A DNA stretch of 64,000 nucleotides, taken from IMG/VR virus record IMGVR_UViG_3300029305_005484; one strand, given 5' to 3'. The notes beneath the pieces are model-generated. The model saw nothing but the letters and a program-made list of their open reading frames with translations, had not been told where the DNA came from and made no database searches. The stretch is from a virus (lineage: Duplodnaviria > Caudoviricetes). Below are positions 1-64,000 of this stretch, piece by piece; the first letter of the stretch is position 1, and each line of letters starts with the position of its first letter. The translations under genes were made by a program, and so were the position numbers.

Positions 1-1
1 T

Positions 2-178
2 TCAACTAAGTTGGATGAAGTTCTTGAAGCTATTAAAGTTCCAGCTAAATATCGTGGAAAACCTGCTAACAGAAAACCAATTGCTGTAGCAAATGGAATT
101 TCAAATTATACAGGTTCTGGTCCTCAGAATCTCAAGTTAGTAAAACTTGCTAAGCAAGGTGCATTAGTAAAACCTTAA
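2..178 (+). CDS. 3' end of a gene cut by the window edge; DUF3597-like cell-wall-binding C-terminal domain
   Basis: Frame 2 reads ...RKPIAVANGISNYTGSGPQNLKLVKLAKQGALVKP*, resembling the GI-x-NY-x-G-x-x-x-QN motif of Firmicute lysin C-termini. Confidence 0.55.
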   Translation, partial: STKLDEVLEAIKVPAKYRGKPANRKPIAVANGISNYTGSGPQNLKLVKLAKQGALVKP

Positions 179-183
179 AATTT

Positions 184-219
184 AAGTATCTAGTAGATTA
201 ATTTCTACTAGATACTTTT
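184..219. terminator. Intrinsic terminator hairpin between the upstream gene and cassette 1
   Basis: AAGTATCTAGTAGA-ttaatt-TCTACTAGATACTT followed by T-run. Confidence 0.8.
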
Positions 220-256
220 ATATAAATTTATAGAGTGAGTTGGAGTAGGGGAGGGT

Positions 257-338
257 GAACCAATTTTGTTAAGTTAACTTTCTCTAGTTATCGGTAATTT
301 ACGATGTTTACAGAAATCTTACTTAACAAAACTGCAAC
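257..338 (+). repeat. 82-bp palindromic cassette-leader repeat, copy R1
   Basis: GAACCAATTTTGTTAAGTTAACTTTCTCTAGTTATCG-N14-TTACAGAAATCTTACTTAACAAAACTGCAAC; 9 copies in window. Confidence 0.97.
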
Positions 339-656
339 CAACAAGAAATAATACCTAATTTAATGATAAGTAAATCAACAGATGGGACAGTATATACAAC
401 TAGTACTACTGGTGTTACTGGCGCTATACCATATAATGCAAATTTTGCATTACTAAGAATATGGAATGGTTATGATGTATATCAAGGAACAACATTTATA
501 CCTTTAAGATGGATGGATGATAGTACTATTAATCATACTTTTAGAGTAGAGTATAATGGTGGAGTTGGAGAAATAGTTATAAACCCAAATACAAAAAGGT
601 ATACCCTTAAACGTATTACTGAAGGAACGTTTCCTGTATTAGTATCATTTTATTAA
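327..656 (+). CDS. Cassette C1: start-less putative tail-fibre tip module (109 aa)
   Basis: Open from CAA after the repeat's TAA: QNCNQQEIIPNLMISKS...VLVSFY*; the internal ATG at 363 has no RBS; beta-rich. Confidence 0.7.
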   Translation, partial: QNCNQQEIIPNLMISKSTDGTVYTTSTTGVTGAIPYNANFALLRIWNGYDVYQGTTFIPLRWMDDSTINHTFRVEYNGGVGEIVINPNTKRYTLKRITEGTFPVLVSFY

Positions 657-696
657 AGATAAAAATATGAGTGGATAAGGTGGTATAAGAGGGGTG

Positions 697-778
697 GAAC
701 CAATTTTGTTAAGTTAACTTTCTCTAGTTATCGATAATTCACGAGAATTACAGAAAACTTACTTAACAAAACTGCAAC
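697..778 (+). repeat. 82-bp repeat, copy R2
   Basis: Matches consensus; core ATAATTCACGAGAA. Confidence 0.97.
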
Positions 779-1141
779 CGAATTATAGAGTATCAAGAAC
801 AAGGTACAAATGGTGAATGGGGGTATGTTAAATATGAAAATGGTCTAGCATACTGCTATTCAAGATCTGATATTCAATTTGATACATCTAATAGAGTAAA
901 TGCTTGGGCTGATATGTTTGTAGTTAGTAAGAGAATAGAAATGCCTATAACATTTTATACACGTCCTGTAGTCAGTGCTAGTTGTGATTGGCATTATTCA
1001 GACCTAGTTCAAGCTGATTGTACTCACTATTCTAATATGATAGAATTAAGATATTTTGGTAGCTGGAATTCAATGGGTGGAGATGATACTGAATCTGTTA
1101 TATTAGCCGTTAGTTTATTAGCAATAGGAAGGTGGAAATAA
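767..1141 (+). CDS. Cassette C2: start-less tail-fibre C-terminal (gp53-like) domain (124 aa)
   Basis: QNCNRIIEYQEQGTNGEWGYVKYENGLAYC...MPITFYTRPVV...LLAIGRWK*; the GYVKY-x-NG, P-x-x-F-x-x-x-P and AIGRWK motifs are typical of tail-fibre tips. Confidence 0.85.
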   Translation, partial: QNCNRIIEYQEQGTNGEWGYVKYENGLAYCYSRSDIQFDTSNRVNAWADMFVVSKRIEMPITFYTRPVVSASCDWHYSDLVQADCTHYSNMIELRYFGSWNSMGGDDTESVILAVSLLAIGRWK

Positions 1142-1183
1142 AAATAAATGGAGATGTAGAAAAATCTACATCTCCATTTATTT
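1142..1183. terminator. Bidirectional intrinsic terminator
   Basis: AAATAAATGGAGATGTAGA-aaaa-TCTACATCTCCATTTATTT between convergent C2 and thyA. Confidence 0.85.
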
Positions 1184-2187
1184 TATACGGCTACAGGAAA
1201 ATCAACTTTTGACATACTCTTGTAGTTGTCAACATGAATATCTTCAATAACAGTTTTAAAGAAATCTGTATTCCCCTCATCAATTCTGATTGATGGTTCA
1301 CATTCATAAACCTCTACAAAATTAAATTCAGGATCCACTTCCAATGTTGTATCAATAACACCTTTGATTGATTTAAATCTTGCATTATTGATTACATTCA
1401 TTGGATTTTTCATTTCTTCATCTGATAATTCTACAGAAGATCTTTCATTTACGATATTAATGAATTCTTCATTTGTAGGAACTCTTCCTAACTCATCTGT
1501 AAGAATACCAATTGCAAGAAGAACCTGATATTGTTTTAACATCTGGTTACACCCATCAAATTGATTTTCATAAATATATGCATCTGCAGCAACAAATGTT
1601 AAGATTCCTGGTTTTACACCGAGATGACGAGCAAATAATTTGTTAAGAACTGTGTATTGGAATACATTAAATACTCCACCAACTAACAAGTCACATGAAC
1701 GGCTTGTTACAAGTACATTCAACTGACCATCTACAATATCCCAAACTGATGTATATACACATGGTGTAATAGCCATCTCTGGTAAATCTGCATTATTCCA
1801 TAAGTCAATAACAGCTCGTCTTGTTGAAGAATCACGTGCTAAATCATTTAACACACGATTAACTTGATCATATTCTTTAATCTGGTATCCATATGTTTTT
1901 GCAACGATACCATTTTCATCTGCCCAGTCATCCCAGATATGTGGTCTAAGATCATGGATATTATTTGATCCATCTCTGAAAATCCAGAATGCTTCTTCAA
2001 CAGATGATTTCCAAAATGTTTTCTTTGATTTCAAGATTGGACATTCTTCAGCACAATCTACTCCTAAGATCATATGTGATCTTCTTTTTGTAGCAACTCC
2101 TGTTCTTTCATTTTTTTGATAAAAGCCATTTTGCATAATATCAAAAACATAATTCATGAAATTGCTTTCATAGCGTGAAACTGCCAT
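1183..2187 (-). CDS. thyA: Thymidylate synthase (ThyA type) with C-terminal insertion
   Basis: ERTG, IWDDWAD, YGYQ, STRR, catalytic PC, RSCD and FN motifs; C-terminal PVAV; RBS AGGAGG. Confidence 0.92.
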   Translation of the reverse strand: MAVSRYESNFMNYVFDIMQNGFYQKNERTGVATKRRSHMILGVDCAEECPILKSKKTFWKSSVEEAFWIFRDGSNNIHDLRPHIWDDWADENGIVAKTYGYQIKEYDQVNRVLNDLARDSSTRRAVIDLWNNADLPEMAITPCVYTSVWDIVDGQLNVLVTSRSCDLLVGGVFNVFQYTVLNKLFARHLGVKPGILTFVAADAYIYENQFDGCNQMLKQYQVLLAIGILTDELGRVPTNEEFINIVNERSSVELSDEEMKNPMNVINNARFKSIKGVIDTTLEVDPEFNFVEVYECEPSIRIDEGNTDFFKTVIEDIHVDNYKSMSKVDFPVAV

Positions 2188-2273
2188 GATAATTTCCTCC
2201 TTATTAAATAAAATTTTTAAGATTAATATTTTGTAAAGTAATAAATTAAATGTAAAACAGAGAAAATTTATGA

Positions 2274-2282
2274 ATATATTAT
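2274..2282 (+). promoter_or_regulatory. Early-type promoter motif ATATATTAT (representative; also 11489 and 50808 on +, and 5635, 11021, 12751, 14369, 20231, 38839, 45501, 49045, 56639 on -)
   Basis: Same 9-mer, mostly about 15-45 nt upstream of start codons of non-structural genes; resembles the phiKZ early motif TATATTAC. Confidence 0.65.
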
Positions 2283-2317
2283 AAATATGAATAAAAGAAA
2301 AAGAGAGGTACTAGATT

Positions 2318-2416
2318 ATGCAAAATTTAAGAGGTCAAAAAATGATTATTGTTAGAAGGGAGGATGAAGAAGAGGTTTACTCAATCGAAGAATCAACCTC
2401 CGTTATTATAGAATAG
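2318..2416 (+). CDS. Small 32-aa hypothetical protein
   Basis: Promoter motif, RBS GAGAGG, MQNLRGQKMIIVRREDEEEVYSIEESTSVIIE*, then terminator at 2423-2462. Confidence 0.5.
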   Translation: MQNLRGQKMIIVRREDEEEVYSIEESTSVIIE

Positions 2417-2460
2417 AAAATGAATAAACCTTACTGAATAAAATCAGTAAGGTTTATTTT

Positions 2461-3102
2461 TTACATGTCTGCAGAGATTACAGCCTCTTCTGTACTAACT
2501 GACTCAACAACTGAATTTTCGTTGACAAATTGATTATCAGGTATAGTAACCGGTGTTTCTTCCTGTACTTCAGTTGTTACAGTTTCTGCGATTTGTTCGC
2601 TAACTTTCTGTTCCTGCTCGGCATGTTTTTTGCTTGATACTTCTTCACGAATTCTTCTTCTTTCTTGTCTAGAAAGTTTTCTATATTCTTCTGCAGTTAA
2701 ACCTGCATCTCTTAAGAATAATTGAAATTCGTCAAGTTTTTCTTCTTGTTCATCAGTAGATTTTTCATCTTCTTTTTCAACAAGAATTGTTTTTTCAGGT
2801 TCACTAATAACCTGCTGTTTTTCAGGTTCAACTACTTTTTCAACCTGATTATTTGCAGGTGTTTTAACATCTCCACGATTGAATGGAGACTTTTGACATG
2901 TCAAAACTGTTAATTGAACCTTTTCATTTGGATTTGATGGATTAATCTCTTTTACGATTTTTCCATTTTTAACTAATTTTATAATCTGTGGTGTTGTCAA
3001 CTTACAATTATAAACTGGACCAACTACAAAATTTAATTCTGCTAATGGTCCATTTGTAAGTATATCACATCTTCTAAAATTACTATTCAACACTGTTGAC
3101 AT
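2461..3102 (-). CDS. Hypothetical protein with acidic low-complexity C-half
   Basis: ORF with RBS AGGAGG; co-oriented with 3117-3422. Confidence 0.7.
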   Translation of the reverse strand: MSTVLNSNFRRCDILTNGPLAELNFVVGPVYNCKLTTPQIIKLVKNGKIVKEINPSNPNEKVQLTVLTCQKSPFNRGDVKTPANNQVEKVVEPEKQQVISEPEKTILVEKEDEKSTDEQEEKLDEFQLFLRDAGLTAEEYRKLSRQERRRIREEVSSKKHAEQEQKVSEQIAETVTTEVQEETPVTIPDNQFVNENSVVESVSTEEAVISADM

Positions 3103-3116
3103 TTTACGTTTCCTCC

Positions 3117-3422
3117 TTATTCGGCATTTGTTACAACACCAACGATATCGTCAATGTCAATATCTTCATCATCACAAGCAAGGATTCTTGCAATTTCCTC
3201 TTTTTCGAGTTCTGCATCATCAGGGAGTTCTCTAAGAAGTTCTTCAAGCTCTTCATTAGTCAATTCTCCTTCTGCAGATTCCATCATTAATCCAGAAGTT
3301 GCTGTTTCAACTAATTCGTCTGCAACAGATTCTGTAACCTCTGAACTAATTCTTTCTATTTTACCAATAGCTCTTGCTCGTTCTTCTGCTATGGATTGTA
3401 ATCCAGAATTAATAATTCCCAT
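3117..3422 (-). CDS. Acidic small protein, probably head/scaffold-associated
   Basis: Late motif at 3451-3463; VTES and MMES motifs as in the head cluster. Confidence 0.55.
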   Translation of the reverse strand: MGIINSGLQSIAEERARAIGKIERISSEVTESVADELVETATSGLMMESAEGELTNEELEELLRELPDDAELEKEEIARILACDDEDIDIDDIVGVVTNAE

Positions 3423-3485
3423 AATTTTATATTCCTTTCTTTTAGAATATTTAGAGTAATGTTTTCTTAGTATATAAATCTATAA

Positions 3486-4079
3486 TTATTTAACGGATAT
3501 AGTTAAATACATAGTCGTATTATCCCAATGTGTCGTATAACCTTTACAATCCAAATTATTAACAATTGAACTACTTCTACTTTCAGCATATGCATAAGGA
3601 AGTGTACTAACAACATGTTCAAACCCCGTAAATGTTATAGGATGTCCGGATTTAAGAACTGATAAATTTGAATTTAAAAATTCAGATACTTCACGTTCTA
3701 ATCTTTCATCTGATCTCATAATAGATTTTATTGTATTAGGAGAATGAATTACTAGTCTGCTGATTGGTTTTGCATCATTCGCTGGACTATAAAATACATC
3801 AGGTAATGCAAAAAGGTTTTTATTGAAAATTGAATAAATTATTGTGTCGACTGTGTACTGTAGTTGTTTTAAATCTACTGAGTCATCTACTTCATATTCA
3901 TAGAAACTCACTGGTTCGTCATTCGTCAATGTATCTGCAAGAATGCTTTCTAAAAATTTATGTACTATACTAGATGCCAAATCATCTTTTTTTGATATAT
4001 TGGTTGTTGTTTTAACCTGTTCTTCAGCATTATATGATGCAAGATCTGACGAATTTTGTATACCGTTAAATTGCAACAT
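3486..4079 (-). CDS. Hypothetical protein
   Basis: 197-aa ORF with RBS. Confidence 0.7.
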   Translation of the reverse strand: MLQFNGIQNSSDLASYNAEEQVKTTTNISKKDDLASSIVHKFLESILADTLTNDEPVSFYEYEVDDSVDLKQLQYTVDTIIYSIFNKNLFALPDVFYSPANDAKPISRLVIHSPNTIKSIMRSDERLEREVSEFLNSNLSVLKSGHPITFTGFEHVVSTLPYAYAESRSSSIVNNLDCKGYTTHWDNTTMYLTISVK

Positions 4080-4191
4080 AATACAAACCGCCTTTCTTTT
4101 TATTTATATTTTATATAAATGTGCAAGAAAAATATGTAAAAAAATAAGAAGGATATGTAAAAATCCTTCTTATTTCAATCATACAGATTAT

Positions 4192-4917
4192 CTATTCATC
4201 AGAAGATGTTTGACATGTATTGTAATCGTATATTGTAAGTCTATTTATTATATCATACTGATTATCATATGACGGACCTACAATTGTATTATGCTCTATA
4301 TTAGAACCGAAACTTTCATCCATATACCCATCAAATATAGAAAATGATGTAAACAAATCATCTGGATAAATGATATCATATACTGCTAATTGATACTTAC
4401 ACCATTCTAAATTTAATATACTTAAAAATTTTTGAATCTTGTTATAATCATCATAATTTCTACCATATGGATATTCAAGGTTATCTAAGAAATATGCTAA
4501 TAAGAAATTTTGACTAGGTTCTGATGAAAATACATAATCAAATATAAAATTTAAAACCTGTTTATAATTTTTAGGATCTAATCTATTTCCTTTACACATT
4601 TCTAAAAAGTTACTATGGGATACGGGTTCTAAAAGCATATATGCATAAAATAACTTAACTCTATCAAGTTCAATTTTAGTTAGTTGATTTTTTAATGATT
4701 CTTTTTTAAAATTGATATAATTTACATTTGGATATAAATATTTATGTTGTTCCCAGATTTTTGGTGTTATTCCTGAGTTAGGATCTAAAATATAAATTCC
4801 ATAACACGTATCGAATATCTTATTATCTCTTAATTCGAATATATTACTAAATCCATCATAATAAAAGTCTCTAAATCCTGTTATATTTTCACATGTCAAT
4901 ATATTAACACTATCCAT
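4192..4917 (-). CDS. Hypothetical protein
   Basis: Start moved to the ATG after GGAGG (MDSVNIL...). Confidence 0.7.
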   Translation of the reverse strand: MDSVNILTCENITGFRDFYYDGFSNIFELRDNKIFDTCYGIYILDPNSGITPKIWEQHKYLYPNVNYINFKKESLKNQLTKIELDRVKLFYAYMLLEPVSHSNFLEMCKGNRLDPKNYKQVLNFIFDYVFSSEPSQNFLLAYFLDNLEYPYGRNYDDYNKIQKFLSILNLEWCKYQLAVYDIIYPDDLFTSFSIFDGYMDESFGSNIEHNTIVGPSYDNQYDIINRLTIYDYNTCQTSSDE

Positions 4918-4928
4918 ATTAACACCTC

Positions 4929-5618
4929 CTAACCATATGTCCATTCATAAATTGTATCTGTTTCATAGTCATTATATAATAAATTAGTTGGAATAAATAT
5001 TGCTAGCTCGTTATATAACCAATCTATTATATAATTTCTATAAGTATAAAATTCTTTTTCTGTAAATTTTCTATTGAATAAAACCTTAAATCCAATTACA
5101 AATTCATCTTTTTCCAAAATATCTTCAAACCAATGAATATTTGTATCTGATAATAACATACCAATATGCCAGTCTGCAGTAGTAAAATTATCAATTGCAT
5201 ATGAGTATCTATTAAAATATGATAGAATTTCATTTTTATTCACTTTAAAATTTTCGGCATATTCTTTCATATCAAAAGAATCAGTTTCACTAAATCTAAT
5301 CGATGTAAAAGCTATTAGTGATATTATAGATTTTAAAATATCATGATACTCACTTGGAAATTTTAAGAATAAATTTTCGTATAAAAAGTAAGCATTTGAA
5401 TGATGCTCAAAACTTGTTATATTAAGCAATAATTCTATCTTTGTTGGATCACCATCTGGTTGTTCAGTATATTCTTTTACAGGATCAAATGAATCATCAT
5501 CAAATAGTTGAATTTTATTTTCAGTATAAGTATCAAAATCTGGTTCTTGTGATATCCCTAATATATCTAATGAATGTAAGCTATCATAATAAAATGGATG
5601 ATCTACCATTAATTTCAC
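4929..5618 (-). CDS. Hypothetical protein
   Basis: 229-aa ORF downstream of early motif 5635; exact start uncertain. Confidence 0.65.
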   Translation of the reverse strand: MKLMVDHPFYYDSLHSLDILGISQEPDFDTYTENKIQLFDDDSFDPVKEYTEQPDGDPTKIELLLNITSFEHHSNAYFLYENLFLKFPSEYHDILKSIISLIAFTSIRFSETDSFDMKEYAENFKVNKNEILSYFNRYSYAIDNFTTADWHIGMLLSDTNIHWFEDILEKDEFVIGFKVLFNRKFTEKEFYTYRNYIIDWLYNELAIFIPTNLLYNDYETDTIYEWTYG

Positions 5619-5669
5619 CTTCTTTCATATTAAAATAATATATTAATACAAAAGATAAACTAGTTGACG

Positions 5670-6038
5670 TTAATCAACTAGTTTATAAATTCTTTCTAAT
5701 GCTTCTTCAGGTGTATGACCATCATATTTAGGTGCTTTGTCAAGTTCTTTAACATCAAATTTATCCCAATAAGGATCAATATCATAATGATATGTAGCTT
5801 GCCCTTCTGGTGTTTCAATACCTACAATAAACATACCATCATACATATCACCTGTATCATGAAGTTTTGATTTCCATGCTTTATCTTTAAACATTTTACA
5901 AATAGTAGCAAATAATAAAGCTCTATGATGATATAATTCATTGAAAGTATGATATCCATCAGAAAATTCACCTAAACTATTATCACGTTTAAAAACATCA
6001 TACAACTCTAGCATTTTCTTTGAAATATTAATTGACAT
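5670..6038 (-). CDS. WDGH-like phage protein
   Basis: SDGYHTFNELYHHR, WKSKLH, TPEGQATYHY and YDGHT motifs. Confidence 0.7.
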   Translation of the reverse strand: MSINISKKMLELYDVFKRDNSLGEFSDGYHTFNELYHHRALLFATICKMFKDKAWKSKLHDTGDMYDGMFIVGIETPEGQATYHYDIDPYWDKFDVKELDKAPKYDGHTPEEALERIYKLVD

Positions 6039-6087
6039 AGTTAATATCTCCTTTCATTTTATAATTATAGTTTCGAATATTCTAAAA

Positions 6088-6100
6088 AACAAAATGCTAA
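6088..6100 (+). promoter_or_regulatory. Late-type promoter motif AACA-N6-TAA (representative; also 21210, 28374, 45820, 49212, 57156, 58562, 58963 on +, and 3451, 10033 on -)
   Basis: Fixed-spacing motif upstream of polymerase, lysin, head, protease and fibre genes; matches the AR9 late consensus AACA-N6-TA. Confidence 0.75.
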
Positions 6101-6124
6101 TTATAATGAAAGGATTTTTTATTT

Positions 6125-8230
6125 ATGAAGAGTTCTTTTTTAGAACTGTATCAGAAAGATGCAGTAGAAAGTTTGATGCAAATGAATCCCAATTGGGATG
6201 AAGATGACTTATCAAAATTAGTCAAAGATGAAATGAAAGATGGATTTTCTAATCCATCTGTTGTAATTGATAATAACTTTAAAAGACAAACACAAGATTC
6301 TACATTACTTACGATAATGGATTGGGCTATTGATAATAAGCCACTTGTTGCAGGTAATGGAACTTTTTATAAGAATCAATATGAAGCAGAAAATCCCGTC
6401 GCTAACATGTTAGATGGTATGCTTAAAAAACGTAAAGCTTTAAAGAAAGAGATGTTTAAAATTGAAGATATAACATCTCCTAAATATAAAGATTTAGATC
6501 TTTCACAACAAATCCAAAAGATTAATGCAAACTCATACTATGGAGCTTCAGGTATGCCAGCATCAGCATTCTATTCTAAATGGAGTGGTGGAGCTACAAC
6601 ATCAACTGCACAGTCAGTTATAAGTACATGCTATTCAACATTTGAAGGATTTATAGCTGATAACTATTTATTTTTAGATTTTAATGAATGTATTCATTGG
6701 TTAAATACAGTAGTTAAACAAATTGAAGAGGATCCTGAAACTGATGGGTGGGTTTTAAAACATAATATTTATGAAGTTTATAATAAAATGAAAGATATGT
6801 TTTTAGAATGGAAAGATTCGTATGAAGAACCGTTGTGGAATTATTTAACAAATCTTTCAGAAAATGAACTTACAAGAATCTATTATAGAAATAGATTAGA
6901 AGAATTTACTAGAGACCATAGTTATGTACTTACATTAAACAAATTAATTATGGAAAAAACTAATGTATATCCAGTACTTAGTAAAAAAGATTCTAAAAGA
7001 GATGATTGGGAAACTTTAATTCCTCCAGAATTTAGAGGTAAATTTAAAACAGGTAATGATTATAATTCATTTGCTTGTAATGAAGCATTCATGGACCCTA
7101 ACTCAATACCTAAAACTATTGAAAATGAAGTAAAAGAATTAGCATCTATTTATATGAAATATGTATATACAAGATATTTAGTTTTTGATAGAATTTATAG
7201 ACTTAAAAACTTTGGTCGTAAAACTGTAATGGTTATTGATACAGACTCTAATATTTTAGCATTAGATGAGTGGATGGAATTTGCTCTTAATAATTTTGCT
7301 AATGAATGTGATAAAGCACAAGAAAATAAAGAGTTTATAATTATCAATACTATAACATATACACTTACACAGGTAGTAACAGATATATTACTTTACTATG
7401 GAGAGTGTTCAAATATACCAGAAGAATTTAGACCTCGTTTTAATATGAAGAACGAGTTTTTTATGAGAAGACTTATTATCAGTGAAGTTAAAAAAAGATA
7501 TATGTCTTTATTTAAATTAAGAGAGGGTAACTTGCTTAATCCTCCTAAAACTGATATTAAAGGCTTTGACTTCAAGAAATCGACCACTTCTGATATTTGT
7601 GAAGAAATTTATACAAGATTATCAGAAGATTATTTACTTAAAGCAGACAAAATTGATGTTAGAGCATTAAGAGAAGAACTTAGAGTATTAGAAAAAGATA
7701 TTATGGAAGATATTCAATGTGGAAATCTTACATATTTACCAATTGCTAATGCTAAAGAATTATCTGCTTATGCTGAACCAGGTTCTGAGCAATCTATTAG
7801 AGGTGTACTAGCTTGGAATAGTATTTATCCTGATACTCCAATTGAATTACCTTCTAAAGTAAAAATGTTAAAACTTACTATCTTTAGAGAGGAAGATATT
7901 AAAGATTTAAAAAATAAAGAACCTGAAATATATAATACTATTTGTAATGAAATTTTTAATGATAAATCAGGAATATTTGTTACAAAGGCAGTAAAAAATG
8001 GAAAACTAACAGTTAACTCAAAAGGTATGCAAGTATTAGCAATACCATCAAATGGTTCTATTCCTGAATGGGTAAAACCATATATAGATTTTGGTTCTGT
8101 TATAGGAACTATTTTAGCACCATTTAAATCAGTTACAGATTTACTTAAATTAAACTGTGTATCAACAGGATATAAGAAAAATGGTATAAATAGAGAAACT
8201 GAGAGTTTTACAAATATAATTTCATTTTAA
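6125..8230 (+). CDS. Family-B DNA polymerase, catalytic subunit of a split enzyme
   Basis: Motif B KINANSYYG, motif C IDTDS, KKRY and KGFD; no exonuclease domain or motif A evident. Confidence 0.88.
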   Translation: MKSSFLELYQKDAVESLMQMNPNWDEDDLSKLVKDEMKDGFSNPSVVIDNNFKRQTQDSTLLTIMDWAIDNKPLVAGNGTFYKNQYEAENPVANMLDGMLKKRKALKKEMFKIEDITSPKYKDLDLSQQIQKINANSYYGASGMPASAFYSKWSGGATTSTAQSVISTCYSTFEGFIADNYLFLDFNECIHWLNTVVKQIEEDPETDGWVLKHNIYEVYNKMKDMFLEWKDSYEEPLWNYLTNLSENELTRIYYRNRLEEFTRDHSYVLTLNKLIMEKTNVYPVLSKKDSKRDDWETLIPPEFRGKFKTGNDYNSFACNEAFMDPNSIPKTIENEVKELASIYMKYVYTRYLVFDRIYRLKNFGRKTVMVIDTDSNILALDEWMEFALNNFANECDKAQENKEFIIINTITYTLTQVVTDILLYYGECSNIPEEFRPRFNMKNEFFMRRLIISEVKKRYMSLFKLREGNLLNPPKTDIKGFDFKKSTTSDICEEIYTRLSEDYLLKADKIDVRALREELRVLEKDIMEDIQCGNLTYLPIANAKELSAYAEPGSEQSIRGVLAWNSIYPDTPIELPSKVKMLKLTIFREEDIKDLKNKEPEIYNTICNEIFNDKSGIFVTKAVKNGKLTVNSKGMQVLAIPSNGSIPEWVKPYIDFGSVIGTILAPFKSVTDLLKLNCVSTGYKKNGINRETESFTNIISF

Positions 8231-8270
8231 AAGATACCTAGTAGATTTTTCTACTAGGTATCTTATTTTT
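8231..8270. terminator. Bidirectional terminator
   Basis: AAGATACCTAGTAGA-tttt-TCTACTAGGTATCTT; related stems at 184, 21150, 48060 and 57842. Confidence 0.85.
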
Positions 8271-10002
8271 ATTTTTTGAATAAACCAGCAAGAATTTTAA
8301 CTAATGCTTTGAAAATATTAATGATAAATTTAGCAATTAAATTTGCTTTTTCATCATCTGGTTCTTCTGGTGTTGGTTCAGGAATATTTTCTTCCTCTTC
8401 ATCAGAAGGTTCATTTTCAACAACATCGTTTTCATTATCTACTACTGGATCCATTTCTGGAGTTTCTTCAACTTTATCATTTTCTGTAAATTCTTGATTT
8501 TCAGATTCTTCATCTTTATCATCAATATCAAACTCATATAATTTATAAGTTTCAATAATATTTACAACTTTTGATACATATGCACTATCTGTAGCATATC
8601 CACCATCTTTAATAAGTTGAATTGCTTTGGTATAATCAGTTTCACCGATTAAACCTTCATAACGGTATACACTACCTTTCTTAGCACCACAAAGATATGC
8701 ACTATGGTCAGCAATTGATTCTGCTACTGTAGCATATGCTCTAAAGTCAGAATAATATGGAACCATTTGTCCATTTACTTCTTCATTTGACCATTTAGCA
8801 TAAATCTCTCCAGTCCATGCACTTTGCCACGTATTACCAGAAAGTGTAGATTTCATACCGAATAAGTTGTTTGCTTTAAGAGACAATTCAGATTGTCCCC
8901 ATGCAGATTCTAATATAGCCTGAGCAATTGTAACTGATGCAAGAATACCAGTATTAGCCATATCAGTCTTAGCTAAAGAACCAACATATTCAATGAATTG
9001 CTCTTTAGTAAATCCTTTAAGAGGACTAATATCAACTGCTTCAGGAGCTTCTGGTTTTTGAATCACTTCTTCTTTCGGTTCTTCAACCTTAGGTTCTTCT
9101 GTAGCTGGAGGAGTTGTAGTTTCTACTTTACTTGTATAAACTGCATTTCCATCTTCATCAAATACAGAATATCCTGGGTTTTGATCACAAATATTCTTAG
9201 CACTTTCAAGATTTCTGTAAGCACCCTTTTGGGAACCTGCATCAGCCCATGTTTTACGAATTCTGTAAATGATATCAGTCGTTGTAGAAGTTGTTGCTTT
9301 TGTATACACAACTTTACCAGATGCATCAAATACAGAATAACCTTCATTTTCATCACATTTCTTTTTAGCATTTTCTAGATTTGCATAAGCACCAAGTTGT
9401 GATTTAGCATCTTCCCATGTTTTACGAACACGATATAACTGTGAATTTTGATTTGTTGGTTGTTGAACAACTACATTTTGAACAAGTTCAACACCGAAAC
9501 ATTCCAAAATACCTTTAGCAATTTCATCCATTTTAGAATTGAAAATGCTTACATCTGTTGCATTTGAAATGAATCCAATTTCAATAAGTCTGTAGTTATA
9601 TCCCTTATTAGCAGCTCTCTTTGGATTTGCTAAATTGGTTCTACCAACAATAGTAGAACTACGTCCTGGGAGAATTCCTGATAAGAATGCAGCTAATTTT
9701 TCATCATAGGCATCAGCTTTATAATTACCCCAAATAATAACATGAGCACCTCTAGCAGATGAACTCGTACTACTATCCATATGGAATTCACATAATAACC
9801 AGTCTTTAGAAAGTGTCAAATTAGTAATTCCGTTATCTTTATAATAGTTTCTATTTTCTTCTGAAACCATTACGTTATCTCCACCAAGTGCTTTGCAACG
9901 TTTTGCCAATGTACGAACTCTTTCATACTCTTGGTAACCATTTCCACAAGCACCAGGGTCACCAGCACCATGACCGGTGATAATGAATAATTTATTACTC
10001 AT
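8269..10002 (-). CDS. Endolysin: Amidase_3 + two cell-wall-binding repeats + GH73 glucosaminidase + acidic tail
   Basis: GHG-x-x-DPGA, EFHMD, LIEIGFISN; two YR(V/I)RKTW-x-DA-x-SQ-x-GAY-x-NLE repeats; IAQAILESAWG, NNLFGMK, GYATD. Confidence 0.92.
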   Translation of the reverse strand: MSNKLFIITGHGAGDPGACGNGYQEYERVRTLAKRCKALGGDNVMVSEENRNYYKDNGITNLTLSKDWLLCEFHMDSSTSSSARGAHVIIWGNYKADAYDEKLAAFLSGILPGRSSTIVGRTNLANPKRAANKGYNYRLIEIGFISNATDVSIFNSKMDEIAKGILECFGVELVQNVVVQQPTNQNSQLYRVRKTWEDAKSQLGAYANLENAKKKCDENEGYSVFDASGKVVYTKATTSTTTDIIYRIRKTWADAGSQKGAYRNLESAKNICDQNPGYSVFDEDGNAVYTSKVETTTPPATEEPKVEEPKEEVIQKPEAPEAVDISPLKGFTKEQFIEYVGSLAKTDMANTGILASVTIAQAILESAWGQSELSLKANNLFGMKSTLSGNTWQSAWTGEIYAKWSNEEVNGQMVPYYSDFRAYATVAESIADHSAYLCGAKKGSVYRYEGLIGETDYTKAIQLIKDGGYATDSAYVSKVVNIIETYKLYEFDIDDKDEESENQEFTENDKVEETPEMDPVVDNENDVVENEPSDEEEENIPEPTPEEPDDEKANLIAKFIINIFKALVKILAGLFKK

Positions 10003-10338
10003 AATTATTCCACCTTTCTTTTAATTTTTAATTTATAATTTTGTTTTAAAGTAAAAAATAATAGAAAGGTAAAAAAGAAAGAGTTTACTCTTTCTTTCAT
10101 TTTTTTTTTGCCTGGAAGTTTCTATATTTAGATATTTATATTTTAACACAATAAAATTATTATTTAAAAATTAAACTATCACAACCATTTTTGTTTTTCT
10201 TAATTTCTGTACCTCCTCAAAGGAAAATTTATTAATTCTTTTTCCGTTCTGATATTCAGAATAAAAATAATTCCATTCTGTATCATATTCTTTTACCAAT
10301 GTAATAATTGATTTTCTCATACCGATTCCTCATATGAA

Positions 10339-10521
10339 TTACTCTGCTGGTTCAATAACAATGTTAGGATTTTTATTCCATCTATTAAATCCTAGTTGCA
10401 ATGATTGTGCTTGACCTATTCTCAACTTCTTCGCAAACTTTTTATTTGGTTCAATAAAATCTTTATCATCAGAGTAATATTTTTCAGTATTTGTATTTTT
10501 TAACACATAAAATCCTTCCAT
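10339..10521 (-). CDS. Small hypothetical protein
   Basis: 60-aa ORF with RBS GGAG. Confidence 0.6.
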   Translation of the reverse strand: MEGFYVLKNTNTEKYYSDDKDFIEPNKKFAKKLRIGQAQSLQLGFNRWNKNPNIVIEPAE

Positions 10522-10541
10522 CTTTTTTCTCCATCATTATT

Positions 10542-10952
10542 TTATCTATTATATTGACTTATTCCAGCCTTAAACATTTCAAATTCTCTTTTGTAATTAT
10601 CTTGTTTATATTTTGGTAAATCTTTAAATTCTTTCTTTACCATAAGTTCATAAATATTTAACCATTGAAAGAAAGTTAAATTTTCTTTTTTTAACTTTGG
10701 TTTTCTTGGTGATTTATCTAAATCTCTAGTTAATCTGTAGCCGTACATATTAAGGCTTCCACATTCTTTATATGACTGACTTGCACTTATATAATCCACA
10801 AAGTAATAAACCTTATCGCTTGGTTTAAATTTCACCTCGTCAGAATAGTATTTCTCTCTAATTTCTATTGCATTAGAATCTTCTGTTTTATTCATACACC
10901 ACTCTCTAATATCTTTTCCTAAATAACTTTCATCGCTATTTACTTTTATCAT
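10542..10952 (-). CDS. Hypothetical protein
   Basis: RBS AGGAGG; early motif at 11021. Confidence 0.7.
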   Translation of the reverse strand: MIKVNSDESYLGKDIREWCMNKTEDSNAIEIREKYYSDEVKFKPSDKVYYFVDYISASQSYKECGSLNMYGYRLTRDLDKSPRKPKLKKENLTFFQWLNIYELMVKKEFKDLPKYKQDNYKREFEMFKAGISQYNR

Positions 10953-11075
10953 TCTAATTCCCTCCTTAAAATCACTATTATGTCATCTATATTTTTTATT
11001 AAAATCTTTATTTCAAATATATAATATATCATTTACATATGTATATTTACTTTTTTGAGAGAGCTTGGGGATGGG

Positions 11076-11157
11076 GAACCAATTTTGTTAAGTTAACTTT
11101 CTCTAGTTATCGAGATTTTCCTTAGATTACAGAAAACTTACTTAACAAAACTGCAAC
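11076..11157 (+). repeat. 82-bp repeat, copy R3
   Basis: Identical to R9, 45.6 kb away; core AGATTTTCCTTAGA. Confidence 0.97.
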
Positions 11158-11448
11158 CAAGAAGAGATCATTACAGGTTTACATAATACAAGTAATGTAG
11201 ATATATTTATTGTAAATGCTGATATAAATTTTACAGATGGTAAAGTATACTATCAAAGTCCTGAAGTTATAACACATTTAACAGGACGTTCGATTGCTGG
11301 AGCAGTATGTACAGTACATGCTCAACTTGTTTCTCCTAGAATAACTGTAACTGATGGAAGAGGAGAAAATAATACAGTTTATTTATATTTTGATGCTAAT
11401 CATTCTGGTGTTTTTAATGTTAGTATTGTTTATTTTGTTTGGAGATAA
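11146..11448 (+). CDS. Cassette C3: start-less module (100 aa, no Met), missed by ORF track
   Basis: QNCNQEEIITGLHNTSNVDIFIVNADINFTDGKVYY...NTVYLYFDANHSGVFNVSIVYFVWR*. Confidence 0.75.
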   Translation, partial: QNCNQEEIITGLHNTSNVDIFIVNADINFTDGKVYYQSPEVITHLTGRSIAGAVCTVHAQLVSPRITVTDGRGENNTVYLYFDANHSGVFNVSIVYFVWR

Positions 11449-11529
11449 TTTTTACAAAAAAATCAACTTTCAATTTCATATTTAATTGATATATTATTAA
11501 TATGAATAATTGAAAGGTGGTAAAATAAT

Positions 11530-11838
11530 ATGGGTAAACTCTCATCAATTATTAAAGCAGGTGCTTCTTTTGTCACTGAAGCAGAAAAACATATCAGTGA
11601 AAACAAAGACATTCAAAAGATGTTATTCGGTACTTATTCTAATGGGTCTCCTAGAAACTTAGCAGATGCTATTTCTGGAGAAGTTGTTTCACCAGAAGAT
11701 AAGTTAAAGATAACTAAACGTCTTGAAAAGAATGAGAAGAAGAAAAAGAAAAGAAAAAAGAAAGGTAAAAAATATGGAAAAATTGACCTTTCTAAATTAG
11801 CATTTTCTGAAGAAATTAAAAACGATAACGAAGACTAA
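11530..11838 (+). CDS. Basic hypothetical protein
   Basis: Early motif at 11489, RBS GAAAGGTGG; poly-Lys tract. Confidence 0.75.
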   Translation: MGKLSSIIKAGASFVTEAEKHISENKDIQKMLFGTYSNGSPRNLADAISGEVVSPEDKLKITKRLEKNEKKKKKRKKKGKKYGKIDLSKLAFSEEIKNDNED

Positions 11839-11872
11839 AAATAAAGATGGTTTTAAAACCATCTTTATTTTT

Positions 11873-12277
11873 TTATCTATTTTCTATCCTTTTATTTAAT
11901 TTTGATATTTCAAAATCAATCATAAAATAATCTTGTTGTTCTAATATCACATTAAATTCTATTCGTTCACCAGTCAAAAATTCTACAAAACTATTTATAT
12001 TATCAACAGATATTTCAGGTTGTATTCTTGTATTTAAAAATTTAACATATCTTTGTATAATAAAAGTTACAACAGATGGTGTTTCAATAAGACCAAATTC
12101 TGGTATTGTTTGTGATGTGAGGTAAGTAAGATTATTTCCAAGTGTTAATAATGAACCAGTTGTTTTAGAATTATAATCTATATTTTCTTTTTTAGGGTCG
12201 AATGAATATGTAAAAGATATTAAATGATCTTCATGATATGAAGGATTAACCAAATTTATTAAATTTTTTAAAATCAT
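11873..12277 (-). CDS. Hypothetical protein
   Basis: Start at MILKNL after GGAGG, coupled to the upstream stop. Confidence 0.65.
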   Translation of the reverse strand: MILKNLINLVNPSYHEDHLISFTYSFDPKKENIDYNSKTTGSLLTLGNNLTYLTSQTIPEFGLIETPSVVTFIIQRYVKFLNTRIQPEISVDNINSFVEFLTGERIEFNVILEQQDYFMIDFEISKLNKRIENR

Positions 12278-12278
12278 T

Positions 12279-12734
12279 TTATAATCCTCCTGTATTATTT
12301 GTAATACCCATACATTCAATTTGATCATATAAATACTCATAAATATCTATTATATTATCCATAGTATGCTTTTCTTTTATTAAATTTACCTCTCTATAAT
12401 TAGCCAAAGCCGTACTTGTAAGTCTAAGACCAAGATTATTTTCTTTAGCTCTTTGAAAAATATTTATACGGTTATCATTAATATATGAAGCTTCATCCAT
12501 AACATAAATTGATTCAGTATAACATGGTATAGTAATCGTCTTAATTAAATCTTTACATATAAGCTCATTAATATAAGCAAATGTTTTTAAATAATTCATA
12601 TTTGGAAGTGTATTTCTTTCATATATTTTATCATTAAATGGAAAATAATATTTAACTGGGTCATCAAAATCAATTCCTCTATCAAGCATAACACCATATA
12701 TTGAACCCATATTGATTTTATTCATATAAATCAC
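12279..12734 (-). CDS. Hypothetical protein
   Basis: ORF downstream of early motif 12751. Confidence 0.65.
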   Translation of the reverse strand: MIYMNKINMGSIYGVMLDRGIDFDDPVKYYFPFNDKIYERNTLPNMNYLKTFAYINELICKDLIKTITIPCYTESIYVMDEASYINDNRINIFQRAKENNLGLRLTSTALANYREVNLIKEKHTMDNIIDIYEYLYDQIECMGITNNTGGL

Positions 12735-12816
12735 CTCATTTTCTAAATAAATAATATATCAGCGATTAAAAATAATAAAGACATTATTATAATTATTTTA
12801 AAAGGAGGGTAAATAT

Positions 12817-14073
12817 ATGGCTTTTCTAATTAGTGAAGAAAAGTTGGTTGAAGATAGCGTCTCGTTATTAGATCAACGATTAAATAGTCCTATAGCCAGA
12901 TTTATCGAACAAACTCCTACGTTTGTTACGTATTATCATATAAATATAAATGAATCCACAAATGATGCTGGATTTAATGATGTTGAAAGTTTTATAGGAG
13001 AATCATCTCCTCTTAGATTTCAAAAAATTGAAAAATTTCCTATATATGGATTAGAAGCAATCTTAGCACAGTGGCAAGATACTGATTTAGGTATTGATGG
13101 TTCATATGAAGGTGAAGCAGTTATTTTACCTAATACAATTAAACCACTTCCTAATGATTATTTCATAATCAAATATGTAGGAGATAATGTAATTTTTAGA
13201 ATTACAGAAATCGTAAATGATAATATTAGAACTGATAATTTTTATAAAATCATGTTTAAGTTAGATTCTATTGATGATGGTAGAAGAGATAGTTTGAATA
13301 AACAGGTTTATGATAATTATACTTGCATTTTAGAAAATATTGGTTCTGAAAATAAATGTATTATTCAATCTGACTTTAAAGAGCAACTAGATAAGATTGA
13401 TAAGTTATATAATGATATGACTTCATTATATATGTCAATCTTTTATAGTGAAAGATATAATTCATTATTAGGTGAGATGCCTGGTGGGTTTTCTTTATAT
13501 GATCCCTACATGTCGCATTTTATCAATAAGCATGAATTACTAAAAAAGAAAAATGTAATCACAACTACTTTTTTAGAAGAAAATCATATAATTGATAATA
13601 AGAAGTCACTTAAATATGAAAGAAGTATTTATAGATTTTTTGAAAGAAGAGATGTATCTTTAATAAAACCATTTTATTATACAACTATAAATGGTTTTAA
13701 CAGAAAAGAGTCTGGATTTTATAGATGGTCAGATGAAAATGTTTATATAGTAGATATTCCATCAGATATTGGAATGAGTAATCCATATAGAATTTTCCCT
13801 GATATGACGATTAATACTATTAAACTGAATGGACCTACTGAATCTAAGTATTTAAAACTTATCAAAAAATTTATTAGAAATGATAGTATTAGCATCTATG
13901 ATATCGATTTAACTTTAAATGAAGAATTAATTAATCTTGATGCTAATTTAGAGATGTTCTTTATTACACCATTACTTCTCTATATTATTAAAGAAGTAGT
14001 TAAAGAATTTAATAAGACTGGTATTGCTGAAGATAAACATGAAGAAGAACCAGTAGAAGAAATTCTTCCATAA
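12817..14073 (+). CDS. Probable virion structural protein (possibly neck/head completion)
   Basis: 418 aa, RBS AGGAGG, late-like GACA-N6-TAA at 12780; specific role uncertain. Confidence 0.5.
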   Translation: MAFLISEEKLVEDSVSLLDQRLNSPIARFIEQTPTFVTYYHININESTNDAGFNDVESFIGESSPLRFQKIEKFPIYGLEAILAQWQDTDLGIDGSYEGEAVILPNTIKPLPNDYFIIKYVGDNVIFRITEIVNDNIRTDNFYKIMFKLDSIDDGRRDSLNKQVYDNYTCILENIGSENKCIIQSDFKEQLDKIDKLYNDMTSLYMSIFYSERYNSLLGEMPGGFSLYDPYMSHFINKHELLKKKNVITTTFLEENHIIDNKKSLKYERSIYRFFERRDVSLIKPFYYTTINGFNRKESGFYRWSDENVYIVDIPSDIGMSNPYRIFPDMTINTIKLNGPTESKYLKLIKKFIRNDSISIYDIDLTLNEELINLDANLEMFFITPLLLYIIKEVVKEFNKTGIAEDKHEEEPVEEILP

Positions 14074-14096
14074 ATATAAAAAAATAAGAATAGAGT

Positions 14097-14336
14097 CTAT
14101 ACTCTATTCTTATTTTTAAGTTTTTTAACTATTTTCTTTCTTACATATTTTTCATATCCATTATCAATGAACCATTGTGGGTCACTTTCTAAAAAGTTTT
14201 CACAACAAAATGGTTTCCAATTTGGATGTTTAGCATTGATTTTACAACGAATTCCAAATTGTTTATAAGACCAGTTTTGATATGTAATTGCACCGATAAT
14301 GATAATTACTACACTAATGCTTACAAGAATTTTCAT
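14097..14336 (-). CDS. Small membrane-anchored protein
   Basis: N-terminal hydrophobic helix; RBS GGAGG; early motif 14369. Confidence 0.7.
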   Translation of the reverse strand: MKILVSISVVIIIIGAITYQNWSYKQFGIRCKINAKHPNWKPFCCENFLESDPQWFIDNGYEKYVRKKIVKKLKNKNRV

Positions 14337-14396
14337 AATATTTCCTCCATATTATTTTTATCACTAAAATAATATATCATTATTGAATAAAGTAGG

Positions 14397-14478
14397 GAAC
14401 CAATTTTGTTAAGTTAAATTTCTCTAGTTATCGATAATTTCCTTTGATTACAGAAATCTTACTTAACAAAACTGCAAC
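14397..14478 (+). repeat. 82-bp repeat, copy R4
   Basis: Core ATAATTTCCTTTGA, same as R8. Confidence 0.97.
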
Positions 14479-14799
14479 CAACAACTTTATACACATGAAA
14501 TTTTAATAAATAATCAAACATCATATTTTTTCAGAATTGGAAATTTTGTAGAATTACAATTGAGATATATCGGTAATGCATCTTCTCTTACATTTAGTGA
14601 TATACCAGATGGTTATAAACCTAAATTCATGGTTTTTGAACCTGTATTTATTTATGATGGATCTATTATATGTGGGTACTGTAGAATACTGGTACAAAAT
14701 AATACTATTACTGTTTATGGGAAAAATACTGGTTCTGATATATATGGTGAATTTCATACAACTATAATGTATTATACAGAAGATGATTATTCTGTATAA
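14467..14799 (+). CDS. Cassette C4: start-less receptor-binding head-like module (110 aa)
   Basis: QNCNQQLYTHE...FFRIGNFVELQLRY...DIPDGYKP...; R-x-GN-x-V and P-x-GY(R/K)P motifs of tail-fibre/RBP C-termini. Confidence 0.85.
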   Translation, partial: QNCNQQLYTHEILINNQTSYFFRIGNFVELQLRYIGNASSLTFSDIPDGYKPKFMVFEPVFIYDGSIICGYCRILVQNNTITVYGKNTGSDIYGEFHTTIMYYTEDDYSV

Positions 14800-14843
14800 T
14801 TAACTAAAAATATAACAAAAAATTAAAGGAGTTTAAAACTCCT

Positions 14844-15032
14844 TTAATCTATACCATAGGTCTTTTTATATAGTTGACCTAAGTGATTGATGGTTCTATC
14901 GAGTTTATCAGATTCGTAAGAACCTAACTTAATAGAACCGAACTTGATTGAAGAATGTGAAGGATAAATATCATATCCTTCACATTCATTTTTCAATCTA
15001 TTAAATTCATTAAAATCAAACATATCTGTCAC
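14844..15032 (-). CDS. Small hypothetical protein, paralog of 56396-56566
   Basis: Shared C-terminus TIN-x-LGQ-x-YKKTYGI. Confidence 0.7.
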   Translation of the reverse strand: MTDMFDFNEFNRLKNECEGYDIYPSHSSIKFGSIKLGSYESDKLDRTINHLGQLYKKTYGID

Positions 15033-15117
15033 CTCGCTTTATTTATTATTGGTGATTAATATATTTGAACTCCTTACTATATAAATAATGTATCATTGAA
15101 CTTAAATTGATGGGTGG

Positions 15118-15199
15118 GAACCAATTTTGTTAAGTTAACTTTCTCTAGTTATCGGTAATTTACGATGTTTACAGAAATCTTACTTAACAAAACTGCAAT
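15118..15199 (+). repeat. 82-bp repeat, copy R5
   Basis: Identical to R1 except terminal AAT versus AAC. Confidence 0.97.
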
Positions 15200-15538
15200 C
15201 AACAAGAGATGTTATTGGATATAGAGAGTGCTATATCATATAATTCTGAAATTATAACAGATTATGGAGAAATTACAAATATTGGTATTTGGCATTATGA
15301 AAGAGGTGTAGTCAGTTGTACACCATCTAATGTTGATGGAAATCCATGGCATGGTTTTGAAATAACATTTAAGCAACCTTTTATCTGTATTCCATGTGTT
15401 ACAATAAATCAACACTCCTATTTTTCAAATGAAAATGTAATGGTGCAATCAGTTTCAAGAGGTGGAATGACGTTTTTTATAAGAACTATGACAAATGGAT
15501 TTGATTACAGAGTAATATGGAATGCATTCGGTATTTAG
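15188..15538 (+). CDS. Cassette C5: H-type-lectin/gp53-like tip module (116 aa)
   Basis: QNCNQQEMLLDIE...ERG...ITFKQPFICIPCV...VIWNAFGI*. Confidence 0.85.
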   Translation, partial: QNCNQQEMLLDIESAISYNSEIITDYGEITNIGIWHYERGVVSCTPSNVDGNPWHGFEITFKQPFICIPCVTINQHSYFSNENVMVQSVSRGGMTFFIRTMTNGFDYRVIWNAFGI

Positions 15539-15562
15539 TAAGTAGGTGATAGAGGGAGAGGG

Positions 15563-15644
15563 GAACCAATTTTATTAAGTTAAATTTCTCTAGTTATCGA
15601 TAATTACCGATGTTTATAGAAATCTTACTTAACAAAACTGCAAC
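15563..15644 (+). repeat. 82-bp repeat, copy R6
   Basis: Most diverged copy (TTTTATTAAG, TTATAG) but same length. Confidence 0.95.
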
Positions 15645-15995
15645 CAAGAAGAGATGTTAATAGATATAGAGCATGCAATATCATGGAATTATACATTTGG
15701 TGAATTAGAAAGTGAGATGGTTATTAATTTCGGAATATCTCATATAGAAAGGGGACATGTGTATTGGACAGCTAATACACAATCAGATCTTGATGCCCAT
15801 GCATGGTATCCATTTGAAATAAGTTTTAAACAACCATTTAATACAACCCCTGTTGTATCATTTTTGAATTTAACAGGATTTTCTAATGAAAATATTTGGA
15901 TTACTGCATTAGATAATGCACATATGATATTTTCTGTTAGAGTCCAATCTATAGGATTTAGATATGGTATATTATGGCAAGCTATAGGTGTATAA
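15633..15995 (+). CDS. Cassette C6: H-type-lectin/gp53-like tip module (120 aa), paralog of C5
   Basis: QNCNQEEMLIDIE...ERG...ISFKQPFNTTPVV...ILWQAIGV*. Confidence 0.85.
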   Translation, partial: QNCNQEEMLIDIEHAISWNYTFGELESEMVINFGISHIERGHVYWTANTQSDLDAHAWYPFEISFKQPFNTTPVVSFLNLTGFSNENIWITALDNAHMIFSVRVQSIGFRYGILWQAIGV

Positions 15996-16115
15996 TATTA
16001 ATTACAATGACAATATTTTAATATGAATAAGAGAATACAAATTATTTGTATTCTCTTATTTTTCAATAAATTATTATCAAAAATACACTTGAATAAGAAA
16101 GGTTGGTATAAAAAT

Positions 16116-16532
16116 ATGAGTTTTGATCCTGCATTCGGAACCAGTAATTTTGGTACTCCGAAATCATATTCAGAAACAGAGACTCTTGCTAGAAATATAC
16201 TAGCAGTTCTTTTTGCAAAACCAGGCTCTTATCCAACAATGCCTAATTTTGGTATGAATATTCCAGATTTAGTCATGTCATTTTATGATGATATAGATGA
16301 GAGTGAATTAAAAAATGAACTAATATCTACGTGCTCTTCATTTACTCAAGTTGTAAAAAATGGGGAATTTGATATAATCAAATCTGTATTAAAAGATGCA
16401 AATGATGTAGATACACCGGTATTATTACTTAAAATACCGACGATTATTAAGAAAACAAGTAAAAGTCTGCTTATAGGAATTATGCAATCTGGTAAACAGA
16501 TTAAATATAATTTTACATGGGCGGATGAATAA
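16116..16532 (+). CDS. Baseplate wedge protein, T4 gp25-like
   Basis: AKPGSYPTMPNFGMNI resembles the gp25 T-x-PG...P-x-FG motif; start moved to the ATG after GAAAGG. Confidence 0.65.
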   Translation: MSFDPAFGTSNFGTPKSYSETETLARNILAVLFAKPGSYPTMPNFGMNIPDLVMSFYDDIDESELKNELISTCSSFTQVVKNGEFDIIKSVLKDANDVDTPVLLLKIPTIIKKTSKSLLIGIMQSGKQIKYNFTWADE

Positions 16533-16568
16533 TTTAATAAGAAATTAAACAGAAAGGAAGTTTAAAAT

Positions 16569-18284
16569 ATGAGTGAAACAAAAATTACTCAGGATACAAA
16601 TCTTGACGTTGAAGCATTATTTAGAAATGCTACTACTACAAAATCAGAAACACCTTCTGATCAAGAAGAGTTAAGACAAGTAGTAAAAACACCACTACAA
16701 CAAATGCAGGAAGCACGTGGAAAAGGTTTAATCATTCAAAACAATGATGATGATGGTGCTAAAAATGGTGGGTCAATGACAGATGAGAGAGAAGAAGCTG
16801 TAAAAGAAACTCTCAGAGAAATGGATGTTATGATTGAAAAAGCAAAAATGGTTTCTGTTACAGAAGTGCCTAAATCAGACATCGAAATGGCTGAACTCAT
16901 GCATAAACTTGATGAACTTGATATCGACCAAATTAAAGATGCTAATAAGGTATCTAGTGGCGCAGTCCATAAGGTTGATGAAGATGAAGTATTAGGTTCT
17001 GATATTACACCTGATACAGTTGTTGCTAATGGAGATGGAACTATTGGCGATGGTGGATTATTCCGTGCTAAATCGGAAACTTCACAATTTAATAGTCCTA
17101 TTGAAAGGGTTGTTAAAAATCCTGAATCTACAGTTGCACCAGAAACTGAAGTTTCAGAAACAAAAGTTGTTATTGATAAAACTGGTATTAAACCAGATAC
17201 AACAACTATTATTGATTTTACTGAGGAAGAAAGAGAAAAACTTTCTAAATCTAATTCAATTGAATTAGTATTTTTAAATAAAATCAATGTAGATACTGGT
17301 AGAGTTAGAAGACCTGACGAAAACTTCATGAAAACATACACAACCAATATGCATCAAAATATTGGAGAAGCAGCTACGATGACATTTGTTGCATCTAGAT
17401 TTAGAGCAAAAATTAGAGGACTTACATTTGGTGAGTTTACTAATCTAACTCTTAGTAGTGAAATTACAGATGTTGATACTTTAAACAGAAAATTATCAGT
17501 TATCTATAATGCTATTGTAGAATCATCAATTGGATTATTTCCAACATATGATGACTTCTTAAGAAACTTCTCTATTAGAGATTTGGACCTTGCTACATAT
17601 GGAATTTACATTGCAACAAATCCAGAAACTTTAGAGATTAATCTTTCATGTGGTGCAGAAGGTTGTAAAAAGACATTTACAAAATCATTCAGTCCAAGAA
17701 ATCTTTTACTTATTAAAGATTTAAGCCCTAGATTCTTAGAGATTATGGAAACTACAGGAAGTCTTAGTGGTGAAAAAGCAATGGAATATCACAATAAATC
17801 TTCAATTATTGAAAAGCAAATTATCAAACTTCCAGGAAGTGGTGTTGCTATTGAAGTTGGTTTACGTTCAGCTTTTGAAACTATTCATTATGTACTTCCG
17901 TACATCAATAATCTTGAGACATTGATGGCTGAAAAATATAAGAATGATGATGTAAGATGTAGAGCAGCTATTTCAATGGCTACTCATTATGTAAGTGCAG
18001 TATACTTCCAAGAAAATGGTGAATACACACTTAGAAATGATAATATCGAAGATATTTGTGATATCATTTACAATTTACCAATGATTGATTATGATATCAT
18101 TTATAATATCATGAGACAAACTGAAGAAGACTACTTCTATCAATTTGCACTCGAAAATGTGGTTTGTCCACATTGTAAGACCCACACTGAAAGAGTTGCT
18201 ATTGATATCGATGAAGAGGTTTTTCAACGGTACCAGGAACAGGGGAATACAGTAATCGATCCAGAATCGCTGCCAAGACTCTAG
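16569..18284 (+). CDS. Baseplate hub/tail assembly chaperone, T4 gp26-like, with long N-terminal extension
   Basis: IRGLTFGE, RD..., C-x4-C and CPHC zinc motifs; adjacent to the gp25-like gene. Confidence 0.6.
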   Translation: MSETKITQDTNLDVEALFRNATTTKSETPSDQEELRQVVKTPLQQMQEARGKGLIIQNNDDDGAKNGGSMTDEREEAVKETLREMDVMIEKAKMVSVTEVPKSDIEMAELMHKLDELDIDQIKDANKVSSGAVHKVDEDEVLGSDITPDTVVANGDGTIGDGGLFRAKSETSQFNSPIERVVKNPESTVAPETEVSETKVVIDKTGIKPDTTTIIDFTEEEREKLSKSNSIELVFLNKINVDTGRVRRPDENFMKTYTTNMHQNIGEAATMTFVASRFRAKIRGLTFGEFTNLTLSSEITDVDTLNRKLSVIYNAIVESSIGLFPTYDDFLRNFSIRDLDLATYGIYIATNPETLEINLSCGAEGCKKTFTKSFSPRNLLLIKDLSPRFLEIMETTGSLSGEKAMEYHNKSSIIEKQIIKLPGSGVAIEVGLRSAFETIHYVLPYINNLETLMAEKYKNDDVRCRAAISMATHYVSAVYFQENGEYTLRNDNIEDICDIIYNLPMIDYDIIYNIMRQTEEDYFYQFALENVVCPHCKTHTERVAIDIDEEVFQRYQEQGNTVIDPESLPRL

Positions 18285-18475
18285 ATGTATTTCTAGAGAC
18301 GTTCAAAGGGTCATTGTCTCTAGATGATATACTGAATAAAATTCCTTATAAAACTCTTTTACTTTTAAAAGAAGCAAAAGAGCGTCGCCTGGAAGAACAA
18401 AACAAAGCTCAAGAAGAATTGAGTAAGAAAAGTAAATCACAGAATATTCAAAATCAAATTATGAATATTCGTTAA
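18215..18475 (+). CDS. -1 frame extension (gp51/GT-like), probably reached by frameshift at 18218-18225
   Basis: 86 open codons with no usable start: ...FLETFKGSLSLDDILNKIPYKTLLLLKEAKERRLEEQNK...; the frame opens just before GGTTTTTC. Confidence 0.65.
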   Translation, partial: RGFSTVPGTGEYSNRSRIAAKTLDVFLETFKGSLSLDDILNKIPYKTLLLLKEAKERRLEEQNKAQEELSKKSKSQNIQNQIMNIR

Positions 18476-18506
18476 AATCAAATAAGATGTTGAGGTATAA
18501 AGTAAT

Positions 18507-18821
18507 ATGGAAAGAAGAATGACTACATTCGCAGCATCTATGGTAGGTGATGATATTGACTTACTTTATGATGTGATATGTAAGAAATATAAAAAATTTA
18601 AACTTTTTTATAGACTGGTAGAAGATCTATCAGATTCAATTCAATCTTTAGAATATGAATTTTCCTCAGATACTTCATTAGTTGTCGATATGACAATGGA
18701 AAAAGGGGTAAATCTAAAAGACACCACCAAGTCTTTAAAAAATAAGATTGACTCTACGAGTCTATATACCTGTGACATCGTATCTGAAGGTAAAACAATT
18801 AAAATCAGTATAGAAGCTTAA
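18507..18821 (+). CDS. Hypothetical protein
   Basis: 104-aa ORF, RBS GAGG, terminator at 18833-18870. Confidence 0.7.
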   Translation: MERRMTTFAASMVGDDIDLLYDVICKKYKKFKLFYRLVEDLSDSIQSLEYEFSSDTSLVVDMTMEKGVNLKDTTKSLKNKIDSTSLYTCDIVSEGKTIKISIEA

Positions 18822-18871
18822 AACTTCAAAAAAAAGAAGGATGAGAAATTAATCTCATCCTTCTTTATTTT

Positions 18872-20200
18872 TTAAAGTAAACTTCTCATAAGATCTAGAG
18901 TGTTACGCATTAAACAAATTATTTTTAAAAATGTGTATTTTGGAGGATTTTCACCTTCAAACATTTTTATTGTAATTTCATGTAATGTCAATTTATCAAT
19001 ATATCTTAATTTTATAAATTTGAGAATATCTTCATAAATACCATTACAATTTAAATTTGTGAATACATCTTTTGTTTCGTAAATAGCAGTTATCGCTCTG
19101 ATAATTTTGTAATAATTTTCATCAATATGTAAATTATCTTTTATATAGAAACTGTATTCTTCACATGTTACATCACATAGTAAATTATAAGGAAATGCTG
19201 TATTCTTTATATTTACTTTTGAATACATTAATTCTGTGTCAAATGATTTTAATTTCATTTCTGTTTTAGAACCTTTAAATACGTATAACCTACAAGCAGT
19301 ATATAATAAGTGATATTCTTCATTTGAAAATCCAGGTGATATATACCCAGTATACATTAAAGATTGTAAATGCATATTTGGTACATAACAAGCATTAACA
19401 AAGTCTTCAACTGTTTTAACACCAAATCTATTATGTAATGATAACACCATATGATTTGGAAGACCTAACTCATCAATTAAAGTTTCTGATGCAAATGTGT
19501 CCCACCCAGTTTTTTCTAAAACACCTTGTACTTCTAGTTCTTTCTTATCATTAGACATTAGTTTACCCAAATTCTCTAAATCAAATTTTTCATAAATTTC
19601 CTTATAAGATATAATACCAAGATTTCTAAGATTTAAATATTTTAAATCCATAGTATTCATTTCGTCTGGACAAGTAAAAATCGTATATGGATTTGTATCC
19701 ATACGTTTAGTATATAACGCAATAAAATCTTTTAGAAAATTGATATTTCCTCTTTTAAGTGAATTATGTGGTCTTGTTGTTAAACTAAATCTTTCAACAG
19801 GGAAATTTATGAACTCTTCAAATGTATAATCTTTTAGTTTTGGTGGTTCTGTTGTTAATTTACCATCTTTAACATAATACTTTAAAATAGTAAGTATGTA
19901 TTTTAATCCATTCATCATAACATATGAGATTTTATCATTTTTAATACCTACTATTTTACAGATATCTGGTAAACTCATTTTATATTTATATTGTAATTTG
20001 ATAGTTTTAATTGGAATAGTCCATCCATCTCTAAAATAAGTATCAAGTATTTCTGGTACTAATTCTAAATCAGATTCATTAATTTTATCATTTTTTATTT
20101 TTGTTTCTTCCATAAGTGCCCGATTTAGATTATCTGGAAAATTACTTCTTTTTGCTAAATTTTCTTCCCCTTCGATAAAAGCTGATTTTACATTAGTCAT
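18872..20200 (-). CDS. Protein with RNAP alpha-CTD-like and sigma region-4-like HTH modules
   Basis: PVERFSLTTRPHNSLKRGNI...LRNLGIISYKEI matches the alpha-CTD pattern; IKLQYKYKMSLPDIC and IKLRYIDKLTLHEI are sigma4-like. Confidence 0.65.
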   Translation of the reverse strand: MTNVKSAFIEGEENLAKRSNFPDNLNRALMEETKIKNDKINESDLELVPEILDTYFRDGWTIPIKTIKLQYKYKMSLPDICKIVGIKNDKISYVMMNGLKYILTILKYYVKDGKLTTEPPKLKDYTFEEFINFPVERFSLTTRPHNSLKRGNINFLKDFIALYTKRMDTNPYTIFTCPDEMNTMDLKYLNLRNLGIISYKEIYEKFDLENLGKLMSNDKKELEVQGVLEKTGWDTFASETLIDELGLPNHMVLSLHNRFGVKTVEDFVNACYVPNMHLQSLMYTGYISPGFSNEEYHLLYTACRLYVFKGSKTEMKLKSFDTELMYSKVNIKNTAFPYNLLCDVTCEEYSFYIKDNLHIDENYYKIIRAITAIYETKDVFTNLNCNGIYEDILKFIKLRYIDKLTLHEITIKMFEGENPPKYTFLKIICLMRNTLDLMRSLL

Positions 20201-20266
20201 TTAATTTATACCTCCTTTTTGTATATAAAAATAATATATCATTATTGAATAAAGTAAGGAGCTGAG

Positions 20267-20348
20267 GAACCAATTTTGTTAAGTTAAATTTCTCTAGTTA
20301 TCGATAATTTACGAAGATTACAGAAATCTTACTTAACAAAACTGCAAC
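20267..20348 (+). repeat. 82-bp repeat, copy R7
   Basis: Core ATAATTTACGAAGA. Confidence 0.97.
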
Positions 20349-20678
20349 CAACAAGTTTGGGAAGTATATAGAGACTCATTTATAAGTAAAACTAATGACG
20401 CTAAAGATTATTGTAGATTTTATGTTGCATTTGGACATAGTTATAATGGATATATACGTTCAACAAGTATTAGAATACCTTTTACACATGATGAAGTTAA
20501 CTTAGAATTAGTAGCAATCAATATACCTGGATCCGGTCCAGTTGAACTTGATTATAAATATATAGGACTTGATGAAGTTGGTGGATTCTATATTTATTGT
20601 GATACTGATGGTGCTAATGGGACTGGAGCTATAATAAATAATGTATGTGGTATTGGTATTAGAATAACATGGAAATAG
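20337..20678 (+). CDS. Cassette C7: start-less module (113 aa, no Met), missed by ORF track
   Basis: QNCNQQVWEVYRDSFISKTNDAKDYCRFYVAFG...NNVCGIGIRITWK*. Confidence 0.75.
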   Translation, partial: QNCNQQVWEVYRDSFISKTNDAKDYCRFYVAFGHSYNGYIRSTSIRIPFTHDEVNLELVAINIPGSGPVELDYKYIGLDEVGGFYIYCDTDGANGTGAIINNVCGIGIRITWK

Positions 20679-20687
20679 GAGGGGGAG

Positions 20688-20769
20688 GAACCAATTTTGT
20701 TAAGTTAACTTTCGCTAGTTATCGATAATTTCCTTTGATTACAGAAATCTTACTTAACAAAACTGCAAC
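20688..20769 (+). repeat. 82-bp repeat, copy R8
   Basis: Starts 9 nt after the C7 stop codon. Confidence 0.97.
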
Positions 20770-21141
20770 CAACAAGAACTGTTAGAAAATGTAGCAGACA
20801 TAAATATATTCCACCCATCTTTATATGCGGGTTGGATAAATCTAGGTAATAAGGTTGAATATTGTAAACTTGGAAATATTGTTTTTGTAAGAGGGAATTC
20901 ATTAGGTACAGTTACTATTACTAATGTCTCAACTGAATATACACGTCTTGGAACATTACCGGAAAATTATAGACCAACTAGTGGATTTGTAACAATCGGT
21001 ACAGCACGTAGTATATCTGGTGGATACATACAAATTATGATAGATTACAATGGTAATATTGATGCTGTTGCATTAGGAACAGGTTCAACATCAAGTTACT
21101 GGGGATTTGCAACATCATTCCCTGTATCCATATCATATTAG
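20758..21141 (+). CDS. Cassette C8: start-less RBP head-like module (127 aa), missed by ORF track
   Basis: QNCNQQELLENV...GW...VEYCKLGNIVFVRG...LGTLPENYRPT...SFPVSISY*. Confidence 0.88.
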   Translation, partial: QNCNQQELLENVADINIFHPSLYAGWINLGNKVEYCKLGNIVFVRGNSLGTVTITNVSTEYTRLGTLPENYRPTSGFVTIGTARSISGGYIQIMIDYNGNIDAVALGTGSTSSYWGFATSFPVSISY

Positions 21142-21149
21142 TATATTTT

Positions 21150-21187
21150 AAATAAGATAGGTAGTTAATTCTACCTATCTTATTTTT
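21150..21187. terminator. Terminator directly after cassette C8
   Basis: AATAAGATAGGTAG-ttaatt-CTACCTATCTTATT plus T-run; no convergent gene. Confidence 0.8.
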
Positions 21188-21252
21188 TGCTATAGAAAAT
21201 ACATGGAAAAACATTATGTTAAATTATCAATAAAAGAAAGGAGGGAATACTG

Positions 21253-22614
21253 ATGTCTCTTGTTAATGAAATTTTTTCACTTGCAAGAAAGGGTAGAAAC
21301 TTGGCACAGGATTTAGATGAGCTTAAAAGTTTAAATACCCAAAGCATCTCACGTAGAGCTAAAGGCACTACATGTCAATTCCCATCTATTGTGGCAGATT
21401 CTATTCCACTTTCAATGGCATCTGTCATCACAAAAAATATGGATAGAGTTTATGCATCATTCGTTCAAACTGTTATCGCTTCTAATCCACTTATTGATAT
21501 TACTATTGACAGAAGTCCTCTTGATTATATGAAGAGACTTCATCAAAATATCAAGTTAGAATCAGTTATTGATGAGGATGCATTAAATCGAAAAAATGAA
21601 GAACGTGCTCAATTACGTTCATTTATGGAATCAGAATGCCCTAATCTTTCTGTACCTGATGATATGTACGAGACTATTATGGAACGTGTATATGATGGAG
21701 ATTATAAATTATATGTAAGTCCTGATTTCATGTTCGCTGTTGCATTCAAAGAATCAGTTATTAATTCTGATGTAATGGAATCTAATAAAGAGCAATTTGA
21801 AGATCATTTAGCAAAATTTGATCTTAAACCATTCCCTATTACAGAAGCTAAAAAAGATGATATGAAGAAAGATATTCTTCGCAGTATCGTTGATAACGCT
21901 AATAAATCAGAATCACAAGAAACTGCATTCAAAACAACTAAGGAATTAAATACTCCTAGAATGGTTGATAGAGATGCAAAGAGAGTAAACGAATTACAAC
22001 CATATGGATTATCTGTAAGACTTATGGCTGTTAATGATAAAAAAGAGTTTGTTCAATATATCGACTTTATTGTAGGTATTAAAACAATTCTTCATGTTAC
22101 AAAATCAAGAGAGATTGTAAATGCAATTGGTAATGTATTAAAGAATCGCAATGCTATGTTTAACTTTATTCGTTGGACTACTGGTGAGATTTCTTTTATC
22201 AAAGATTTACTATTACATGTAGATGACATTAAACTTGACACATCTTATAAGTCAAGAGGAATGTCACCATTTTTACCAACTCTTAAACGTCTGAAAGAAA
22301 AGAAAGTTAATCTTTCAAGTTCAGGAATTAACAAGTTGGTTCCTAATGCTACATTAGTAGTTTCATCATTTGAAGTTGAAGATATTAAATCTGAGTTTGG
22401 ATTTGATATTCGTGATACTTACTTTGCTAAGAAAATTATTAAAGAATTATTCTTACTTGCATTTATTATTGTAGATGAAGGGTCAGAAACAATTGATATC
22501 CTTTATGAAGGTTCAGATTCATTTGAAACTTATACTCTTGAAACTCTTGAACGCGAAGTTTCATTATCTTCTAATAAGTTAGGTAAAGAAATTGGTCGTA
22601 TGATTTCTCAGTAA
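21253..22614 (+). CDS. Probable virion/head protein
   Basis: Late motif at 21210; first gene of a structural operon; KLES, FMES, FKES, ITEA motifs. Confidence 0.6.
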   Translation: MSLVNEIFSLARKGRNLAQDLDELKSLNTQSISRRAKGTTCQFPSIVADSIPLSMASVITKNMDRVYASFVQTVIASNPLIDITIDRSPLDYMKRLHQNIKLESVIDEDALNRKNEERAQLRSFMESECPNLSVPDDMYETIMERVYDGDYKLYVSPDFMFAVAFKESVINSDVMESNKEQFEDHLAKFDLKPFPITEAKKDDMKKDILRSIVDNANKSESQETAFKTTKELNTPRMVDRDAKRVNELQPYGLSVRLMAVNDKKEFVQYIDFIVGIKTILHVTKSREIVNAIGNVLKNRNAMFNFIRWTTGEISFIKDLLLHVDDIKLDTSYKSRGMSPFLPTLKRLKEKKVNLSSSGINKLVPNATLVVSSFEVEDIKSEFGFDIRDTYFAKKIIKELFLLAFIIVDEGSETIDILYEGSDSFETYTLETLEREVSLSSNKLGKEIGRMISQ

Positions 22615-22638
22615 TATTTACAGAAAGGATTTAAAACA

Positions 22639-23646
22639 ATGGGTGTTAATTACGATTTATTTATGGAAGCATCCCAAATCTTAGCAGAATCCGATAATTC
22701 TGTAAAACTTGAGGATGTTAGAGCAGTATTAGAGGATACACAATCCCCTATTACAAATAAATATATTGAAAACTTGTATAGTCAAGTTATTTCAAAGAAC
22801 CACATTGATTTTGATGATATCCCTAATTCAAAAGGTGATATCACTAAATATTCAGGGTATCAATCTATGATTGATACATTAAATATTGCGAAATCAATTG
22901 CTGAAGCTGAAAAAGTTAAAGATGTTAATAATGCTGTAGATGTAGCATTAACAGCTATAACCAATGTAAGAAACCTTGGTGATTTATATGGAGCAGGATT
23001 TAAGAACAAAAATAACTATGTTATGACAGAATATAATATGTTTGTATATTGCTGTGTTGAAGCTGTTTCAAGTATTTTATCTGAATTTGTTGAATTTGCT
23101 AAAGGTATTAGTATGGATACATATCAGATTAAACTTAGAAATACTAAGTATCATGCAAACTTATTTTATATTGAGCAATTAGATAAGTTCAATAAAATCA
23201 ATGCTGTCGGAAATTACAGAAATTATTTACAATCAGTTCTTAACAAAGACCAGAATAATTTTATTGGAGCAACAGGTGTTGGAATTGCTACAGTAGCAAT
23301 CACTGTTTTACTTGCAGTTTTACCTGTTACTAGAGCTTTGGTTTACCAAGGTTATAAAATGAGAACAAAGTTATCTGATGCACTTGCACTTCAAGCTTAT
23401 TTCTTAGAGTTAAATAAGACTTGTATTGAATCAAATAGTTCATTCGATTCTAAGAAAAAGGAAAAAATCTTAAGAAAACAAGAATCAATTCGTACTTTAT
23501 TCTTAAGATTATCAGATAAACTTAAAGTTGATGTAGCAAGATCTGTGAGAGATTCTGCTATTGAAAGAAAGAAAGATAATGCAACTCTCACACTTGGAGA
23601 TACTCGTAAACAAATCGATGAAGCTCCATATGATATTTTATTATAG
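22639..23646 (+). CDS. Probable virion protein with hydrophobic segment
   Basis: FMEA and LAES near N-terminus; GVGIATVAITVLLAVLPV segment. Confidence 0.6.
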   Translation: MGVNYDLFMEASQILAESDNSVKLEDVRAVLEDTQSPITNKYIENLYSQVISKNHIDFDDIPNSKGDITKYSGYQSMIDTLNIAKSIAEAEKVKDVNNAVDVALTAITNVRNLGDLYGAGFKNKNNYVMTEYNMFVYCCVEAVSSILSEFVEFAKGISMDTYQIKLRNTKYHANLFYIEQLDKFNKINAVGNYRNYLQSVLNKDQNNFIGATGVGIATVAITVLLAVLPVTRALVYQGYKMRTKLSDALALQAYFLELNKTCIESNSSFDSKKKEKILRKQESIRTLFLRLSDKLKVDVARSVRDSAIERKKDNATLTLGDTRKQIDEAPYDILL

Positions 23647-23658
23647 GGGGTTGAAATC

Positions 23659-24345
23659 ATGGAACCAAAAATTATTTTAAATATAGATGAGTTTCTTGAG
23701 AATCTTAAATCTCCATGCGTTCAATTAACAGAGCATATTTGTAGATTCAATAGTGCTTCAGAATGCATTGAAGAATATAAGAACTTTTTCGATTTAATCG
23801 AAACTGCTCATAGAAACTTCTTCACAAATGAAATTGCCGGAAGAGCAATTAAACTCCTTTATGATAGAGATCAGACACAGTCAGTAATGTGTATGTCATT
23901 TCATTATGCTTTAGATCAGTATAATGAATATCTTAATGGAATGAAAAAATACGTAGAAGAATCAAGAAATAGACAACTTGATGAACAAGAAAAAACCAAA
24001 GTAGTGGAAACTATTGAGGATATTATTATGAAGGATAAAGACTTTATTCAAGGTTTATTCCGATTCGGTGATAATAAACATAATGAAGAAAGATTGATGC
24101 CTTTAAGTGATGCAATGAATAACATTGTATGTCTTTTTAAAATCAAAGATATTGCACTTAAATTCAGAGAAGAGACTTATACAGACTCACCATTTGACAT
24201 GCTCTATATGCATTCAAAAGTTTACATGGTATATACAGCATTTGTTGGTGTATGTAAACAAGTTAAACGAATCGTAGATCAAATTAATGGTGATGTTGCT
24301 GGTGAAGAACAAGTTTCTGATAAACCAAGATATGCAGTATTTTAG
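23659..24345 (+). CDS. Hypothetical protein in structural operon
   Basis: ORF with RBS. Confidence 0.65.
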   Translation: MEPKIILNIDEFLENLKSPCVQLTEHICRFNSASECIEEYKNFFDLIETAHRNFFTNEIAGRAIKLLYDRDQTQSVMCMSFHYALDQYNEYLNGMKKYVEESRNRQLDEQEKTKVVETIEDIIMKDKDFIQGLFRFGDNKHNEERLMPLSDAMNNIVCLFKIKDIALKFREETYTDSPFDMLYMHSKVYMVYTAFVGVCKQVKRIVDQINGDVAGEEQVSDKPRYAVF

Positions 24346-24371
24346 AATATAAAGAAAGGGCGTAAAATAAA

Positions 24372-25571
24372 ATGAATAGTATTCTTTTTGTGGAGAGTAT
24401 TACCATTGAAGTTAACTCCCTTTTTGAAGAGTGTGACAGAACCGTCGCTTATGCAAATGCTAGATTTTTAGAATCAGAAAATTGTTTCTTTATGGAGTCT
24501 AGTGAATCAGGTGGCGGTTTAGTCGGATTCTTGAAAAGAGTTCTCGGTGGAATTAGAAAATTAGTCTCCGATTCAATGAAAAAACTTAAAAGCATCTTAT
24601 TTGGTGCTGAAGTTAAAGAAGAATGTGAGAATGAAAAAATCGAAGGTCGTGACGTTAATGCATTAACAAAATTCGTTAATGGTTACTACAAAGATGCATC
24701 TGACGTTCTTAAAAAAGCTAAAAAAGGTGAACTCTCTGTAGAAGATGCTAAGAGATTCACAGATCAAAAAGATAGTGCTTTAAGTGCTATAGGAACAGTT
24801 GTTACAACTGTTGGTGCTTTAATAGGTGGCTCAAAACTTATCGAAAAAACCATGGGTTCATGGAATAGAGAACTTGATGAAATGTATAATACACTAGAAG
24901 TTGATGTAGATGGTGAAAAAGTAAATCTTGCACATGGAGCATCACTTAAATATACAAAAACAGCAAGTCCAGAAGGTAGAAGAGATGTAGCTAATGAAGC
25001 AGTAAAAATTATTACAAATCATATGTCAGAAACATCAAAAGGTGTTTTAGGTATGATATTTGATATCCCTAAAAAACTTTATGCTAAAAACTATGTTAAA
25101 GCTCGTTTAGAAAGGGATGAAGAGAGATTAACAACTAAAAAAGGTCAGAAAGAAATGCGTAAAGAAGCAAAAGAACGTGTTAAATCAACTGACAGAGAAG
25201 TTGCTAGAATTGAGGATGAAACAAGACGTATTAAACAGGCTGAAGGTGTTCTTGGAAAAATTTCTGCTTCTGATGCTCAGAATAAAGCAAGAAAACAAAA
25301 AGCTGCTTCAGAACGTTGGACTGATGTTGATGGTCCTCATGATAAATCAGATTTAACCCGTGATAATTATACAACAGGTCAATCTGCAGTTGATGCTACT
25401 AAAGCTACAGCTGGAGATATTAAAGCTGGTGTACAGAGAATGGGTAGAAGTTTATTTAGAAATAATAAACGAATTTATGGTGGGAAAAAATCTAAAGACT
25501 CTGATATTGAAATTCATGATATCGATGATGAAAATTTAGGAAAATCCTACTCGAAACATAAAAAGAAATAA
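24372..25571 (+). CDS. Probable head-internal protein
   Basis: FVES, FLES, FMES propeptide followed by an amphipathic helix. Confidence 0.6.
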   Translation: MNSILFVESITIEVNSLFEECDRTVAYANARFLESENCFFMESSESGGGLVGFLKRVLGGIRKLVSDSMKKLKSILFGAEVKEECENEKIEGRDVNALTKFVNGYYKDASDVLKKAKKGELSVEDAKRFTDQKDSALSAIGTVVTTVGALIGGSKLIEKTMGSWNRELDEMYNTLEVDVDGEKVNLAHGASLKYTKTASPEGRRDVANEAVKIITNHMSETSKGVLGMIFDIPKKLYAKNYVKARLERDEERLTTKKGQKEMRKEAKERVKSTDREVARIEDETRRIKQAEGVLGKISASDAQNKARKQKAASERWTDVDGPHDKSDLTRDNYTTGQSAVDATKATAGDIKAGVQRMGRSLFRNNKRIYGGKKSKDSDIEIHDIDDENLGKSYSKHKKK

Positions 25572-25585
25572 GGAGAAATAAAATC

Positions 25586-26521
25586 ATGGTAAACGTTTTT
25601 ACAATGGATGAAATCGGTAGAGAGTTTGCAATTGCAGAAAAAGCATATGATATTGCTATGGCTGAAGTTGCATTCATAGAATCAATGATTGATTCTCGTC
25701 TTAAAATTAATAAAGCAAAAAGTGAACTTAAAGTAATGACTGAGTCTACAGAAGATACATGTACTGGAGATTTGGCTTACTTATTCAATGAAGCAGCAAA
25801 AGATGCTGAAGCTTCAGGTGAAGGAATCTTCACTAAAGTTAAAAATGCTGTTGTTAATTTCTTTGTATCTACATGGAATACAATCCAAAAGATTTTTACA
25901 AAGAAAGATACAGAAACATATAAAAGGATTAAAGGTTCTAAATCAGTTGTCAAACTTCCAATGAATGCAAAATTCTTTGCAAATGTTGGTGATGCAGTTT
26001 GTGGATCTGCAGCTGATGGAAAAACAACTGGTGAAAAAGTTGGTGCTGTAGCAAAAATTCTTGGAATTACAACTGCAGCTGGTGTTGGATTTATTGGTAC
26101 AGTTAAACTTATCAAAGATAAGTTACAAAAAGAAGCGACAACTGAAACAGAACTTACAGAGGATGAAGCTCTTACAGTAATGGAAAAACTTCAGAATATT
26201 TTTGGTAAGTTTATCCAGCCTATCAAGAATTTCAAAGATTCCGATGATAAAGAAGAACCTGGTTTTGCTGCAAAATTACTTAACTTATTTGGTGATTTTG
26301 GTAAATATATCAAATCAGCGATTGATAAAATCAGAACTGCACTTAAAATTGGTGTAAATGAAACTCATGATGCACCTAAGGTACCAGATGAAGCATTTGC
26401 TGAAGGTGTTGTTGATAAAATTAAAGATGGATTAACTGGTAAAAACAAAATTAAGGTTGAAGAACCTGATCTTGATGATCCAGATGATAATCCAGCAAAA
26501 GATACATCACACAAAAAATAA
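25586..26521 (+). CDS. Probable head-internal protein
   Basis: FIES, MTES, FNEA followed by IFTKVKNAVVNFF helix. Confidence 0.6.
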   Translation: MVNVFTMDEIGREFAIAEKAYDIAMAEVAFIESMIDSRLKINKAKSELKVMTESTEDTCTGDLAYLFNEAAKDAEASGEGIFTKVKNAVVNFFVSTWNTIQKIFTKKDTETYKRIKGSKSVVKLPMNAKFFANVGDAVCGSAADGKTTGEKVGAVAKILGITTAAGVGFIGTVKLIKDKLQKEATTETELTEDEALTVMEKLQNIFGKFIQPIKNFKDSDDKEEPGFAAKLLNLFGDFGKYIKSAIDKIRTALKIGVNETHDAPKVPDEAFAEGVVDKIKDGLTGKNKIKVEEPDLDDPDDNPAKDTSHKK

Positions 26522-26537
26522 TTAAAGGTGATTAACA

Positions 26538-27353
26538 ATGGACGCAATTTTTCAATGTAACTCAAATTACATGGAAGAACCTTTTAAAAGGTTTGATTCT
26601 TATATGGAAAACGCGTCTCTTCAATTAAGAATAGAACTTGAGGAGTATGTAGAATCCACTATTGAATCCTCAGGTTCTATTTTTGTATCTGAGAGCGTTA
26701 ATGATTATCTGACAAAAATAAAAAATGCTATTAAATTACTTATTGAAAGATTAAAAGAGTTTATTCAAGATACAAAAAATAACCTTAATAAATTTAAAGC
26801 TGATAAAGAGTTTGAAAGAAAACTTGACAAATTATCATCAATTATCACAAGAGATGAAAAACTTAAATCTATTAAGATTAAATATAAAGATAAAACTCCT
26901 ATTAGAAAATTCATTAAGAATGAAAAAGAAGCATTAAAACGATTAGTCAGAAAACCAGGGACTAAAGTTGATGAACTTAAACTATTTATGAAACGATATA
27001 GAGAAAGTTTATCTAAAAAAGAAAAAACTGATATTATATTAGCAACTGTATCATTAGGAACAATTTGTTTTTATCCATTTTTAAAAGGTTTCAGAGATGC
27101 AATCAATGATGAATTGGATGAAGCAATTGATGAAATAAAAGATACTGAAAACTCTAATATTATTCAGTTTCCTGTAAAAGAATCTGAATCTACAGAACTT
27201 ACGAAAGAACAAATTGAAATTTATTCATTATATGTCAGATTTGATATTGAAATGAGTAATGATTTAGTTGAACTTTCTAAAGAACGAATCAAAGATTTAG
27301 AATCTTTAGTTTCGGAAGCAGAAACTAAAATAAATGAGTTTTTAAAAGAGTAA
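26538..27353 (+). CDS. Probable head-internal protein
   Basis: YVES, TIES, VSES followed by LTKIKNAIKLLIERL helix. Confidence 0.6.
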   Translation: MDAIFQCNSNYMEEPFKRFDSYMENASLQLRIELEEYVESTIESSGSIFVSESVNDYLTKIKNAIKLLIERLKEFIQDTKNNLNKFKADKEFERKLDKLSSIITRDEKLKSIKIKYKDKTPIRKFIKNEKEALKRLVRKPGTKVDELKLFMKRYRESLSKKEKTDIILATVSLGTICFYPFLKGFRDAINDELDEAIDEIKDTENSNIIQFPVKESESTELTKEQIEIYSLYVRFDIEMSNDLVELSKERIKDLESLVSEAETKINEFLKE

Positions 27354-27359
27354 GGAGAG

Positions 27360-28334
27360 ATGGAAATAATGGAACAAGTTTTAACATTACAAGAGGAATC
27401 TCTGTTTACATCTCTTGAATCTAGTATTAATATTATATATGATAATTTGAAATTATGGAATAAGTATGATACCATTTTAGCACTTGAATCGTCAGATGAT
27501 AAAAAAGATGGATTGATTTATAAAATAATTGAAACCATTAAAAATATCATTAAAGAGTGTAAACGTATTATAGTTAAGACCGTATCATCAATTGATAATC
27601 ATATTAGATATGGATTACTTAGTAAAAAGAGAAAAGAAGAATTTAAAAAATTTGAATCGTATATTGCTGCTAATCCTGCAGTAAAGAACAAAAAAGTTAC
27701 TGTAAAAGATTGGCAACGTATAATACGAGAATATGATAAAGTAGAAAAAGAAATTTTAAAAGCAATGAATGATAATAAAGTAGATGCTAAAGGATTAAAT
27801 CTTAAAGCAAATGAATTACTTAGTAATTTATCATCAGTTGCAAATTCTGCTACAGCTGCATTAACTGTAGATTTATGTATGGTTTTAGCTAGAAAATCAC
27901 CAGAGATGGCAAAAGTAGTTGAGACCGGACTTAATAATTGTAGTGCAGCTATCGAAAACATTGAAAGAGAACTCGGTTCTTCTGAAGCTATGAAACTACA
28001 GAAAAACGTTCACAAATTAACTAAAGAAAGTACTGGTCAAAGAATACTTGCTCAATTATTTCAAAGAAAAGAAAAAACTATTCTTGAATGTGTTGAAGAG
28101 GTAGGTTCTGAACTTTCTAAATTAATGAGTGGAGATGCTACTTTTACTGATAAAGCAAAAGCTGCTGTAGAGCATAGAAGTTTGATAAGAACTGGTGCTA
28201 AATCATATGTTAAAAATGAAGGTACAAGAAAAGGTGTAAAAGCAATTCTTGGTACTAAAAAGCAACTCGAAAATGATGAGAATGTCCAGTCGATAGTTAA
28301 GAATGTAAAGGAATTTATCAAACCAACAGTCTAG
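27360..28334 (+). CDS. Probable head-internal protein
   Basis: SLES, ALES followed by IYKIIETIKNII helix. Confidence 0.6.
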   Translation: MEIMEQVLTLQEESLFTSLESSINIIYDNLKLWNKYDTILALESSDDKKDGLIYKIIETIKNIIKECKRIIVKTVSSIDNHIRYGLLSKKRKEEFKKFESYIAANPAVKNKKVTVKDWQRIIREYDKVEKEILKAMNDNKVDAKGLNLKANELLSNLSSVANSATAALTVDLCMVLARKSPEMAKVVETGLNNCSAAIENIERELGSSEAMKLQKNVHKLTKESTGQRILAQLFQRKEKTILECVEEVGSELSKLMSGDATFTDKAKAAVEHRSLIRTGAKSYVKNEGTRKGVKAILGTKKQLENDENVQSIVKNVKEFIKPTV

Positions 28335-28431
28335 ATTTATCGACATTTCTCGGTAATTAAAAAGATACAAAGAAACAATTCTCTAAGAATTTAAAAGAAA
28401 ACGAAATAGGAAAGGTAGGTAAATTTAGGAC

Positions 28432-29448
28432 ATGATTAGTAGATCATATATCCACGAATATGCTGCACATGACCAAGTTATGTGTGAATCCTATTGTCTT
28501 TTACTTGAATCTAAGGATGTAGTTGATAGTCTCATCAGATTAGAGCAGAAAATTTCTGAAAAGGAATATTTCGGTGAAAGCGTAGAAAATGAGATTTTTG
28601 TCTTAGAATCAGAAAAGAAAAATATTTTTACTAGAATTGGGGAACTCGTAATAGAAATCTTCAATTCAATGGTTGATTTTCTTAAAGATACTGGTAAAGC
28701 AATTACAGATGTTATTACTGGTGCAAGAAAGAAATCAAATTCAGAAAAATTCAAACAAGCAATGAGGGATGACCCACAATTAGCACAGGATTTCTTAAAG
28801 GGTGTTATGAGTGGTAATATCAAAGCTCATGATGTTAAAAACCTTAATGAATTATTAGATGAGGCAACAACTATCACTAATGATTTAATGAAAGGTAAAA
28901 TAGATAAGAAAACTTTTGGTGAAAAAATAGATGGTGCTTTAGATAAGTTTGCAAATACAGCTAAAAATATTGCTACTGTTATTGGTCTTGGAACTGCAGT
29001 TGTCACAGCAGTTAAAAGTTACGATTATATCAAACATGAAAGACATGAAAATCGTAAAAAAGCCGAATATGCAGAAAACAATAAAGTTAGAGCAAAGGCT
29101 AGAGAAGAAAGAGAACGAGAATCTCATAGATGGAATCGAGACAGACAAAATTCAGTTAATGAATCTGTACAAGATACCTTGTTCACTGAATCTGTTTTAG
29201 AAGGTGCTTTCCAGAAAGTTATGTCTTTCTTCACATCAACAGTCAGTTTCTGTAAAGATGCTATTGGTAAACTTAATGACCTTAAAGATTCTTTACTTGA
29301 CAAAGTAAAAAATGGAAATAAAGATTCTGAAGAAGGTGAAAAAGTTAACGTAGCTTTAGCAGGAATTAGAAAAGTTATTTCAGCAATTACTAAAGAAATG
29401 ACAACTATTAGAAATTCAGCATCAAAAGTTGAATCGTCTATGGCTTAA
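28432..29448 (+). CDS. Probable head-internal protein
   Basis: Late motif at 28374; LLES, FGES, VLES followed by IFTRIGELVIEIF helix. Confidence 0.6.
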   Translation: MISRSYIHEYAAHDQVMCESYCLLLESKDVVDSLIRLEQKISEKEYFGESVENEIFVLESEKKNIFTRIGELVIEIFNSMVDFLKDTGKAITDVITGARKKSNSEKFKQAMRDDPQLAQDFLKGVMSGNIKAHDVKNLNELLDEATTITNDLMKGKIDKKTFGEKIDGALDKFANTAKNIATVIGLGTAVVTAVKSYDYIKHERHENRKKAEYAENNKVRAKAREERERESHRWNRDRQNSVNESVQDTLFTESVLEGAFQKVMSFFTSTVSFCKDAIGKLNDLKDSLLDKVKNGNKDSEEGEKVNVALAGIRKVISAITKEMTTIRNSASKVESSMA

Positions 29449-29488
29449 TAACCATAACCAAATCTAAAAAGAATGGAGAATATTAATT

Positions 29489-32200
29489 ATGTACAATGCA
29501 ATTCGTTCTACACAACATGGTTTGATTATGGAGTCACAAAGAAACGTAACAGACTATGATGTAAAATGTGCTAGACTTATGACTGAGAACTCTATTGATG
29601 ATGCAACAAACATCATTCCAGTTCTAAGTAATACTAGTGAAAAATATATCAAGAAAATTGACGATGCTTTTTCAGTATTAGCAGATTTAGCTGTAGATAC
29701 TGATAAGATTACTGAATTCTTTACTAAAACTCAATTTACTTCAGAATTTGAAGAAATGCCACTATCAACACCTCTTAAAAATGTGAATGAAATTGGAAGA
29801 ATCAAACCTGAATATTTAGTTCAGTTAGTAAAAGATACAGCAACAACTATTAATGACATCGTTAATAATAAAATCGATATGAAGTATTTGATGAATCATT
29901 TCAATTCAGATATTTCATTAAGAGTTAAAAAACAATTGGTTATTTCAACAAAACCAATTACTGACATTAAGAATTATGTCAAACTTCAAGAAAAGCCAAT
30001 TATTGTCGAAATGGATTCTCAATCTATTATGACTGTATGTATTCCATTCTTACGTACATTCGCTGTTAAAAAACGTGAATTACAAGAAGAAATTGCTGGT
30101 GTTAAAACTGCAATTAATACAGCATCTACTATGATGAGAAACTATACAGACACAGCAAATGCTCTTAAAACTAAAGGGCAAATAAGTGGTAATACACTTA
30201 ATACATTAAATTACTATCTGTTTAATCAAAACAGATTGATTGAAGAAGTTATTACGTATATGGTATTTTGTTTAATTACAAAAATTGATGCATATACATT
30301 CAATATCAATTCTTATACTGAACTTTATAAGAAAACTCTCAAATATAATCCAGAAGGAAGTAATGTATATCATGAATCAGTTTATGAATATTCAATGGCT
30401 ACAGCAGACATTGATACTACTGTAAACATGGCTATTTTTGGTAATGTATCTTCTATCATAGATTATTGTGAAAGAACTTATGAATCAGCAAAGAGTTTTT
30501 ATGAAAATCATAACTCATTCAATAAAGAGCAAGAAATTGGATTCATTCTTGACCAATTTGATAAAACAAATTATCCATATGAAGATTTACTTCATGCATT
30601 TGATGTTATGGAATCAGGTCTTGAAAGTATCCGTTCTAAAATAAAAGATCAATTTGCTTCACCAGAAGATATTATTTCTTCTGCTGGATTTGGAGAATCA
30701 TTATTATCTCGTTATGGAATGATGATTGGATCCTTGACCAATATCGACAGATATATGAATGCTCTTAATTCAGGAAAAGCAAAATCAGCAGTATTATTCG
30801 AAATTCTGTCAGAAATGAGAGAATCAAAAAATAACGTTAATACTATTGGTGAATGGATTAAGAAGGTTTACGACAAAATTAATGAAATTATTAAATTCAT
30901 TGATCTTAATGAAGGAAATGAAATTTCAAATGAATTAGTTCGTAAAGAAACTTTAGAGTTAGTTAAATCTATCGAAAAAGATTTCAGAAACTTCTTAGGT
31001 GTTGTTATTCAGAATATTATTCAAAGAGCAAAAGTTCTTGAAGAAGAAGTATTTGCATTAGTTAATGCATTAGATGAACAAGTTGATGCTACTGATGTAC
31101 CAGATGAAGATATGGACTATGATGAAGTTGCATTGGAATATGCAATGGATGTTCATGATTCTCTTGCAAGATTGTATATGGAAGCTGAAATGCTTAAGTT
31201 CAGAGATGCAAAGATTTATAAGGAATATGGTTTCATTTTTGAAGCTGAACAACCGGCTAATGCACAGGTTAAACCTGCTCAAACAGAAATCAGTACAGAT
31301 CCTAAAAAAGAAACTTCTTCACCTGAATTAAAAGTTGACCCTTCTAAACAAACAGAAGAAGATGTTGAAAAAAATAATCAGGCTGCTGATAAAGCAAAAG
31401 AAGAACAAAATCCTGAAAAGAAGAAAAAACTTTCAGAAAGATTTAAAGAGTTACTCAATAAAGTTCAATCATTCTTTACTAAAGTAGTAGATAATTTTGT
31501 TGCTGGATTTAATAAAATAGTTAAATCCGACAAAGAATTCCTTGCTGAAAATAAAGATGCTATTCTTAATCGTAGCTTTAATGGATTAACCCTTAAAATC
31601 TATAACTATTTCAATATTAATAGTTCACAGATTCTCAAAGATATAACTACAGTTTCAAATACTTTGGGACAAATTAGTGAATCTGATTTATCTGAATATA
31701 CAGACATGAAAACTGCTCAATCAAAATTACTCGGATTTGTTAAAATAACACAAGGTCTTGAGTTTGATGATGGTATTAGAATCTACTACAAAGTAGGGGC
31801 TAATCAAAAAGAAGTTAAAAAGATTGACATTTCAAATACTCAACTTAAAACTAGAACTACAGAAATGATTGAATTCTGTGAAGATTATTATAATGGTGGA
31901 AATGATGAGGTAGTTAAATCTATTAATTCATTGAAAACTGCTTGTGAAAATAAAGTTAAATCACTTGAAGCAAAGAGTACTTCAGGGGAAACTACACCAG
32001 AAGATGTTCAAGCATTATCTAATATTTCTAGAATTGTTATGGTATTTACAAGTGCAGTCTTAACAGGTTATAGAAATAGAGCACATCACTATATGTTTGC
32101 TCTTCGTAAACTTGTACCTAGAACTAAACAAGTTAAAGAAACTACACCTGAAGAACCAACTACACCAGTAGAGGGTGAGGGTGAAGTTAAAGGTCAATAA
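29489..32200 (+). CDS. Large probable head-internal protein (903 aa)
   Basis: IMES, YHES, YMEA, IFEA sites dividing helical modules. Confidence 0.6.
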   Translation: MYNAIRSTQHGLIMESQRNVTDYDVKCARLMTENSIDDATNIIPVLSNTSEKYIKKIDDAFSVLADLAVDTDKITEFFTKTQFTSEFEEMPLSTPLKNVNEIGRIKPEYLVQLVKDTATTINDIVNNKIDMKYLMNHFNSDISLRVKKQLVISTKPITDIKNYVKLQEKPIIVEMDSQSIMTVCIPFLRTFAVKKRELQEEIAGVKTAINTASTMMRNYTDTANALKTKGQISGNTLNTLNYYLFNQNRLIEEVITYMVFCLITKIDAYTFNINSYTELYKKTLKYNPEGSNVYHESVYEYSMATADIDTTVNMAIFGNVSSIIDYCERTYESAKSFYENHNSFNKEQEIGFILDQFDKTNYPYEDLLHAFDVMESGLESIRSKIKDQFASPEDIISSAGFGESLLSRYGMMIGSLTNIDRYMNALNSGKAKSAVLFEILSEMRESKNNVNTIGEWIKKVYDKINEIIKFIDLNEGNEISNELVRKETLELVKSIEKDFRNFLGVVIQNIIQRAKVLEEEVFALVNALDEQVDATDVPDEDMDYDEVALEYAMDVHDSLARLYMEAEMLKFRDAKIYKEYGFIFEAEQPANAQVKPAQTEISTDPKKETSSPELKVDPSKQTEEDVEKNNQAADKAKEEQNPEKKKKLSERFKELLNKVQSFFTKVVDNFVAGFNKIVKSDKEFLAENKDAILNRSFNGLTLKIYNYFNINSSQILKDITTVSNTLGQISESDLSEYTDMKTAQSKLLGFVKITQGLEFDDGIRIYYKVGANQKEVKKIDISNTQLKTRTTEMIEFCEDYYNGGNDEVVKSINSLKTACENKVKSLEAKSTSGETTPEDVQALSNISRIVMVFTSAVLTGYRNRAHHYMFALRKLVPRTKQVKETTPEEPTTPVEGEGEVKGQ

Positions 32201-32260
32201 TACCTATAATAACGTAAAAATAAAATATCCATAGTATCAAAATGATACTATGGATATTTA

Positions 32261-32932
32261 TTATTCTGCTTTATCTTCTTGAATAAGATTAACAGTTTTT
32301 GAGTCGTCAAGTTCAAATCTCTGTTCAAAATATTCTTCCATAATTCTGATAATAATATCGGAATCTAATCCGAGTTTTTCACATAACTCATTAAAGAGTT
32401 TTGTTAAGTTATCAGAAAGAGCTTTTTGTCCACGTCTGATAGTACTTACTGATACTCCGAATTTCTCAGCAATTTCAGAAATGGAAATATTGCACAATAA
32501 TGTGCAAGCTTCGATATCGAGTTTAATTGTTAATGCACGTTTAGAACGAGCTTCAATTTCATCGATAATCTTTTTGATAGATGCTGTCAAAACATGCTCA
32601 ACAACTTCTTCAATAACGGATGGTTCTTCTTCCTCTACAGCATCAGTCTGATCTTCTTCAGATTCTTCTTCTGTAGCGTCAGTTTTATCTTCTTCAGGAA
32701 GTGTTTCAATTTCACTAATTGATTCTTCATTTTCATTATTATCGTTTTCTTCTGTTCCCTCACATGGTTCAGATTCTTCAACGACATTATCTTTTTCATC
32801 AGCCACTTCTTCCTCTGTAGCTGGAGTTTCAACAGTTTCTGGTTCTTTTACAACAGGTTCTTCTTTGACTTCTGTTGCACCAATACCAAAAATTGCTTTA
32901 AAAAAATTGATAATCGCTTGTAAAATTTTCAT
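32261..32932 (-). CDS. Amphipathic N-terminus + acidic linker + HTH protein
   Basis: SISEIAEKFGVSVSTIRR helix-turn-helix. Confidence 0.65.
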   Translation of the reverse strand: MKILQAIINFFKAIFGIGATEVKEEPVVKEPETVETPATEEEVADEKDNVVEESEPCEGTEENDNNENEESISEIETLPEEDKTDATEEESEEDQTDAVEEEEPSVIEEVVEHVLTASIKKIIDEIEARSKRALTIKLDIEACTLLCNISISEIAEKFGVSVSTIRRGQKALSDNLTKLFNELCEKLGLDSDIIIRIMEEYFEQRFELDDSKTVNLIQEDKAE

Positions 32933-33008
32933 GTGTGTTATTTCCTTTCTCTAATACAAAACACCATGATTTAAACTTGACTTATCATGGTGTTCTGTAT
33001 TAAATAAA

Positions 33009-33740
33009 TTATTGTTCGAAATCGATAATATCTATTATGTGAGAAAGTAATCTGTAACAAGTGTGTGTTGGTACATGTGCAATTGAAGAGAATAATGAAT
33101 TTAGTGTATGCTTAAATGTAATTTGTCCATTTTGATTATCTCTTGCATCTTTTTCGGAAGTTCTTGTCCATGAAGGAGCAATTGTAGATATATCTGAAGT
33201 TATAGTATCTTTATAAAACTCATAAAGATCTTTAGAAATATCTAATAATCTTTTTACCGCTAAATCATACTCTTCAATTTCATTTTCAGTTCTTGGTATT
33301 AAATCTGCAAGTAATTCATGAGAAACTGCAAATTTAACATCCTTTTTAATGATATCAATTTTATCAGACCCTAAATATTTTGTATATTTTGAATACCAAA
33401 ATAGATATGGTGCTGAAGGAACCATTGTTTCAAATTCTTTCTGTAAATGATAATCTCTAATCATGCCAATAGATATTTTATCTTTTCTTAATTTCCTTTC
33501 TGATATCATTGTATGGATGATTATTTCTATAAATTCTTGAAAACCATGTATATCAACAATTAGTACTTCCATAATCTTATCAAAGACTTCTTCACCAAAA
33601 GCCTCTATAAGTTTATCAGTATTATCAAGAATCCAATTATTGAAAGACACTTGTTGATAAGTTCTCGTACTTGTACTAATATGTGGTACACGTATCGAAA
33701 GTTTAATCTCATCTAATTTTTGCTTAGTGACTTCATTCAT
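33009..33740 (-). CDS. Hypothetical protein
   Basis: ORF with RBS GAGG. Confidence 0.7.
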   Translation of the reverse strand: MNEVTKQKLDEIKLSIRVPHISTSTRTYQQVSFNNWILDNTDKLIEAFGEEVFDKIMEVLIVDIHGFQEFIEIIIHTMISERKLRKDKISIGMIRDYHLQKEFETMVPSAPYLFWYSKYTKYLGSDKIDIIKKDVKFAVSHELLADLIPRTENEIEEYDLAVKRLLDISKDLYEFYKDTITSDISTIAPSWTRTSEKDARDNQNGQITFKHTLNSLFSSIAHVPTHTCYRLLSHIIDIIDFEQ

Positions 33741-33752
33741 TATACCACCTCA

Positions 33753-34985
33753 TTATTTACGTTTATCTTTAATAACACCACTATTTTTAATAGCAGCTAC
33801 TATTGTAGATAAATCTTTTAGAATGGTATCTTTTCCATCATCGGATATCATACAACGGTGCTTTATATACCAAAGAAGTGTAACAGTGAGTGATTTTGTT
33901 TGTGTTTCTACGTTTACAGAATCTAATGACAATGCAGTTTCAATTACTTTAGCAGATGTAATTAATGCAAATAAATACCTGTTAATATATGGACATCCAG
34001 GTTCATTTGATATTTTTCCATCAATAATATCAGCTGGTGTTATTTTACCATCTTCGAGTTCACTAGCCAATAACATTATCAACTCACGTTCGCGATCGAT
34101 AAAACTCTTTTCAACTTGTTCTTCTTCATTCATAGATTTGAAAATAGGTTCAACAAGATTCATCAAAGATATATTTGTTTCACCAGTTGAAATTGTTTCT
34201 TTGATTACTTTGATTTCATAGTCAATTATAAGTCCATAAAAATTAGTATTACCATATAATTGATCAGACATAAAATCATCAAGTTTATAACAAGATAAAA
34301 CTTTAATTGCAGCCCGCATAAAAGTATTTTCTGCAAAGGTTTTTGAAAGTGTTTCATGTTCATAGTATTTCTTTTTAAGAAGTGCTAAGAACTCAATCAA
34401 TTTACTTTGGCGTTTTGTATAGATGTTTGATGTCATCGTTGTGAGTTCTTTTGTGAGGTTGTAATTATTAACAATTAAGTCATATGCAATACATAAATCA
34501 TCTTTTATTGTATATGATGAAGATGTTTCTTTGAAATGATTTATATATGTTGATAAAATAATATCCCTAAGCAATACAGAATTGAAGTTGCAATCAGATT
34601 CAAACCTTGCTTTTCCAAGAGATTCTTTAAGTTCACTTATTTGTTTATCCCTTTCTTCTAATACCTTCTCTAATGGCATAATTTCTTCAGATATTTCTTT
34701 ATCAGAAATATCTTTTGTTTCGTCTTTAACTTCCTGAGTTTGTAATTGTAATTGAGATGCCTTATAGAGATCCCTATATTCATCTCTGCTTTTTGAAATC
34801 TTTTTTGCTTCAGCATTTAGTTGTTTGATTTTCTTAGTGAGTTTTTCAACTCTCTCATCAACAGTTTCAAGAAATGAATCACACTTTTTAAGGTGTTTTA
34901 TCTCTTTTGAACTTTTTGTACTTGACCAATAGTCAATACTTCTTTTATCTCCTAAAATGCTATTAATTTTCTTTGTAATATTCAT
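33753..34985 (-). CDS. Coiled-coil hypothetical protein
   Basis: Start at MNITKK after GAAAGG; heptad-rich N-half. Confidence 0.7.
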   Translation of the reverse strand: MNITKKINSILGDKRSIDYWSSTKSSKEIKHLKKCDSFLETVDERVEKLTKKIKQLNAEAKKISKSRDEYRDLYKASQLQLQTQEVKDETKDISDKEISEEIMPLEKVLEERDKQISELKESLGKARFESDCNFNSVLLRDIILSTYINHFKETSSSYTIKDDLCIAYDLIVNNYNLTKELTTMTSNIYTKRQSKLIEFLALLKKKYYEHETLSKTFAENTFMRAAIKVLSCYKLDDFMSDQLYGNTNFYGLIIDYEIKVIKETISTGETNISLMNLVEPIFKSMNEEEQVEKSFIDRERELIMLLASELEDGKITPADIIDGKISNEPGCPYINRYLFALITSAKVIETALSLDSVNVETQTKSLTVTLLWYIKHRCMISDDGKDTILKDLSTIVAAIKNSGVIKDKRK

Positions 34986-35052
34986 GGTATTTTTCCTTTC
35001 ATATAGAAAATTCATAAAGGGTTGAGTTATCAACCCTTTATGTATGTTTTGA

Positions 35053-36444
35053 TTATTCATCATCTGGATCATCTACTTGCATACCTAAACTTGATGCACC
35101 ATTATTACCTTCTTCAGGCGTTTCAAGTTTAAGTTCTTCTTCATTTAATCCTAATGACTCATATGAAGCAACTTCTTTACCAATCATATCATTGGTTTCA
35201 AGGATATTCTTGATAATCATCTGTTCAAGTCTAGCTGGATTAATAGGGAATGATTCATCTTTAAGAATAACATTTGGATCACATCCACGATTCTTAATCA
35301 TTTCGATTGCATCACTTTCTGACAAATCACTCATGTTAACAACGATATCAAAACGACCTGAACGAAGCAATGCTGGATCTAATTTTTCTGGATAGTTTGT
35401 TGTTGCAATAACGATTGAACCACCATCCATTGAATCCATTGCCTTAAGAAGTTGAAGTAATCTTCTTGATGTTTTGAGAGATTTTTCAACTTCACCAGCT
35501 TCCATTTCAGCTCTGTTTACAAGTTGTGAATCGATTTCATCGATAACATATACTGTATTTGGCATATTGAATTTGTTGTCACCATCAACCTTGTCAAATA
35601 CATCAAGGTTCACAGAAACGCAATCCATTTCAAAATGTTGTGGTAATGAGAATGCGAATGCAGTTTTTCCTGTACCAGGAACACCTGCAAGTAGCATACC
35701 TTTTCTGTATGGTACTGCATATTCTGCATAGAGTTTTTCTTTGTTCTTAAACTCACCGATTTCGTTAAGCAAAGATTCTTTTGCTGGGAATGTAAGAAGT
35801 TTCATAGGTCTTACTTTCAAATCTTTCTGTTCATCGCCATTTGATGACATAGCTGTATAACGAATCTTGTTGTTTTCTTGATTTGTTTTAGAAATAGAAG
35901 ATACAAGATCATCAATTTCTTTTCTTACTTTCTTGAACCATTTCGTTTTATTCTTTCCGATAAAGAATAAACTTGTTGAGAAGTGAGAGGTATTTGATAA
36001 AATACCATTAGCACTTCTGTCATCTTTTTGAAGAATAGGTTCTTTAATTACAATCATTCTTGTTCCGTCTTCATCCATTACTAATGAATAAACACCAGGA
36101 GCAATTGTTTTGTTAACAAGTTCTGGGAAACAAGATACTTTCTTTTTAACTCTCTCCACGGATGCTGTACAAAGAGCAAATGATGGATCAACATCCATAA
36201 GAGTACAACCGTATTTCTTTGAAAGGTATTTTGTTTCCAAAACTGAAACACATGATTTTGAAATATATGAATCATAGTGACCTGAGATTGCAAAATGATG
36301 ACAAATATTCTTATCAACATAATCTAACAATGTTGATTTGATAGGTGCAATCACACGAGCCAATGAATCTGATGCTGTGTTGAAAACTTTGTTTGTAATG
36401 TTGTTTGTTACAGAGAATTGTAACATGTCAGTAAAATTTCTCAT
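35053..36444 (-). CDS. AAA+ ATPase, BCS1-like
   Basis: YRKGMLLAGVPGTGKT, VIDEID, TTNYPEKLDPALLRSGRFD. Confidence 0.9.
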   Translation of the reverse strand: MRNFTDMLQFSVTNNITNKVFNTASDSLARVIAPIKSTLLDYVDKNICHHFAISGHYDSYISKSCVSVLETKYLSKKYGCTLMDVDPSFALCTASVERVKKKVSCFPELVNKTIAPGVYSLVMDEDGTRMIVIKEPILQKDDRSANGILSNTSHFSTSLFFIGKNKTKWFKKVRKEIDDLVSSISKTNQENNKIRYTAMSSNGDEQKDLKVRPMKLLTFPAKESLLNEIGEFKNKEKLYAEYAVPYRKGMLLAGVPGTGKTAFAFSLPQHFEMDCVSVNLDVFDKVDGDNKFNMPNTVYVIDEIDSQLVNRAEMEAGEVEKSLKTSRRLLQLLKAMDSMDGGSIVIATTNYPEKLDPALLRSGRFDIVVNMSDLSESDAIEMIKNRGCDPNVILKDESFPINPARLEQMIIKNILETNDMIGKEVASYESLGLNEEELKLETPEEGNNGASSLGMQVDDPDDE

Positions 36445-36460
36445 TTAAGTTATCTCCCTT

Positions 36461-36970
36461 TTACATAATTTGATTTTTCTTAATGCGTTTTTGCATTCTT
36501 TTTAATTTCTTTTTCTCCCATTCATCGCAATCTTTAGGTTTAATAAAACCTTGCTTTGCTAAATAATTTATGGAAAGTTCCACATTTGCTATAGCCATAG
36601 CAATGTCTTTTTTATTGTGTCTTCCTCTAACCTTTTTACAAATAACCTTTTGAAAATCTGTTAGTGACACTATACAAGACTTAATATTTTCTTTTGTAGT
36701 ATGTGTCTTGTAATTCTTTTTAAAATCTGGTTTCAAATCCTTTTGATATTTACTAATCATTTCATCTGATATATCAAAAGTCTTCTTAATCAGATTTGTC
36801 ATTATTCTTACATCAGCAACCTCCTCACATAAATCATCATAATCATAATTTGATGAAATAATTAAAGAGATTTCAGAAATTAATTCTGAAATCTCCTCTA
36901 CTACTAATAAAACTGCTTGGGATTTGTTTAATTGCTTGGTAACATCTTTGTATATCTTTTTAGTGTTCAT
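36461..36970 (-). CDS. MazG-like NTP pyrophosphohydrolase
   Basis: EEISEL...EEVADV acidic helices; degenerate second half. Confidence 0.65.
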   Translation of the reverse strand: MNTKKIYKDVTKQLNKSQAVLLVVEEISELISEISLIISSNYDYDDLCEEVADVRIMTNLIKKTFDISDEMISKYQKDLKPDFKKNYKTHTTKENIKSCIVSLTDFQKVICKKVRGRHNKKDIAMAIANVELSINYLAKQGFIKPKDCDEWEKKKLKRMQKRIKKNQIM

Positions 36971-36978
36971 AAAACCTC

Positions 36979-37917
36979 CTACACTGCTAACACAGCATCA
37001 CTAGAAATTGGTGATGATTCTATTAAATCATCATCAGAATTAATTATACTATTGAGATGGTTATTCATTTCAAGAATTTCAAACCAACCATCCTCTGTTA
37101 TCCAAATAGTGTTACTATCTATATCAGCAACCCATGGAATATTAATATTTCCATCTTTGTCTTTAGAGTATATGTCTTCATTCTTGAATATGTATTTAGA
37201 CACCATGTCTATAAATTTATTTGTTATAGGTTTTACAGCCACTAATACATCACCAAGTTGTTCGAGATATTTATCTCTATCTTTTTTACTCATTTGCATA
37301 ATACTATCATTATATTCTTGAATAATCTTTTTTGTACGATATGATCCAATACCTTTAGGTATAATAGCAGTCATTTCTTCAAATTCATCAATAAATTCAA
37401 ATTTGAATTTTAATTCTTCAAGATCAATATTCGTAATATGAATACTATGCGAATGAGCTTTCAGTGTCTCAGGATCTATACTATCAGGTTCTTTATAAGC
37501 ATATCTATATGGAGAACATGGTAAATCATCATAATCACTACCATTATTATCTTTAATCGTAAGTGAGAATGCTGGACCTGAATCACTAATAGTTGTTGTC
37601 CATGAATCATTATCAATACTATTATAATGATGTCTAACAGACATGTAGGTATTGCTACTAGTAGAAAATGTGATTCTATCTCTACTTCCAGATATTGTAG
37701 GTTGAGCTACTTCTACATTTGATATTAATGTATTTAAAGTATCAAATGAAATATTTATTTCATCACTTCCATACCATGAAACTTGTGTTATAACGTTATC
37801 TTCCCATGGTAATACATCTTTATTAAATTTAGTATGTCTACGTCTACTCGACCCTTCTCTAAAATCCCTATCTTCAGTTAAGTCAATATCATCAGGTAGT
37901 TCTATTTTTGAAATCAT
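36979..37917 (-). CDS. Hypothetical protein
   Basis: 312-aa ORF in operon. Confidence 0.7.
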   Translation of the reverse strand: MISKIELPDDIDLTEDRDFREGSSRRRHTKFNKDVLPWEDNVITQVSWYGSDEINISFDTLNTLISNVEVAQPTISGSRDRITFSTSSNTYMSVRHHYNSIDNDSWTTTISDSGPAFSLTIKDNNGSDYDDLPCSPYRYAYKEPDSIDPETLKAHSHSIHITNIDLEELKFKFEFIDEFEEMTAIIPKGIGSYRTKKIIQEYNDSIMQMSKKDRDKYLEQLGDVLVAVKPITNKFIDMVSKYIFKNEDIYSKDKDGNINIPWVADIDSNTIWITEDGWFEILEMNNHLNSIINSDDDLIESSPISSDAVLAV

Positions 37918-37919
37918 AA

Positions 37920-38765
37920 TTAGATACCTGCGTATGCTTTAAACTCTTCTTTTGTAACTCCATCCTCATCAAACTTAAGTTCTGTAGGTTTGATATTGAG
38001 TTCTGTCATAGTTTTTAACATCTTATCAAATGTTAAATCACAATAATCATCAACCCAATCACCAATATAGAAGAGTCTTTCGTAACAATTTCCCCTCATT
38101 GAACTTTGGTCTTTATCTGCTTTCACAGCACCAAATAAAATAGGGTCTTTTTCTTTCCGTCTCTTTTCAATGTCTTTAGAGACATTTGTTTTTCCTGTTG
38201 CTGCAGCCACTGTCTTTTCAGCTGAATCATCTTCATCTGTATAGTCAGTGAATACAACATAACCCTTATCGAAAAGATCTCTAACGTTAACCCATTTATC
38301 GATAATTTCATCTGGAATTTCTCGTGGGAAGTTTTCAATTTCTGTAAGTTTTACATTGTGATTTGATACATGCTTGATGTATTTTGTAACATCATCAAGT
38401 AACACATATGTTGTAAGACCTTTCTCTGCAAAAAGAAGATCTTTCTTTAACAACTCTGCAGCAATAGTTGCTTTCTTTGCAGCTGCTTTTTGATTTGTAA
38501 TTTCAAATTTCTTGATAAGTGAAAGACACGTATCAAGCATTTGTTGTGTATATGCTGTATCAGTTTCTTTCTTTAAAGATTTAACATAATCAAAATATTG
38601 ACTTACGGTAAAATCTTTAAACTTATCCTCTTCTACAACTTCTTCTGTTGTAGCAACTTCTTTAGTTTCAGGTGTAACTTGTTTTTCTTTTGATGTACTA
38701 CTCTTTTTATTACTTGAACTTTTTCTAGTAGATGATGTAGTACTATCACTTTTTCTTGGTGCCAT
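37920..38765 (-). CDS. Hypothetical phage protein
   Basis: RBS AGGAGG; early motif 38839; KDPILFG and YIGDWVDDYCDLT segments. Confidence 0.75.
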   Translation of the reverse strand: MAPRKSDSTTSSTRKSSSNKKSSTSKEKQVTPETKEVATTEEVVEEDKFKDFTVSQYFDYVKSLKKETDTAYTQQMLDTCLSLIKKFEITNQKAAAKKATIAAELLKKDLLFAEKGLTTYVLLDDVTKYIKHVSNHNVKLTEIENFPREIPDEIIDKWVNVRDLFDKGYVVFTDYTDEDDSAEKTVAAATGKTNVSKDIEKRRKEKDPILFGAVKADKDQSSMRGNCYERLFYIGDWVDDYCDLTFDKMLKTMTELNIKPTELKFDEDGVTKEEFKAYAGI

Positions 38766-38857
38766 TTAATATAAACCTCCTTATAATTTATAAATGTGAA
38801 AGAACCTAAATTATATTAATATAAGTTCTTTCACATAAATAATATATTTTTGAAATA

Positions 38858-39166
38858 CTATTCAATTTCATCAATGATTTCTTCAATCCATGTTTGAAGT
38901 TCATCTTTGAAATTATCAAGGTCCCCTTCGATTTGAGGGAATGCATCTACCCCATCTTCATCAGTAAGACTAATAATAGATATTTCACCATTATCATCAA
39001 ACTGCATAACTTTGAGATTGAAAACCTCATTGTTTTCTGAAGTGATATCGATGTCATATAAAGTACCTGCTCTTCCAGTACTTTCTGGTTTTGCTGCATA
39101 TGGAGTATAATCAATTGATTTTATCAAAGTTCTATTCTCCAGTACAATTTCTTCAATATCTAGCAT
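38858..39166 (-). CDS. Acidic hypothetical protein
   Basis: ORF with RBS GGAGG. Confidence 0.7.
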   Translation of the reverse strand: MLDIEEIVLENRTLIKSIDYTPYAAKPESTGRAGTLYDIDITSENNEVFNLKVMQFDDNGEISIISLTDEDGVDAFPQIEGDLDNFKDELQTWIEEIIDEIE

Positions 39167-39181
39167 TTCTGTTATCCTCCT

Positions 39182-39514
39182 TTACATACTAGCAACCAAA
39201 TCATTTAGTTGTTGAATAAGTGTATTAATACTCTTTTTTAATTCAGCTTGTTTAGATGTGTCTGGTTTTGAATATTGAATTTCGAGAAGCTCAACTCCAA
39301 ACTTCTCAAATTCTTCTTTCACATAACTATGTGAAATCATCTGAATTAAAAATGCATTAGCATTAATACCCATATCTTCTTTAGTTCTAAAGTGCATCCA
39401 AAAATCTGTTTTGTTATCAAGTGGTATCAATAATGGAACATCAATACCATTATTTAAATCAGATTTAACTTTTTCAGCATATTTTTTATCTTTTTCGTCA
39501 AATACTAATTTCAT
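39182..39514 (-). CDS. Hypothetical protein
   Basis: ORF with RBS AGGAG. Confidence 0.7.
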   Translation of the reverse strand: MKLVFDEKDKKYAEKVKSDLNNGIDVPLLIPLDNKTDFWMHFRTKEDMGINANAFLIQMISHSYVKEEFEKFGVELLEIQYSKPDTSKQAELKKSINTLIQQLNDLVASM

Positions 39515-39525
39515 ATTATCTCCTT

Positions 39526-39864
39526 TTATAATTTATTTATATGAGTACAACAAGGACAAATAAATCCATCCCAATGAATATCTAGCATTCTAGTTGAGAC
39601 TAAAAGATTTGTATTACATTTTTCACATGTTTCTTTAGTAAATAAATCACGTGGAACCCCTGATCTAATTATATCAACATCCCCCTCTAGATTATCTAAA
39701 AATCCTTTTAATAATAGTGGTTCTTTATTATCAATAGGATAAACTGTAGATATATTACCAAATTTAGTTGGTATAATAACGGTTCTTTTATTTCTTGATG
39801 ATTTGAATCTTTCCATTATTAATGGATTTTCATATATTTTCTTAGGGACACTCTTCCGATTCAT
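39526..39864 (-). CDS. Zinc-ribbon protein
   Basis: CEKC...CPCC. Confidence 0.65.
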   Translation of the reverse strand: MNRKSVPKKIYENPLIMERFKSSRNKRTVIIPTKFGNISTVYPIDNKEPLLLKGFLDNLEGDVDIIRSGVPRDLFTKETCEKCNTNLLVSTRMLDIHWDGFICPCCTHINKL

Positions 39865-41302
39865 CTAAAGTTTGTTGTGGTATATCATCAGGATTTACTT
39901 CATTAATTCCATTAATGAAAATACCATGGCAATTTCTACATTGATAATATTTATTCTTTGCATCTTTCGATATTAATAATATAGTACCACAAACTGGACA
40001 TTCGCACTCTTCCAAATCACCAATTGATATTTCGAAATTATCTAATTCTTCTTCTAAATCATCTGCATTAGCAATAAATGATAAAAAGTAACTATTGTTG
40101 ACAGATGGTTTATGTACATTTTCTTGATTAATAGTAGGTGTTTGTGGAACATCTTGTTTGCATGTAACAGTCATTGGTTCTTTTGAATTACTAGATGCAA
40201 CTGTAGTACTGTGGTTACATCCATATTTAAACGTATCTGGATTACATGGATGTCCAGAACTGTTAGGATCATCTTTATAATCTAAAGGTACAACTTGAAC
40301 TTGATTGTAACTCATTTGTGTAAGGTTATAATCTGGTTCATATGCTTTACAAATTGCATTAAGTTTTATGAAATCTTCTTCAGTTATTCTTGTCAACTCA
40401 TCAAAAACTGGAAGAATTTCTTTCAAATATATATTTTCAAGTCTTTCAACAGTTGCTGCATATTTACAAATATTTTTATTTTTACATGACTTACATTGTA
40501 CTGTAATTAAGATACCCTGGTTACTCATTTTTGGTTCCTCCTTATATTTCTTATTTTCTAATAAAGTGCTTAATATCTCTATTCTTTCATCAAATAGTTT
40601 ACGATATAATTCTACAGCATCATCCATATTATTTCTTGCATTTATACATTTCTTTCCAATATCTTTATCCCAAGGATATTTATTATTGAAGTCGTCTGCT
40701 GGAAATACAATATTAGATTTTAATACTGATAGTGCATATTTTTTCTCATCTTCAACTTTATCAGGATAAAATTCTTTAGCACGAGCAATTCTAACAAAAG
40801 GATCAGTATCTTTGTGTGTTTGTTCCATACATGTTATAAAGAATTTTCCTTTACATTTTAAGTTTAACATGTATTTCACAAAATCACTTTTATCAGATAT
40901 TAAAATATTTTCACCATCAAATTTTTTAAGTCTATCTTTTGCTTTACATTTATCATATTTATCACAACCAAGACATAAAACATATGGAGTATGTATATCA
41001 AATAATTTATATCCTTTATAATCACTATCATATGTTTCATATTCACCAGTTTTTTCTAATGTAAATGCTAAACTAAATTTATTTTGAAAATCAGAATTTT
41101 TTAATTTTATAAAATCAAAAAGATGTTCTGTTTGAGGATTCAAATCATCCACACTATAAAGAGTCATGATTTGCTTATAAAGTTTATAAAACATACCACA
41201 ATGCTCATGATTAGACCCACAATCTAGACAAGTGAGAGCAATTTTACCTGTATAAGTAACAATCCTTTTATTCTTCATTTTCAATCGTCTTTTTGAAAAC
41301 AT
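39842..41302 (-). CDS. Cys-rich protein with CxxC-x5-C repeats and C-terminal zinc ribbon
   Basis: CLGCDKYDKC, CKSCKNKNICKY, CPVC...CRNC. Confidence 0.7.
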   Translation of the reverse strand: MFSKRRLKMKNKRIVTYTGKIALTCLDCGSNHEHCGMFYKLYKQIMTLYSVDDLNPQTEHLFDFIKLKNSDFQNKFSLAFTLEKTGEYETYDSDYKGYKLFDIHTPYVLCLGCDKYDKCKAKDRLKKFDGENILISDKSDFVKYMLNLKCKGKFFITCMEQTHKDTDPFVRIARAKEFYPDKVEDEKKYALSVLKSNIVFPADDFNNKYPWDKDIGKKCINARNNMDDAVELYRKLFDERIEILSTLLENKKYKEEPKMSNQGILITVQCKSCKNKNICKYAATVERLENIYLKEILPVFDELTRITEEDFIKLNAICKAYEPDYNLTQMSYNQVQVVPLDYKDDPNSSGHPCNPDTFKYGCNHSTTVASSNSKEPMTVTCKQDVPQTPTINQENVHKPSVNNSYFLSFIANADDLEEELDNFEISIGDLEECECPVCGTILLISKDAKNKYYQCRNCHGIFINGINEVNPDDIPQQTLDESEECP

Positions 41303-41317
41303 ATTTGTATCTCCTTT

Positions 41318-41830
41318 TTATTCTTTAGCCATATATTTATTGCACGTTACATAAAAACAACAATGGCAAACAAGTTTATTTACTAGTAGTGATATGAACG
41401 CACAATACCTTTTAAATACCAAAGTTCTATTAAAGTTTTTAAACGTATATTTGTATTGACAACTATTTTGATATCTACAATTTTCACATTTATAACTTTC
41501 TGAATATATAGGTATTTTACAATCAGAGAATACTACTCTACCTCCAGTTATTTTAATAATATCTGCCATTGATTTTATGGAAATAACATGACCACTACCT
41601 TCTCCTGAAAGAAGTAGTGATAATTTAAAAATCTTTTCATTTGAATTATGCGGTACTTTGAGTGCATCAAGAGCATGAAAAGAACATATTTCTCTTTCAG
41701 CTATTAATTCTACTCTTTTAGAGTTATCAATTATAAACTTTCTTGATTTACAATTAGATTTCCTAGTACAATTTCCACAATTCACATTAATATTTCCATG
41801 CCAAACCATAGGCATAGGACAATCTCTCAT
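41318..41830 (-). CDS. Cys-rich protein (CxxC-x5-C twice)
   Basis: CGNCTRKSNC, CENCRYQNSCQY. Confidence 0.7.
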   Translation of the reverse strand: MRDCPMPMVWHGNINVNCGNCTRKSNCKSRKFIIDNSKRVELIAEREICSFHALDALKVPHNSNEKIFKLSLLLSGEGSGHVISIKSMADIIKITGGRVVFSDCKIPIYSESYKCENCRYQNSCQYKYTFKNFNRTLVFKRYCAFISLLVNKLVCHCCFYVTCNKYMAKE

Positions 41831-41844
41831 TTAAGATTCCTCCT

Positions 41845-42375
41845 TTAATGACCATTAGGTATTATTCTTTCTCTTCTTGAACTAAGAGCTTCTATTATGA
41901 TATTTTCGTGTGTAAAATGAGCACAATGAAGAGATATTCCAAAATTACACCTAATAGGATTTGTCATAATCATAGATATAATCTCATTCAAAGCAAACTG
42001 TCTCTTTCCATAATGATCTATAAAAGTATTTTTATATTTACAGACATCAGCAGATATACAATTTCTGCAACTATCACACCCTAAAAATCTCATAGTGTAT
42101 TTAGTACTTTTAGGTTCATTATCAATTTTAAGTACTTTCAAATCTACTCGTTTAGAATCGTAATTATCACATACAAGATCAATTCCTGTAATATTATCAC
42201 CATCTATAAAACTTATTATAGGTTTCTTTCCATCAATTTGAAGTTCGTTTAAAGAAACTTCAATAGGTAAAGTACATAATGCTTTACCTATTGAACATTC
42301 AAATCGATCAAGGCAATCATGACAATCTCTGCAATTAACAATCACAGAGTTATTATTCTTTTCCATTTTGATCAA
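41845..42375 (-). CDS. Cys-rich protein (CxxC-x5-C twice)
   Basis: CHDCLDRFEC, CRNCISADVCKY. Confidence 0.7.
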   Translation of the reverse strand: MIKMEKNNNSVIVNCRDCHDCLDRFECSIGKALCTLPIEVSLNELQIDGKKPIISFIDGDNITGIDLVCDNYDSKRVDLKVLKIDNEPKSTKYTMRFLGCDSCRNCISADVCKYKNTFIDHYGKRQFALNEIISMIMTNPIRCNFGISLHCAHFTHENIIIEALSSRRERIIPNGH

Positions 42376-42380
42376 TCTCC

Positions 42381-45300
42381 TTATTGCATATGACAGAAAT
42401 TAAATAAATCAGTTCTCTGACCTTTAATTACTGCAAAATAATCATTCAAAAGACCTGTGTCTCTTGATGTAATCATGTATTTAACAGGGTCGAATTTTCT
42501 GAACATCTCTTTTATGGCTGGATCCATCAATCCAATGATATTTAGAATATCACCATCAAAATCTGCGTTAAGCCCTGGTAAAATGCTTAATGGAACTGAC
42601 ATTGTATAGCATTCATGATCAGGTTTTACATTTCTGATGTTCATAAGAATTATTGAATAATAATTTCAAAGTAATTTATTTACTTCTGACTATATCTTCA
42701 TAATATATTCTGTTACCAAATATATTATGCCCTCCATTTCCACATATTTCTATATGTACTCTACTCACTTCTTCATATAGATATTTCTTCTATATTATGC
42801 TTTCGATAGTCGATGAGCGTTCTTCTTATAATTAATTATTTTTTGTATTTTTTTATTTCTTGTTTTAGTTCTTTTGACATTTTACGTGCTTTTTTAATTG
42901 CAGTATTTTTATATAAATCAACAAGACGTTTTTGTTCTAATTTATTTGCTATGTATCTTTTAACTTTATCAGATATATATAATTCAAGTAAAATACTCAT
43001 ATTAATACCTCCTTTAGTTGTTATAATTAATATAAGAAACTTCGTTGCGGATTGTTACATCTTTACTCTTTTTACTATACCTTTGGAATTATCCATTGCC
43101 ACTAAGTATATTACTATCTTAGTTTAGTAAGTAAAGATTATGTAAGTTTCCCGCAGTTAAAAGGGTTTTACAACACCAATTGTGTTTAGCGTTGGATTTC
43201 TGTTAATAATACATGATGGTTGTTCATTCTTAATGATTAATTGCATAATACTATAAATTCTTGGATCAAAGTTATATCCTTCTTCCCAAATAGTATTAGC
43301 CTGGGCTAACGAAATATTATGTATTGTTTTAAGGTAGTAGATGATTTTAAGTTTAAACATCACATAAAAACAACTATAACCTAAATCTATTTCGTTATCT
43401 TTTAATGTCGGGTCTGGAATAATTACGTTTATTTATATTTATATAGATTCGTTATTTCTATACTGGTTTAAAACCACTCTATATCACTATAGAGATTAGA
43501 CTATATCTTCATCCTCTTCACTATTACCATGAAGTAGGAGCTCCCCATTTCGAACTCACTTGAGTTCTACTCTACTCATTTATTCTCCTAAGTCTTTCTC
43601 TTAAGATATACTTTCGATAGTCGTTGAACCTTATGCCTCTATACTTAGTGTCTATGTGTGTAATTATCAATATTATATAATTTAGATATTTCACACCAAG
43701 ATTCTTTATTAAGAATTTTATAAATCATAGAATACGATAAACCAACCATTTTTGAAATTTCTTTCAAAGAATACATATTTGATGCTAGTAATTTACATAT
43801 AGTATGAATTTTCTCTTCTCTTTCAGAAAGTTCTTTTTCGGTTTTACCGTACATATAATTAGAAAAATCATAATTTGATGTTATATGTTTCCATGATTCT
43901 CCATGTAAAATATGTCGTATCATATCATATGTAACACCAGTTTCATTAGAAATTTCTTTTATACTCTTTTCATTTTCAACAAGTAACTCACATACATGAA
44001 TTACCATATCTTCAGAAAATATATGATTTGTTATATTTTCACCATAACGTGTTTGTTTAAGATTATTAACTCTAGCATGATAATCATTTTCTTTAGTTGT
44101 GACCCATTCTAAATTCCATACACATGGATTATGTTTATCTCCATCTTTATGATTAACTTCTGGTTTATTATCAGGATTTGGAATAAATGTTATTGCCACA
44201 AGTCTATGTAATAAAAATGTCATTGGTTTATCATCTATCCATAAATCAAGTTGTAAATAATCTCGTTTATTTATTTTTAGAAATGAACTTTTGTTTTTAA
44301 TTCCTCTATAATTTAAACTTAAAACTCTTCCATATGTAGATATTAAATATGGATAATATTTTTCATTTAATTTAAGTTGCTTAAATTTTTCACGTTTTTG
44401 ATGTCTATATTTCAATCTATAAATATTTTTTATCTTTTTATTTAATTCTTTTTTACTAAGTTTATTATACATATTCCTCCTTTCTAGTATAAAGGCATCT
44501 TGGCTGCTGATTGTCTCATTGAGAGTTTCCAGCAATTAGAGGAGTATTTTGTATCATATTTCTATGATAGCACGCAACGTAATTTACGTGCAGTAAAGTT
44601 GAGTGAGCCTCCAATAAGTTGATCTCTTATTAATCCATCTTTTGTATTAAGAAGTTCAAAATTAAACTCCCAAATAGCATTTGCTTTAGATTGAATTCTA
44701 TTTAAGATAACTGGAGTTTCAATTTCAACCGAATCTCTTAAGTTTCTTGCTAAGTTTACAGCAGTATTTATGTCTTTATCAATCCCAGTGAAATAAAAGT
44801 TTTCTGCTGTTATTGATTGCTGACGTAATAACGTTGTATAAACTGGTATATGTGAAGTAAATACTTTAAGTCTTTCTTCACTAACTAAATCAAATGTCTT
44901 TGCTTTAGCTGGTTTCTTTCTTTTATAGTATGCAATGATTTCATCAAATCGCATTCTAAATTCTTCGATTCCAATACCACAGAAAGGACTTTTCGGTTCA
45001 AAGTCTTTAAGTTCATCTTCAGATAAATCGACTCTTCTCCCATCTCGATCGACTTTCTTTTTCATGAAAATGATTTCTTGGAATTCATCTTTTCCAATTG
45101 CTGATTGTAAAATTCTGTAGTAATGTGGGGCAATAATCTTTTTATTCCCTAATGGAATCCAGCCTGTCATACGAGGATCTACATCTCTAAATTCAATTTT
45201 AGTTCCACATTTAGGACATGTTTCTCCTTCGAATATGGTTCCTTTAAATTCGCCACATTTACATCTGTAGCGTTCTTGAAATGATTGCTCATCTGAATAT

Positions 45301-45473
45301 GTTGTACCATATAACGGTGATTGGGGACCATATAAAGCTTTCTTCTTGTTTTCATCAATTTCTACTTCTGGTGGATCTACTATAAAAAACCCAGTTCCTG
45401 ATGCAACATCGGCGAAAGCATCGGCATCCCAATTTCGTCTGCTTACAACTGCTCGTCGTGTTCCCATATTCAT
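42381..45473 (-). CDS. Phage RNA polymerase beta' N-terminal subunit, spliced: exons 45473-44586, 43429-43188, 42666-42381 (471 aa)
   Basis: Zn finger CKC...CPKC; joined motifs GSLNFTAR|NVIIPDPTL and INRNPTL|NYYSII; catalytic NADFDGD; exons total 1416 nt, in frame. Confidence 0.92.
42667..43187 (-). ncRNA. Group I intron 2 (521 nt)
   Basis: P1 CAACGCU/GGUGUUG with U.G at the splice site; P7 UCGACUA/UAGUCA; AAGAUAUAGUC; ends in G. Confidence 0.9.
42836..43000 (-). CDS. 54-aa basic ORF inside intron 2
   Basis: RBS AAAGGAGG; MSILLELYISDKVKRYIANKLEQKRL...KKYKK*. Confidence 0.55.
   Translation of the reverse strand: MSILLELYISDKVKRYIANKLEQKRLVDLYKNTAIKKARKMSKELKQEIKKYKK
43430..44585 (-). mobile_element. 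Group I intron 1 (1156 nt) with homing endonuclease
   Basis: P1 GCACGU/GCGUGC; 9-bp P10 AAUUACGUU/AACGUAAUU; GUUCAACGACUA and AAGAUAUAGUCU core elements. Confidence 0.9.
43645..44472 (-). CDS. Intron-encoded HNH homing endonuclease (NUMOD4/HNH type with C-terminal HTH repeats)
   Basis: YLISTYGRV, HRLVAITFIPNP, VNHKDGDKHNPCVWNLEWVTTKEN; start after AGGAGG. Confidence 0.92.
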   Translation of the reverse strand: MYNKLSKKELNKKIKNIYRLKYRHQKREKFKQLKLNEKYYPYLISTYGRVLSLNYRGIKNKSSFLKINKRDYLQLDLWIDDKPMTFLLHRLVAITFIPNPDNKPEVNHKDGDKHNPCVWNLEWVTTKENDYHARVNNLKQTRYGENITNHIFSEDMVIHVCELLVENEKSIKEISNETGVTYDMIRHILHGESWKHITSNYDFSNYMYGKTEKELSEREEKIHTICKLLASNMYSLKEISKMVGLSYSMIYKILNKESWCEISKLYNIDNYTHRH

Positions 45474-45861
45474 TAATCTCCTTTCTTTTTATACCAAAAA
45501 ATAATATATCACTAATAGAATAATTTGGGATTATTAGTGATATATTTCAATTTACATTTATAATTAAGTTTTTAAATATATAAAAAATGAGATTCCTAAA
45601 TAAATAAGAATCTCATTTTATATATTAAAGTAATTGGTGCATACAGCACCACTAATAATTATACTAAGTATTTATCCATAATATAATTAAATTACTTCAA
45701 TAAATTCATATAAGAATAAAGGTTTTGACTTTAATAATGTATTTAAATACTTTATCTACTATAATAATATATCACTAAAATTATAATGAAAAATACGGTC
45801 TATATAAATTCTTAACGAAAACAATACACTAAACATTAAATGAAAGGTGGGAAATACTATT

Positions 45862-46755
45862 ATGTGTCTAACCCCTAATAATATCGGTTTAATGTATATA
45901 TCCGAACAGGTATCTCCTGAAGATAATACAGTCACTAACTTAAAATACAATGATAAAACTGGTGTAAAATATGCTGAATTTGATACTGTTTTACAAACGT
46001 TTCGTTGTTTAAATAGAAATCATAGAAAGTATTGGGGACCTAATATCGCCGAAATGCTTAAAGCTGAGCGTATTGTAACTATGCTTAGAACTAATTCATG
46101 GTATGGCGAAATGGATCATCCATATCCAGTAAATAAAAAAGATGAATTATCATCTGAACGTATTCAAGCAATTGAAATGAGTCGTCGTTCTCATAAGATT
46201 TTAAGACCTGTAGTAAATGGAGACATTTTAAGAGGTACAATTCAAACTGCATCTGGTACAGAAGCTGGTAGAGGTTTCTGTGATGAGATTATCCAAGGTT
46301 TAATTCCATCATTCAGTTGTAGAGCAATTGCTGGTCTTGGTGAAATTAATGGTGATATTTATGTACTTGCAAGAAAACTCATTACATATGACTGGGTACT
46401 TTATCCTAGTCATCATGATGCAAACATGGATAGTGAACCTAAATTTATTTCTAAATCAGCGTCCCTTACAATGCTCGAATCAGCAGGTGTTGATGTTGGT
46501 TCTCAACTCAAAGATATTAGAGAACGTTATACAAAAGACGTATTTATTCCATTAGAAGAAATTCTTGCTTATACTGGAAGAAAAGACGTTAATACAAACA
46601 TGATTATGGAATCATTTGGATTGTCATTGAGTGATATTCAAGGATTTGATTCTGCAATTAATCATGTCATTATCAAAGATGGTGATAATAAAATTTTTGC
46701 TAAGATTTCACCAGAAACTCAAAGAGAAGTTAAGACATACTTAAGTTCATTCTAA
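45862..46755 (+). CDS. Prohead protease (T4 gp21/phiKZ gp175-like)
   Basis: YGEMDHP, SFSCRA and ITYDWVLYPSH His/Ser/Asp motifs; late motif at 45820. Confidence 0.82.
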   Translation: MCLTPNNIGLMYISEQVSPEDNTVTNLKYNDKTGVKYAEFDTVLQTFRCLNRNHRKYWGPNIAEMLKAERIVTMLRTNSWYGEMDHPYPVNKKDELSSERIQAIEMSRRSHKILRPVVNGDILRGTIQTASGTEAGRGFCDEIIQGLIPSFSCRAIAGLGEINGDIYVLARKLITYDWVLYPSHHDANMDSEPKFISKSASLTMLESAGVDVGSQLKDIRERYTKDVFIPLEEILAYTGRKDVNTNMIMESFGLSLSDIQGFDSAINHVIIKDGDNKIFAKISPETQREVKTYLSSF

Positions 46756-46769
46756 AGGAGAGATTTGCC

Positions 46770-48047
46770 ATGGGAAGAAAATACATTCCAACTACAGCAG
46801 CAAATGGTGAAATTGTATATACAAAGAAAAATGATTTCAAAGCAGCTGCTAAAGAAATTATGAATAGAGGTAAAGATGTTCCTTCTATGGTACAATCTAT
46901 TACTTCAGATTTAAAAGATGCTGTTGAATATCGTAAAACTATTAGTAGACAAGCATTAGATCATAGAATGCCAGCAGAAAAAGGTGTTCAATACAAAGGT
47001 CGTATGGAAGATCTTAATAAAATTCAAAAAGAAATTAATATGCTGGTTAATAAATTAAAAAGATATGGCGTTAGGGTTAATAAACAAGCATTAGCTCATG
47101 ACAAAGTCGTATATGAAGGAGGACATTTAACAATGTTTACAACTGAAGATTTAAAACGTATGAAACTTGATATTTTTGAAGAGAACGTTGCTAACAAAAT
47201 TAGTGATGATCTTAGAGATTATATGTTGATTGTAATTGAATCTACCATGGATCAAGTAGTTCGTACACAAACATATTTAGAAAAAGTAGAAGAAGTTATT
47301 AATGGACAAAGAGAACACTTTGTTGCTTTTGTAACAGAATCTCATAATGAAGGTTTAATATCAGCACTTCAAAAAGAAGTATTACTTGAAATGGCTGAAG
47401 ATGACTTTATGTTTGAAGCTCCTACACCAGATAAACTTCCAGAATTAGTTCAATCATTCCTTGAAGCAGCTGAAGCTGGAGATGAAGACAAGAAAGCAGC
47501 AATCAAAGAACAAATCGATGTTGCTAAATCACTTAAAGAAATTGAAGGTGGAAGTACAGATAAAGCACCAGTAGATAACAAAGAAGGTGCTGTTACTGAA
47601 GGGGCAAAGGAAGAGTGCTCAATTGTTGAGAAACTTGAAGCTCTTAAAGTTAAATTAAGCGATGAAGAACGTGCTATAGCAGAAAAATTTGATGAACTCA
47701 TTGCTAATGGTGGTGAAGAACCTGTAAAAGAAGAACAAAAAGAAGAAGATACAAAAGAAGATGATCCTAAAACAGAGGAACCAAAAGAAGAACCAAAAGA
47801 AGAAGAACCGGTTAAAGAATCTACAGAAGAACCTGTAGTTGAAGAGCCGGTTACAGAAGAACCTACTACAGTAGTAGAGTCTGAAGTACAACCTCTTGAA
47901 AATTCTGTTGTGGTTGAATCTACTATTGAATCTTCTTTATCAAAAGAAGAAGGAGACTCTCTTCTTGCATATGTAAAAGAATCAGTAGCAGATGGTGTTT
48001 ATAGTGAAGAAGATGCTGCACGTATCGAAAAGATGTTAAAATTATAA
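46770..48047 (+). CDS. Acidic head/scaffold-like protein
   Basis: Follows the protease; many VxES/xEA sites. Confidence 0.6.
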   Translation: MGRKYIPTTAANGEIVYTKKNDFKAAAKEIMNRGKDVPSMVQSITSDLKDAVEYRKTISRQALDHRMPAEKGVQYKGRMEDLNKIQKEINMLVNKLKRYGVRVNKQALAHDKVVYEGGHLTMFTTEDLKRMKLDIFEENVANKISDDLRDYMLIVIESTMDQVVRTQTYLEKVEEVINGQREHFVAFVTESHNEGLISALQKEVLLEMAEDDFMFEAPTPDKLPELVQSFLEAAEAGDEDKKAAIKEQIDVAKSLKEIEGGSTDKAPVDNKEGAVTEGAKEECSIVEKLEALKVKLSDEERAIAEKFDELIANGGEEPVKEEQKEEDTKEDDPKTEEPKEEPKEEEPVKESTEEPVVEEPVTEEPTTVVESEVQPLENSVVVESTIESSLSKEEGDSLLAYVKESVADGVYSEEDAARIEKMLKL

Positions 48048-48101
48048 AAAATATAAAAAATAAGATACTAAGGATTTCCTTAGTATCTTATTTTTATCTT
48101 A

Positions 48102-48275
48102 TTATTTTTCTTTAACATCAGTCATTTTATCTTCTGTTTTAGAAGATTTTGAACTGAATGCTTTTACTGCAGCTAATGCTCCACCAGCTAATACAGCTGC
48201 ACCGCCTGTAATAATACCTGCTGTTGTAAGATTCTTTTTCATTTCTCTTTGTGCACGTCTTTTACTTGCTTTCAT
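48102..48275 (-). CDS. Small membrane peptide
   Basis: Start MKASKRR after GAGG; Gly/Ala hydrophobic segment. Confidence 0.6.
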   Translation of the reverse strand: MKASKRRAQREMKKNLTTAGIITGGAAVLAGGALAAVKAFSSKSSKTEDKMTDVKEK

Positions 48276-48480
48276 CTTCTTCACCTCCTTTAGTTGAATC
48301 AAAGTCTTTATAATAAGGGACACCATCTTTGATACCTTTATCAGTCAAAACTTTACTGATTTGATATCCAATGTATCCAACTACTCCTAAGATGATGTAA
48401 ACCCATGAATTCTTTTTTACGTGTTTACAAATTTTTGACCCTGTACTTTTTGCATTCATGATAAAATCTTTCATATTCAT
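48262..48480 (-). CDS. Small membrane protein
   Basis: WVYIILGVVGYIGY segment; RBS AGGAG. Confidence 0.65.
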   Translation of the reverse strand: MNMKDFIMNAKSTGSKICKHVKKNSWVYIILGVVGYIGYQISKVLTDKGIKDGVPYYKDFDSTKGGEEDESK

Positions 48481-48545
48481 AATCTCCTTTTAATGTAAAT
48501 TTTAGATGAGTATGGATTATATAAATTCCCATACTCATCTAATAA

Positions 48546-48950
48546 TTATTCAGCATCTGTTGTTTCCTCAACAGTTTCTGCAGCTGGATTTTTGTCTTTG
48601 CATTCATTTTCACAATTACATTTTTTCTCTTGATTTCCAAGATCTAATGTAATCACATGAATAGGAACTGCTGTACCACAAACACACTTTGGTGCCTTTG
48701 CTTTTGGCTCTTCCTTTGTAATGAGACATCTAACTTTTTCAACAGCAGTATAAACACCATTTGCAACAAGATCTACTGCTCCATGTACTACATCAAGTGT
48801 TAATGAAGTTGTAACATTAACAGCTGTATCATATGCGATGTTGTTAACTGTTTTTCTAAGTCTTCTCTTTTGAGCTTTAGAAAGTTTTACTTTCTTAGCA
48901 ACTGTTTTAACAAATGCTGGCTTCTTTGTTCTCTTAACAGATTTTTTCAT
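48546..48950 (-). CDS. Basic-N-terminus hypothetical protein
   Basis: RBS AGGAG; early motif 49045. Confidence 0.7.
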   Translation of the reverse strand: MKKSVKRTKKPAFVKTVAKKVKLSKAQKRRLRKTVNNIAYDTAVNVTTSLTLDVVHGAVDLVANGVYTAVEKVRCLITKEEPKAKAPKCVCGTAVPIHVITLDLGNQEKKCNCENECKDKNPAAETVEETTDAE

Positions 48951-49277
48951 ATCGGTTCTCCTTTCCTCTTAGATAAAATCTTCTAAGATATTTTTTAAAA
49001 ATTTGTATTATTAATATAAATTAATAATTCAATGATTCACAAAAATAATATATGTTTATTTTTCAAGCTATTTTTCATGAAAATAAATCACATGATTACT
49101 TTTAAATATATAGTAAGAATTAAATTTATTTTTAATTTTAAATCATAAAAATAATATTTGAAACAGTTTTGTAATAGAAGTGAATAAATTAATACACTAG
49201 TTTATTCCAAAAACATTAATTTAATTAGAGATAACTAATTATTTTAAATAATTAAAATATGAAAGGAAGTAAAAATC

Positions 49278-49961
49278 ATGAGTTTTCTTGATAAATTAAG
49301 AGAGCCACTTCCTTCTTCTGTAGAAGAACCGGTAGTGGAATCTGCTATTGAAAATCCGGTTATTGAAGAACCAGAGGTTACTGAACCAGTTACAGAATCA
49401 CCGGATGATATTACAATTGATGCTGGAGAAGATCCTGTTTTGGATGATCCAGAATTCAAAGATGATTTGGAAAAACCTGAAAGTTTTGAACTTACTCCAG
49501 AAGAAGAAGCAGAAGCTGATTCAATTATTAATATTGCAGCTACACCTGTAATTCTTAAAGAAGTTCTTACACAAGAAGCAGTTGATGCTTTTGTAGAATC
49601 AGCTGATTTTGATATTGCTGTTAGTGAAGGATTTGCACTTGAAGGTACAAAAGATAACTTTACATCAGTAACAGGCGAATTATTTACAGAAGCTAAGTTC
49701 TATTCAAAGAACCAAGTACGTTTCACAAAAGAAGCAAGAACAAATCAATTATTTGAAATTTGTGTTCAGGCTATTGCACGTGCTAAAAATGATCCAGTTT
49801 ATACAAAACTGGCTAAGGTTCAGGAACTTAGAAGAAAATTAAAAGCAGTACTTCGTCAAAGATATAAAGCTCCTGCTATGAAGAAAGCAAAAGAATATAT
49901 CGTAAGATTAAGACGTAGTAAATCTGCAACAATTGCGAATGCAGCAAAGAAAATTGGTTAA
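49278..49961 (+). CDS. Probable head protein: acidic propeptide plus basic C-terminal domain
   Basis: Late motif 49212; VVES, VTES, FVES, FTEA followed by a K/R-rich domain. Confidence 0.6.
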   Translation: MSFLDKLREPLPSSVEEPVVESAIENPVIEEPEVTEPVTESPDDITIDAGEDPVLDDPEFKDDLEKPESFELTPEEEAEADSIINIAATPVILKEVLTQEAVDAFVESADFDIAVSEGFALEGTKDNFTSVTGELFTEAKFYSKNQVRFTKEARTNQLFEICVQAIARAKNDPVYTKLAKVQELRRKLKAVLRQRYKAPAMKKAKEYIVRLRRSKSATIANAAKKIG

Positions 49962-50117
49962 AATACCTCGTTGAAGATAGGATTGGGCTTTTTGTCATGT
50001 GCCTACCTACAGGTAGAAACCTCCGTTTCTTTTAATTTTAAACTGACCTAAAATATCCTAGGAGTTCTGAAATGCTCCTAGGATATTTTACCCAAAAAAA
50101 GAAGAGTGATAAAATTA

Positions 50118-50618
50118 TCACTCTTCTTTTTTAGCAATTCCAATAATTGTATTGGTAGTACTATCAAGTACTCTAATTCCTACTGCAGGTAATCCTAACT
50201 TGATTGCACGATTGTATTCTTGTACAAGATAGATATATCCTGTATGATTATCAAGATAATCTGCATCATATTCTTTTGCATATTCATAAATATCAAATCC
50301 AGATTTTTTCTTTTCTTTAGAAGTGCTTAACTGTCCTACAGGGGTTGTTTTTTCATTCTTTTCAAGAATACTTTTTAATGTCCCAATAATATCAGATGCA
50401 AACGCTGAAGCAAATTTGACTTCTTCACAAACTTCCTTAAGAGGTTTATTTTCAACTACATATAAGTTATAAAACTTATTGTATTGACTATTTGTGTTGA
50501 TATCTTTAGGTTTAAATGGTGAGTTATTTAATAACTTAACTAACATATCATCAGAAACACCTAAAGACTCTTTCAATGTACCAGGAAATTCGTCTAATGC
50601 TCTTAATATCTTACTCAT
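50118..50618 (-). CDS. Hypothetical protein
   Basis: 166-aa ORF. Confidence 0.65.
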   Translation of the reverse strand: MSKILRALDEFPGTLKESLGVSDDMLVKLLNNSPFKPKDINTNSQYNKFYNLYVVENKPLKEVCEEVKFASAFASDIIGTLKSILEKNEKTTPVGQLSTSKEKKKSGFDIYEYAKEYDADYLDNHTGYIYLVQEYNRAIKLGLPAVGIRVLDSTTNTIIGIAKKEE

Positions 50619-50850
50619 ACTAATACCTTTTGGCTCTTGATATTATCTCCACCTATATAATATTTTTTGTTGACGATTATTTTTATTACGTCACACTATG
50701 AAGTTTTTATATGTGTAGATGTTTAATTTCTACTCATATTCATAAAAAATATTATATCATTATTTAATTTAAATTTACTAAGTAAAATTTAATTTATTCA
50801 TTCAGAAATATATTATTTCTTTGAATAAATTAAAAAGGAGATTTAATATT

Positions 50851-51156
50851 ATGGGTAAGAAAAACAAGAAAAAACATCAATATTCTGATGAAAATGAAAT
50901 TCTTAATTATATTAAGAAAAGTAAGTTAACAGAAATGGCAGACCAGATTGAGGAGTTTGTTGAATTTACAGATAAGTTTTTATTTATCGAAGGTGTCACA
51001 GATGAAGAATATAAAAAAATCATGAAGCATATAAGAAAAGCAGTAAAAAGACTTCGTAAAGGTGAAGAACTTGAAAAAGTATTTGATGTTGAAAAGATTG
51101 AAGAGTGTTATCAAGAAGATCCCTCATTCGCGGCAGAATATATGGAGATTGATTAG
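50851..51156 (+). CDS. Hypothetical protein
   Basis: Early motif 50808; RBS AGGAG. Confidence 0.7.
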   Translation: MGKKNKKKHQYSDENEILNYIKKSKLTEMADQIEEFVEFTDKFLFIEGVTDEEYKKIMKHIRKAVKRLRKGEELEKVFDVEKIEECYQEDPSFAAEYMEID

Positions 51157-51158
51157 AT

Positions 51159-51605
51159 ATGAAGTATTATCTTATATATCTTAAACCTAATACAGAACTT
51201 TATGGATTCACATCAGAAAAGGATTATTTTGAAACATTTATGCTTCAAAGGAACTCAGAAAAGTTTTTAGTAAAAAAAGAAAAAATAACTGGTGAAGAAG
51301 AAAAAAGATTTCTTTATTTAAATCATAATAAAATGATTAAACCATATCCTTATCAACATAATACAGGTGATAAAGAGTATACTATGTTAATGGCTACTGC
51401 TGATGAAGATAATAGACTAGATATGGAAGTTGAAAAAATGAATACTATGGTTGTTGATATAGAATGTATGAGAAATGCTATTCCATTTAAAGATAAATAT
51501 GAATTATCTATTGATAATCTTACTGATATTTATGATGAGAATGGTCATATATTAATAGATTCTTTATCATTATTTATTGATTTAAATAAAGAAACTTTTA
51601 TTTGA
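51159..51605 (+). CDS. Hypothetical protein
   Basis: ORF coupled to the upstream gene. Confidence 0.7.
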   Translation: MKYYLIYLKPNTELYGFTSEKDYFETFMLQRNSEKFLVKKEKITGEEEKRFLYLNHNKMIKPYPYQHNTGDKEYTMLMATADEDNRLDMEVEKMNTMVVDIECMRNAIPFKDKYELSIDNLTDIYDENGHILIDSLSLFIDLNKETFI

Positions 51606-51658
51606 TTATATATATATATTGAAAATAAAGTTCTAAACCACACTCAATTAAGTAAATT

Positions 51659-53782
51659 ATGAAAGGACTAGAGAATATGAGCAGTACAGAAACATCTTAT
51701 CCTATTCCTGAAATTAATTCAGTGGATGATTTAAGAGAATTAACTCAAAAATGTTATACTTTAGAGTATTTCATGGCAACTGAAGAAATCTATGAAGATT
51801 TCTTTGAAAAGATGTATGCTATGATTAAAGGATGTATTGAAAAGAAGGATTGCAGAGAGTATCCTATTACATTCAAATTTTATAAAGATGATGAAAAGAC
51901 TTACACAATGCAATTAAGACATTTTATTGTAAATCTTATTTTACTAGAACCTTTCGTTCATGTAAATACTATTAAGTTTTTGAATGAACGTTATGTAATG
52001 GACTTTGATAAGTTCATGTTAGTTCCTGAGTACGATTTAGATTATTGGATTAATAATAGAATCATTATAGTACTCAGAAATTTCAATGTAAGAGGAATTA
52101 CGATTAATAAATCAATTTCAAAACTTTGTAATAGATTGAGAAATATTTCATTAGATTTCTCGTTAATTATGAATCTTAATTTCTCATATTTCACATTTAC
52201 AGAGATGTATCAGAACAACCCTAGAATTAGAGAAATTATGGAATGTAAATTCGATGATTCTATGCAGCCAAATGATATTGAAGATATGATTGATAAACTT
52301 CTTAAGGAAGAAGTTGATATTTATAAGAATACACCTAATAATCCAATAGGTACAATTCTTAAATCACAAGCAGGTATCAAGATTAAACAGTTTGGTGAAT
52401 TTACAGTTGCACAAGGATTAAAACCTAGCCTTGATGGTGTTATTATGCCTATAGCAATTGAAAATTCCACATTGCTTGGTGGTCTTGATAGACCTTCGTA
52501 TAAATATATTGATGCGGCTGCAGCAAGAAAATCTCTTATTCTAAATAAGACAGTTATGGGTGTTGCTGGTAACTTTGGTAAGTTAACTCTTCAATTAGCA
52601 AAGACGTTGACATTATCAAAAACTGTTACTGATTGTGATACAAAGCATCTTATTACTATACATATTAAAGATAAAAAGATGCTTAAGAAATTCAATAATC
52701 GTTATTATCGTATGGATGAAAATGATGAATTGAAATTATTAGATGCTGAAACAGATACACATCTAATTGGAAAAACTGTACAGTTCCGTTCACCAGTTAC
52801 ATGTGCACTTGGGGATCAAGTATGTGCTAAGTGCTTTGGTAGAACTGCAGGTCTTAACTATGACATTGCAGATGGTGTTGCTGGTTTTGAATCAGAAGAA
52901 ATCACAAAGGAACTTGAACAGAATGTATTATCTTCAAAACATCTTCTTACAACTAAGTCAGAAGTTCTCAAATTTAATGATGCTTTTGATAAGTATTTTA
53001 CATTAAGTTCTGGAGAAGTATATCCAATAGTTGAAGAGAATGATGCTGTTGAAGAGATTAATGACTATGCGATTTATATTAATCCAAGTACTATAGAGAA
53101 AGTAGATTCAATGGATGATGAATCAAGTTATAATACATTTATTACTGGTGGAGAATTCTTTGTAGTTAATTTAGAAACTGGTGAAAGAGAATCTATCAAA
53201 CTTGAAAATGAAGATAAAGAAATCTTTATCTGTGATGAAACTATCGAAATCATGAGAAAAGGAAGAGGATATATCAAGTTCAAAGATTTATCAGACGATA
53301 TAAAGATATTTGAAATGAATATCTTAAACAATGAGCTTACAAAACCTCTTTATGATATGATGGCTTTATTAAACAGAAATAGAAAAGAGGGTGAACCTCA
53401 AACTGTAGATGAAGTAACTCAAAGATTCATTGAACTTCATGTTATCTCAGGAATTAAAGCATCAAGTTTAGCAGGTGAATGTATTATTAATAGATTAGTA
53501 AGGTCTAATATTAATACATATGAAAGACCGGACTTCACACAAACTAATCTTGAACCATATACAATCATCACCATTAGAAAAGCACTTGAAGATAATAAAT
53601 CTCCAGGTCTTGGATTATCAGTTCAATATTTGAAACGTCAGTTATTAAGTGATGAAATTATCACTGAAAGATCTGGAACTTCATATATTGACCCATTGCT
53701 ACAAGCAAAGGTTCCTAACTTAAGTGAAATTTATGGAACTGGAAATATTGGTACAAGAAGAGTACCTAAAGAAGTAGAATAA
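51659..53782 (+). CDS. Phage RNA polymerase beta' C-terminal subunit
   Basis: Bridge-helix-like ARKSLILNK...AGNFGK, DCDT, Zn site RSPVTC...VCAKCFG, trigger-loop-like EQNVLSSKH. Confidence 0.88.
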   Translation: MKGLENMSSTETSYPIPEINSVDDLRELTQKCYTLEYFMATEEIYEDFFEKMYAMIKGCIEKKDCREYPITFKFYKDDEKTYTMQLRHFIVNLILLEPFVHVNTIKFLNERYVMDFDKFMLVPEYDLDYWINNRIIIVLRNFNVRGITINKSISKLCNRLRNISLDFSLIMNLNFSYFTFTEMYQNNPRIREIMECKFDDSMQPNDIEDMIDKLLKEEVDIYKNTPNNPIGTILKSQAGIKIKQFGEFTVAQGLKPSLDGVIMPIAIENSTLLGGLDRPSYKYIDAAAARKSLILNKTVMGVAGNFGKLTLQLAKTLTLSKTVTDCDTKHLITIHIKDKKMLKKFNNRYYRMDENDELKLLDAETDTHLIGKTVQFRSPVTCALGDQVCAKCFGRTAGLNYDIADGVAGFESEEITKELEQNVLSSKHLLTTKSEVLKFNDAFDKYFTLSSGEVYPIVEENDAVEEINDYAIYINPSTIEKVDSMDDESSYNTFITGGEFFVVNLETGERESIKLENEDKEIFICDETIEIMRKGRGYIKFKDLSDDIKIFEMNILNNELTKPLYDMMALLNRNRKEGEPQTVDEVTQRFIELHVISGIKASSLAGECIINRLVRSNINTYERPDFTQTNLEPYTIITIRKALEDNKSPGLGLSVQYLKRQLLSDEIITERSGTSYIDPLLQAKVPNLSEIYGTGNIGTRRVPKEVE

Positions 53783-53842
53783 TTGAATTCGGATGGGTTT
53801 ATTACTCATCCGAATTTATTTTTCTTATTTTGGAGGTTAAAA

Positions 53843-55165
53843 ATGAAAACTAAATTTACTTATATAAAAGAAGCAATAATAAATACTATGAAAAAAAGAG
53901 ATGTACTATTTCAAGTATTATCATCTCATTGGGCAAGTATTGTAACTTCAACTATTATTGGTACATTTGATGTTGATACAATTTATTTTATATCTTGTAT
54001 CATTCCATTGATTCTATTACTGATAAATATATGCATATCATATAATGTAATAAAGAATGATGCTAAGAATAAAAATAATGGAAAGTTAAAGAATGGAACA
54101 TATATAACATTCGATGAAATTGGGTTTTCATCATCACGGATTCATTCAAAAGTAAAAGAAAACAATGATCAAAAATTATTCTATCTTATGGCTATTGATT
54201 TATTACCATATTTTACACATGAAGAAATTCATGCTATTCATAGGGATTTTATGAAAGTAATAGCAGGATTATTTTATGAAAGACCTGTAGATATTGCAAC
54301 TTTCAAAAAATTTAATTTATTCTTAGCTCAATTTTCTGATTTTAAAAATAAAAGAATTTCAGATTATAGAAAACGTGATTTAGAATTTGAAAAATGTTCT
54401 GGATTGACTGGTTGGATCAATAAATGTATTTATGAAGTTGGGTCAGCACCTTCTATAATGGCTGATATAATATTCTTTTCATTTTATGATGAAATTAAAT
54501 CAATATTTTCAGATGATAATAAATATATAACGGATAATACCAAATATAATTATTTCAAACATCTGTTTATGAAAACAAATGATGAAATTACAAGAAATGT
54601 TATAAAAGAAGCATATACAAGAGTTTGCTGGTCGTCATATGGAAAAATTGAAAAATATATAAAGAATGGATTGGATTTTATTGAAGAGTTGACTGTTCTT
54701 ATCCATCCAGATATACCATATATATACACTAATATTCATGGTAATGGTAAAAAAGAATTTTATACAGCATCAAAATTTTATAATCATTTAATAAATGATA
54801 ATGAGCAATGGTATACTATAGCTGATAAAGATTCACATGTTAAATCAATGGAAGCATCATTTGAATGTAGTAAAGAGATATTATTCCCTATAACAAAAGA
54901 ACCTAATAAAATTACTGATCCTGATGGAGAACTTTTAAAATATGATTTTAAAAGTGAAATTGGTTGTCGAATGACTGATAAGAAATTTTACTTTGATGAT
55001 TCATATTCTATTGATGTTACTGATGTTAATAAAATAGCTATGTTTATTCTTGATAATGAGTATGCTGAAGTATTACCTACTAAGATTTTATTTTATATTG
55101 CAGCATATACTTACGTATGTAAACAATTCAGAGATATGTTAATAGAATATTTTAGAGAGGTATAA
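53843..55165 (+). CDS. Hypothetical protein with N-terminal TM segment(s)
   Basis: RBS GGAGG; hydrophobic IYFISCIIPLILLLINICI. Confidence 0.7.
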   Translation: MKTKFTYIKEAIINTMKKRDVLFQVLSSHWASIVTSTIIGTFDVDTIYFISCIIPLILLLINICISYNVIKNDAKNKNNGKLKNGTYITFDEIGFSSSRIHSKVKENNDQKLFYLMAIDLLPYFTHEEIHAIHRDFMKVIAGLFYERPVDIATFKKFNLFLAQFSDFKNKRISDYRKRDLEFEKCSGLTGWINKCIYEVGSAPSIMADIIFFSFYDEIKSIFSDDNKYITDNTKYNYFKHLFMKTNDEITRNVIKEAYTRVCWSSYGKIEKYIKNGLDFIEELTVLIHPDIPYIYTNIHGNGKKEFYTASKFYNHLINDNEQWYTIADKDSHVKSMEASFECSKEILFPITKEPNKITDPDGELLKYDFKSEIGCRMTDKKFYFDDSYSIDVTDVNKIAMFILDNEYAEVLPTKILFYIAAYTYVCKQFRDMLIEYFREV

Positions 55166-55168
55166 AAA

Positions 55169-56308
55169 ATGAATATTAATGTCAATAAATACAAAAATGA
55201 ATTTAGTGAAATTAAAAGTATTATAAAGGATATAGAAGACTCTAATGAATTATTTACAGCTCTTAGAGAATATCCTTCAATTCATCATAAAAACTTTTGT
55301 GGTAATTTTATATCCTTTCTAATACCAATATTTAAACCTTATGAATATAAATATTCTTTAAAAGAGGTTATACAAATAACTGGAATTAAAAATTCAGTAC
55401 TATATCCTCTTGATATTCGTGATCATATGGTAGATGGTTGTAAATTTGATAAAGTACTTGTTAAAAAATCATTTTTAAATGCTTTGGGTTTATTAGATAA
55501 ACATACAGAAATAGTACAGAGTGATATTGGTGATTATTTAATGAAAACTTTACCATTTAACCAATGGACAACTAATTTTATACTATACACATTTTCTGAT
55601 ACATTAGAATATAATGATTCCAATACATCTACAGATTATGAATTATATAATTTTTATGGGAAAACAAATGAAGAAATTTATAAATATATTTTAAATTTCT
55701 TCGATAATACAAATTACAAAAAGATTGATCAATTGAATAGATTGTATGAATTAAATACATCAATTGATCTAGATAGAGTCAATACTTCTATAGAGATGAT
55801 ATTGAAAGATCTTGACTTTCTTATATTCTATATATGTAATAATACTACACTAATGATTACAGATCCTGTATATATTTTTGAAGATAGTTTTACAGGATTA
55901 TATGATTTATATAAATCATATATGAATACACATGAAAATCTAATTTTAAGTAATTCAGATGTCTTTAAAAAACCATTCTTTAATATGAATAATAGATGTG
56001 TTGTTAGAGAAAAAACTGAGAGAAGCTCTAAAGATTTATGGACAGATGATATTAAATTTAAAATATCACTATCAAATATAAATATTTACGATTTAAATAT
56101 TTATAAATCATATCTTCAAAATTTCACAGGACGTAAATATGTAGAAGCTATTGATTGTCGCATAGTTTTCTCAGTAGTTATTTTTACACACTTCTATTAT
56201 ATGGGGTTAAAATTATTAGAAAAACTCTACAATGATAAAGATATTATTGGTAAAATCAAATTTAATTCAATGGATATCAATAGTATATATGAAAGATTAA
56301 TAGATTAA
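55169..56308 (+). CDS. Hypothetical protein
   Basis: 379-aa ORF. Confidence 0.7.
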   Translation: MNINVNKYKNEFSEIKSIIKDIEDSNELFTALREYPSIHHKNFCGNFISFLIPIFKPYEYKYSLKEVIQITGIKNSVLYPLDIRDHMVDGCKFDKVLVKKSFLNALGLLDKHTEIVQSDIGDYLMKTLPFNQWTTNFILYTFSDTLEYNDSNTSTDYELYNFYGKTNEEIYKYILNFFDNTNYKKIDQLNRLYELNTSIDLDRVNTSIEMILKDLDFLIFYICNNTTLMITDPVYIFEDSFTGLYDLYKSYMNTHENLILSNSDVFKKPFFNMNNRCVVREKTERSSKDLWTDDIKFKISLSNINIYDLNIYKSYLQNFTGRKYVEAIDCRIVFSVVIFTHFYYMGLKLLEKLYNDKDIIGKIKFNSMDINSIYERLID

Positions 56309-56395
56309 AGAAAAGGTGTAAAAACCTTTTCTTTTTTTATATTTAAAATAATCAAAATAACAAAAAAATAAAGGAGATTATTAAATCCCTTTAAA

Positions 56396-56566
56396 TCAAA
56401 TACCATAGGTCTTTTTATATGATTGACCTAGATAATTGATTGTATTGGTGAGTTTATTAGAATTATATCCAAATAGTTCCATTGTACTGAAATCTATTTC
56501 GGAGTGTGAATGATACAAATCTTCACTTTTTCTGATAAACTCAGAGTTTTTGTTATTATCTATCAT
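56396..56566 (-). CDS. 56-aa protein, paralog of 14844-15032 (not in ORF track)
   Basis: MIDNNKNSEFIRKSEDLYHSHSEIDFSTMELFGYNSNKLTNTINYLGQSYKKTYGI*; RBS GAGG. Confidence 0.7.
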   Translation of the reverse strand: MIDNNKNSEFIRKSEDLYHSHSEIDFSTMELFGYNSNKLTNTINYLGQSYKKTYGI

Positions 56567-56698
56567 AACATTTCACCTCGCCTTCTTTTATATTTAGATA
56601 GGCAAATTCCATTTATTCTTAATCATATTATCTATATAATAATATATCAATAATTTTCCTATATTTTTACTATATTATTTACAAGTGAAGAGAGAGGG

Positions 56699-56780
56699 GA
56701 ACCAATTTTGTTAAGTTAACTTTCTCTAGTTATCGAGATTTTCCTTAGATTACAGAAAACTTACTTAACAAAACTGCAAC
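56699..56780 (+). repeat. 82-bp repeat, copy R9
   Basis: Identical to R3. Confidence 0.97.
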
Positions 56781-57140
56781 CAACAAGAATTATTAGATAA
56801 TTATTTACCTTATTATGCATATAATCCCCATAATGATCCTAATAGAAATAATAATAATGAACATGGGATATGTAAAATTGGTAAGGTTGTATTTTCATAT
56901 GGAACATCTCAAACATTAGGTTGGGAATTTGATAGTGTTTTAAATGGATATACACGTGAAATAATATTTGAATATCCTTTTACAATTGAACCTGCAGTTT
57001 TTTGCTCAGCATATTATCCATCAGGTTCTCCAGCTAAAACATCAATTTTATATAAAAATAATTCAAAGATTAAGTTATACTGCTCATCTGGTGTACAAGG
57101 ATTATGGGTATATTGGTTAGCTATGTCATTTGCAGAGTAA
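56769..57140 (+). CDS. Cassette C9: start-less gp53-like tip module (123 aa), missed by ORF track
   Basis: QNCNQQELLDNY...GICKIGKVVFSYG...IIFEYPFTIEPAVF...VYWLAMSFAE*. Confidence 0.85.
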   Translation, partial: QNCNQQELLDNYLPYYAYNPHNDPNRNNNNEHGICKIGKVVFSYGTSQTLGWEFDSVLNGYTREIIFEYPFTIEPAVFCSAYYPSGSPAKTSILYKNNSKIKLYCSSGVQGLWVYWLAMSFAE

Positions 57141-57192
57141 TTTTAGAAAAAATCAAACAAAATATTAATATATGAAAATGAGGTGTATTAAT

Positions 57193-57837
57193 ATGAAATA
57201 TAATGAATTACTTTTTGAAGTTTTTGAGTATCAATGTGACAATACTGATTTAAAAGATGATAAGAAAATACCTAATTGGGTAAAAGCTTGTGGTATTGGT
57301 GCTCTGATTACAGCTTTTATGGGATTTGGTAAACTTATAATCAAAAATAAAAAGGCGTTTGAAAAAGAATTACAACGTCTTAAAAATAACGCTGAATTAG
57401 CGAAACAAGATGCAAAAATGACAGGTATTGACGAACTATCCGATTATTCTCAAGAGTATTTTGAAGTTTGTTTAAAATATAATGAAGGAATTTTAAAACT
57501 TAAAAAAGATGTAAATAAAGGCATTTTTAAACCTTCTGACTTGAAAGACAGAGTTAAAGATTTATATAAACAAATCGATGATATTGAACGAGCAAATTCT
57601 AAAATGATTTCAATATTTAAAAAATATAAAGATTATATTGGATTTTCTGATAATGATTTAGATATGCTTGAAAAAGGTATGGCTGATGAAAAAGAAGAAT
57701 GTAAAAAAGAACTTGATAAGTTAAATGAGAAGATTTCTAAGGTTAAAAATATCAAACTTTCAGTTCATGAGGCATGTCATTCTGGTGAAATTACAGCAGA
57801 AGAAAGAGATTTGTTATTATCTACTATAGAAGAATAA
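57193..57837 (+). CDS. Probable virion protein
   Basis: Late motif 57156; C-terminal VHEACHSGEITAEERDLLL resembles segments of 46770-48047. Confidence 0.55.
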   Translation: MKYNELLFEVFEYQCDNTDLKDDKKIPNWVKACGIGALITAFMGFGKLIIKNKKAFEKELQRLKNNAELAKQDAKMTGIDELSDYSQEYFEVCLKYNEGILKLKKDVNKGIFKPSDLKDRVKDLYKQIDDIERANSKMISIFKKYKDYIGFSDNDLDMLEKGMADEKEECKKELDKLNEKISKVKNIKLSVHEACHSGEITAEERDLLLSTIEE

Positions 57838-57854
57838 AAGTATAAGATACTAGG

Positions 57855-58499
57855 TTATCCTAGTATCTTATCTTTATTTTCAACATAAAATGATTGAATT
57901 GATTTTTCAAGGCTTTCTAAATTATCTGAATTATAAGGTGTATATAATTCTTCTTGGTCTTTTTCGTAGAATACAACTGTTCCGTTTTCTAATGTTTTTC
58001 TCATATTAATAACTCTTTGGTTTGTAGAACCTACCCAATGATATTCTTTTAATGCTAATTTTTCTACATATTTACCATCACACAAAACATCAATATTAGA
58101 AAGAATCCATCTTAAACACATTGAGTTTGTAGAGTCATTAAAAGCTTTAATTCTGTCAAGTAAGTTATCAAGTGTAAATCCAGTATATAACCAGATAGTT
58201 TTACTTCTTCCAAATTTCTTTCTGAATTTTAGTATCAAATCACAAAGTTCATGTGTATAATAACATAAACCATCTCCACCTGTTAATGTAAGTCCATTAA
58301 CATGATCTTGTGATACATATCCAAATAATTCATCCATAGATTCTTCAGTAAATTCTAATCCATCATCTTTATCATGAGTTATAGGATTATGACAACCATA
58401 ACAATTATGATAGCATCCCGATACCCAAAGAAGAGTTCTTATACCTTCACCATTTTCGATATTATTAGCCTCGATATTGTGAAATTTCAAACTAATCAT
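57855..58499 (-). CDS. nrdG: Anaerobic ribonucleotide reductase activating radical-SAM protein
   Basis: NGEGIR...SGCYHNCYGCHNP, GLTLTGGD, IWLYTG, DVLCDGKY, GSTNQRVI. Confidence 0.93.
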   Translation of the reverse strand: MISLKFHNIEANNIENGEGIRTLLWVSGCYHNCYGCHNPITHDKDDGLEFTEESMDELFGYVSQDHVNGLTLTGGDGLCYYTHELCDLILKFRKKFGRSKTIWLYTGFTLDNLLDRIKAFNDSTNSMCLRWILSNIDVLCDGKYVEKLALKEYHWVGSTNQRVINMRKTLENGTVVFYEKDQEELYTPYNSDNLESLEKSIQSFYVENKDKILG

Positions 58500-58604
58500 C
58501 TCCTTTATTTTTATTAAAAATACGTTAATGAAATTATTATAATCAATAAATTATATATAAAAACATTTATCTAATATGATTCTTAAGAAAGGAAGGTAAC
58601 TTAT

Positions 58605-58931
58605 ATGGGAACCATTATTGGACGTCATTACACTCCTCAAGATGAAAATGGTAATCGTGATATAATTCACGTTGAAACACAAATAGATGCTGTTCTTGAT
58701 CCTGTAACTGGAGTACCTTTAAGAAAGCAATTAGAAAAGATCAAAGAGCAATTAGTTCCTGTAGATGTAGAAGCTAATAAGCCTGGATTTATAACTCCAG
58801 AATTGGTTAAGAAGTTAAGCGATATGGCTAGTAGTACATTTGTTTTAGATAGTGTTAAACCAACATTTGCAAGCGGAGGTTATTGGTTAAACATTTATGA
58901 CCCTTCAATGTCAACTACTGATACAGAGTAA
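58605..58931 (+). CDS. Small late protein, possibly tail-fibre associated
   Basis: Late motif 58562; precedes the fibre-like gene. Confidence 0.5.
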   Translation: MGTIIGRHYTPQDENGNRDIIHVETQIDAVLDPVTGVPLRKQLEKIKEQLVPVDVEANKPGFITPELVKKLSDMASSTFVLDSVKPTFASGGYWLNIYDPSMSTTDTE

Positions 58932-59032
58932 TTTTTCTGATAATGACTTCATTTAATTTATAAACATTAAATTAAATTGAAGTTAGAAAATAACTTAAAT
59001 TAATTTATAAAAAGAAAGTGAGGAAATTTATA

Positions 59033-59782
59033 ATGGCATCAAAAAATGTTGTTATTAAACGTAAAATCGGGAACGATATTTATGAATTACTTCCAAAGAC
59101 AAGTGGAGCACAGGTAGAAGTATCTTATGCTGGTACTGTTCAGACACTTGCAGCTGCATTATCAACGATCTACACAGATGTTAACTCTTGGAATACTTTC
59201 AAGGCTGATGTTGATTTCGCTGGTACAGATAGCGCACTTGATACATTGAGAGAACTTATCGATATGATTAGCAAAGAAGATGTTGCTACATCTATCGCTG
59301 GTGAACTTAAAGCTATCAAAGAAAACATTGATCAGGTTGAAGCTGATTTGGCTGAATTACAGCAAACAGTTGCTGATAACAAGACATCTGCTGACAACAA
59401 CTACAATGCAAATAAGGCTCTTATCGAAGGTCTTCGTACAGACGTAGATGCTAACACAGCTCAGGTTGCTCTTAACAAAGCTGCACATGAGAAAAACGCT
59501 ACAGATATCACTGCTGTTGGTGGAAGAGTTGATACTCTTGAAACAGATAACACAGCAAATAAAGCTGCAATCGCTAAGAATGCTGAAGATATCATTGCTG
59601 TTGGTGGAAGAGTTACTACTCTTGAAACAGATAATACAGACAATAAAGCTGCAATCGCTGAAAACGCAGCTGCTATCTCAAGAATCAATGATATCGCTGG
59701 TGCTCAGGCTCGTGTAATCGTAGCTGAGGAAGTTCCTGAAGATTTGTCAGAACATGACTTATTCATGCAAATCGTTGAGTAA
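59033..59782 (+). CDS. Coiled-coil fibre-like protein
   Basis: ALDTLRELID fibre motif; Asn/Ala-rich heptads; late motif 58963. Confidence 0.6.
   Translation: MASKNVVIKRKIGNDIYELLPKTSGAQVEVSYAGTVQTLAAALSTIYTDVNSWNTFKADVDFAGTDSALDTLRELIDMISKEDVATSIAGELKAIKENIDQVEADLAELQQTVADNKTSADNNYNANKALIEGLRTDVDANTAQVALNKAAHEKNATDITAVGGRVDTLETDNTANKAAIAKNAEDIIAVGGRVTTLETDNTDNKAAIAENAAAISRINDIAGAQARVIVAEEVPEDLSEHDLFMQIVE
59474..59668 (+). repeat. 84-bp (28-aa) coding tandem repeat, about 2.3 units
   Basis: NKAA-x-x-KNA-x-DI-x-AVGGRV-x-TLETDNT units at 59474, 59558, 59642. Confidence 0.85.
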
Positions 59783-59881
59783 TCTTGAATGATAACTCAT
59801 AAATTGACTTTATAATTCACATAGGTGGGGATGCTAATTAATTTTAGCATCCTCATTTATTTTTTAGAAAGGGTGTAAAAT

Positions 59882-60367
59882 ATGAAAAACATTTTATCTT
59901 ATTTGAAAAAAGAATCAATTCTATTTTTACTTGGAGGAATTTTATATTTCTTCATAGAAATACTTTATAGAGGATATTCACATTGGACGATGTGTATTGT
60001 AGGGGGACTTTGTTTCGTACTTATGGGACTTATAAATGAATTATTTACATTTGATATGTATATAGAAATTCAGGCTATAATATCTTCTATAATAATAACC
60101 ATTCTTGAATTTATTTCTGGGTATTTAATCAATATAGTTCTAAAATGGAATGTATGGGACTATAGTAACATGCCATTTAATATAATGGGTCAAGTATGTT
60201 TATTATTTACATTCATGTGGTTCTTTTTATCATTTGTAGGAATTGTTGTAGATGATTATATTAGATATATTGCATTTGATGAGGAGAAACCAAAATACAA
60301 ATCTTATTTATTATTAAAAATTAAAACATATTGTGAACTTAAAAGATTAAATTCTAAGTTGAAATAA
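59882..60367 (+). CDS. Multi-pass membrane protein (CmpB/DUF1113-like)
   Basis: GYSHWTM, LEFISG, WDYSNMPFNIMGQVCL. Confidence 0.75.
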   Translation: MKNILSYLKKESILFLLGGILYFFIEILYRGYSHWTMCIVGGLCFVLMGLINELFTFDMYIEIQAIISSIIITILEFISGYLINIVLKWNVWDYSNMPFNIMGQVCLLFTFMWFFLSFVGIVVDDYIRYIAFDEEKPKYKSYLLLKIKTYCELKRLNSKLK

Positions 60368-60494
60368 ACTTTATATTAAAATACTAGTATGATATCTTAT
60401 GTATCATATATCTAGTTCCAAAACTGTTAAGATAAAATCTTTTATCGCATTTGAGAAGAAGAAGTAGTCATATGACTACTTCTTCTATCTACTT

Positions 60495-60959
60495 TTAAAT
60501 TTTAGAAATTAGACTTGTTAACATAGATTCTGTATTATCTGTAATTATATTATATTTAATACATGCTGCTATATAATAATATGAAGAGTTATTTATGGCA
60601 CTAGGTGAAATACAATTACAAATTAACATTGAATTTTTATTAAACAATTTTTGTTTTACTGAATATGAACATGATAAAACAGGTCTATTAGAATCATCAA
60701 AATAAACATCTGTTGTATTTGATGATAAATTTTTAAGAAATTGAATTAGTTGATTTGATATCTCATCTGATAAATCAACAAACTTTTCATTTGATTTATA
60801 TACTTTCTTTTTAAGTTTATTAAGTGGTATAATATCCGGATATTTCTTTTCATATTTTTTAAGATTAATTTTAGCTTTAGAATAATCTTTTGCTGCCTTT
60901 AAAGGTCCAATCACAGTACCTTTGAATACTTTTCCAAATGGAATAACTATTTTTTCCAT
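60495..60959 (-). CDS. Hypothetical protein
   Basis: RBS GAGG. Confidence 0.6.
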   Translation of the reverse strand: MEKIVIPFGKVFKGTVIGPLKAAKDYSKAKINLKKYEKKYPDIIPLNKLKKKVYKSNEKFVDLSDEISNQLIQFLKNLSSNTTDVYFDDSNRPVLSCSYSVKQKLFNKNSMLICNCISPSAINNSSYYYIAACIKYNIITDNTESMLTSLISKI

Positions 60960-61038
60960 ATTATTTTTTCACCTCATTTCATTAAAATAATGTCTTATAA
61001 TCATTTCAACAAAAATATTAAGTTACAAGATAAAGGAA

Positions 61039-62784
61039 ATGAAAATAATGAGTAATAAGAATAAGGAGATAATTCAACATAAAAAAGAACATGATGTTTC
61101 TATTAAGTTGAAAAATATTACTAATTTTCAACAACTTAAATTAAAGAAAATTAACTTAAAACTTGAAATTTTTACATTAGATTCTATAGTTGCTTTTCTT
61201 TATAAAGATAGTGTCCTTAAAACACAAAAGTTGTTAAAGAATATTTATAAATTATTTAAAAATATAAATCCAGAACCATACATGTTAAATCCAGATTTAC
61301 GAACACGGTTCTGGGTAATTTTAAAATCTTTAGAATTAATGGTAGATAGTAGATTAGAATCTTATAATGCCATTAAATCTGAACTTATGGATGACAAAGA
61401 TTCAGATGAATTAATCCATGAGTATATCAAAAACATCAATGTACTCTATATAGGGTATGAAGATAGTAAAAAACTCATTAGAAAATTAGATGATAGATTA
61501 CGTTTTGGTTATGTAATAACTATTAAAGAAGTACTACAAGAATTTCTAAATGCAATTGAAGATGAAGAATATTCATCATATAAAGATATAGCAGATGATT
61601 TAGAACAACTTGCTATTTCAATTGTAAATATTAGAAGAAATACGAATAGTTTAGATAGTGAAGAAAAATTTTCATTAGATCCTGATAAATTTGATGATAT
61701 GATATCAGTCGCTGTAACCAAGTTACAAGATAGAATGAAAATTTTTAAAACAGGTATTCAAGGTTTAAATACTTTATTAGCACCTGGTTATTTATCTAAA
61801 CGTCTATATATGTATCTAGCATTTCCTGGTGGTGGTAAATCACAAATACTTTTAAAGTCAGCTTTAGACATTAAGAAATACAATGGACATGTTAAAGCGA
61901 AAGATCCTCAGAAGAGACCTGCAGTTTTATATATTACTATGGAAAATAGTGTTGAAGAAACTATTGAACGTATATTCAATATGACTGTATCTTCTGATGA
62001 TATTAGAAATTATACACCTGCTCAAATTATTAAGAAATTAAAGTCAGGTGGTAATTTAACACTTACAGATGATAATAATATAAATATTATCATCACTTAT
62101 TACCCGAACAGATCTATTGATACAAATGATTTATATGGAATTATTCAAGAATTAGATGATGAGGGTGATGAAGTTATAGCTTTAATTCTTGATTATGTAA
62201 AGAGAATAGCTCCTGCAGAAAAAGCATCTAGTGAAAAAGAAGAACTTAAGAATATTACAAATGAACTTAAGAATTTAGCAACTCACTTTGATATACCGGT
62301 TATAACAGCACAACAATTGAATCGTGTTGCATCATCTGTTGTAGATGCTGCATTACAAGCTAAAAAAGAAGATGTTACTAAACTTATCGGAAGAGATGGT
62401 GTTGCTGGTGCTTGGGAGATCATCGAAAATTCAGACTGGGTCTGTGTTTTAAATCAAGAAGTAAAAACAGAAACTTTAGAATTATTCATGACATTTAAAT
62501 TATTAAAACGAAGATATCGTTCTAGTGATGAAAATGAAAGAATGAGAAAATTAGAGTATTTTAATCAACCTTATGAACCAGGTAATGAAATTAGATTAAT
62601 GGATGATGTTGAATTGGATAGACCTCTTATGATTTACAGTATGAGTAACCAAATGAGTTCATTAGAAGATATGAAACGTGGTAAAAAGAATGCTGTAGAA
62701 AGAGAAGAAAAAATGCATAAAAATATTTATCAAATGATGGAATTTGATCCATTTGATGATACACAATCAATTCAATATACATAA
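61039..62784 (+). CDS. DnaB-like replicative helicase
   Basis: AFPGGGKS Walker A, YITMEN, LILDYV, IPVITAQQLNR. Confidence 0.9.
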   Translation: MKIMSNKNKEIIQHKKEHDVSIKLKNITNFQQLKLKKINLKLEIFTLDSIVAFLYKDSVLKTQKLLKNIYKLFKNINPEPYMLNPDLRTRFWVILKSLELMVDSRLESYNAIKSELMDDKDSDELIHEYIKNINVLYIGYEDSKKLIRKLDDRLRFGYVITIKEVLQEFLNAIEDEEYSSYKDIADDLEQLAISIVNIRRNTNSLDSEEKFSLDPDKFDDMISVAVTKLQDRMKIFKTGIQGLNTLLAPGYLSKRLYMYLAFPGGGKSQILLKSALDIKKYNGHVKAKDPQKRPAVLYITMENSVEETIERIFNMTVSSDDIRNYTPAQIIKKLKSGGNLTLTDDNNINIIITYYPNRSIDTNDLYGIIQELDDEGDEVIALILDYVKRIAPAEKASSEKEELKNITNELKNLATHFDIPVITAQQLNRVASSVVDAALQAKKEDVTKLIGRDGVAGAWEIIENSDWVCVLNQEVKTETLELFMTFKLLKRRYRSSDENERMRKLEYFNQPYEPGNEIRLMDDVELDRPLMIYSMSNQMSSLEDMKRGKKNAVEREEKMHKNIYQMMEFDPFDDTQSIQYT

Positions 62785-62832
62785 AAAAGAAAAGAGAAAT
62801 CTACTTTTTTTGTAGATTTCTCTTTTATTATT

Positions 62833-63438
62833 TTATATTTTACTAATTAATGATTCATAAGAATCATATGCTTCTTCTAATAATTCTAAAGATACTCTTT
62901 TACTATGATATGAAAGATATGCAATCGCAAATGTTGTACATAAATCGTTTGTATAATGATTTATATACAAATTCTCTATATATTTATAAACAGATTTATG
63001 CATATTCCTTAGATTTGATTTTTCATTCAATCTTTTCTTAAATCCTATATCTTCTAAATTAGCAAGAGTATAGTTCATTGGATATTTAATAATATCATAT
63101 GCAAGTTGTCCGTGTTCAATATATAACCATTTATACATATTTTTACTATCCTGTGTAATAAGAAAAGATTTATCACCCTTTACAAATATCTTTTCATATA
63201 ATTCACTTAGAATTTTATCTTTACTAAGTTCAGGAATTTCTAGTTCTGCTAATTCCTTAGATAGATAGAATATACATGTGGTTTTATCAAACATAAGATG
63301 ATTTAGAATACGTTCTACTATACTATTATCTTCTGTTGGTAAAGATAATCTTGTTTTTTCATTAAATAAATAACCTGTAGAATCTGTGTTATAATCTATA
63401 TTAAAAGGAATACTATCTAGATATTCATCATTTTTCAT
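62833..63438 (-). CDS. Hypothetical protein
   Basis: 201-aa ORF. Confidence 0.65.
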   Translation of the reverse strand: MKNDEYLDSIPFNIDYNTDSTGYLFNEKTRLSLPTEDNSIVERILNHLMFDKTTCIFYLSKELAELEIPELSKDKILSELYEKIFVKGDKSFLITQDSKNMYKWLYIEHGQLAYDIIKYPMNYTLANLEDIGFKKRLNEKSNLRNMHKSVYKYIENLYINHYTNDLCTTFAIAYLSYHSKRVSLELLEEAYDSYESLISKI

Positions 63439-63441
63439 ACA

Positions 63442-63993
63442 TCAATCTCCTTCTATTTTAACAGAATTTAAATATTCTATTTCTTCTTCTACCAAATGGT
63501 GTCTATGTAAAGTTATATCTTTATATCTGTTATATTGAGAATCTATCATATCTTGATATGTAACTAGAGTTTTATTTCTATAAGTCGTTTCACCAGTAAA
63601 ATAAGATACTAAATATGGATATACTAAAGCTTTATATAATATATCCAATGTGATATTAAATGGTTCATATAACTCTTGATACCAGTGAAGAGAATATAAC
63701 TCATCAGATATTCTTAAATACACCACTTCTTGAGCAACTTCTGGGATATTAAGTTTAAATATTTCATATAAACTCCCTCTATATTCTATAGGTATATTTT
63801 GCATAATTAATGATGCTCTTATAAGAGCATCAGATGTTACATCATAAATACTATTTAGAGAAATGATATAATCTTCATAATTTATTTCAGCATCAATATA
63901 ACTATGTTTAATTTTATTTCGCTCTATATGTATTTCATTTCCAGATATTTGTGATGTATCGAATAAAACCTTTTCTTGTATATGCGTATCCAT
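63442..63993 (-). CDS. Hypothetical protein (may extend past the window)
   Basis: 183-aa ORF at the window edge. Confidence 0.6.
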   Translation of the reverse strand: MDTHIQEKVLFDTSQISGNEIHIERNKIKHSYIDAEINYEDYIISLNSIYDVTSDALIRASLIMQNIPIEYRGSLYEIFKLNIPEVAQEVVYLRISDELYSLHWYQELYEPFNITLDILYKALVYPYLVSYFTGETTYRNKTLVTYQDMIDSQYNRYKDITLHRHHLVEEEIEYLNSVKIEGD

Positions 63994-64000
63994 ATAATCT

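Follow-up and report, generated by a model that had tools for sequence, protein, structure and literature searches.

Start-less tail-fibre tips behind an 84-bp palindromic element form a genome-wide library in an animal-gut phage and probably recombine into a single fibre gene

Why should a phage carry open reading frames that have no start codon, each placed behind a copy of the same palindrome? The question is raised by a 64,000-nt stretch of DNA (the window), part of the 275,512-bp genome of an animal-gut phage (G000). A reading made from the letters of the window alone (the sequence-only reading) had reported nine 82-bp repeats, all on the + strand; all nine were found, with an element length of 84 nt (Table 1). 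The window copies have invariant arms, a variable centre and no indels. The whole genome holds 35 copies (13 on the + strand and 22 on the − strand), which lie with their cassettes singly or in pairs among essential genes over ~190 kb (G000:29.5-220 kb). Across 55 distinct elements from two strains the arms are unchanged and the centre drifts, a combination that points to recognition of the element by a protein. Every copy is predicted to form a hairpin over its 84 nt (−15 to −22 kcal/mol); since there is no variation in the outer pairs, and many of the apical ones are broken, covariation is informative neither way about this fold.

All 35 elements are followed by a start-less open reading frame of 90-276 codons that opens in one register, TAA and then CAA AAC TGC AAY. 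In the window this frame stays open for 100-127 codons in 9/9 cases and the other two frames close after 6-29 codons; the chance that a random frame of the same composition stays open for 90 codons is ~4e-4. All three frames are closed ahead of the reading frame in 34 of the 35 elements. Methionine is missing from two of the window cassettes, and the only one in C8 and in C9 lies at residue 94 and at residue 119, respectively. The paired cassettes are separated by 40 nt (C1-C2), 24 nt (C5-C6) and 9 nt (C7-C8), and the encoded proteins are mutually unrelated or distant (amino acid identity ≤43%). The common register and open length, the missing or late methionines, the mostly unrelated products and the three mini-arrays with gaps of 9-40 nt had all been described in the sequence-only reading, and each was borne out.

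Table 1. Palindromic elements and start-less cassettes in the window (window positions).
Feature	Position	Strand	Remarks
Element copy 1	256..339	+	palindromic 84-nt site; G000:123079 (−)
Cassette C1	327..656	+	109 codons; paralogous to the fibre gene's present tip
Element copy 2	696..779	+	
Cassette C2	767..1141	+	124 codons; terminator hairpin follows
Element copy 3	11075..11158	+	
Cassette C3	11146..11448	+	100 codons; no Met
Element copy 4	14396..14479	+	
Cassette C4	14467..14799	+	110 codons
Element copy 5	15117..15200	+	
Cassette C5	15188..15538	+	116 codons
Element copy 6	15562..15645	+	5' arm with one G>A change
Cassette C6	15633..15995	+	120 codons; 43% identical to C5
Element copy 7	20266..20349	+	
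Cassette C7	20337..20678	+	113 codons; no Met
Element copy 8	20687..20770	+	
Cassette C8	20758..21141	+	127 codons
Element copy 9	56698..56781	+	
Cassette C9	56769..57140	+	123 codons; 34% identity to cassette G000:187565

Several cassettes resemble the ends of known fibre proteins. C2 matches the tail fiber family phrog_2712 at profile positions 592-699 of 700 (E 1e-9), C4 matches the C-terminal end of phrog_3971 (positions 222-314 of 331), and C8 matches the C-terminal ends of both phrog_3971 and phrog_3285 (minor tail protein). C1 aligns over its full length with the tip of the phage's own fibre (P0001:370-475; 31% identity, E 2e-13), and this alignment begins at Asn-Cys-Asn (NCN). A long cassette outside the window (G000:191144) also shows homology to known fibre proteins at their C-terminal end. 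These similarities support the assignment of C1, C2, C4 and C8 as like the C-terminal receptor-binding domains of tail fibres. The fibre-tip likeness noted earlier was supported for C2, C4 and C8. For C5 (H_lectin, E 0.0096, below cut-off) and C9 (nearest Atlas clusters carrying Gp53-like_C, score 0.91) it is a lead only, and a search for outside homologues of C3, C6 and C7 returned no match.

The sequence-only reading had proposed that the cassettes are silent 3' ends which can replace one another on a constant fibre gene elsewhere, and a search of the full genome recovered such an acceptor outside the window. One intact fibre gene (G000:186101-187528, 475 aa) contains the 11-nt sequence AAACTGCAACC, encoding NCN, 100 codons ahead of its stop (...QIDEL-NCN-LNEF). 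This sequence is common to the fibre gene and all 35 cassettes in a single register, and the match between the fibre junction and the element's 3' end extends to 11 of 12 nt. The first 375 fibre codons, together with a ribosome-binding site and the promoter region, form a 1310-bp expression module that opens with the 5' arm of the element (GGAACCAATTTTGTTAAGT) and closes with the element's last 11 nt.

Comparison with related phages showed that the constant part is joined to other tips. In four other assemblies a near-identical constant part continues into another tip at exactly the NCN junction, and an alignment of the fibre homologues is identical through ...QIDELNCN and unrelated thereafter. 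Five different tips are thereby found on constant parts that are 96-99.4% identical, always in frame. In one of these (P0003, locus L046) the fibre tip is that of the silent G000 cassette at 185504, and strain JAEIGA carries the tip of P0002 as a silent cassette (L067). At its 143-kb locus JAEIGA has the constant part fused in frame to a homologue of cassette 142833, which is silent in G000. The reference's own tip sits behind a full element in this strain (L074). Eight of 1310 nt distinguish the module at L046 from that at L047, although the two carry different tips. In a bovine-gut run (X7) one contig departs from the reference exactly where the 11-nt junction ends, and a second carries the reference tip with unlike letters ahead of it. 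A fused form was also sought for the window tips (C8 searched), and none was found for any of the nine. The proposal of interchangeable 3' ends is therefore upheld by in-frame fusions in other strains, among them the one that uses cassette G000:185504.

We consider it likely that the phage maintains a silent, genome-wide library of tips for one fibre gene, drawn upon by conservative DNA recombination at the ends of the element. The nine window units would be silent members of a library of 35 cassettes, to which one expressed tip is added, and the tips would serve as receptor-binding C-terminal domains of the single tail fibre. Whichever tip lies 3' of the module's NCN junction would be made as part of the fibre, and the remainder would go untranslated because each follows a full 84-bp element in which every frame is stopped and no start codon is present.

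Joining might instead take place at the RNA or translational level, with the cassettes expressed alone or linked by ribosomal bypass, splicing or trans-splicing, or start-codon-independent initiation. The element has features that would suit such a device: the stable predicted hairpin, an in-frame pair of UGU-UAA and UGC, and a direct repeat of AACCAA, 78 nt apart and in frame. A G-rich, Shine-Dalgarno-like tract also precedes nearly every element, with a UUG 8 nt downstream, and the 5' arm has a well-spaced UUG mini-frame. However, a consistent upstream start is present in no frame, the apical pairs of the hairpin are not kept while its outer pairs are invariant, and an Rfam search of the window and genome gave no match except three ordinary group I introns elsewhere. 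Bypass of the T4 gene 60 type was rejected, as 17 of the 35 copies have no start in the bypass frame and one copy (C6) reads UAU instead of UGU. Since tip use is already explained by fusions at the DNA level, an RNA-level mechanism is not needed; the analysis gave no support for it, and we regard this explanation, which the sequence-only reading had entertained, as very improbable.

The sequence-only reading had further argued that inversion was impossible and excision excluded, as only + strand copies were visible in the window. With elements on both strands of the genome this argument fails, and inversions, insertions, deletions and translocations were all seen. When G000 was compared with L046 or JAEIGA, the breakpoints of rearrangements all coincided with elements. 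A 3.7-kb segment between inverted elements (174.4-178.1 kb) is inverted between strains, and other differences at elements comprise gains and losses of cassettes and long-range translocations. Within the window, C4 and C5 are missing from their places in JAEIGA (C4: L078) and C6 is linked there to the upstream context of C4; the C7 tip is missing and its upstream context is linked to C8. C2 has a different upstream context in JAEIGA, and C3 is preceded by an extra C1-like cassette.

A copy-type mechanism, also put forward in the sequence-only reading, would copy silent cassettes into the fibre site and leave the originals in place. The start-less silent cassettes and single expression site do resemble pilS/pilE and vls. 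Under gene conversion of this kind, however, the expressed tip should have a second copy, whereas all 36 tips of G000 (35 silent and one expressed; identity between tips ≤43%) are present once, which argues that exchange is reciprocal and conservative. Furthermore, the expression module of JAEIGA sits where tip 142833 is resident, and this tip has its own flank downstream; it is not the case that a copy of the tip has moved to the fibre locus. Flanking genome segments also move along with tips between strains. A genome-wide search for a reverse transcriptase (PF00078) gave no match. We find copying hardly credible. A diversity-generating retroelement was rejected as well, with no PF00078 match and with tips that are unrelated to one another and not point-mutated copies.

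Under the favoured reading of conservative recombination, exchange would take place at the element's two invariant ends and would reshuffle the tips, the module and the stretches of genome that separate the elements. Crossovers would fall in the 5' arm and in the 11-nt 3' junction, both of which contain AACC; inverted copies would give inversion, and direct copies would give excision and insertion of units consisting of a tip plus an element. Such exchange may be frequent enough to produce mixed populations, and the tips would be expected to determine host range. It counts against this reading that recombination would be lethal between any of the many direct copies with essential genes between them.

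The search for an enzyme, suggested at the outset, recovered a tyrosine recombinase but, across the genome, no serine recombinase (PF00239), as well as no reverse transcriptase. The single tyrosine recombinase (G000:202143-203168) is Xer-like: it matches NCBIfam recomb_XerA_Arch (238.8 bits, cut-off 220) and the Pfam families Phage_integrase (E 4.8e-37) and Phage_int_SAM_4, and it is conserved in JAEIGA. It failed the integron-integrase model TIGR02249 (91.9 bits in two pieces, cut-off 265). The distance from its gene is 15 kb to the fibre gene and 6-7 kb to the nearest cassette. This protein may catalyse site-specific exchange at the elements; it could alternatively act in lysogeny or dimer resolution.

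The tip exchanges might also have arisen passively, the elements being selfish or regulatory repeats and rare homologous or microhomology exchanges being fixed by host-range selection with no dedicated recombinase. Every rearrangement observed is indeed between strains (assemblies 90-99% identical) and none within one population; contigs built from short reads end at every element and so do not show variants within a sample. The markers in the element's variable centre are mosaic, as gene conversion among repeats would give, and for the same reason exact crossover points are unreadable inside full elements. In addition, no recombinase gene adjoins the fibre gene or any cassette. Passive exchange nevertheless fits poorly with a junction where only 11-12 nt are identical, yet five tips have been joined there and always in frame. 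It also does not account for arms that stay invariant in 55 elements beside a drifting centre, or for a module whose 1310-nt length and exact ends are kept in four strains, and we think it unlikely.

A stronger form of the recombination reading, which may hold but which we advance only tentatively, is a programmed, high-frequency and genome-wide shufflon in which the Xer-like recombinase acts at both ends of the 84-bp palindrome and reassorts the mobile 1.3-kb module and 36 tips during infection. In that case a single burst would release as many as 36 host-range types side by side, and large genome segments would keep changing their order and orientation with viability kept.

The system appears to work like a shufflon or an integron, and among known systems it comes closest to the Rin shufflon, found in prophages of Bifidobacterium (PMC6109161). 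There, a constant N-terminal receptor-binding-protein gene is accompanied by several variable C-terminal genes that have no start; ahead of each lies a crossover site, short, asymmetric and 11 bp long. A tyrosine recombinase, armless and XerD-like, acts in Rin, and the variants are known from genome comparison (PMC6109161). The phage studied here shares the constant gene with start-less variable 3' parts that have a short crossover sequence in frame (11 nt here) and, by its family matches, an armless, Xer-like tyrosine recombinase. In contrast to Rin, where a handful of variable genes occupy one locus flanked by the recombinase gene, the 35 cassettes are dispersed on both strands and away from the recombinase gene, the crossover motif forms part of an 84-bp palindrome whose arms do not vary, and the constant part changes place. 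The earlier statement that no phage system with this layout has been described holds within the literature searched, although the kind itself is known from Rin (PMC6109161).

In the R64 shufflon (Rci, sfx sites, PilV tips) a tyrosine recombinase likewise acts on many short sites with one conserved arm and thereby supplies a single constant gene with alternative C-terminal adhesin segments, but it belongs to a plasmid pilus, occupies a single 2-kb cluster and undergoes only inversions, whereas excision, insertion and long-range exchange between strains are found here. Gin (Mu), Cin (P1) and Min (p15B) also switch fibre C-termini, by site-specific inversion at a constant/variable boundary inside the gene; they are serine invertases acting on one local segment with 2-6 alternatives, unlike the 36 alternatives and genome-spanning rearrangements of this phage. 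Integrons (attI x attC) share promoterless cassettes, cassette sites that are imperfect palindromes of about this size, conserved at the ends and variable in the centre, a promoter-bearing platform with few bases in common with the cassette site, and a recombinase of the Xer/IntI branch. The order of fibre, new tip, element and old tip is also the product expected of insertion at a platform site. However, the sequence of the arms is conserved here and not the fold alone, tips are fused in frame into a structural gene, and neither an IntI-type integrase nor a single attI array beside intI was found; GTTAAGT and ACTTAAC in the element fit integron core motifs, but in reversed order. In the vsa system of Mycoplasma pulmonis (HvsR) and the sap system of Campylobacter fetus, one expression site supplies a promoter and the 5' end of the gene, and DNA inversion joins it to silent 3' gene bodies that have no promoter or start codon. 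These differ in that they encode bacterial surface antigens in local clusters with no 84-bp palindromic element.

To our knowledge, the described systems that switch tips by DNA rearrangement offer two to about seven alternatives at one small locus. Here there are 36 distinct tips in one phage (~5.6% of the genome), scattered among essential genes, and a fibre constant part that itself relocates between strains. This would imply a far larger host-range repertoire for a single gut phage and a lineage in which the order of the genome can change at defined sites. Should the recombinase and the 84-bp site act as proposed, protein modules could be exchanged in frame by a natural system that is also compact. 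In practice, short-read assemblies break or mis-join at the elements, and gene callers overlook the start-less cassettes or predict truncated proteins that begin at an internal Met.

The window corresponds to the minus strand of positions 59335-123334 in a 275,512-bp phage genome (G000) that has direct terminal repeats and a G+C content of 28.5%; faecal, bovine-gut and mouse-gut metagenomes contain DNA near-identical to it. The palindromic repeat was delimited as an element of 84 nt, from GGAACC through GCAACC. The nine copies in the window align without a single indel, with positions 2-22 and 54-82 invariant or nearly so and a variable centre. Genome-wide there are 35 full copies (13 on the plus strand, 22 on the minus strand), and the two arms are unchanged across 55 distinct elements from two strains. 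AACC(AA) is present in both the 5' arm and the 11-nt 3' junction, forming a direct repeat 78 nt apart. In the hairpin of the element the outer pairs are the same in every copy, the apical ones are frequently open, and no compensatory changes were found in its consensus fold; by analogy with attC sites, the hairpin could act as folded DNA. A G-rich tract resembling a ribosome-binding site (RBS; window 237-256 and equivalent places) stands ahead of nearly every element, and a conserved UUG 8 nt after it opens a three-codon frame (UUG UUA AGU UAA) inside the 5' arm. The tract and frame may belong to the recombination site, or they may be a translational feature with no connection to it.

The nine repeats had been read from sequence as opening frames in a common register, and they do: each window copy leads, in the register TAA|CAA AAC TGC AAY, into a frame that stays open for 100-127 codons, and the remaining two frames shut within 29 codons. 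All 35 genome copies share this register, with frames of 90-276 codons; a random frame of the same composition would stay open for 90 codons with a chance of approximately 4e-4. Stops in all three frames lie ahead of the opening frame in 34 of the 35 elements, 10 of the 35 frames are free of Met, and no upstream start codon, in any frame, was found consistently among the 35 copies. Two cassettes in related metagenome contigs (JAEIGA01; L094:1898 and L094:12324, both minus strand) are shortened by early stops (17 and 59 codons), and some library members are decaying.

Downstream of the Asn-Cys-Asn (NCN) junction the 36 tips are all distinct, with pairwise identities of at most 43%. The likeness to fibre tips proposed in the sequence-only reading holds for four window cassettes. 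C2 aligns with a tail-fibre profile of 700 positions over its final 108, and C4 and C8 resemble the C-termini of two further tail families. C1, aligned from Asn-Cys-Asn onward, shares 31% identity over its full length with the 100 C-terminal residues of the phage's own complete fibre. For C5 and C9 the likeness stays at the level of leads: a sub-threshold H_lectin match for C5, and Atlas clusters carrying Gp53-like_C for C9. Outside the window, a cassette of 276 codons (G000:191144) aligns with positions 788-1040 of a tail-fibre family 1096 positions long. No longer proteins bearing the C8 tip scored in a search for them, which is weak evidence.

The cassettes had been proposed to be silent tips for a constant fibre gene elsewhere, to be sought in the full genome together with the repeat; both were found. 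Outside the full copies, the 3' end of the element occurs at one place in G000, inside a fibre gene with a normal RBS and ATG. The protein reads ...GYLLQNQIDEL-NCN-LNEF..., with 100 residues following NCN. The junction DNA, TAAACTGCAACC, agrees at 11 positions with the element's final 12 nt, and nothing further upstream in the gene resembles the element. The gene belongs to a 1310-bp expression module, which holds the promoter region, the RBS and the first 375 codons. The left end of this module (G000:185923-185980; L034:2224-2281) carries an incomplete element, of which just the 5' arm is present, approximately 155 nt upstream of the ATG. A second copy of TTTTGTTAAGTAAAAT lies 32 nt further on, and both may serve as additional recombinase-binding sites. 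Next to the fibre gene lies one for a virion structural protein, and homologues of the fibre's N-terminal part bear phage-fibre Pfam domains; a PDB sequence search with the fibre protein gave no match.

Features located in the 275,512-bp phage genome outside the window
Feature	Genome coordinates	Locus coordinates	Strand	Size or type	Basis
Fibre gene	G000:186101-187528			475 aa	Search for the element 3' end
Tyrosine recombinase	G000:202143-203168			Armless Xer type	Passes NCBIfam XerA-type model
Group I intron	G000:175331-175608	L040:12232-12509	-		Rfam RF00028
Group I intron	G000:176560-176867	L040:13461-13768	-		Rfam RF00028
Group I intron	G000:237380-237686	L043:14581-14887	+		Rfam RF00028

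Related strains carry this constant part fused in frame to other tips. Protein searches and C-terminal alignments showed constant parts 96-100% identical up to ...QIDELNCN, followed by unrelated tips. The fibre protein P0003, from an ENA scaffold (L046), continues with the tip of silent cassette G000:185504, NCNHQIYYTKHETENG.... By BLAST, the scaffold falls into three blocks on G000: the expression module (185924-187235), ending exactly with the 11-nt junction; the tip of cassette 185504 (185573-185947); and a full element that leads into 124625-119148 of the opposite strand, spanning cassette 124623, the amidase gene and then C1, C2 and the thymidylate synthase gene at the window start. The tip of a second protein, P0002 (L047), is absent from G000 and is a silent cassette in the JAEIGA01 contigs (88, 145 and 36 kb; 90-95% identical to G000, with many elements). 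In those contigs, which represent a third strain, the module lies at the locus at 143 kb, inverted relative to G000 and fused in frame to the homologue of silent cassette 142833, and the tip of the G000 fibre stands elsewhere, preceded by a full element (L074). In a bovine-gut run, one contig agrees with G000 through the constant part up to the final base of the 11-nt junction, beyond which it diverges; a second has the G000 fibre tip preceded by unlike sequence; and downstream, cassette 187565 is absent. The constant part is thus found with five different tips, each joined at the same 11 nt and each in frame. Misassembly at these junctions is unlikely, because no assembler uses a word as short as the junction, and three independent assemblies are involved. 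The exchange is recent, since only 8 of 1310 positions separate the L046 and L047 modules, whose tips are not the same.

Blocks of G000 and JAEIGA switch partner at elements throughout. Single cassettes come and go between two elements: relative to G000, JAEIGA lacks the C7 tip, lacks C4 and C5 at their place, has an extra C1-like cassette before C3, and has cassette 173979 inserted before tip 130673. Flanked by two inverted elements, the 174.4-178.1 kb segment has the opposite orientation (L067). Segments that lie far apart in G000 have also been brought together: the upstream context of cassette 185504 to tip 195168, and that of cassette 191144 to C2 and the thymidylate synthase gene. On its left, the expression module borders a different neighbour in each of three strains, always joined at the 5' arm, and tips change at the junction; crossovers therefore occur in both the 5' arm and the 11-nt 3' junction, making AAACTGCAACC and the 5' arm the candidate crossover stretches. 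Markers in the element centre, used for crossover mapping, were mosaic. No empty site (3' arm, AACCAA, 5' arm) or free cassette site was found in the sequences compared here, although record 18 of the bovine-gut run might be a candidate for an empty site.

Because each tip is single-copy and flanks move with tips, the exchange appears conservative, and we consider a conservative cassette exchange at the DNA level to be very probable. The copy-type or RNA-level joining suggested earlier is not needed, and the single-copy tips, moving flanks and DNA-level fusions argue against it. Ribosomal bypass, a split RBS, and the removal of an intron bounded by the AACCAA repeats were weighed as RNA-level candidates and dropped because about half of the copies would end up without a start codon. 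An Rfam search gave no match in the window and, in the rest of G000, only three group I introns (80-87 bits), none near a cassette. Each lies between adjacent same-strand ORFs, and at least two phage genes are therefore split by self-splicing introns. ARAGORN found no tRNA, suppressor tRNA or tmRNA genes in the genome.

A search for recombinases and reverse transcriptases, also proposed earlier, was positive in part: G000 encodes exactly one tyrosine recombinase, and no serine recombinase or reverse transcriptase. The enzyme does not pass the models for integron integrases and Fim-type invertases. Among phage records, its closest relatives are genes annotated as integrases in Clostridium-group phages, together with human-gut phage contigs that have no annotation. 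The recombinase gene itself is kept in JAEIGA (L093). The invariant arms of the 55 elements and the repeated use of the 11-nt junction fit protein recognition of a specific site. We lean modestly towards an exchange that is site-specific and catalysed by an encoded recombinase, for which the Xer-type enzyme is the candidate. The adjoining gene (G000:203225-204130; L031:2426-3328, minus strand) encodes a 300-aa protein that has a coiled-coil-like stretch and, at its C-terminus, DUF4376, a domain frequent in phage fibre proteins.

The closest described system to this library is the Rin shufflon of Bifidobacterium prophages, which combines a XerD-like tyrosine invertase with one constant gene for a receptor-binding protein and several variable C-terminal genes, each preceded by an asymmetric site of 11 bp (PMC6109161). 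Recombination between direct copies flanking essential genes would be lethal, a puzzle that Rin shares (PMC6109161). Programmed inversions repeatedly target tail fibres (PMC9881135); in the literature searched we found no dispersed genome-wide tip library of such size and no comparable 84-bp palindromic site. Among INPHARED phages there was no match at the DNA level, no other record with the element was found in IMG/VR, and a search for related loci with the fibre protein found none. An 18-mer had 44 metagenome matches, with real elements only in JAEIGA01 contigs. Remoter fibre homologues (at most 57% identity; L048-L051) are without elements. Two kilobases downstream of one of them (57% identical) lies a reverse transcriptase gene (L049:9266-10414), which may belong to a DGR, another way of varying the same fibre family.

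Several minor features of the window were also recorded. An Amidase_3 gene lies directly ahead of its first base, and a 334-aa thymidylate synthase, assigned by a Pfam match of the L046 orthologue, is encoded just after C2 (1183-2187, minus strand). Two 129-nt direct repeats, 75% identical and 168 nt apart (9132-9428), lie in a 577-aa ORF (8269-10002, minus strand). Two tandem 84-nt coding repeats, 81% identical (59474-59641), lie within ORF 59018-59782, which may encode a repeat-containing structural protein.

What the first reader, a model, noticed from the sequence alone, without database searches (positions are those of the whole stretch)
257..338. Architecture of the repeat: fixed length, ~27-bp inverted arms, variable 14-nt core and flanking AACC(AA) direct repeat
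Seen: the left arm CAATTTTGTTAAGTTAACTTTCTCTAG aligns without gaps to the reverse complement of the right arm (CAGTTTTGTTAAGTAAGATTTCTGTAA), with a perfect 11-bp TTTTGTTAAGT/ACTTAACAAAA stem. All copies are 82 bp and most variation is in a 14-nt core that comes in shared alleles (R1=R5, R3=R9, R4=R8) attached to unrelated cassettes. AACC(AA) flanks the palindrome on both sides, 78 nt apart and in frame. Conservation ends at TGCAAY-C. R1 has stops in all six frames. Inference: strict spacing with a tolerant centre fits a dimeric-protein binding/recombination site or an attC-like single-strand hairpin better than a ribozyme. The crossover should lie 3' of the last TAA, within CAAAACTGCAAC. Identical alleles 45 kb apart imply recent copying or homogenisation.
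Basis: partly seen in the sequence, partly recalled or inferred. Interest (0 to 1): 0.8.

Follow-up and report, generated by a model that had tools for sequence, protein, structure and literature searches.

The report
Double docking site for fibre-tip swapping
The 82-bp repeat is most likely a pair of back-to-back DNA recombination sites that tags each of 35 silent tail-fibre tips in a 275-kb phage, so that the phage's single fibre gene can be joined to a different tip and probably bind a different host surface.

Summary
The element has fixed length, two perfect 11-bp inverted arms and a variable centre. There are 9 copies in the window and 35 in the 275,512-bp phage genome. Every copy runs in one register into a start-less ORF of 90-276 codons.

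I read it as two recombination sites. The left site (L) is a G-rich variable arm, core AACCAA and the arm TTTTGTTAAGT. A 46-bp filler follows. The right site (R) is the inverted arm and core CTGCAA.

Three related metagenome contigs carry the same fibre N-terminus joined to different tips. One tip is a silent cassette of this genome at 98.7% DNA identity; another is its cassette 142831. A second exchange point lies in the left arm.

A sister phage has 16 copies with the same 6+11+46+11+6 layout but different cores. It also has the recombinase. A third relative has neither. The only recombinase in the genome is Xer-like, with intact catalytic residues.

Hairpin versus duplex substrate is not decided. 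The AACC direct repeat is lineage-specific.

Earlier follow-ups of this scan, on other windows of this genome, reached much the same reading. I re-derived it and added the sister-lineage comparison.

The parts
246..257 (+). R1: variable G-rich outer arm of the left (L) site
   Evidence: Position -1 is G in 35/35 copies and -2 to -4 are G in 26-28/35; otherwise variable. The tract is also G/T-rich in sister phage G001.
258..263 (+). R1: L core AACCAA, the inferred strand-exchange region of the left site
   Evidence: Invariant in 35/35 copies. Flank-specific sequence changes at this block in L013 and L021. It is ACGGAA in G001.
264..274 (+). R1: conserved 11-bp arm TTTTGTTAAGT of the L site
   Evidence: One change among 35 copies. 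It matches the E. coli dif XerD arm at 9/11 and a Rhodoferax dif arm at 10/11 (PMC2731167). The background rate for 2 or fewer mismatches is about 1e-3 per position. Homology of the L-only site next to the fibre gene ends exactly here.
275..320 (+). R1: 46-bp filler between the two arms, with conserved ends and a variable middle
   Evidence: Length is fixed in 35 copies here and in 16 G001 copies. 22 different alleles are shared across unrelated cassettes and both strands. At one place in the genome this slot holds the 1.3-kb promoter plus fibre N-terminus instead.
321..331 (+). R1: conserved 11-bp arm ACTTAACAAAA of the right (R) site, inverted relative to the L arm
   Evidence: Invariant in 35/35 copies. 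It carries the in-frame TAA at 324-326.
332..337 (+). R1: R core CTGCAA, the inferred strand-exchange region of the right site
   Evidence: Invariant in 35/35 copies. It lies inside the 11-nt block shared with the fibre gene at genome 187226 and inside the joints of L013, L014 and L021. It is TAGTAA in G001.
327..656 (+). Silent tip cassette 1 (109 codons, opens QNCNQQE)
   Evidence: Open frame from the TAA. Residues 34-108 are 34% identical to the C-terminus of the full-length fibre protein.
698..777 (+). R2 element (L core to R core)
767..1141 (+). Silent tip cassette 2 (124 codons)
   Evidence: Matches the C-terminal end (592-699 of 700) of PHROG 2712, tail fiber protein, E 1e-9.
11077..11156 (+). 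R3 element
   Evidence: identical to R9.
11146..11448 (+). Silent tip cassette 3 (100 codons, no ATG/GTG/TTG)
14398..14477 (+). R4 element
14467..14799 (+). Silent tip cassette 4 (110 codons)
   Evidence: Matches the C-terminal part of PHROG 3971. 31% identical to the cassette at genome 185506.
15119..15198 (+). R5 element
   Evidence: centre identical to R1.
15188..15538 (+). Silent tip cassette 5 (116 codons)
   Evidence: 43% identical to cassette 6. Weak H-type lectin hit, E 0.0096, below the cut-off.
15564..15643 (+). R6 element; the only copy with a change in an arm (G to A, uncompensated)
15633..15995 (+). Silent tip cassette 6 (120 codons)
20268..20347 (+). R7 element
20337..20678 (+). 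Silent tip cassette 7 (113 codons, no ATG/GTG/TTG)
20689..20768 (+). R8 element
20758..21141 (+). Silent tip cassette 8 (127 codons)
   Evidence: Matches the C-terminal ends of minor tail protein PHROGs 3285 and 3639.
56700..56779 (+). R9 element
56769..57140 (+). Silent tip cassette 9 (123 codons, first Met at codon 118)
   Evidence: 34% identical to the cassette at genome 187567.

Best explanation
Each element is a docking slot made of two asymmetric tyrosine-recombinase sites in inverted orientation.

- The left site L is a variable G-rich arm, the 6-bp core AACCAA and the conserved 11-bp arm.
- The right site R is the same arm inverted, the 6-bp core CTGCAA and a variable arm that is already the first codons of a tip cassette.
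- A 46-bp filler lies between them.

At one place in the genome the slot holds the promoter and constant N-terminal 377 codons of the single tail-fibre gene instead of the filler. I call this module Y.

Exchange is L with L and R with R. L with R is presumably barred because the cores differ. Such exchanges move Y, or the DNA around it, so that the fibre gene reads in frame across the R core (Asn-Cys-Asn) into another tip. The stops in all six frames and the lack of start codons keep the other 35 tips silent.

Shown: the anatomy, the silent in-frame cassettes, the natural fusions with their two exchange intervals, and conservation of the layout in a diverged lineage.

Inferred: that the phage's own Xer-like recombinase does it, that the substrate is duplex DNA, that cleavage is at the borders of the 6-bp cores, and that switching happens within populations rather than only over evolutionary time.
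For: 1. All 35 copies precede an open, start-less frame in one register. Cassettes match the C-terminal ends of tail-fibre families.

2. The only full-length fibre gene (genome 186101-187528) has the 11-nt block AAACTGCAACC in frame at its domain boundary. An L-only site lies about 160 bp upstream of its start codon.

3. Natural variants exist:
- L013 has the fibre N-terminus (96% identity) joined at that block to the tip of cassette 185506 (98.7% identity), followed by a full element and cassette 124621. Its left joint lies in the L site.
- L014 has the same N-terminus with a further tip.
- L021 has Y on the other strand at the 143-kb locus, fused to the tip of cassette 142831, with its L side abutting the flank of element 143301.

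4. Sister phage G001 has 16 copies that align without gaps over 80 columns, with different cores and slightly different arms. It also has an L-only site and an R-core block bracketing its fibre N-terminus, and start-less LNSN frames of 94-457 codons. A fibre from another contig carries a tip 67.5% identical, end to end, to a silent G001 cassette.

5. The genome has one tyrosine recombinase and no serine recombinase. It exceeds the XerA family cut-off (238.8 against 220 bits). Its best solved relative is XerA 4a8e, and Arg, Lys, His-x-x-Arg, His and Tyr are all aligned.

6. G0 and G001 have both the recombinase and the elements. G002 has neither.

7. The conserved arm resembles the XerD arm of dif (background rate).

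8. The layout of one conserved arm, a conserved core and one variable arm is that of sfx sites of the R64 shufflon (PMC11852207).
Against: - No read-level evidence of switching within one population. The variants are from other samples and are 90-98% identical strains.
- The recombinase gene lies about 15 kb from the fibre gene. A relative with a 59% identical recombinase shows no element within 10 kb either side, so the enzyme may have another primary role.
- The outer arms do not resemble dif arms, so this is not a canonical two-arm Xer site.
- The R-type block in the fibre gene keeps only the core plus five bases of the arm, which is little for a binding site.
- Interior alleles are mosaic, and one cassette unit is gained or lost between direct elements. 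Homologous recombination therefore also acts on these repeats.
- 14 of 35 cassettes are in direct orientation to the fibre gene. They could not be reached by a single inversion.
Confidence: 0.75

Rival explanations
1. attC-like or CTX-phage-like mechanism: one strand of the element folds into a hairpin, and the folded single strand is the recombination substrate, recombining with simple duplex sites in the fibre locus.
For: - The element is an imperfect palindrome. 89% of cells pair, against 28-46% when partners are slid.
- Three pairs change on both sides between the two lineages.
- In G001 the three one-sided changes are all G-T on the top strand and none is A-C.
- The partner sites at the fibre gene are non-palindromic, as attI is.
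- The NCBIfam family name of the recombinase covers integron integrases.
Against: - The integron-integrase model scores 92 against a cut-off of 265.
- There are two separate exchange points, one on each side of the palindrome, not one.
- Folding would give only one duplex arm, because cores and outer arms barely pair (read).
- The inner helix is decayed in this genome, with many transversion and A-C mismatches.
- The two changes in stems within this genome are uncompensated.
- Two-sided changes are equally expected for two copies of one protein-binding arm.
- The order GTTAAGT ... ACTTAAC is the reverse of the attC order.
Confidence: 0.12
2. There is no dedicated enzyme. The 82-bp repeats are simply homology for general or phage recombination, and the tip exchanges are rare gene-conversion events fixed over evolutionary time.
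For: - Interior alleles are mosaic and identical fillers sit at up to five loci.
- A cassette unit differs between G0 and L021 at direct elements.
- The variants come from different samples.
Against: - The fibre gene shares only 11 nt with the elements and the upstream site only about 18 nt. Yet four configurations in this lineage, and the same layout in a second lineage with different core letters, all break exactly at these short blocks.
- Strict length and two invariant 6-nt cores over 35 copies are not needed for homology.
- The recombinase co-occurs with the elements in 2 of 2 genomes that have them and is absent in the 1 that lacks them.
Confidence: 0.07
3. RNA-level device: the G-rich tract acts as a Shine-Dalgarno sequence. 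The hairpin then bridges it to a non-AUG start, serves as a splice acceptor, or is bypassed by the ribosome, so that the cassettes are expressed without any DNA change.
For: - The G-rich tract resembles the AAGGAGG used by ordinary genes of this phage.
- The element folds at -26.4 kcal/mol, z = -2.1.
- TGT-TAA in the left arm and TGC in the right arm could in principle be take-off and landing codons (read).
Against: - DNA-level fusions exist in nature.
- No consistent start codon lies upstream in any frame.
- An in-frame stop sits immediately before the shared codons in both lineages.
- There is no Rfam family, and the folding z-score is modest.
- In G001 the codons that would serve as take-off and landing are not kept.
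Confidence: 0.04
4. Miniature inverted-repeat transposable element with terminal inverted repeats and an AACC target-site duplication.
For: Inverted arms and the flanking AACC direct repeat. The element is dispersed on both strands.
Against: - 35 of 35 copies, and 16 of 16 in G001, sit in one register before a tip ORF.
- The flanking repeat has the same letters at every copy and is absent in G001.
- No copies occur elsewhere. The only extra exact arm in the genome is a lone 11-mer.
- No match in phage or IMG/VR collections beyond the two lineages.
Confidence: 0.02

Closest known systems
R64-type shufflon (Rci tyrosine invertase, sfx sites)
   Same: A constant N-terminal coding part is joined in frame to alternative C-terminal segments by a tyrosine recombinase. 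The sites are asymmetric, with one variable arm, a conserved core and one conserved arm (PMC11852207).
   Different: - 35 cassettes are dispersed over about 190 kb on both strands, not 4 clustered segments.
- There are two site types with different cores, placed back to back 74 bp apart.
- The recombinase has no C-terminal extension. Its catalytic region ends at about 334 of 341 residues and it scores as Xer-like.
- The core is 6 bp and the arm 11 bp, rather than 7 and 12.
Rin shufflon of Bifidobacterium prophages (Mavrich et al. 2018, PMC6109161)
   Same: It is phage-encoded and uses an armless XerD-like tyrosine recombinase. A constant receptor-binding-protein N-terminus is joined to variable C-terminal genes, each preceded by a short site of about 11 bp.
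   Different: Rin is one compact locus of a few genes next to its recombinase, with a single asymmetric 11-bp site type. Here the sites are paired and heterospecific, carry a fixed 46-bp filler, and are spread through a jumbo-phage genome. The promoter-bearing module is itself found at different loci.
dif modules bounded by pdif sites in Acinetobacter plasmids (XerC/XerD; PMC13141974)
   Same: Modules are bracketed by inversely oriented Xer-type sites, so orientations alternate along the DNA. Exchange needs identical or near-identical 6-bp spacers. Inversions, deletions and module replacement are seen between relatives. The conserved arm here resembles the XerD arm.
   Different: pdif sites have two recognisable arms (XerC and XerD) and use host enzymes. 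Here only one arm is conserved, the phage encodes a single recombinase, and the modules build one protein in frame.
Gin/Cin/Min tail-fibre inversion systems of Mu, P1 and p15B
   Same: They switch the C-terminal part of a phage tail fibre by site-specific recombination inside the gene (summarised in PMC6109161).
   Different: They use serine invertases, and no serine recombinase is found here. They have one to six sites in one invertible region.
Integron attC sites and integron integrase
   Same: Promoter-less cassettes are each tagged by an imperfect palindrome with a variable centre, and are expressed after joining to a promoter-bearing site.
   Different: The recombinase fails the integron-integrase model (92 against 265 bits). 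The core-motif order is reversed. The site lies 5' of the cassette and inside the reading frame. Cassettes are dispersed. There are two exchange points per element.
Engineered recombinase-mediated cassette exchange with heterospecific sites (own knowledge)
   Same: Two non-cross-reacting sites bracket a segment, so that a double exchange swaps what lies between them without net deletion. L021 differs from this genome by exactly such a swap.
   Different: That is a laboratory design, not a natural system. Whether this phage really works that way is inferred.

Membership tests
Xer/dif-type recombination site | A Xer-family tyrosine recombinase is available | tested here: met
   NF040815 XerA scores 238.8 bits against a cut-off of 220. 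XerC and XerD models score 181 and 171, below their cut-offs. The best solved relative is XerA 4a8e, with all catalytic residues aligned.
Xer/dif-type recombination site | 28-bp site: two 11-bp arms with partial dyad symmetry around a 6-bp spacer | tested here: not met
   One arm matches the XerD arm at 9/11 and a 6-bp invariant core adjoins it. The second arm is variable and shows no dif-like inner motif.
Xer/dif-type recombination site | Exchange confined to the spacer between sites with matching spacers | tested here: inconclusive
   The exchange intervals (about 18 nt at L, 11 nt at R) contain the invariant cores. Cleavage points cannot be mapped from sequence.
Shufflon (Rci/sfx) | Asymmetric site: variable arm, conserved core, conserved arm | tested here: met
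   compared with PMC11852207.
Shufflon (Rci/sfx) | Rci-type recombinase with an extra C-terminal domain | tested here: not met
   The protein ends 7 residues after the aligned catalytic region. Its extra 65 residues are N-terminal.
Shufflon (Rci/sfx) | Clustered invertible segments next to the recombinase gene | tested here: not met
   Copies span genome 29.5-220 kb. The recombinase is at 202.1-203.2 kb and the fibre gene at 186.1-187.5 kb.
Shufflon (Rci/sfx) | Constant N-terminus joined in frame to alternative C-termini | tested here: met
   P0001, P0002, P0003 and L021 carry one N-terminus with four different tips.
Integron (IntI/attC) | Integron integrase with its characteristic extra segment | tested here: not met
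   TIGR02249 scores 91.9 bits against a cut-off of 265, and NF011946 scores 52 against 435.
Integron (IntI/attC) | attC order: RYYYAAC at the 5' end and GTTRRRY at the 3' end, site 3' of its cassette, array next to intI/attI | tested here: not met
   Here GTTAAGT is 5' and ACTTAAC is 3' on either strand. The site lies 5' of the cassette, and the cassettes are dispersed.
MITE | Target-site duplication that differs from copy to copy; insertion independent of reading frames | tested here: not met
   The flanks have the same letters at all copies. All 35 copies are in one register with an ORF.
Known structured RNA (Rfam 15) | Match at or above a family's gathering score | tested here: not met
   No match in the whole window. 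Only mir-type hairpin hits of 23-26 bits against cut-offs of 60-63.

The most novel reading that the evidence does not exclude
This would be a natural counterpart of recombinase-mediated cassette exchange. Two heterospecific sites (different 6-bp cores, inverted arms, fixed 74-bp spacing) bracket either a 46-bp filler or the promoter-plus-N-terminus module of the only tail-fibre gene. A single Xer-like enzyme moves that module among 35 or more docking slots spread over a jumbo-phage genome. One phage stock would then continually produce particles with different receptor-binding tips.
Probability: 0.45. Interest if true: 0.85.

Novelty: new variant of a known kind. Interest (0 to 1): 0.75.

Why it matters
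Phage host range is set largely by fibre tips. The known switching devices (Gin, Cin, Min, Rin) offer two to about six tips from one compact locus.

This system holds 35 silent tips in one genome, and 16 in a sister phage. The tips are spread through the chromosome and addressed by a compact, well-defined site pair. That would be the largest tip repertoire known for a recombinational switch.

It would also show that a Xer-like enzyme can be used for in-frame protein diversification. The two short heterospecific sites and their enzyme might serve as a tool for multi-site cassette exchange.

The site definition given here (cores, arms, spacing, and which features are lineage-specific) makes these ideas directly testable.

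Tried and rejected
- Rfam at gathering and at E-value thresholds: nothing meaningful.
- tRNA/tmRNA scan of the window: none. A tmRNA-like resume mechanism was dropped.
- Phage-database DNA searches with the element and with 12 kb of the window: no match.
- IMG/VR pattern scans for the arms, the right end, the fibre joint and the G001-type right end: only a chance terminator (L009) or nothing.
- Two of the three metagenome hits for the joint pattern were chance matches in unrelated DNA (L019, L020).
- Extra half-site hits at genome 126321 and 153947 are chance matches.
- Translational bypass (TGT-TAA to TGC), a bridged Shine-Dalgarno sequence with a non-AUG start, a split-intein reading of Asn-Cys, and trans-splicing were all considered. 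I set them aside once DNA-level fusions were found and no consistent upstream start existed.
- Covariation within this genome's 35 copies is uninformative, because the stems are invariant.
- A strand-bias test of G-T against A-C mismatches gave no clear answer.
- Contigs carrying the identical fibre protein (L016-L018) have the same arrangement as this genome and add nothing.
- The record behind L021 could not be searched whole. DNA for the 74% identical recombinase contigs was not available.
- Pfam finds no family for the fibre protein or for most cassettes.

Full report
**What is there**

The window is the minus strand of positions 59335-123334 of a 275,512-bp virus record with direct terminal repeats and 28.5% G+C.

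The 11-mer TTTTGTTAAGT lies at 264-274 and its exact reverse complement at 321-331, within longer arms that align without gaps. The 11-mer with up to one mismatch occurs 24 times in the window against 7.2 expected.

Nine copies align without indels. The whole genome holds 35 full copies, 14 on one strand and 21 on the other, plus one copy that has only the left arm. The element has stops in all six frames.

Every copy is followed, in the same register (TAA, then CAA AAC TGC AAY), by a frame that stays open for 90-276 codons. The other two frames close within 31 codons. Five of these frames contain no ATG, GTG or TTG at all, and several have their first such codon near the end. In a genome this rich in A+T, such open frames cannot be chance, so the cassettes are kept as coding sequence yet cannot start translation by themselves.

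Where family searches say anything, the cassettes match the C-terminal ends of longer tail-fibre or minor-tail families.

**The partner locus**

A comparison of all cassettes with all open frames of the genome picked out one full-length gene, at genome 186101-187528 (475 residues, normal AAGGAGG-N7-ATG start). Its last 75 residues resemble cassette 1 of the window.

At its domain boundary it reads Leu-Asn-Cys-Asn. The DNA there shares the 11 bases AAACTGCAACC with the right end of the element.

About 160 bp upstream of its start codon lies the left-arm-only copy. It has a G-rich tract, AACCAA and the 11-bp arm, and then unrelated sequence.

So the promoter and constant part of the fibre gene (module Y, about 1.3 kb) sit between a left half and a right half of an element, where other copies have a 46-bp filler.

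**Natural recombinants**

A protein search with the fibre gave three near relatives that share the N-terminus and differ after Asn-Cys-Asn.

- **L013.** The contig behind P0003 has the N-terminus at 96% DNA identity up to the 11-base block. It then continues at 98.7% identity with the cassette that in this genome lies silent at 185506. A full element and cassette 124621 follow, and then the genes at the start of my window. Its left end is the flank that here precedes element 185506, joined through the left arm to the sequence upstream of the fibre gene.
- **L014.** P0002 carries a further tip that is not in this genome.
- **L021.** A pattern scan of metagenome contigs found an 88-kb contig in which module Y lies on the other strand at the 143-kb locus. 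There it is fused to the tip of cassette 142831, and its left side abuts the flank of element 143301.

Relative to this genome, L021 is explained by one exchange at left sites plus one at right sites, which swaps what lies between the two brackets.

In every case the right joint lies within the 11-base block and the left joint within about 18 bases (G, AACCAA and the arm).

**Anatomy inferred from this**

Each element is two sites.

- L is a variable G-rich arm (position -1 is always G), the invariant core AACCAA and the conserved 11-bp arm.
- R is the inverted arm, the invariant core CTGCAA and a variable arm that is already coding.

The homology of the fibre-locus left site ends exactly at the end of the 11-bp arm. 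Invariance on the right ends exactly after CTGCAA.

The cores differ, which would keep L from recombining with R. The core centres are 74 bp apart, about seven helical turns.

The 46-bp filler comes in 22 alleles. Several are shared by unrelated cassettes on both strands. Exchanges at L and R, which carry the filler as a block, would explain this, together with some copying or conversion.

**A second lineage**

A search for relatives of the fibre N-terminus in IMG/VR found a 278,849-bp phage, G001. It is about 72% identical over 139 kb, and its recombinase is 73% identical.

G001 has its own element family of 16 full copies. They align with those of this genome over exactly 80 columns without a gap. 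The layout 6+11+46+11+6 is the same. The arms differ at one to three positions. The cores are ACGGAA and TAGTAA.

Each copy runs into a start-less frame of 94-457 codons that opens Leu-Asn-Ser-Asn. The G001 fibre gene has the R-core block in frame, and an L-only site about 530 bp upstream.

A fragment of the same kind is seen in L024. A fibre from another contig carries a tip 67.5% identical, end to end, to a silent G001 cassette.

The AACC direct repeat is not present in this lineage, so it is incidental. A third relative, G002 (249,613 bp), has neither the recombinase nor any such repeat family.

**The enzyme**

The genome encodes one tyrosine recombinase (genome 202143-203168) and no serine recombinase. 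It passes the XerA model and falls short of the XerC, XerD and integron-integrase cut-offs. Its best solved relative is XerA of Pyrococcus, and all catalytic residues align.

The conserved arm matches the XerD arm of dif at 9 of 11 positions, and one proteobacterial dif at 10 of 11 (PMC2731167). Such a match occurs at about one position per thousand in this genome.

The other arm is not dif-like. The site plan of one conserved arm, a conserved core and one variable arm is that of sfx sites, where the asymmetry is thought to restrict Rci to inversions (PMC11852207).

The link between this enzyme and these sites rests on three points. It is the only candidate. It co-occurs with the elements in three genomes compared. 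The arm resembles a dif arm. It is an inference. A more distant relative has the recombinase in conserved synteny with no element within 10 kb.

**Hairpin or duplex**

Within this genome the stems never vary, except for two uncompensated changes.

Across the two lineages, 89% of cells pair against 28-46% for slid partners, and three pairs change on both sides. Two copies of one protein-binding arm would give the same picture.

The inner helix is nearly perfect in G001 but decayed here, with many transversion and A-C mismatches. The G-T against A-C bias is not decisive.

Three points favour duplex sites: folding would give only one duplex arm, the partner sites at the fibre gene cannot fold, and there are two exchange points. 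A folded single strand is not excluded.

**Comparison and verdict**

In function this resembles the Gin, Cin, Min and Rin tail-fibre switches and the R64 shufflon. In site plan it resembles sfx. In modular logic it resembles Acinetobacter dif modules (PMC6109161, PMC13141974).

It differs from all of them in four ways:

- the number and genome-wide dispersal of cassettes;
- the paired heterospecific sites at fixed spacing;
- the apparent mobility of the promoter-bearing module;
- the use of a Xer-like enzyme.

Literature searches found no description of such a system.

Earlier follow-ups in this scan, on other windows of the same genome, had reached a similar reading. I had located the fibre-gene joint before reading them. 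I then re-derived the natural fusions independently. I also added the sister-lineage comparison, the negative control genome and the formal pair counts.

Noticed in passing
window ~14360-14396 and ~20205-20266; also 5608-5648 and 12721-12761: A promoter-like motif (consensus around AAAATAATATATCAT) recurs. It lies 25-30 nt upstream of elements R4 and R7 and upstream of genome element 185506. It could transcribe into whatever occupies the slot.
   Followed up: no
genome 185933 and 185961 (L010 1933-1971); L013 38-76; L014 8-46; G001 135681: The L-only site upstream of the fibre gene carries a second, direct copy of the 11-bp arm 28 bp downstream. This is kept in all variants and partly in the sister lineage. 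It may be an accessory binding site.
   Followed up: partly
L021 11196-11342 against genome 155059-155552: The relative lacks the site-plus-cassette unit that this genome has at 155059. One unit was therefore gained or lost between two direct elements.
   Followed up: partly
L024 1-920: In the sister lineage a silent cassette is followed by an ordinary 190-residue gene with its own ribosome-binding site, before the L-only site. A cassette unit can therefore carry a second gene, perhaps a fibre assembly factor.
   Followed up: no
window 1183-2187 (-) and 2-178 (+): A thymidylate synthase gene lies at 1183-2187. By synteny with L013, 2-178 is the end of an amidase-like lysis gene. Both flank cassettes R1 and R2.
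   Followed up: no
L022/L023 3945-7247: A relative's anaerobic ribonucleotide reductase gene carries an intein with a LAGLIDADG endonuclease.
   Followed up: no
L028 2277-5700: The third relative (G002), which lacks the switch, instead has two tandem paralogous fibre genes.
   Followed up: no
window 32399-32409: The only exact copy of the 11-bp arm outside the elements. It has no partner arm and no core, and is probably chance.
   Followed up: partly
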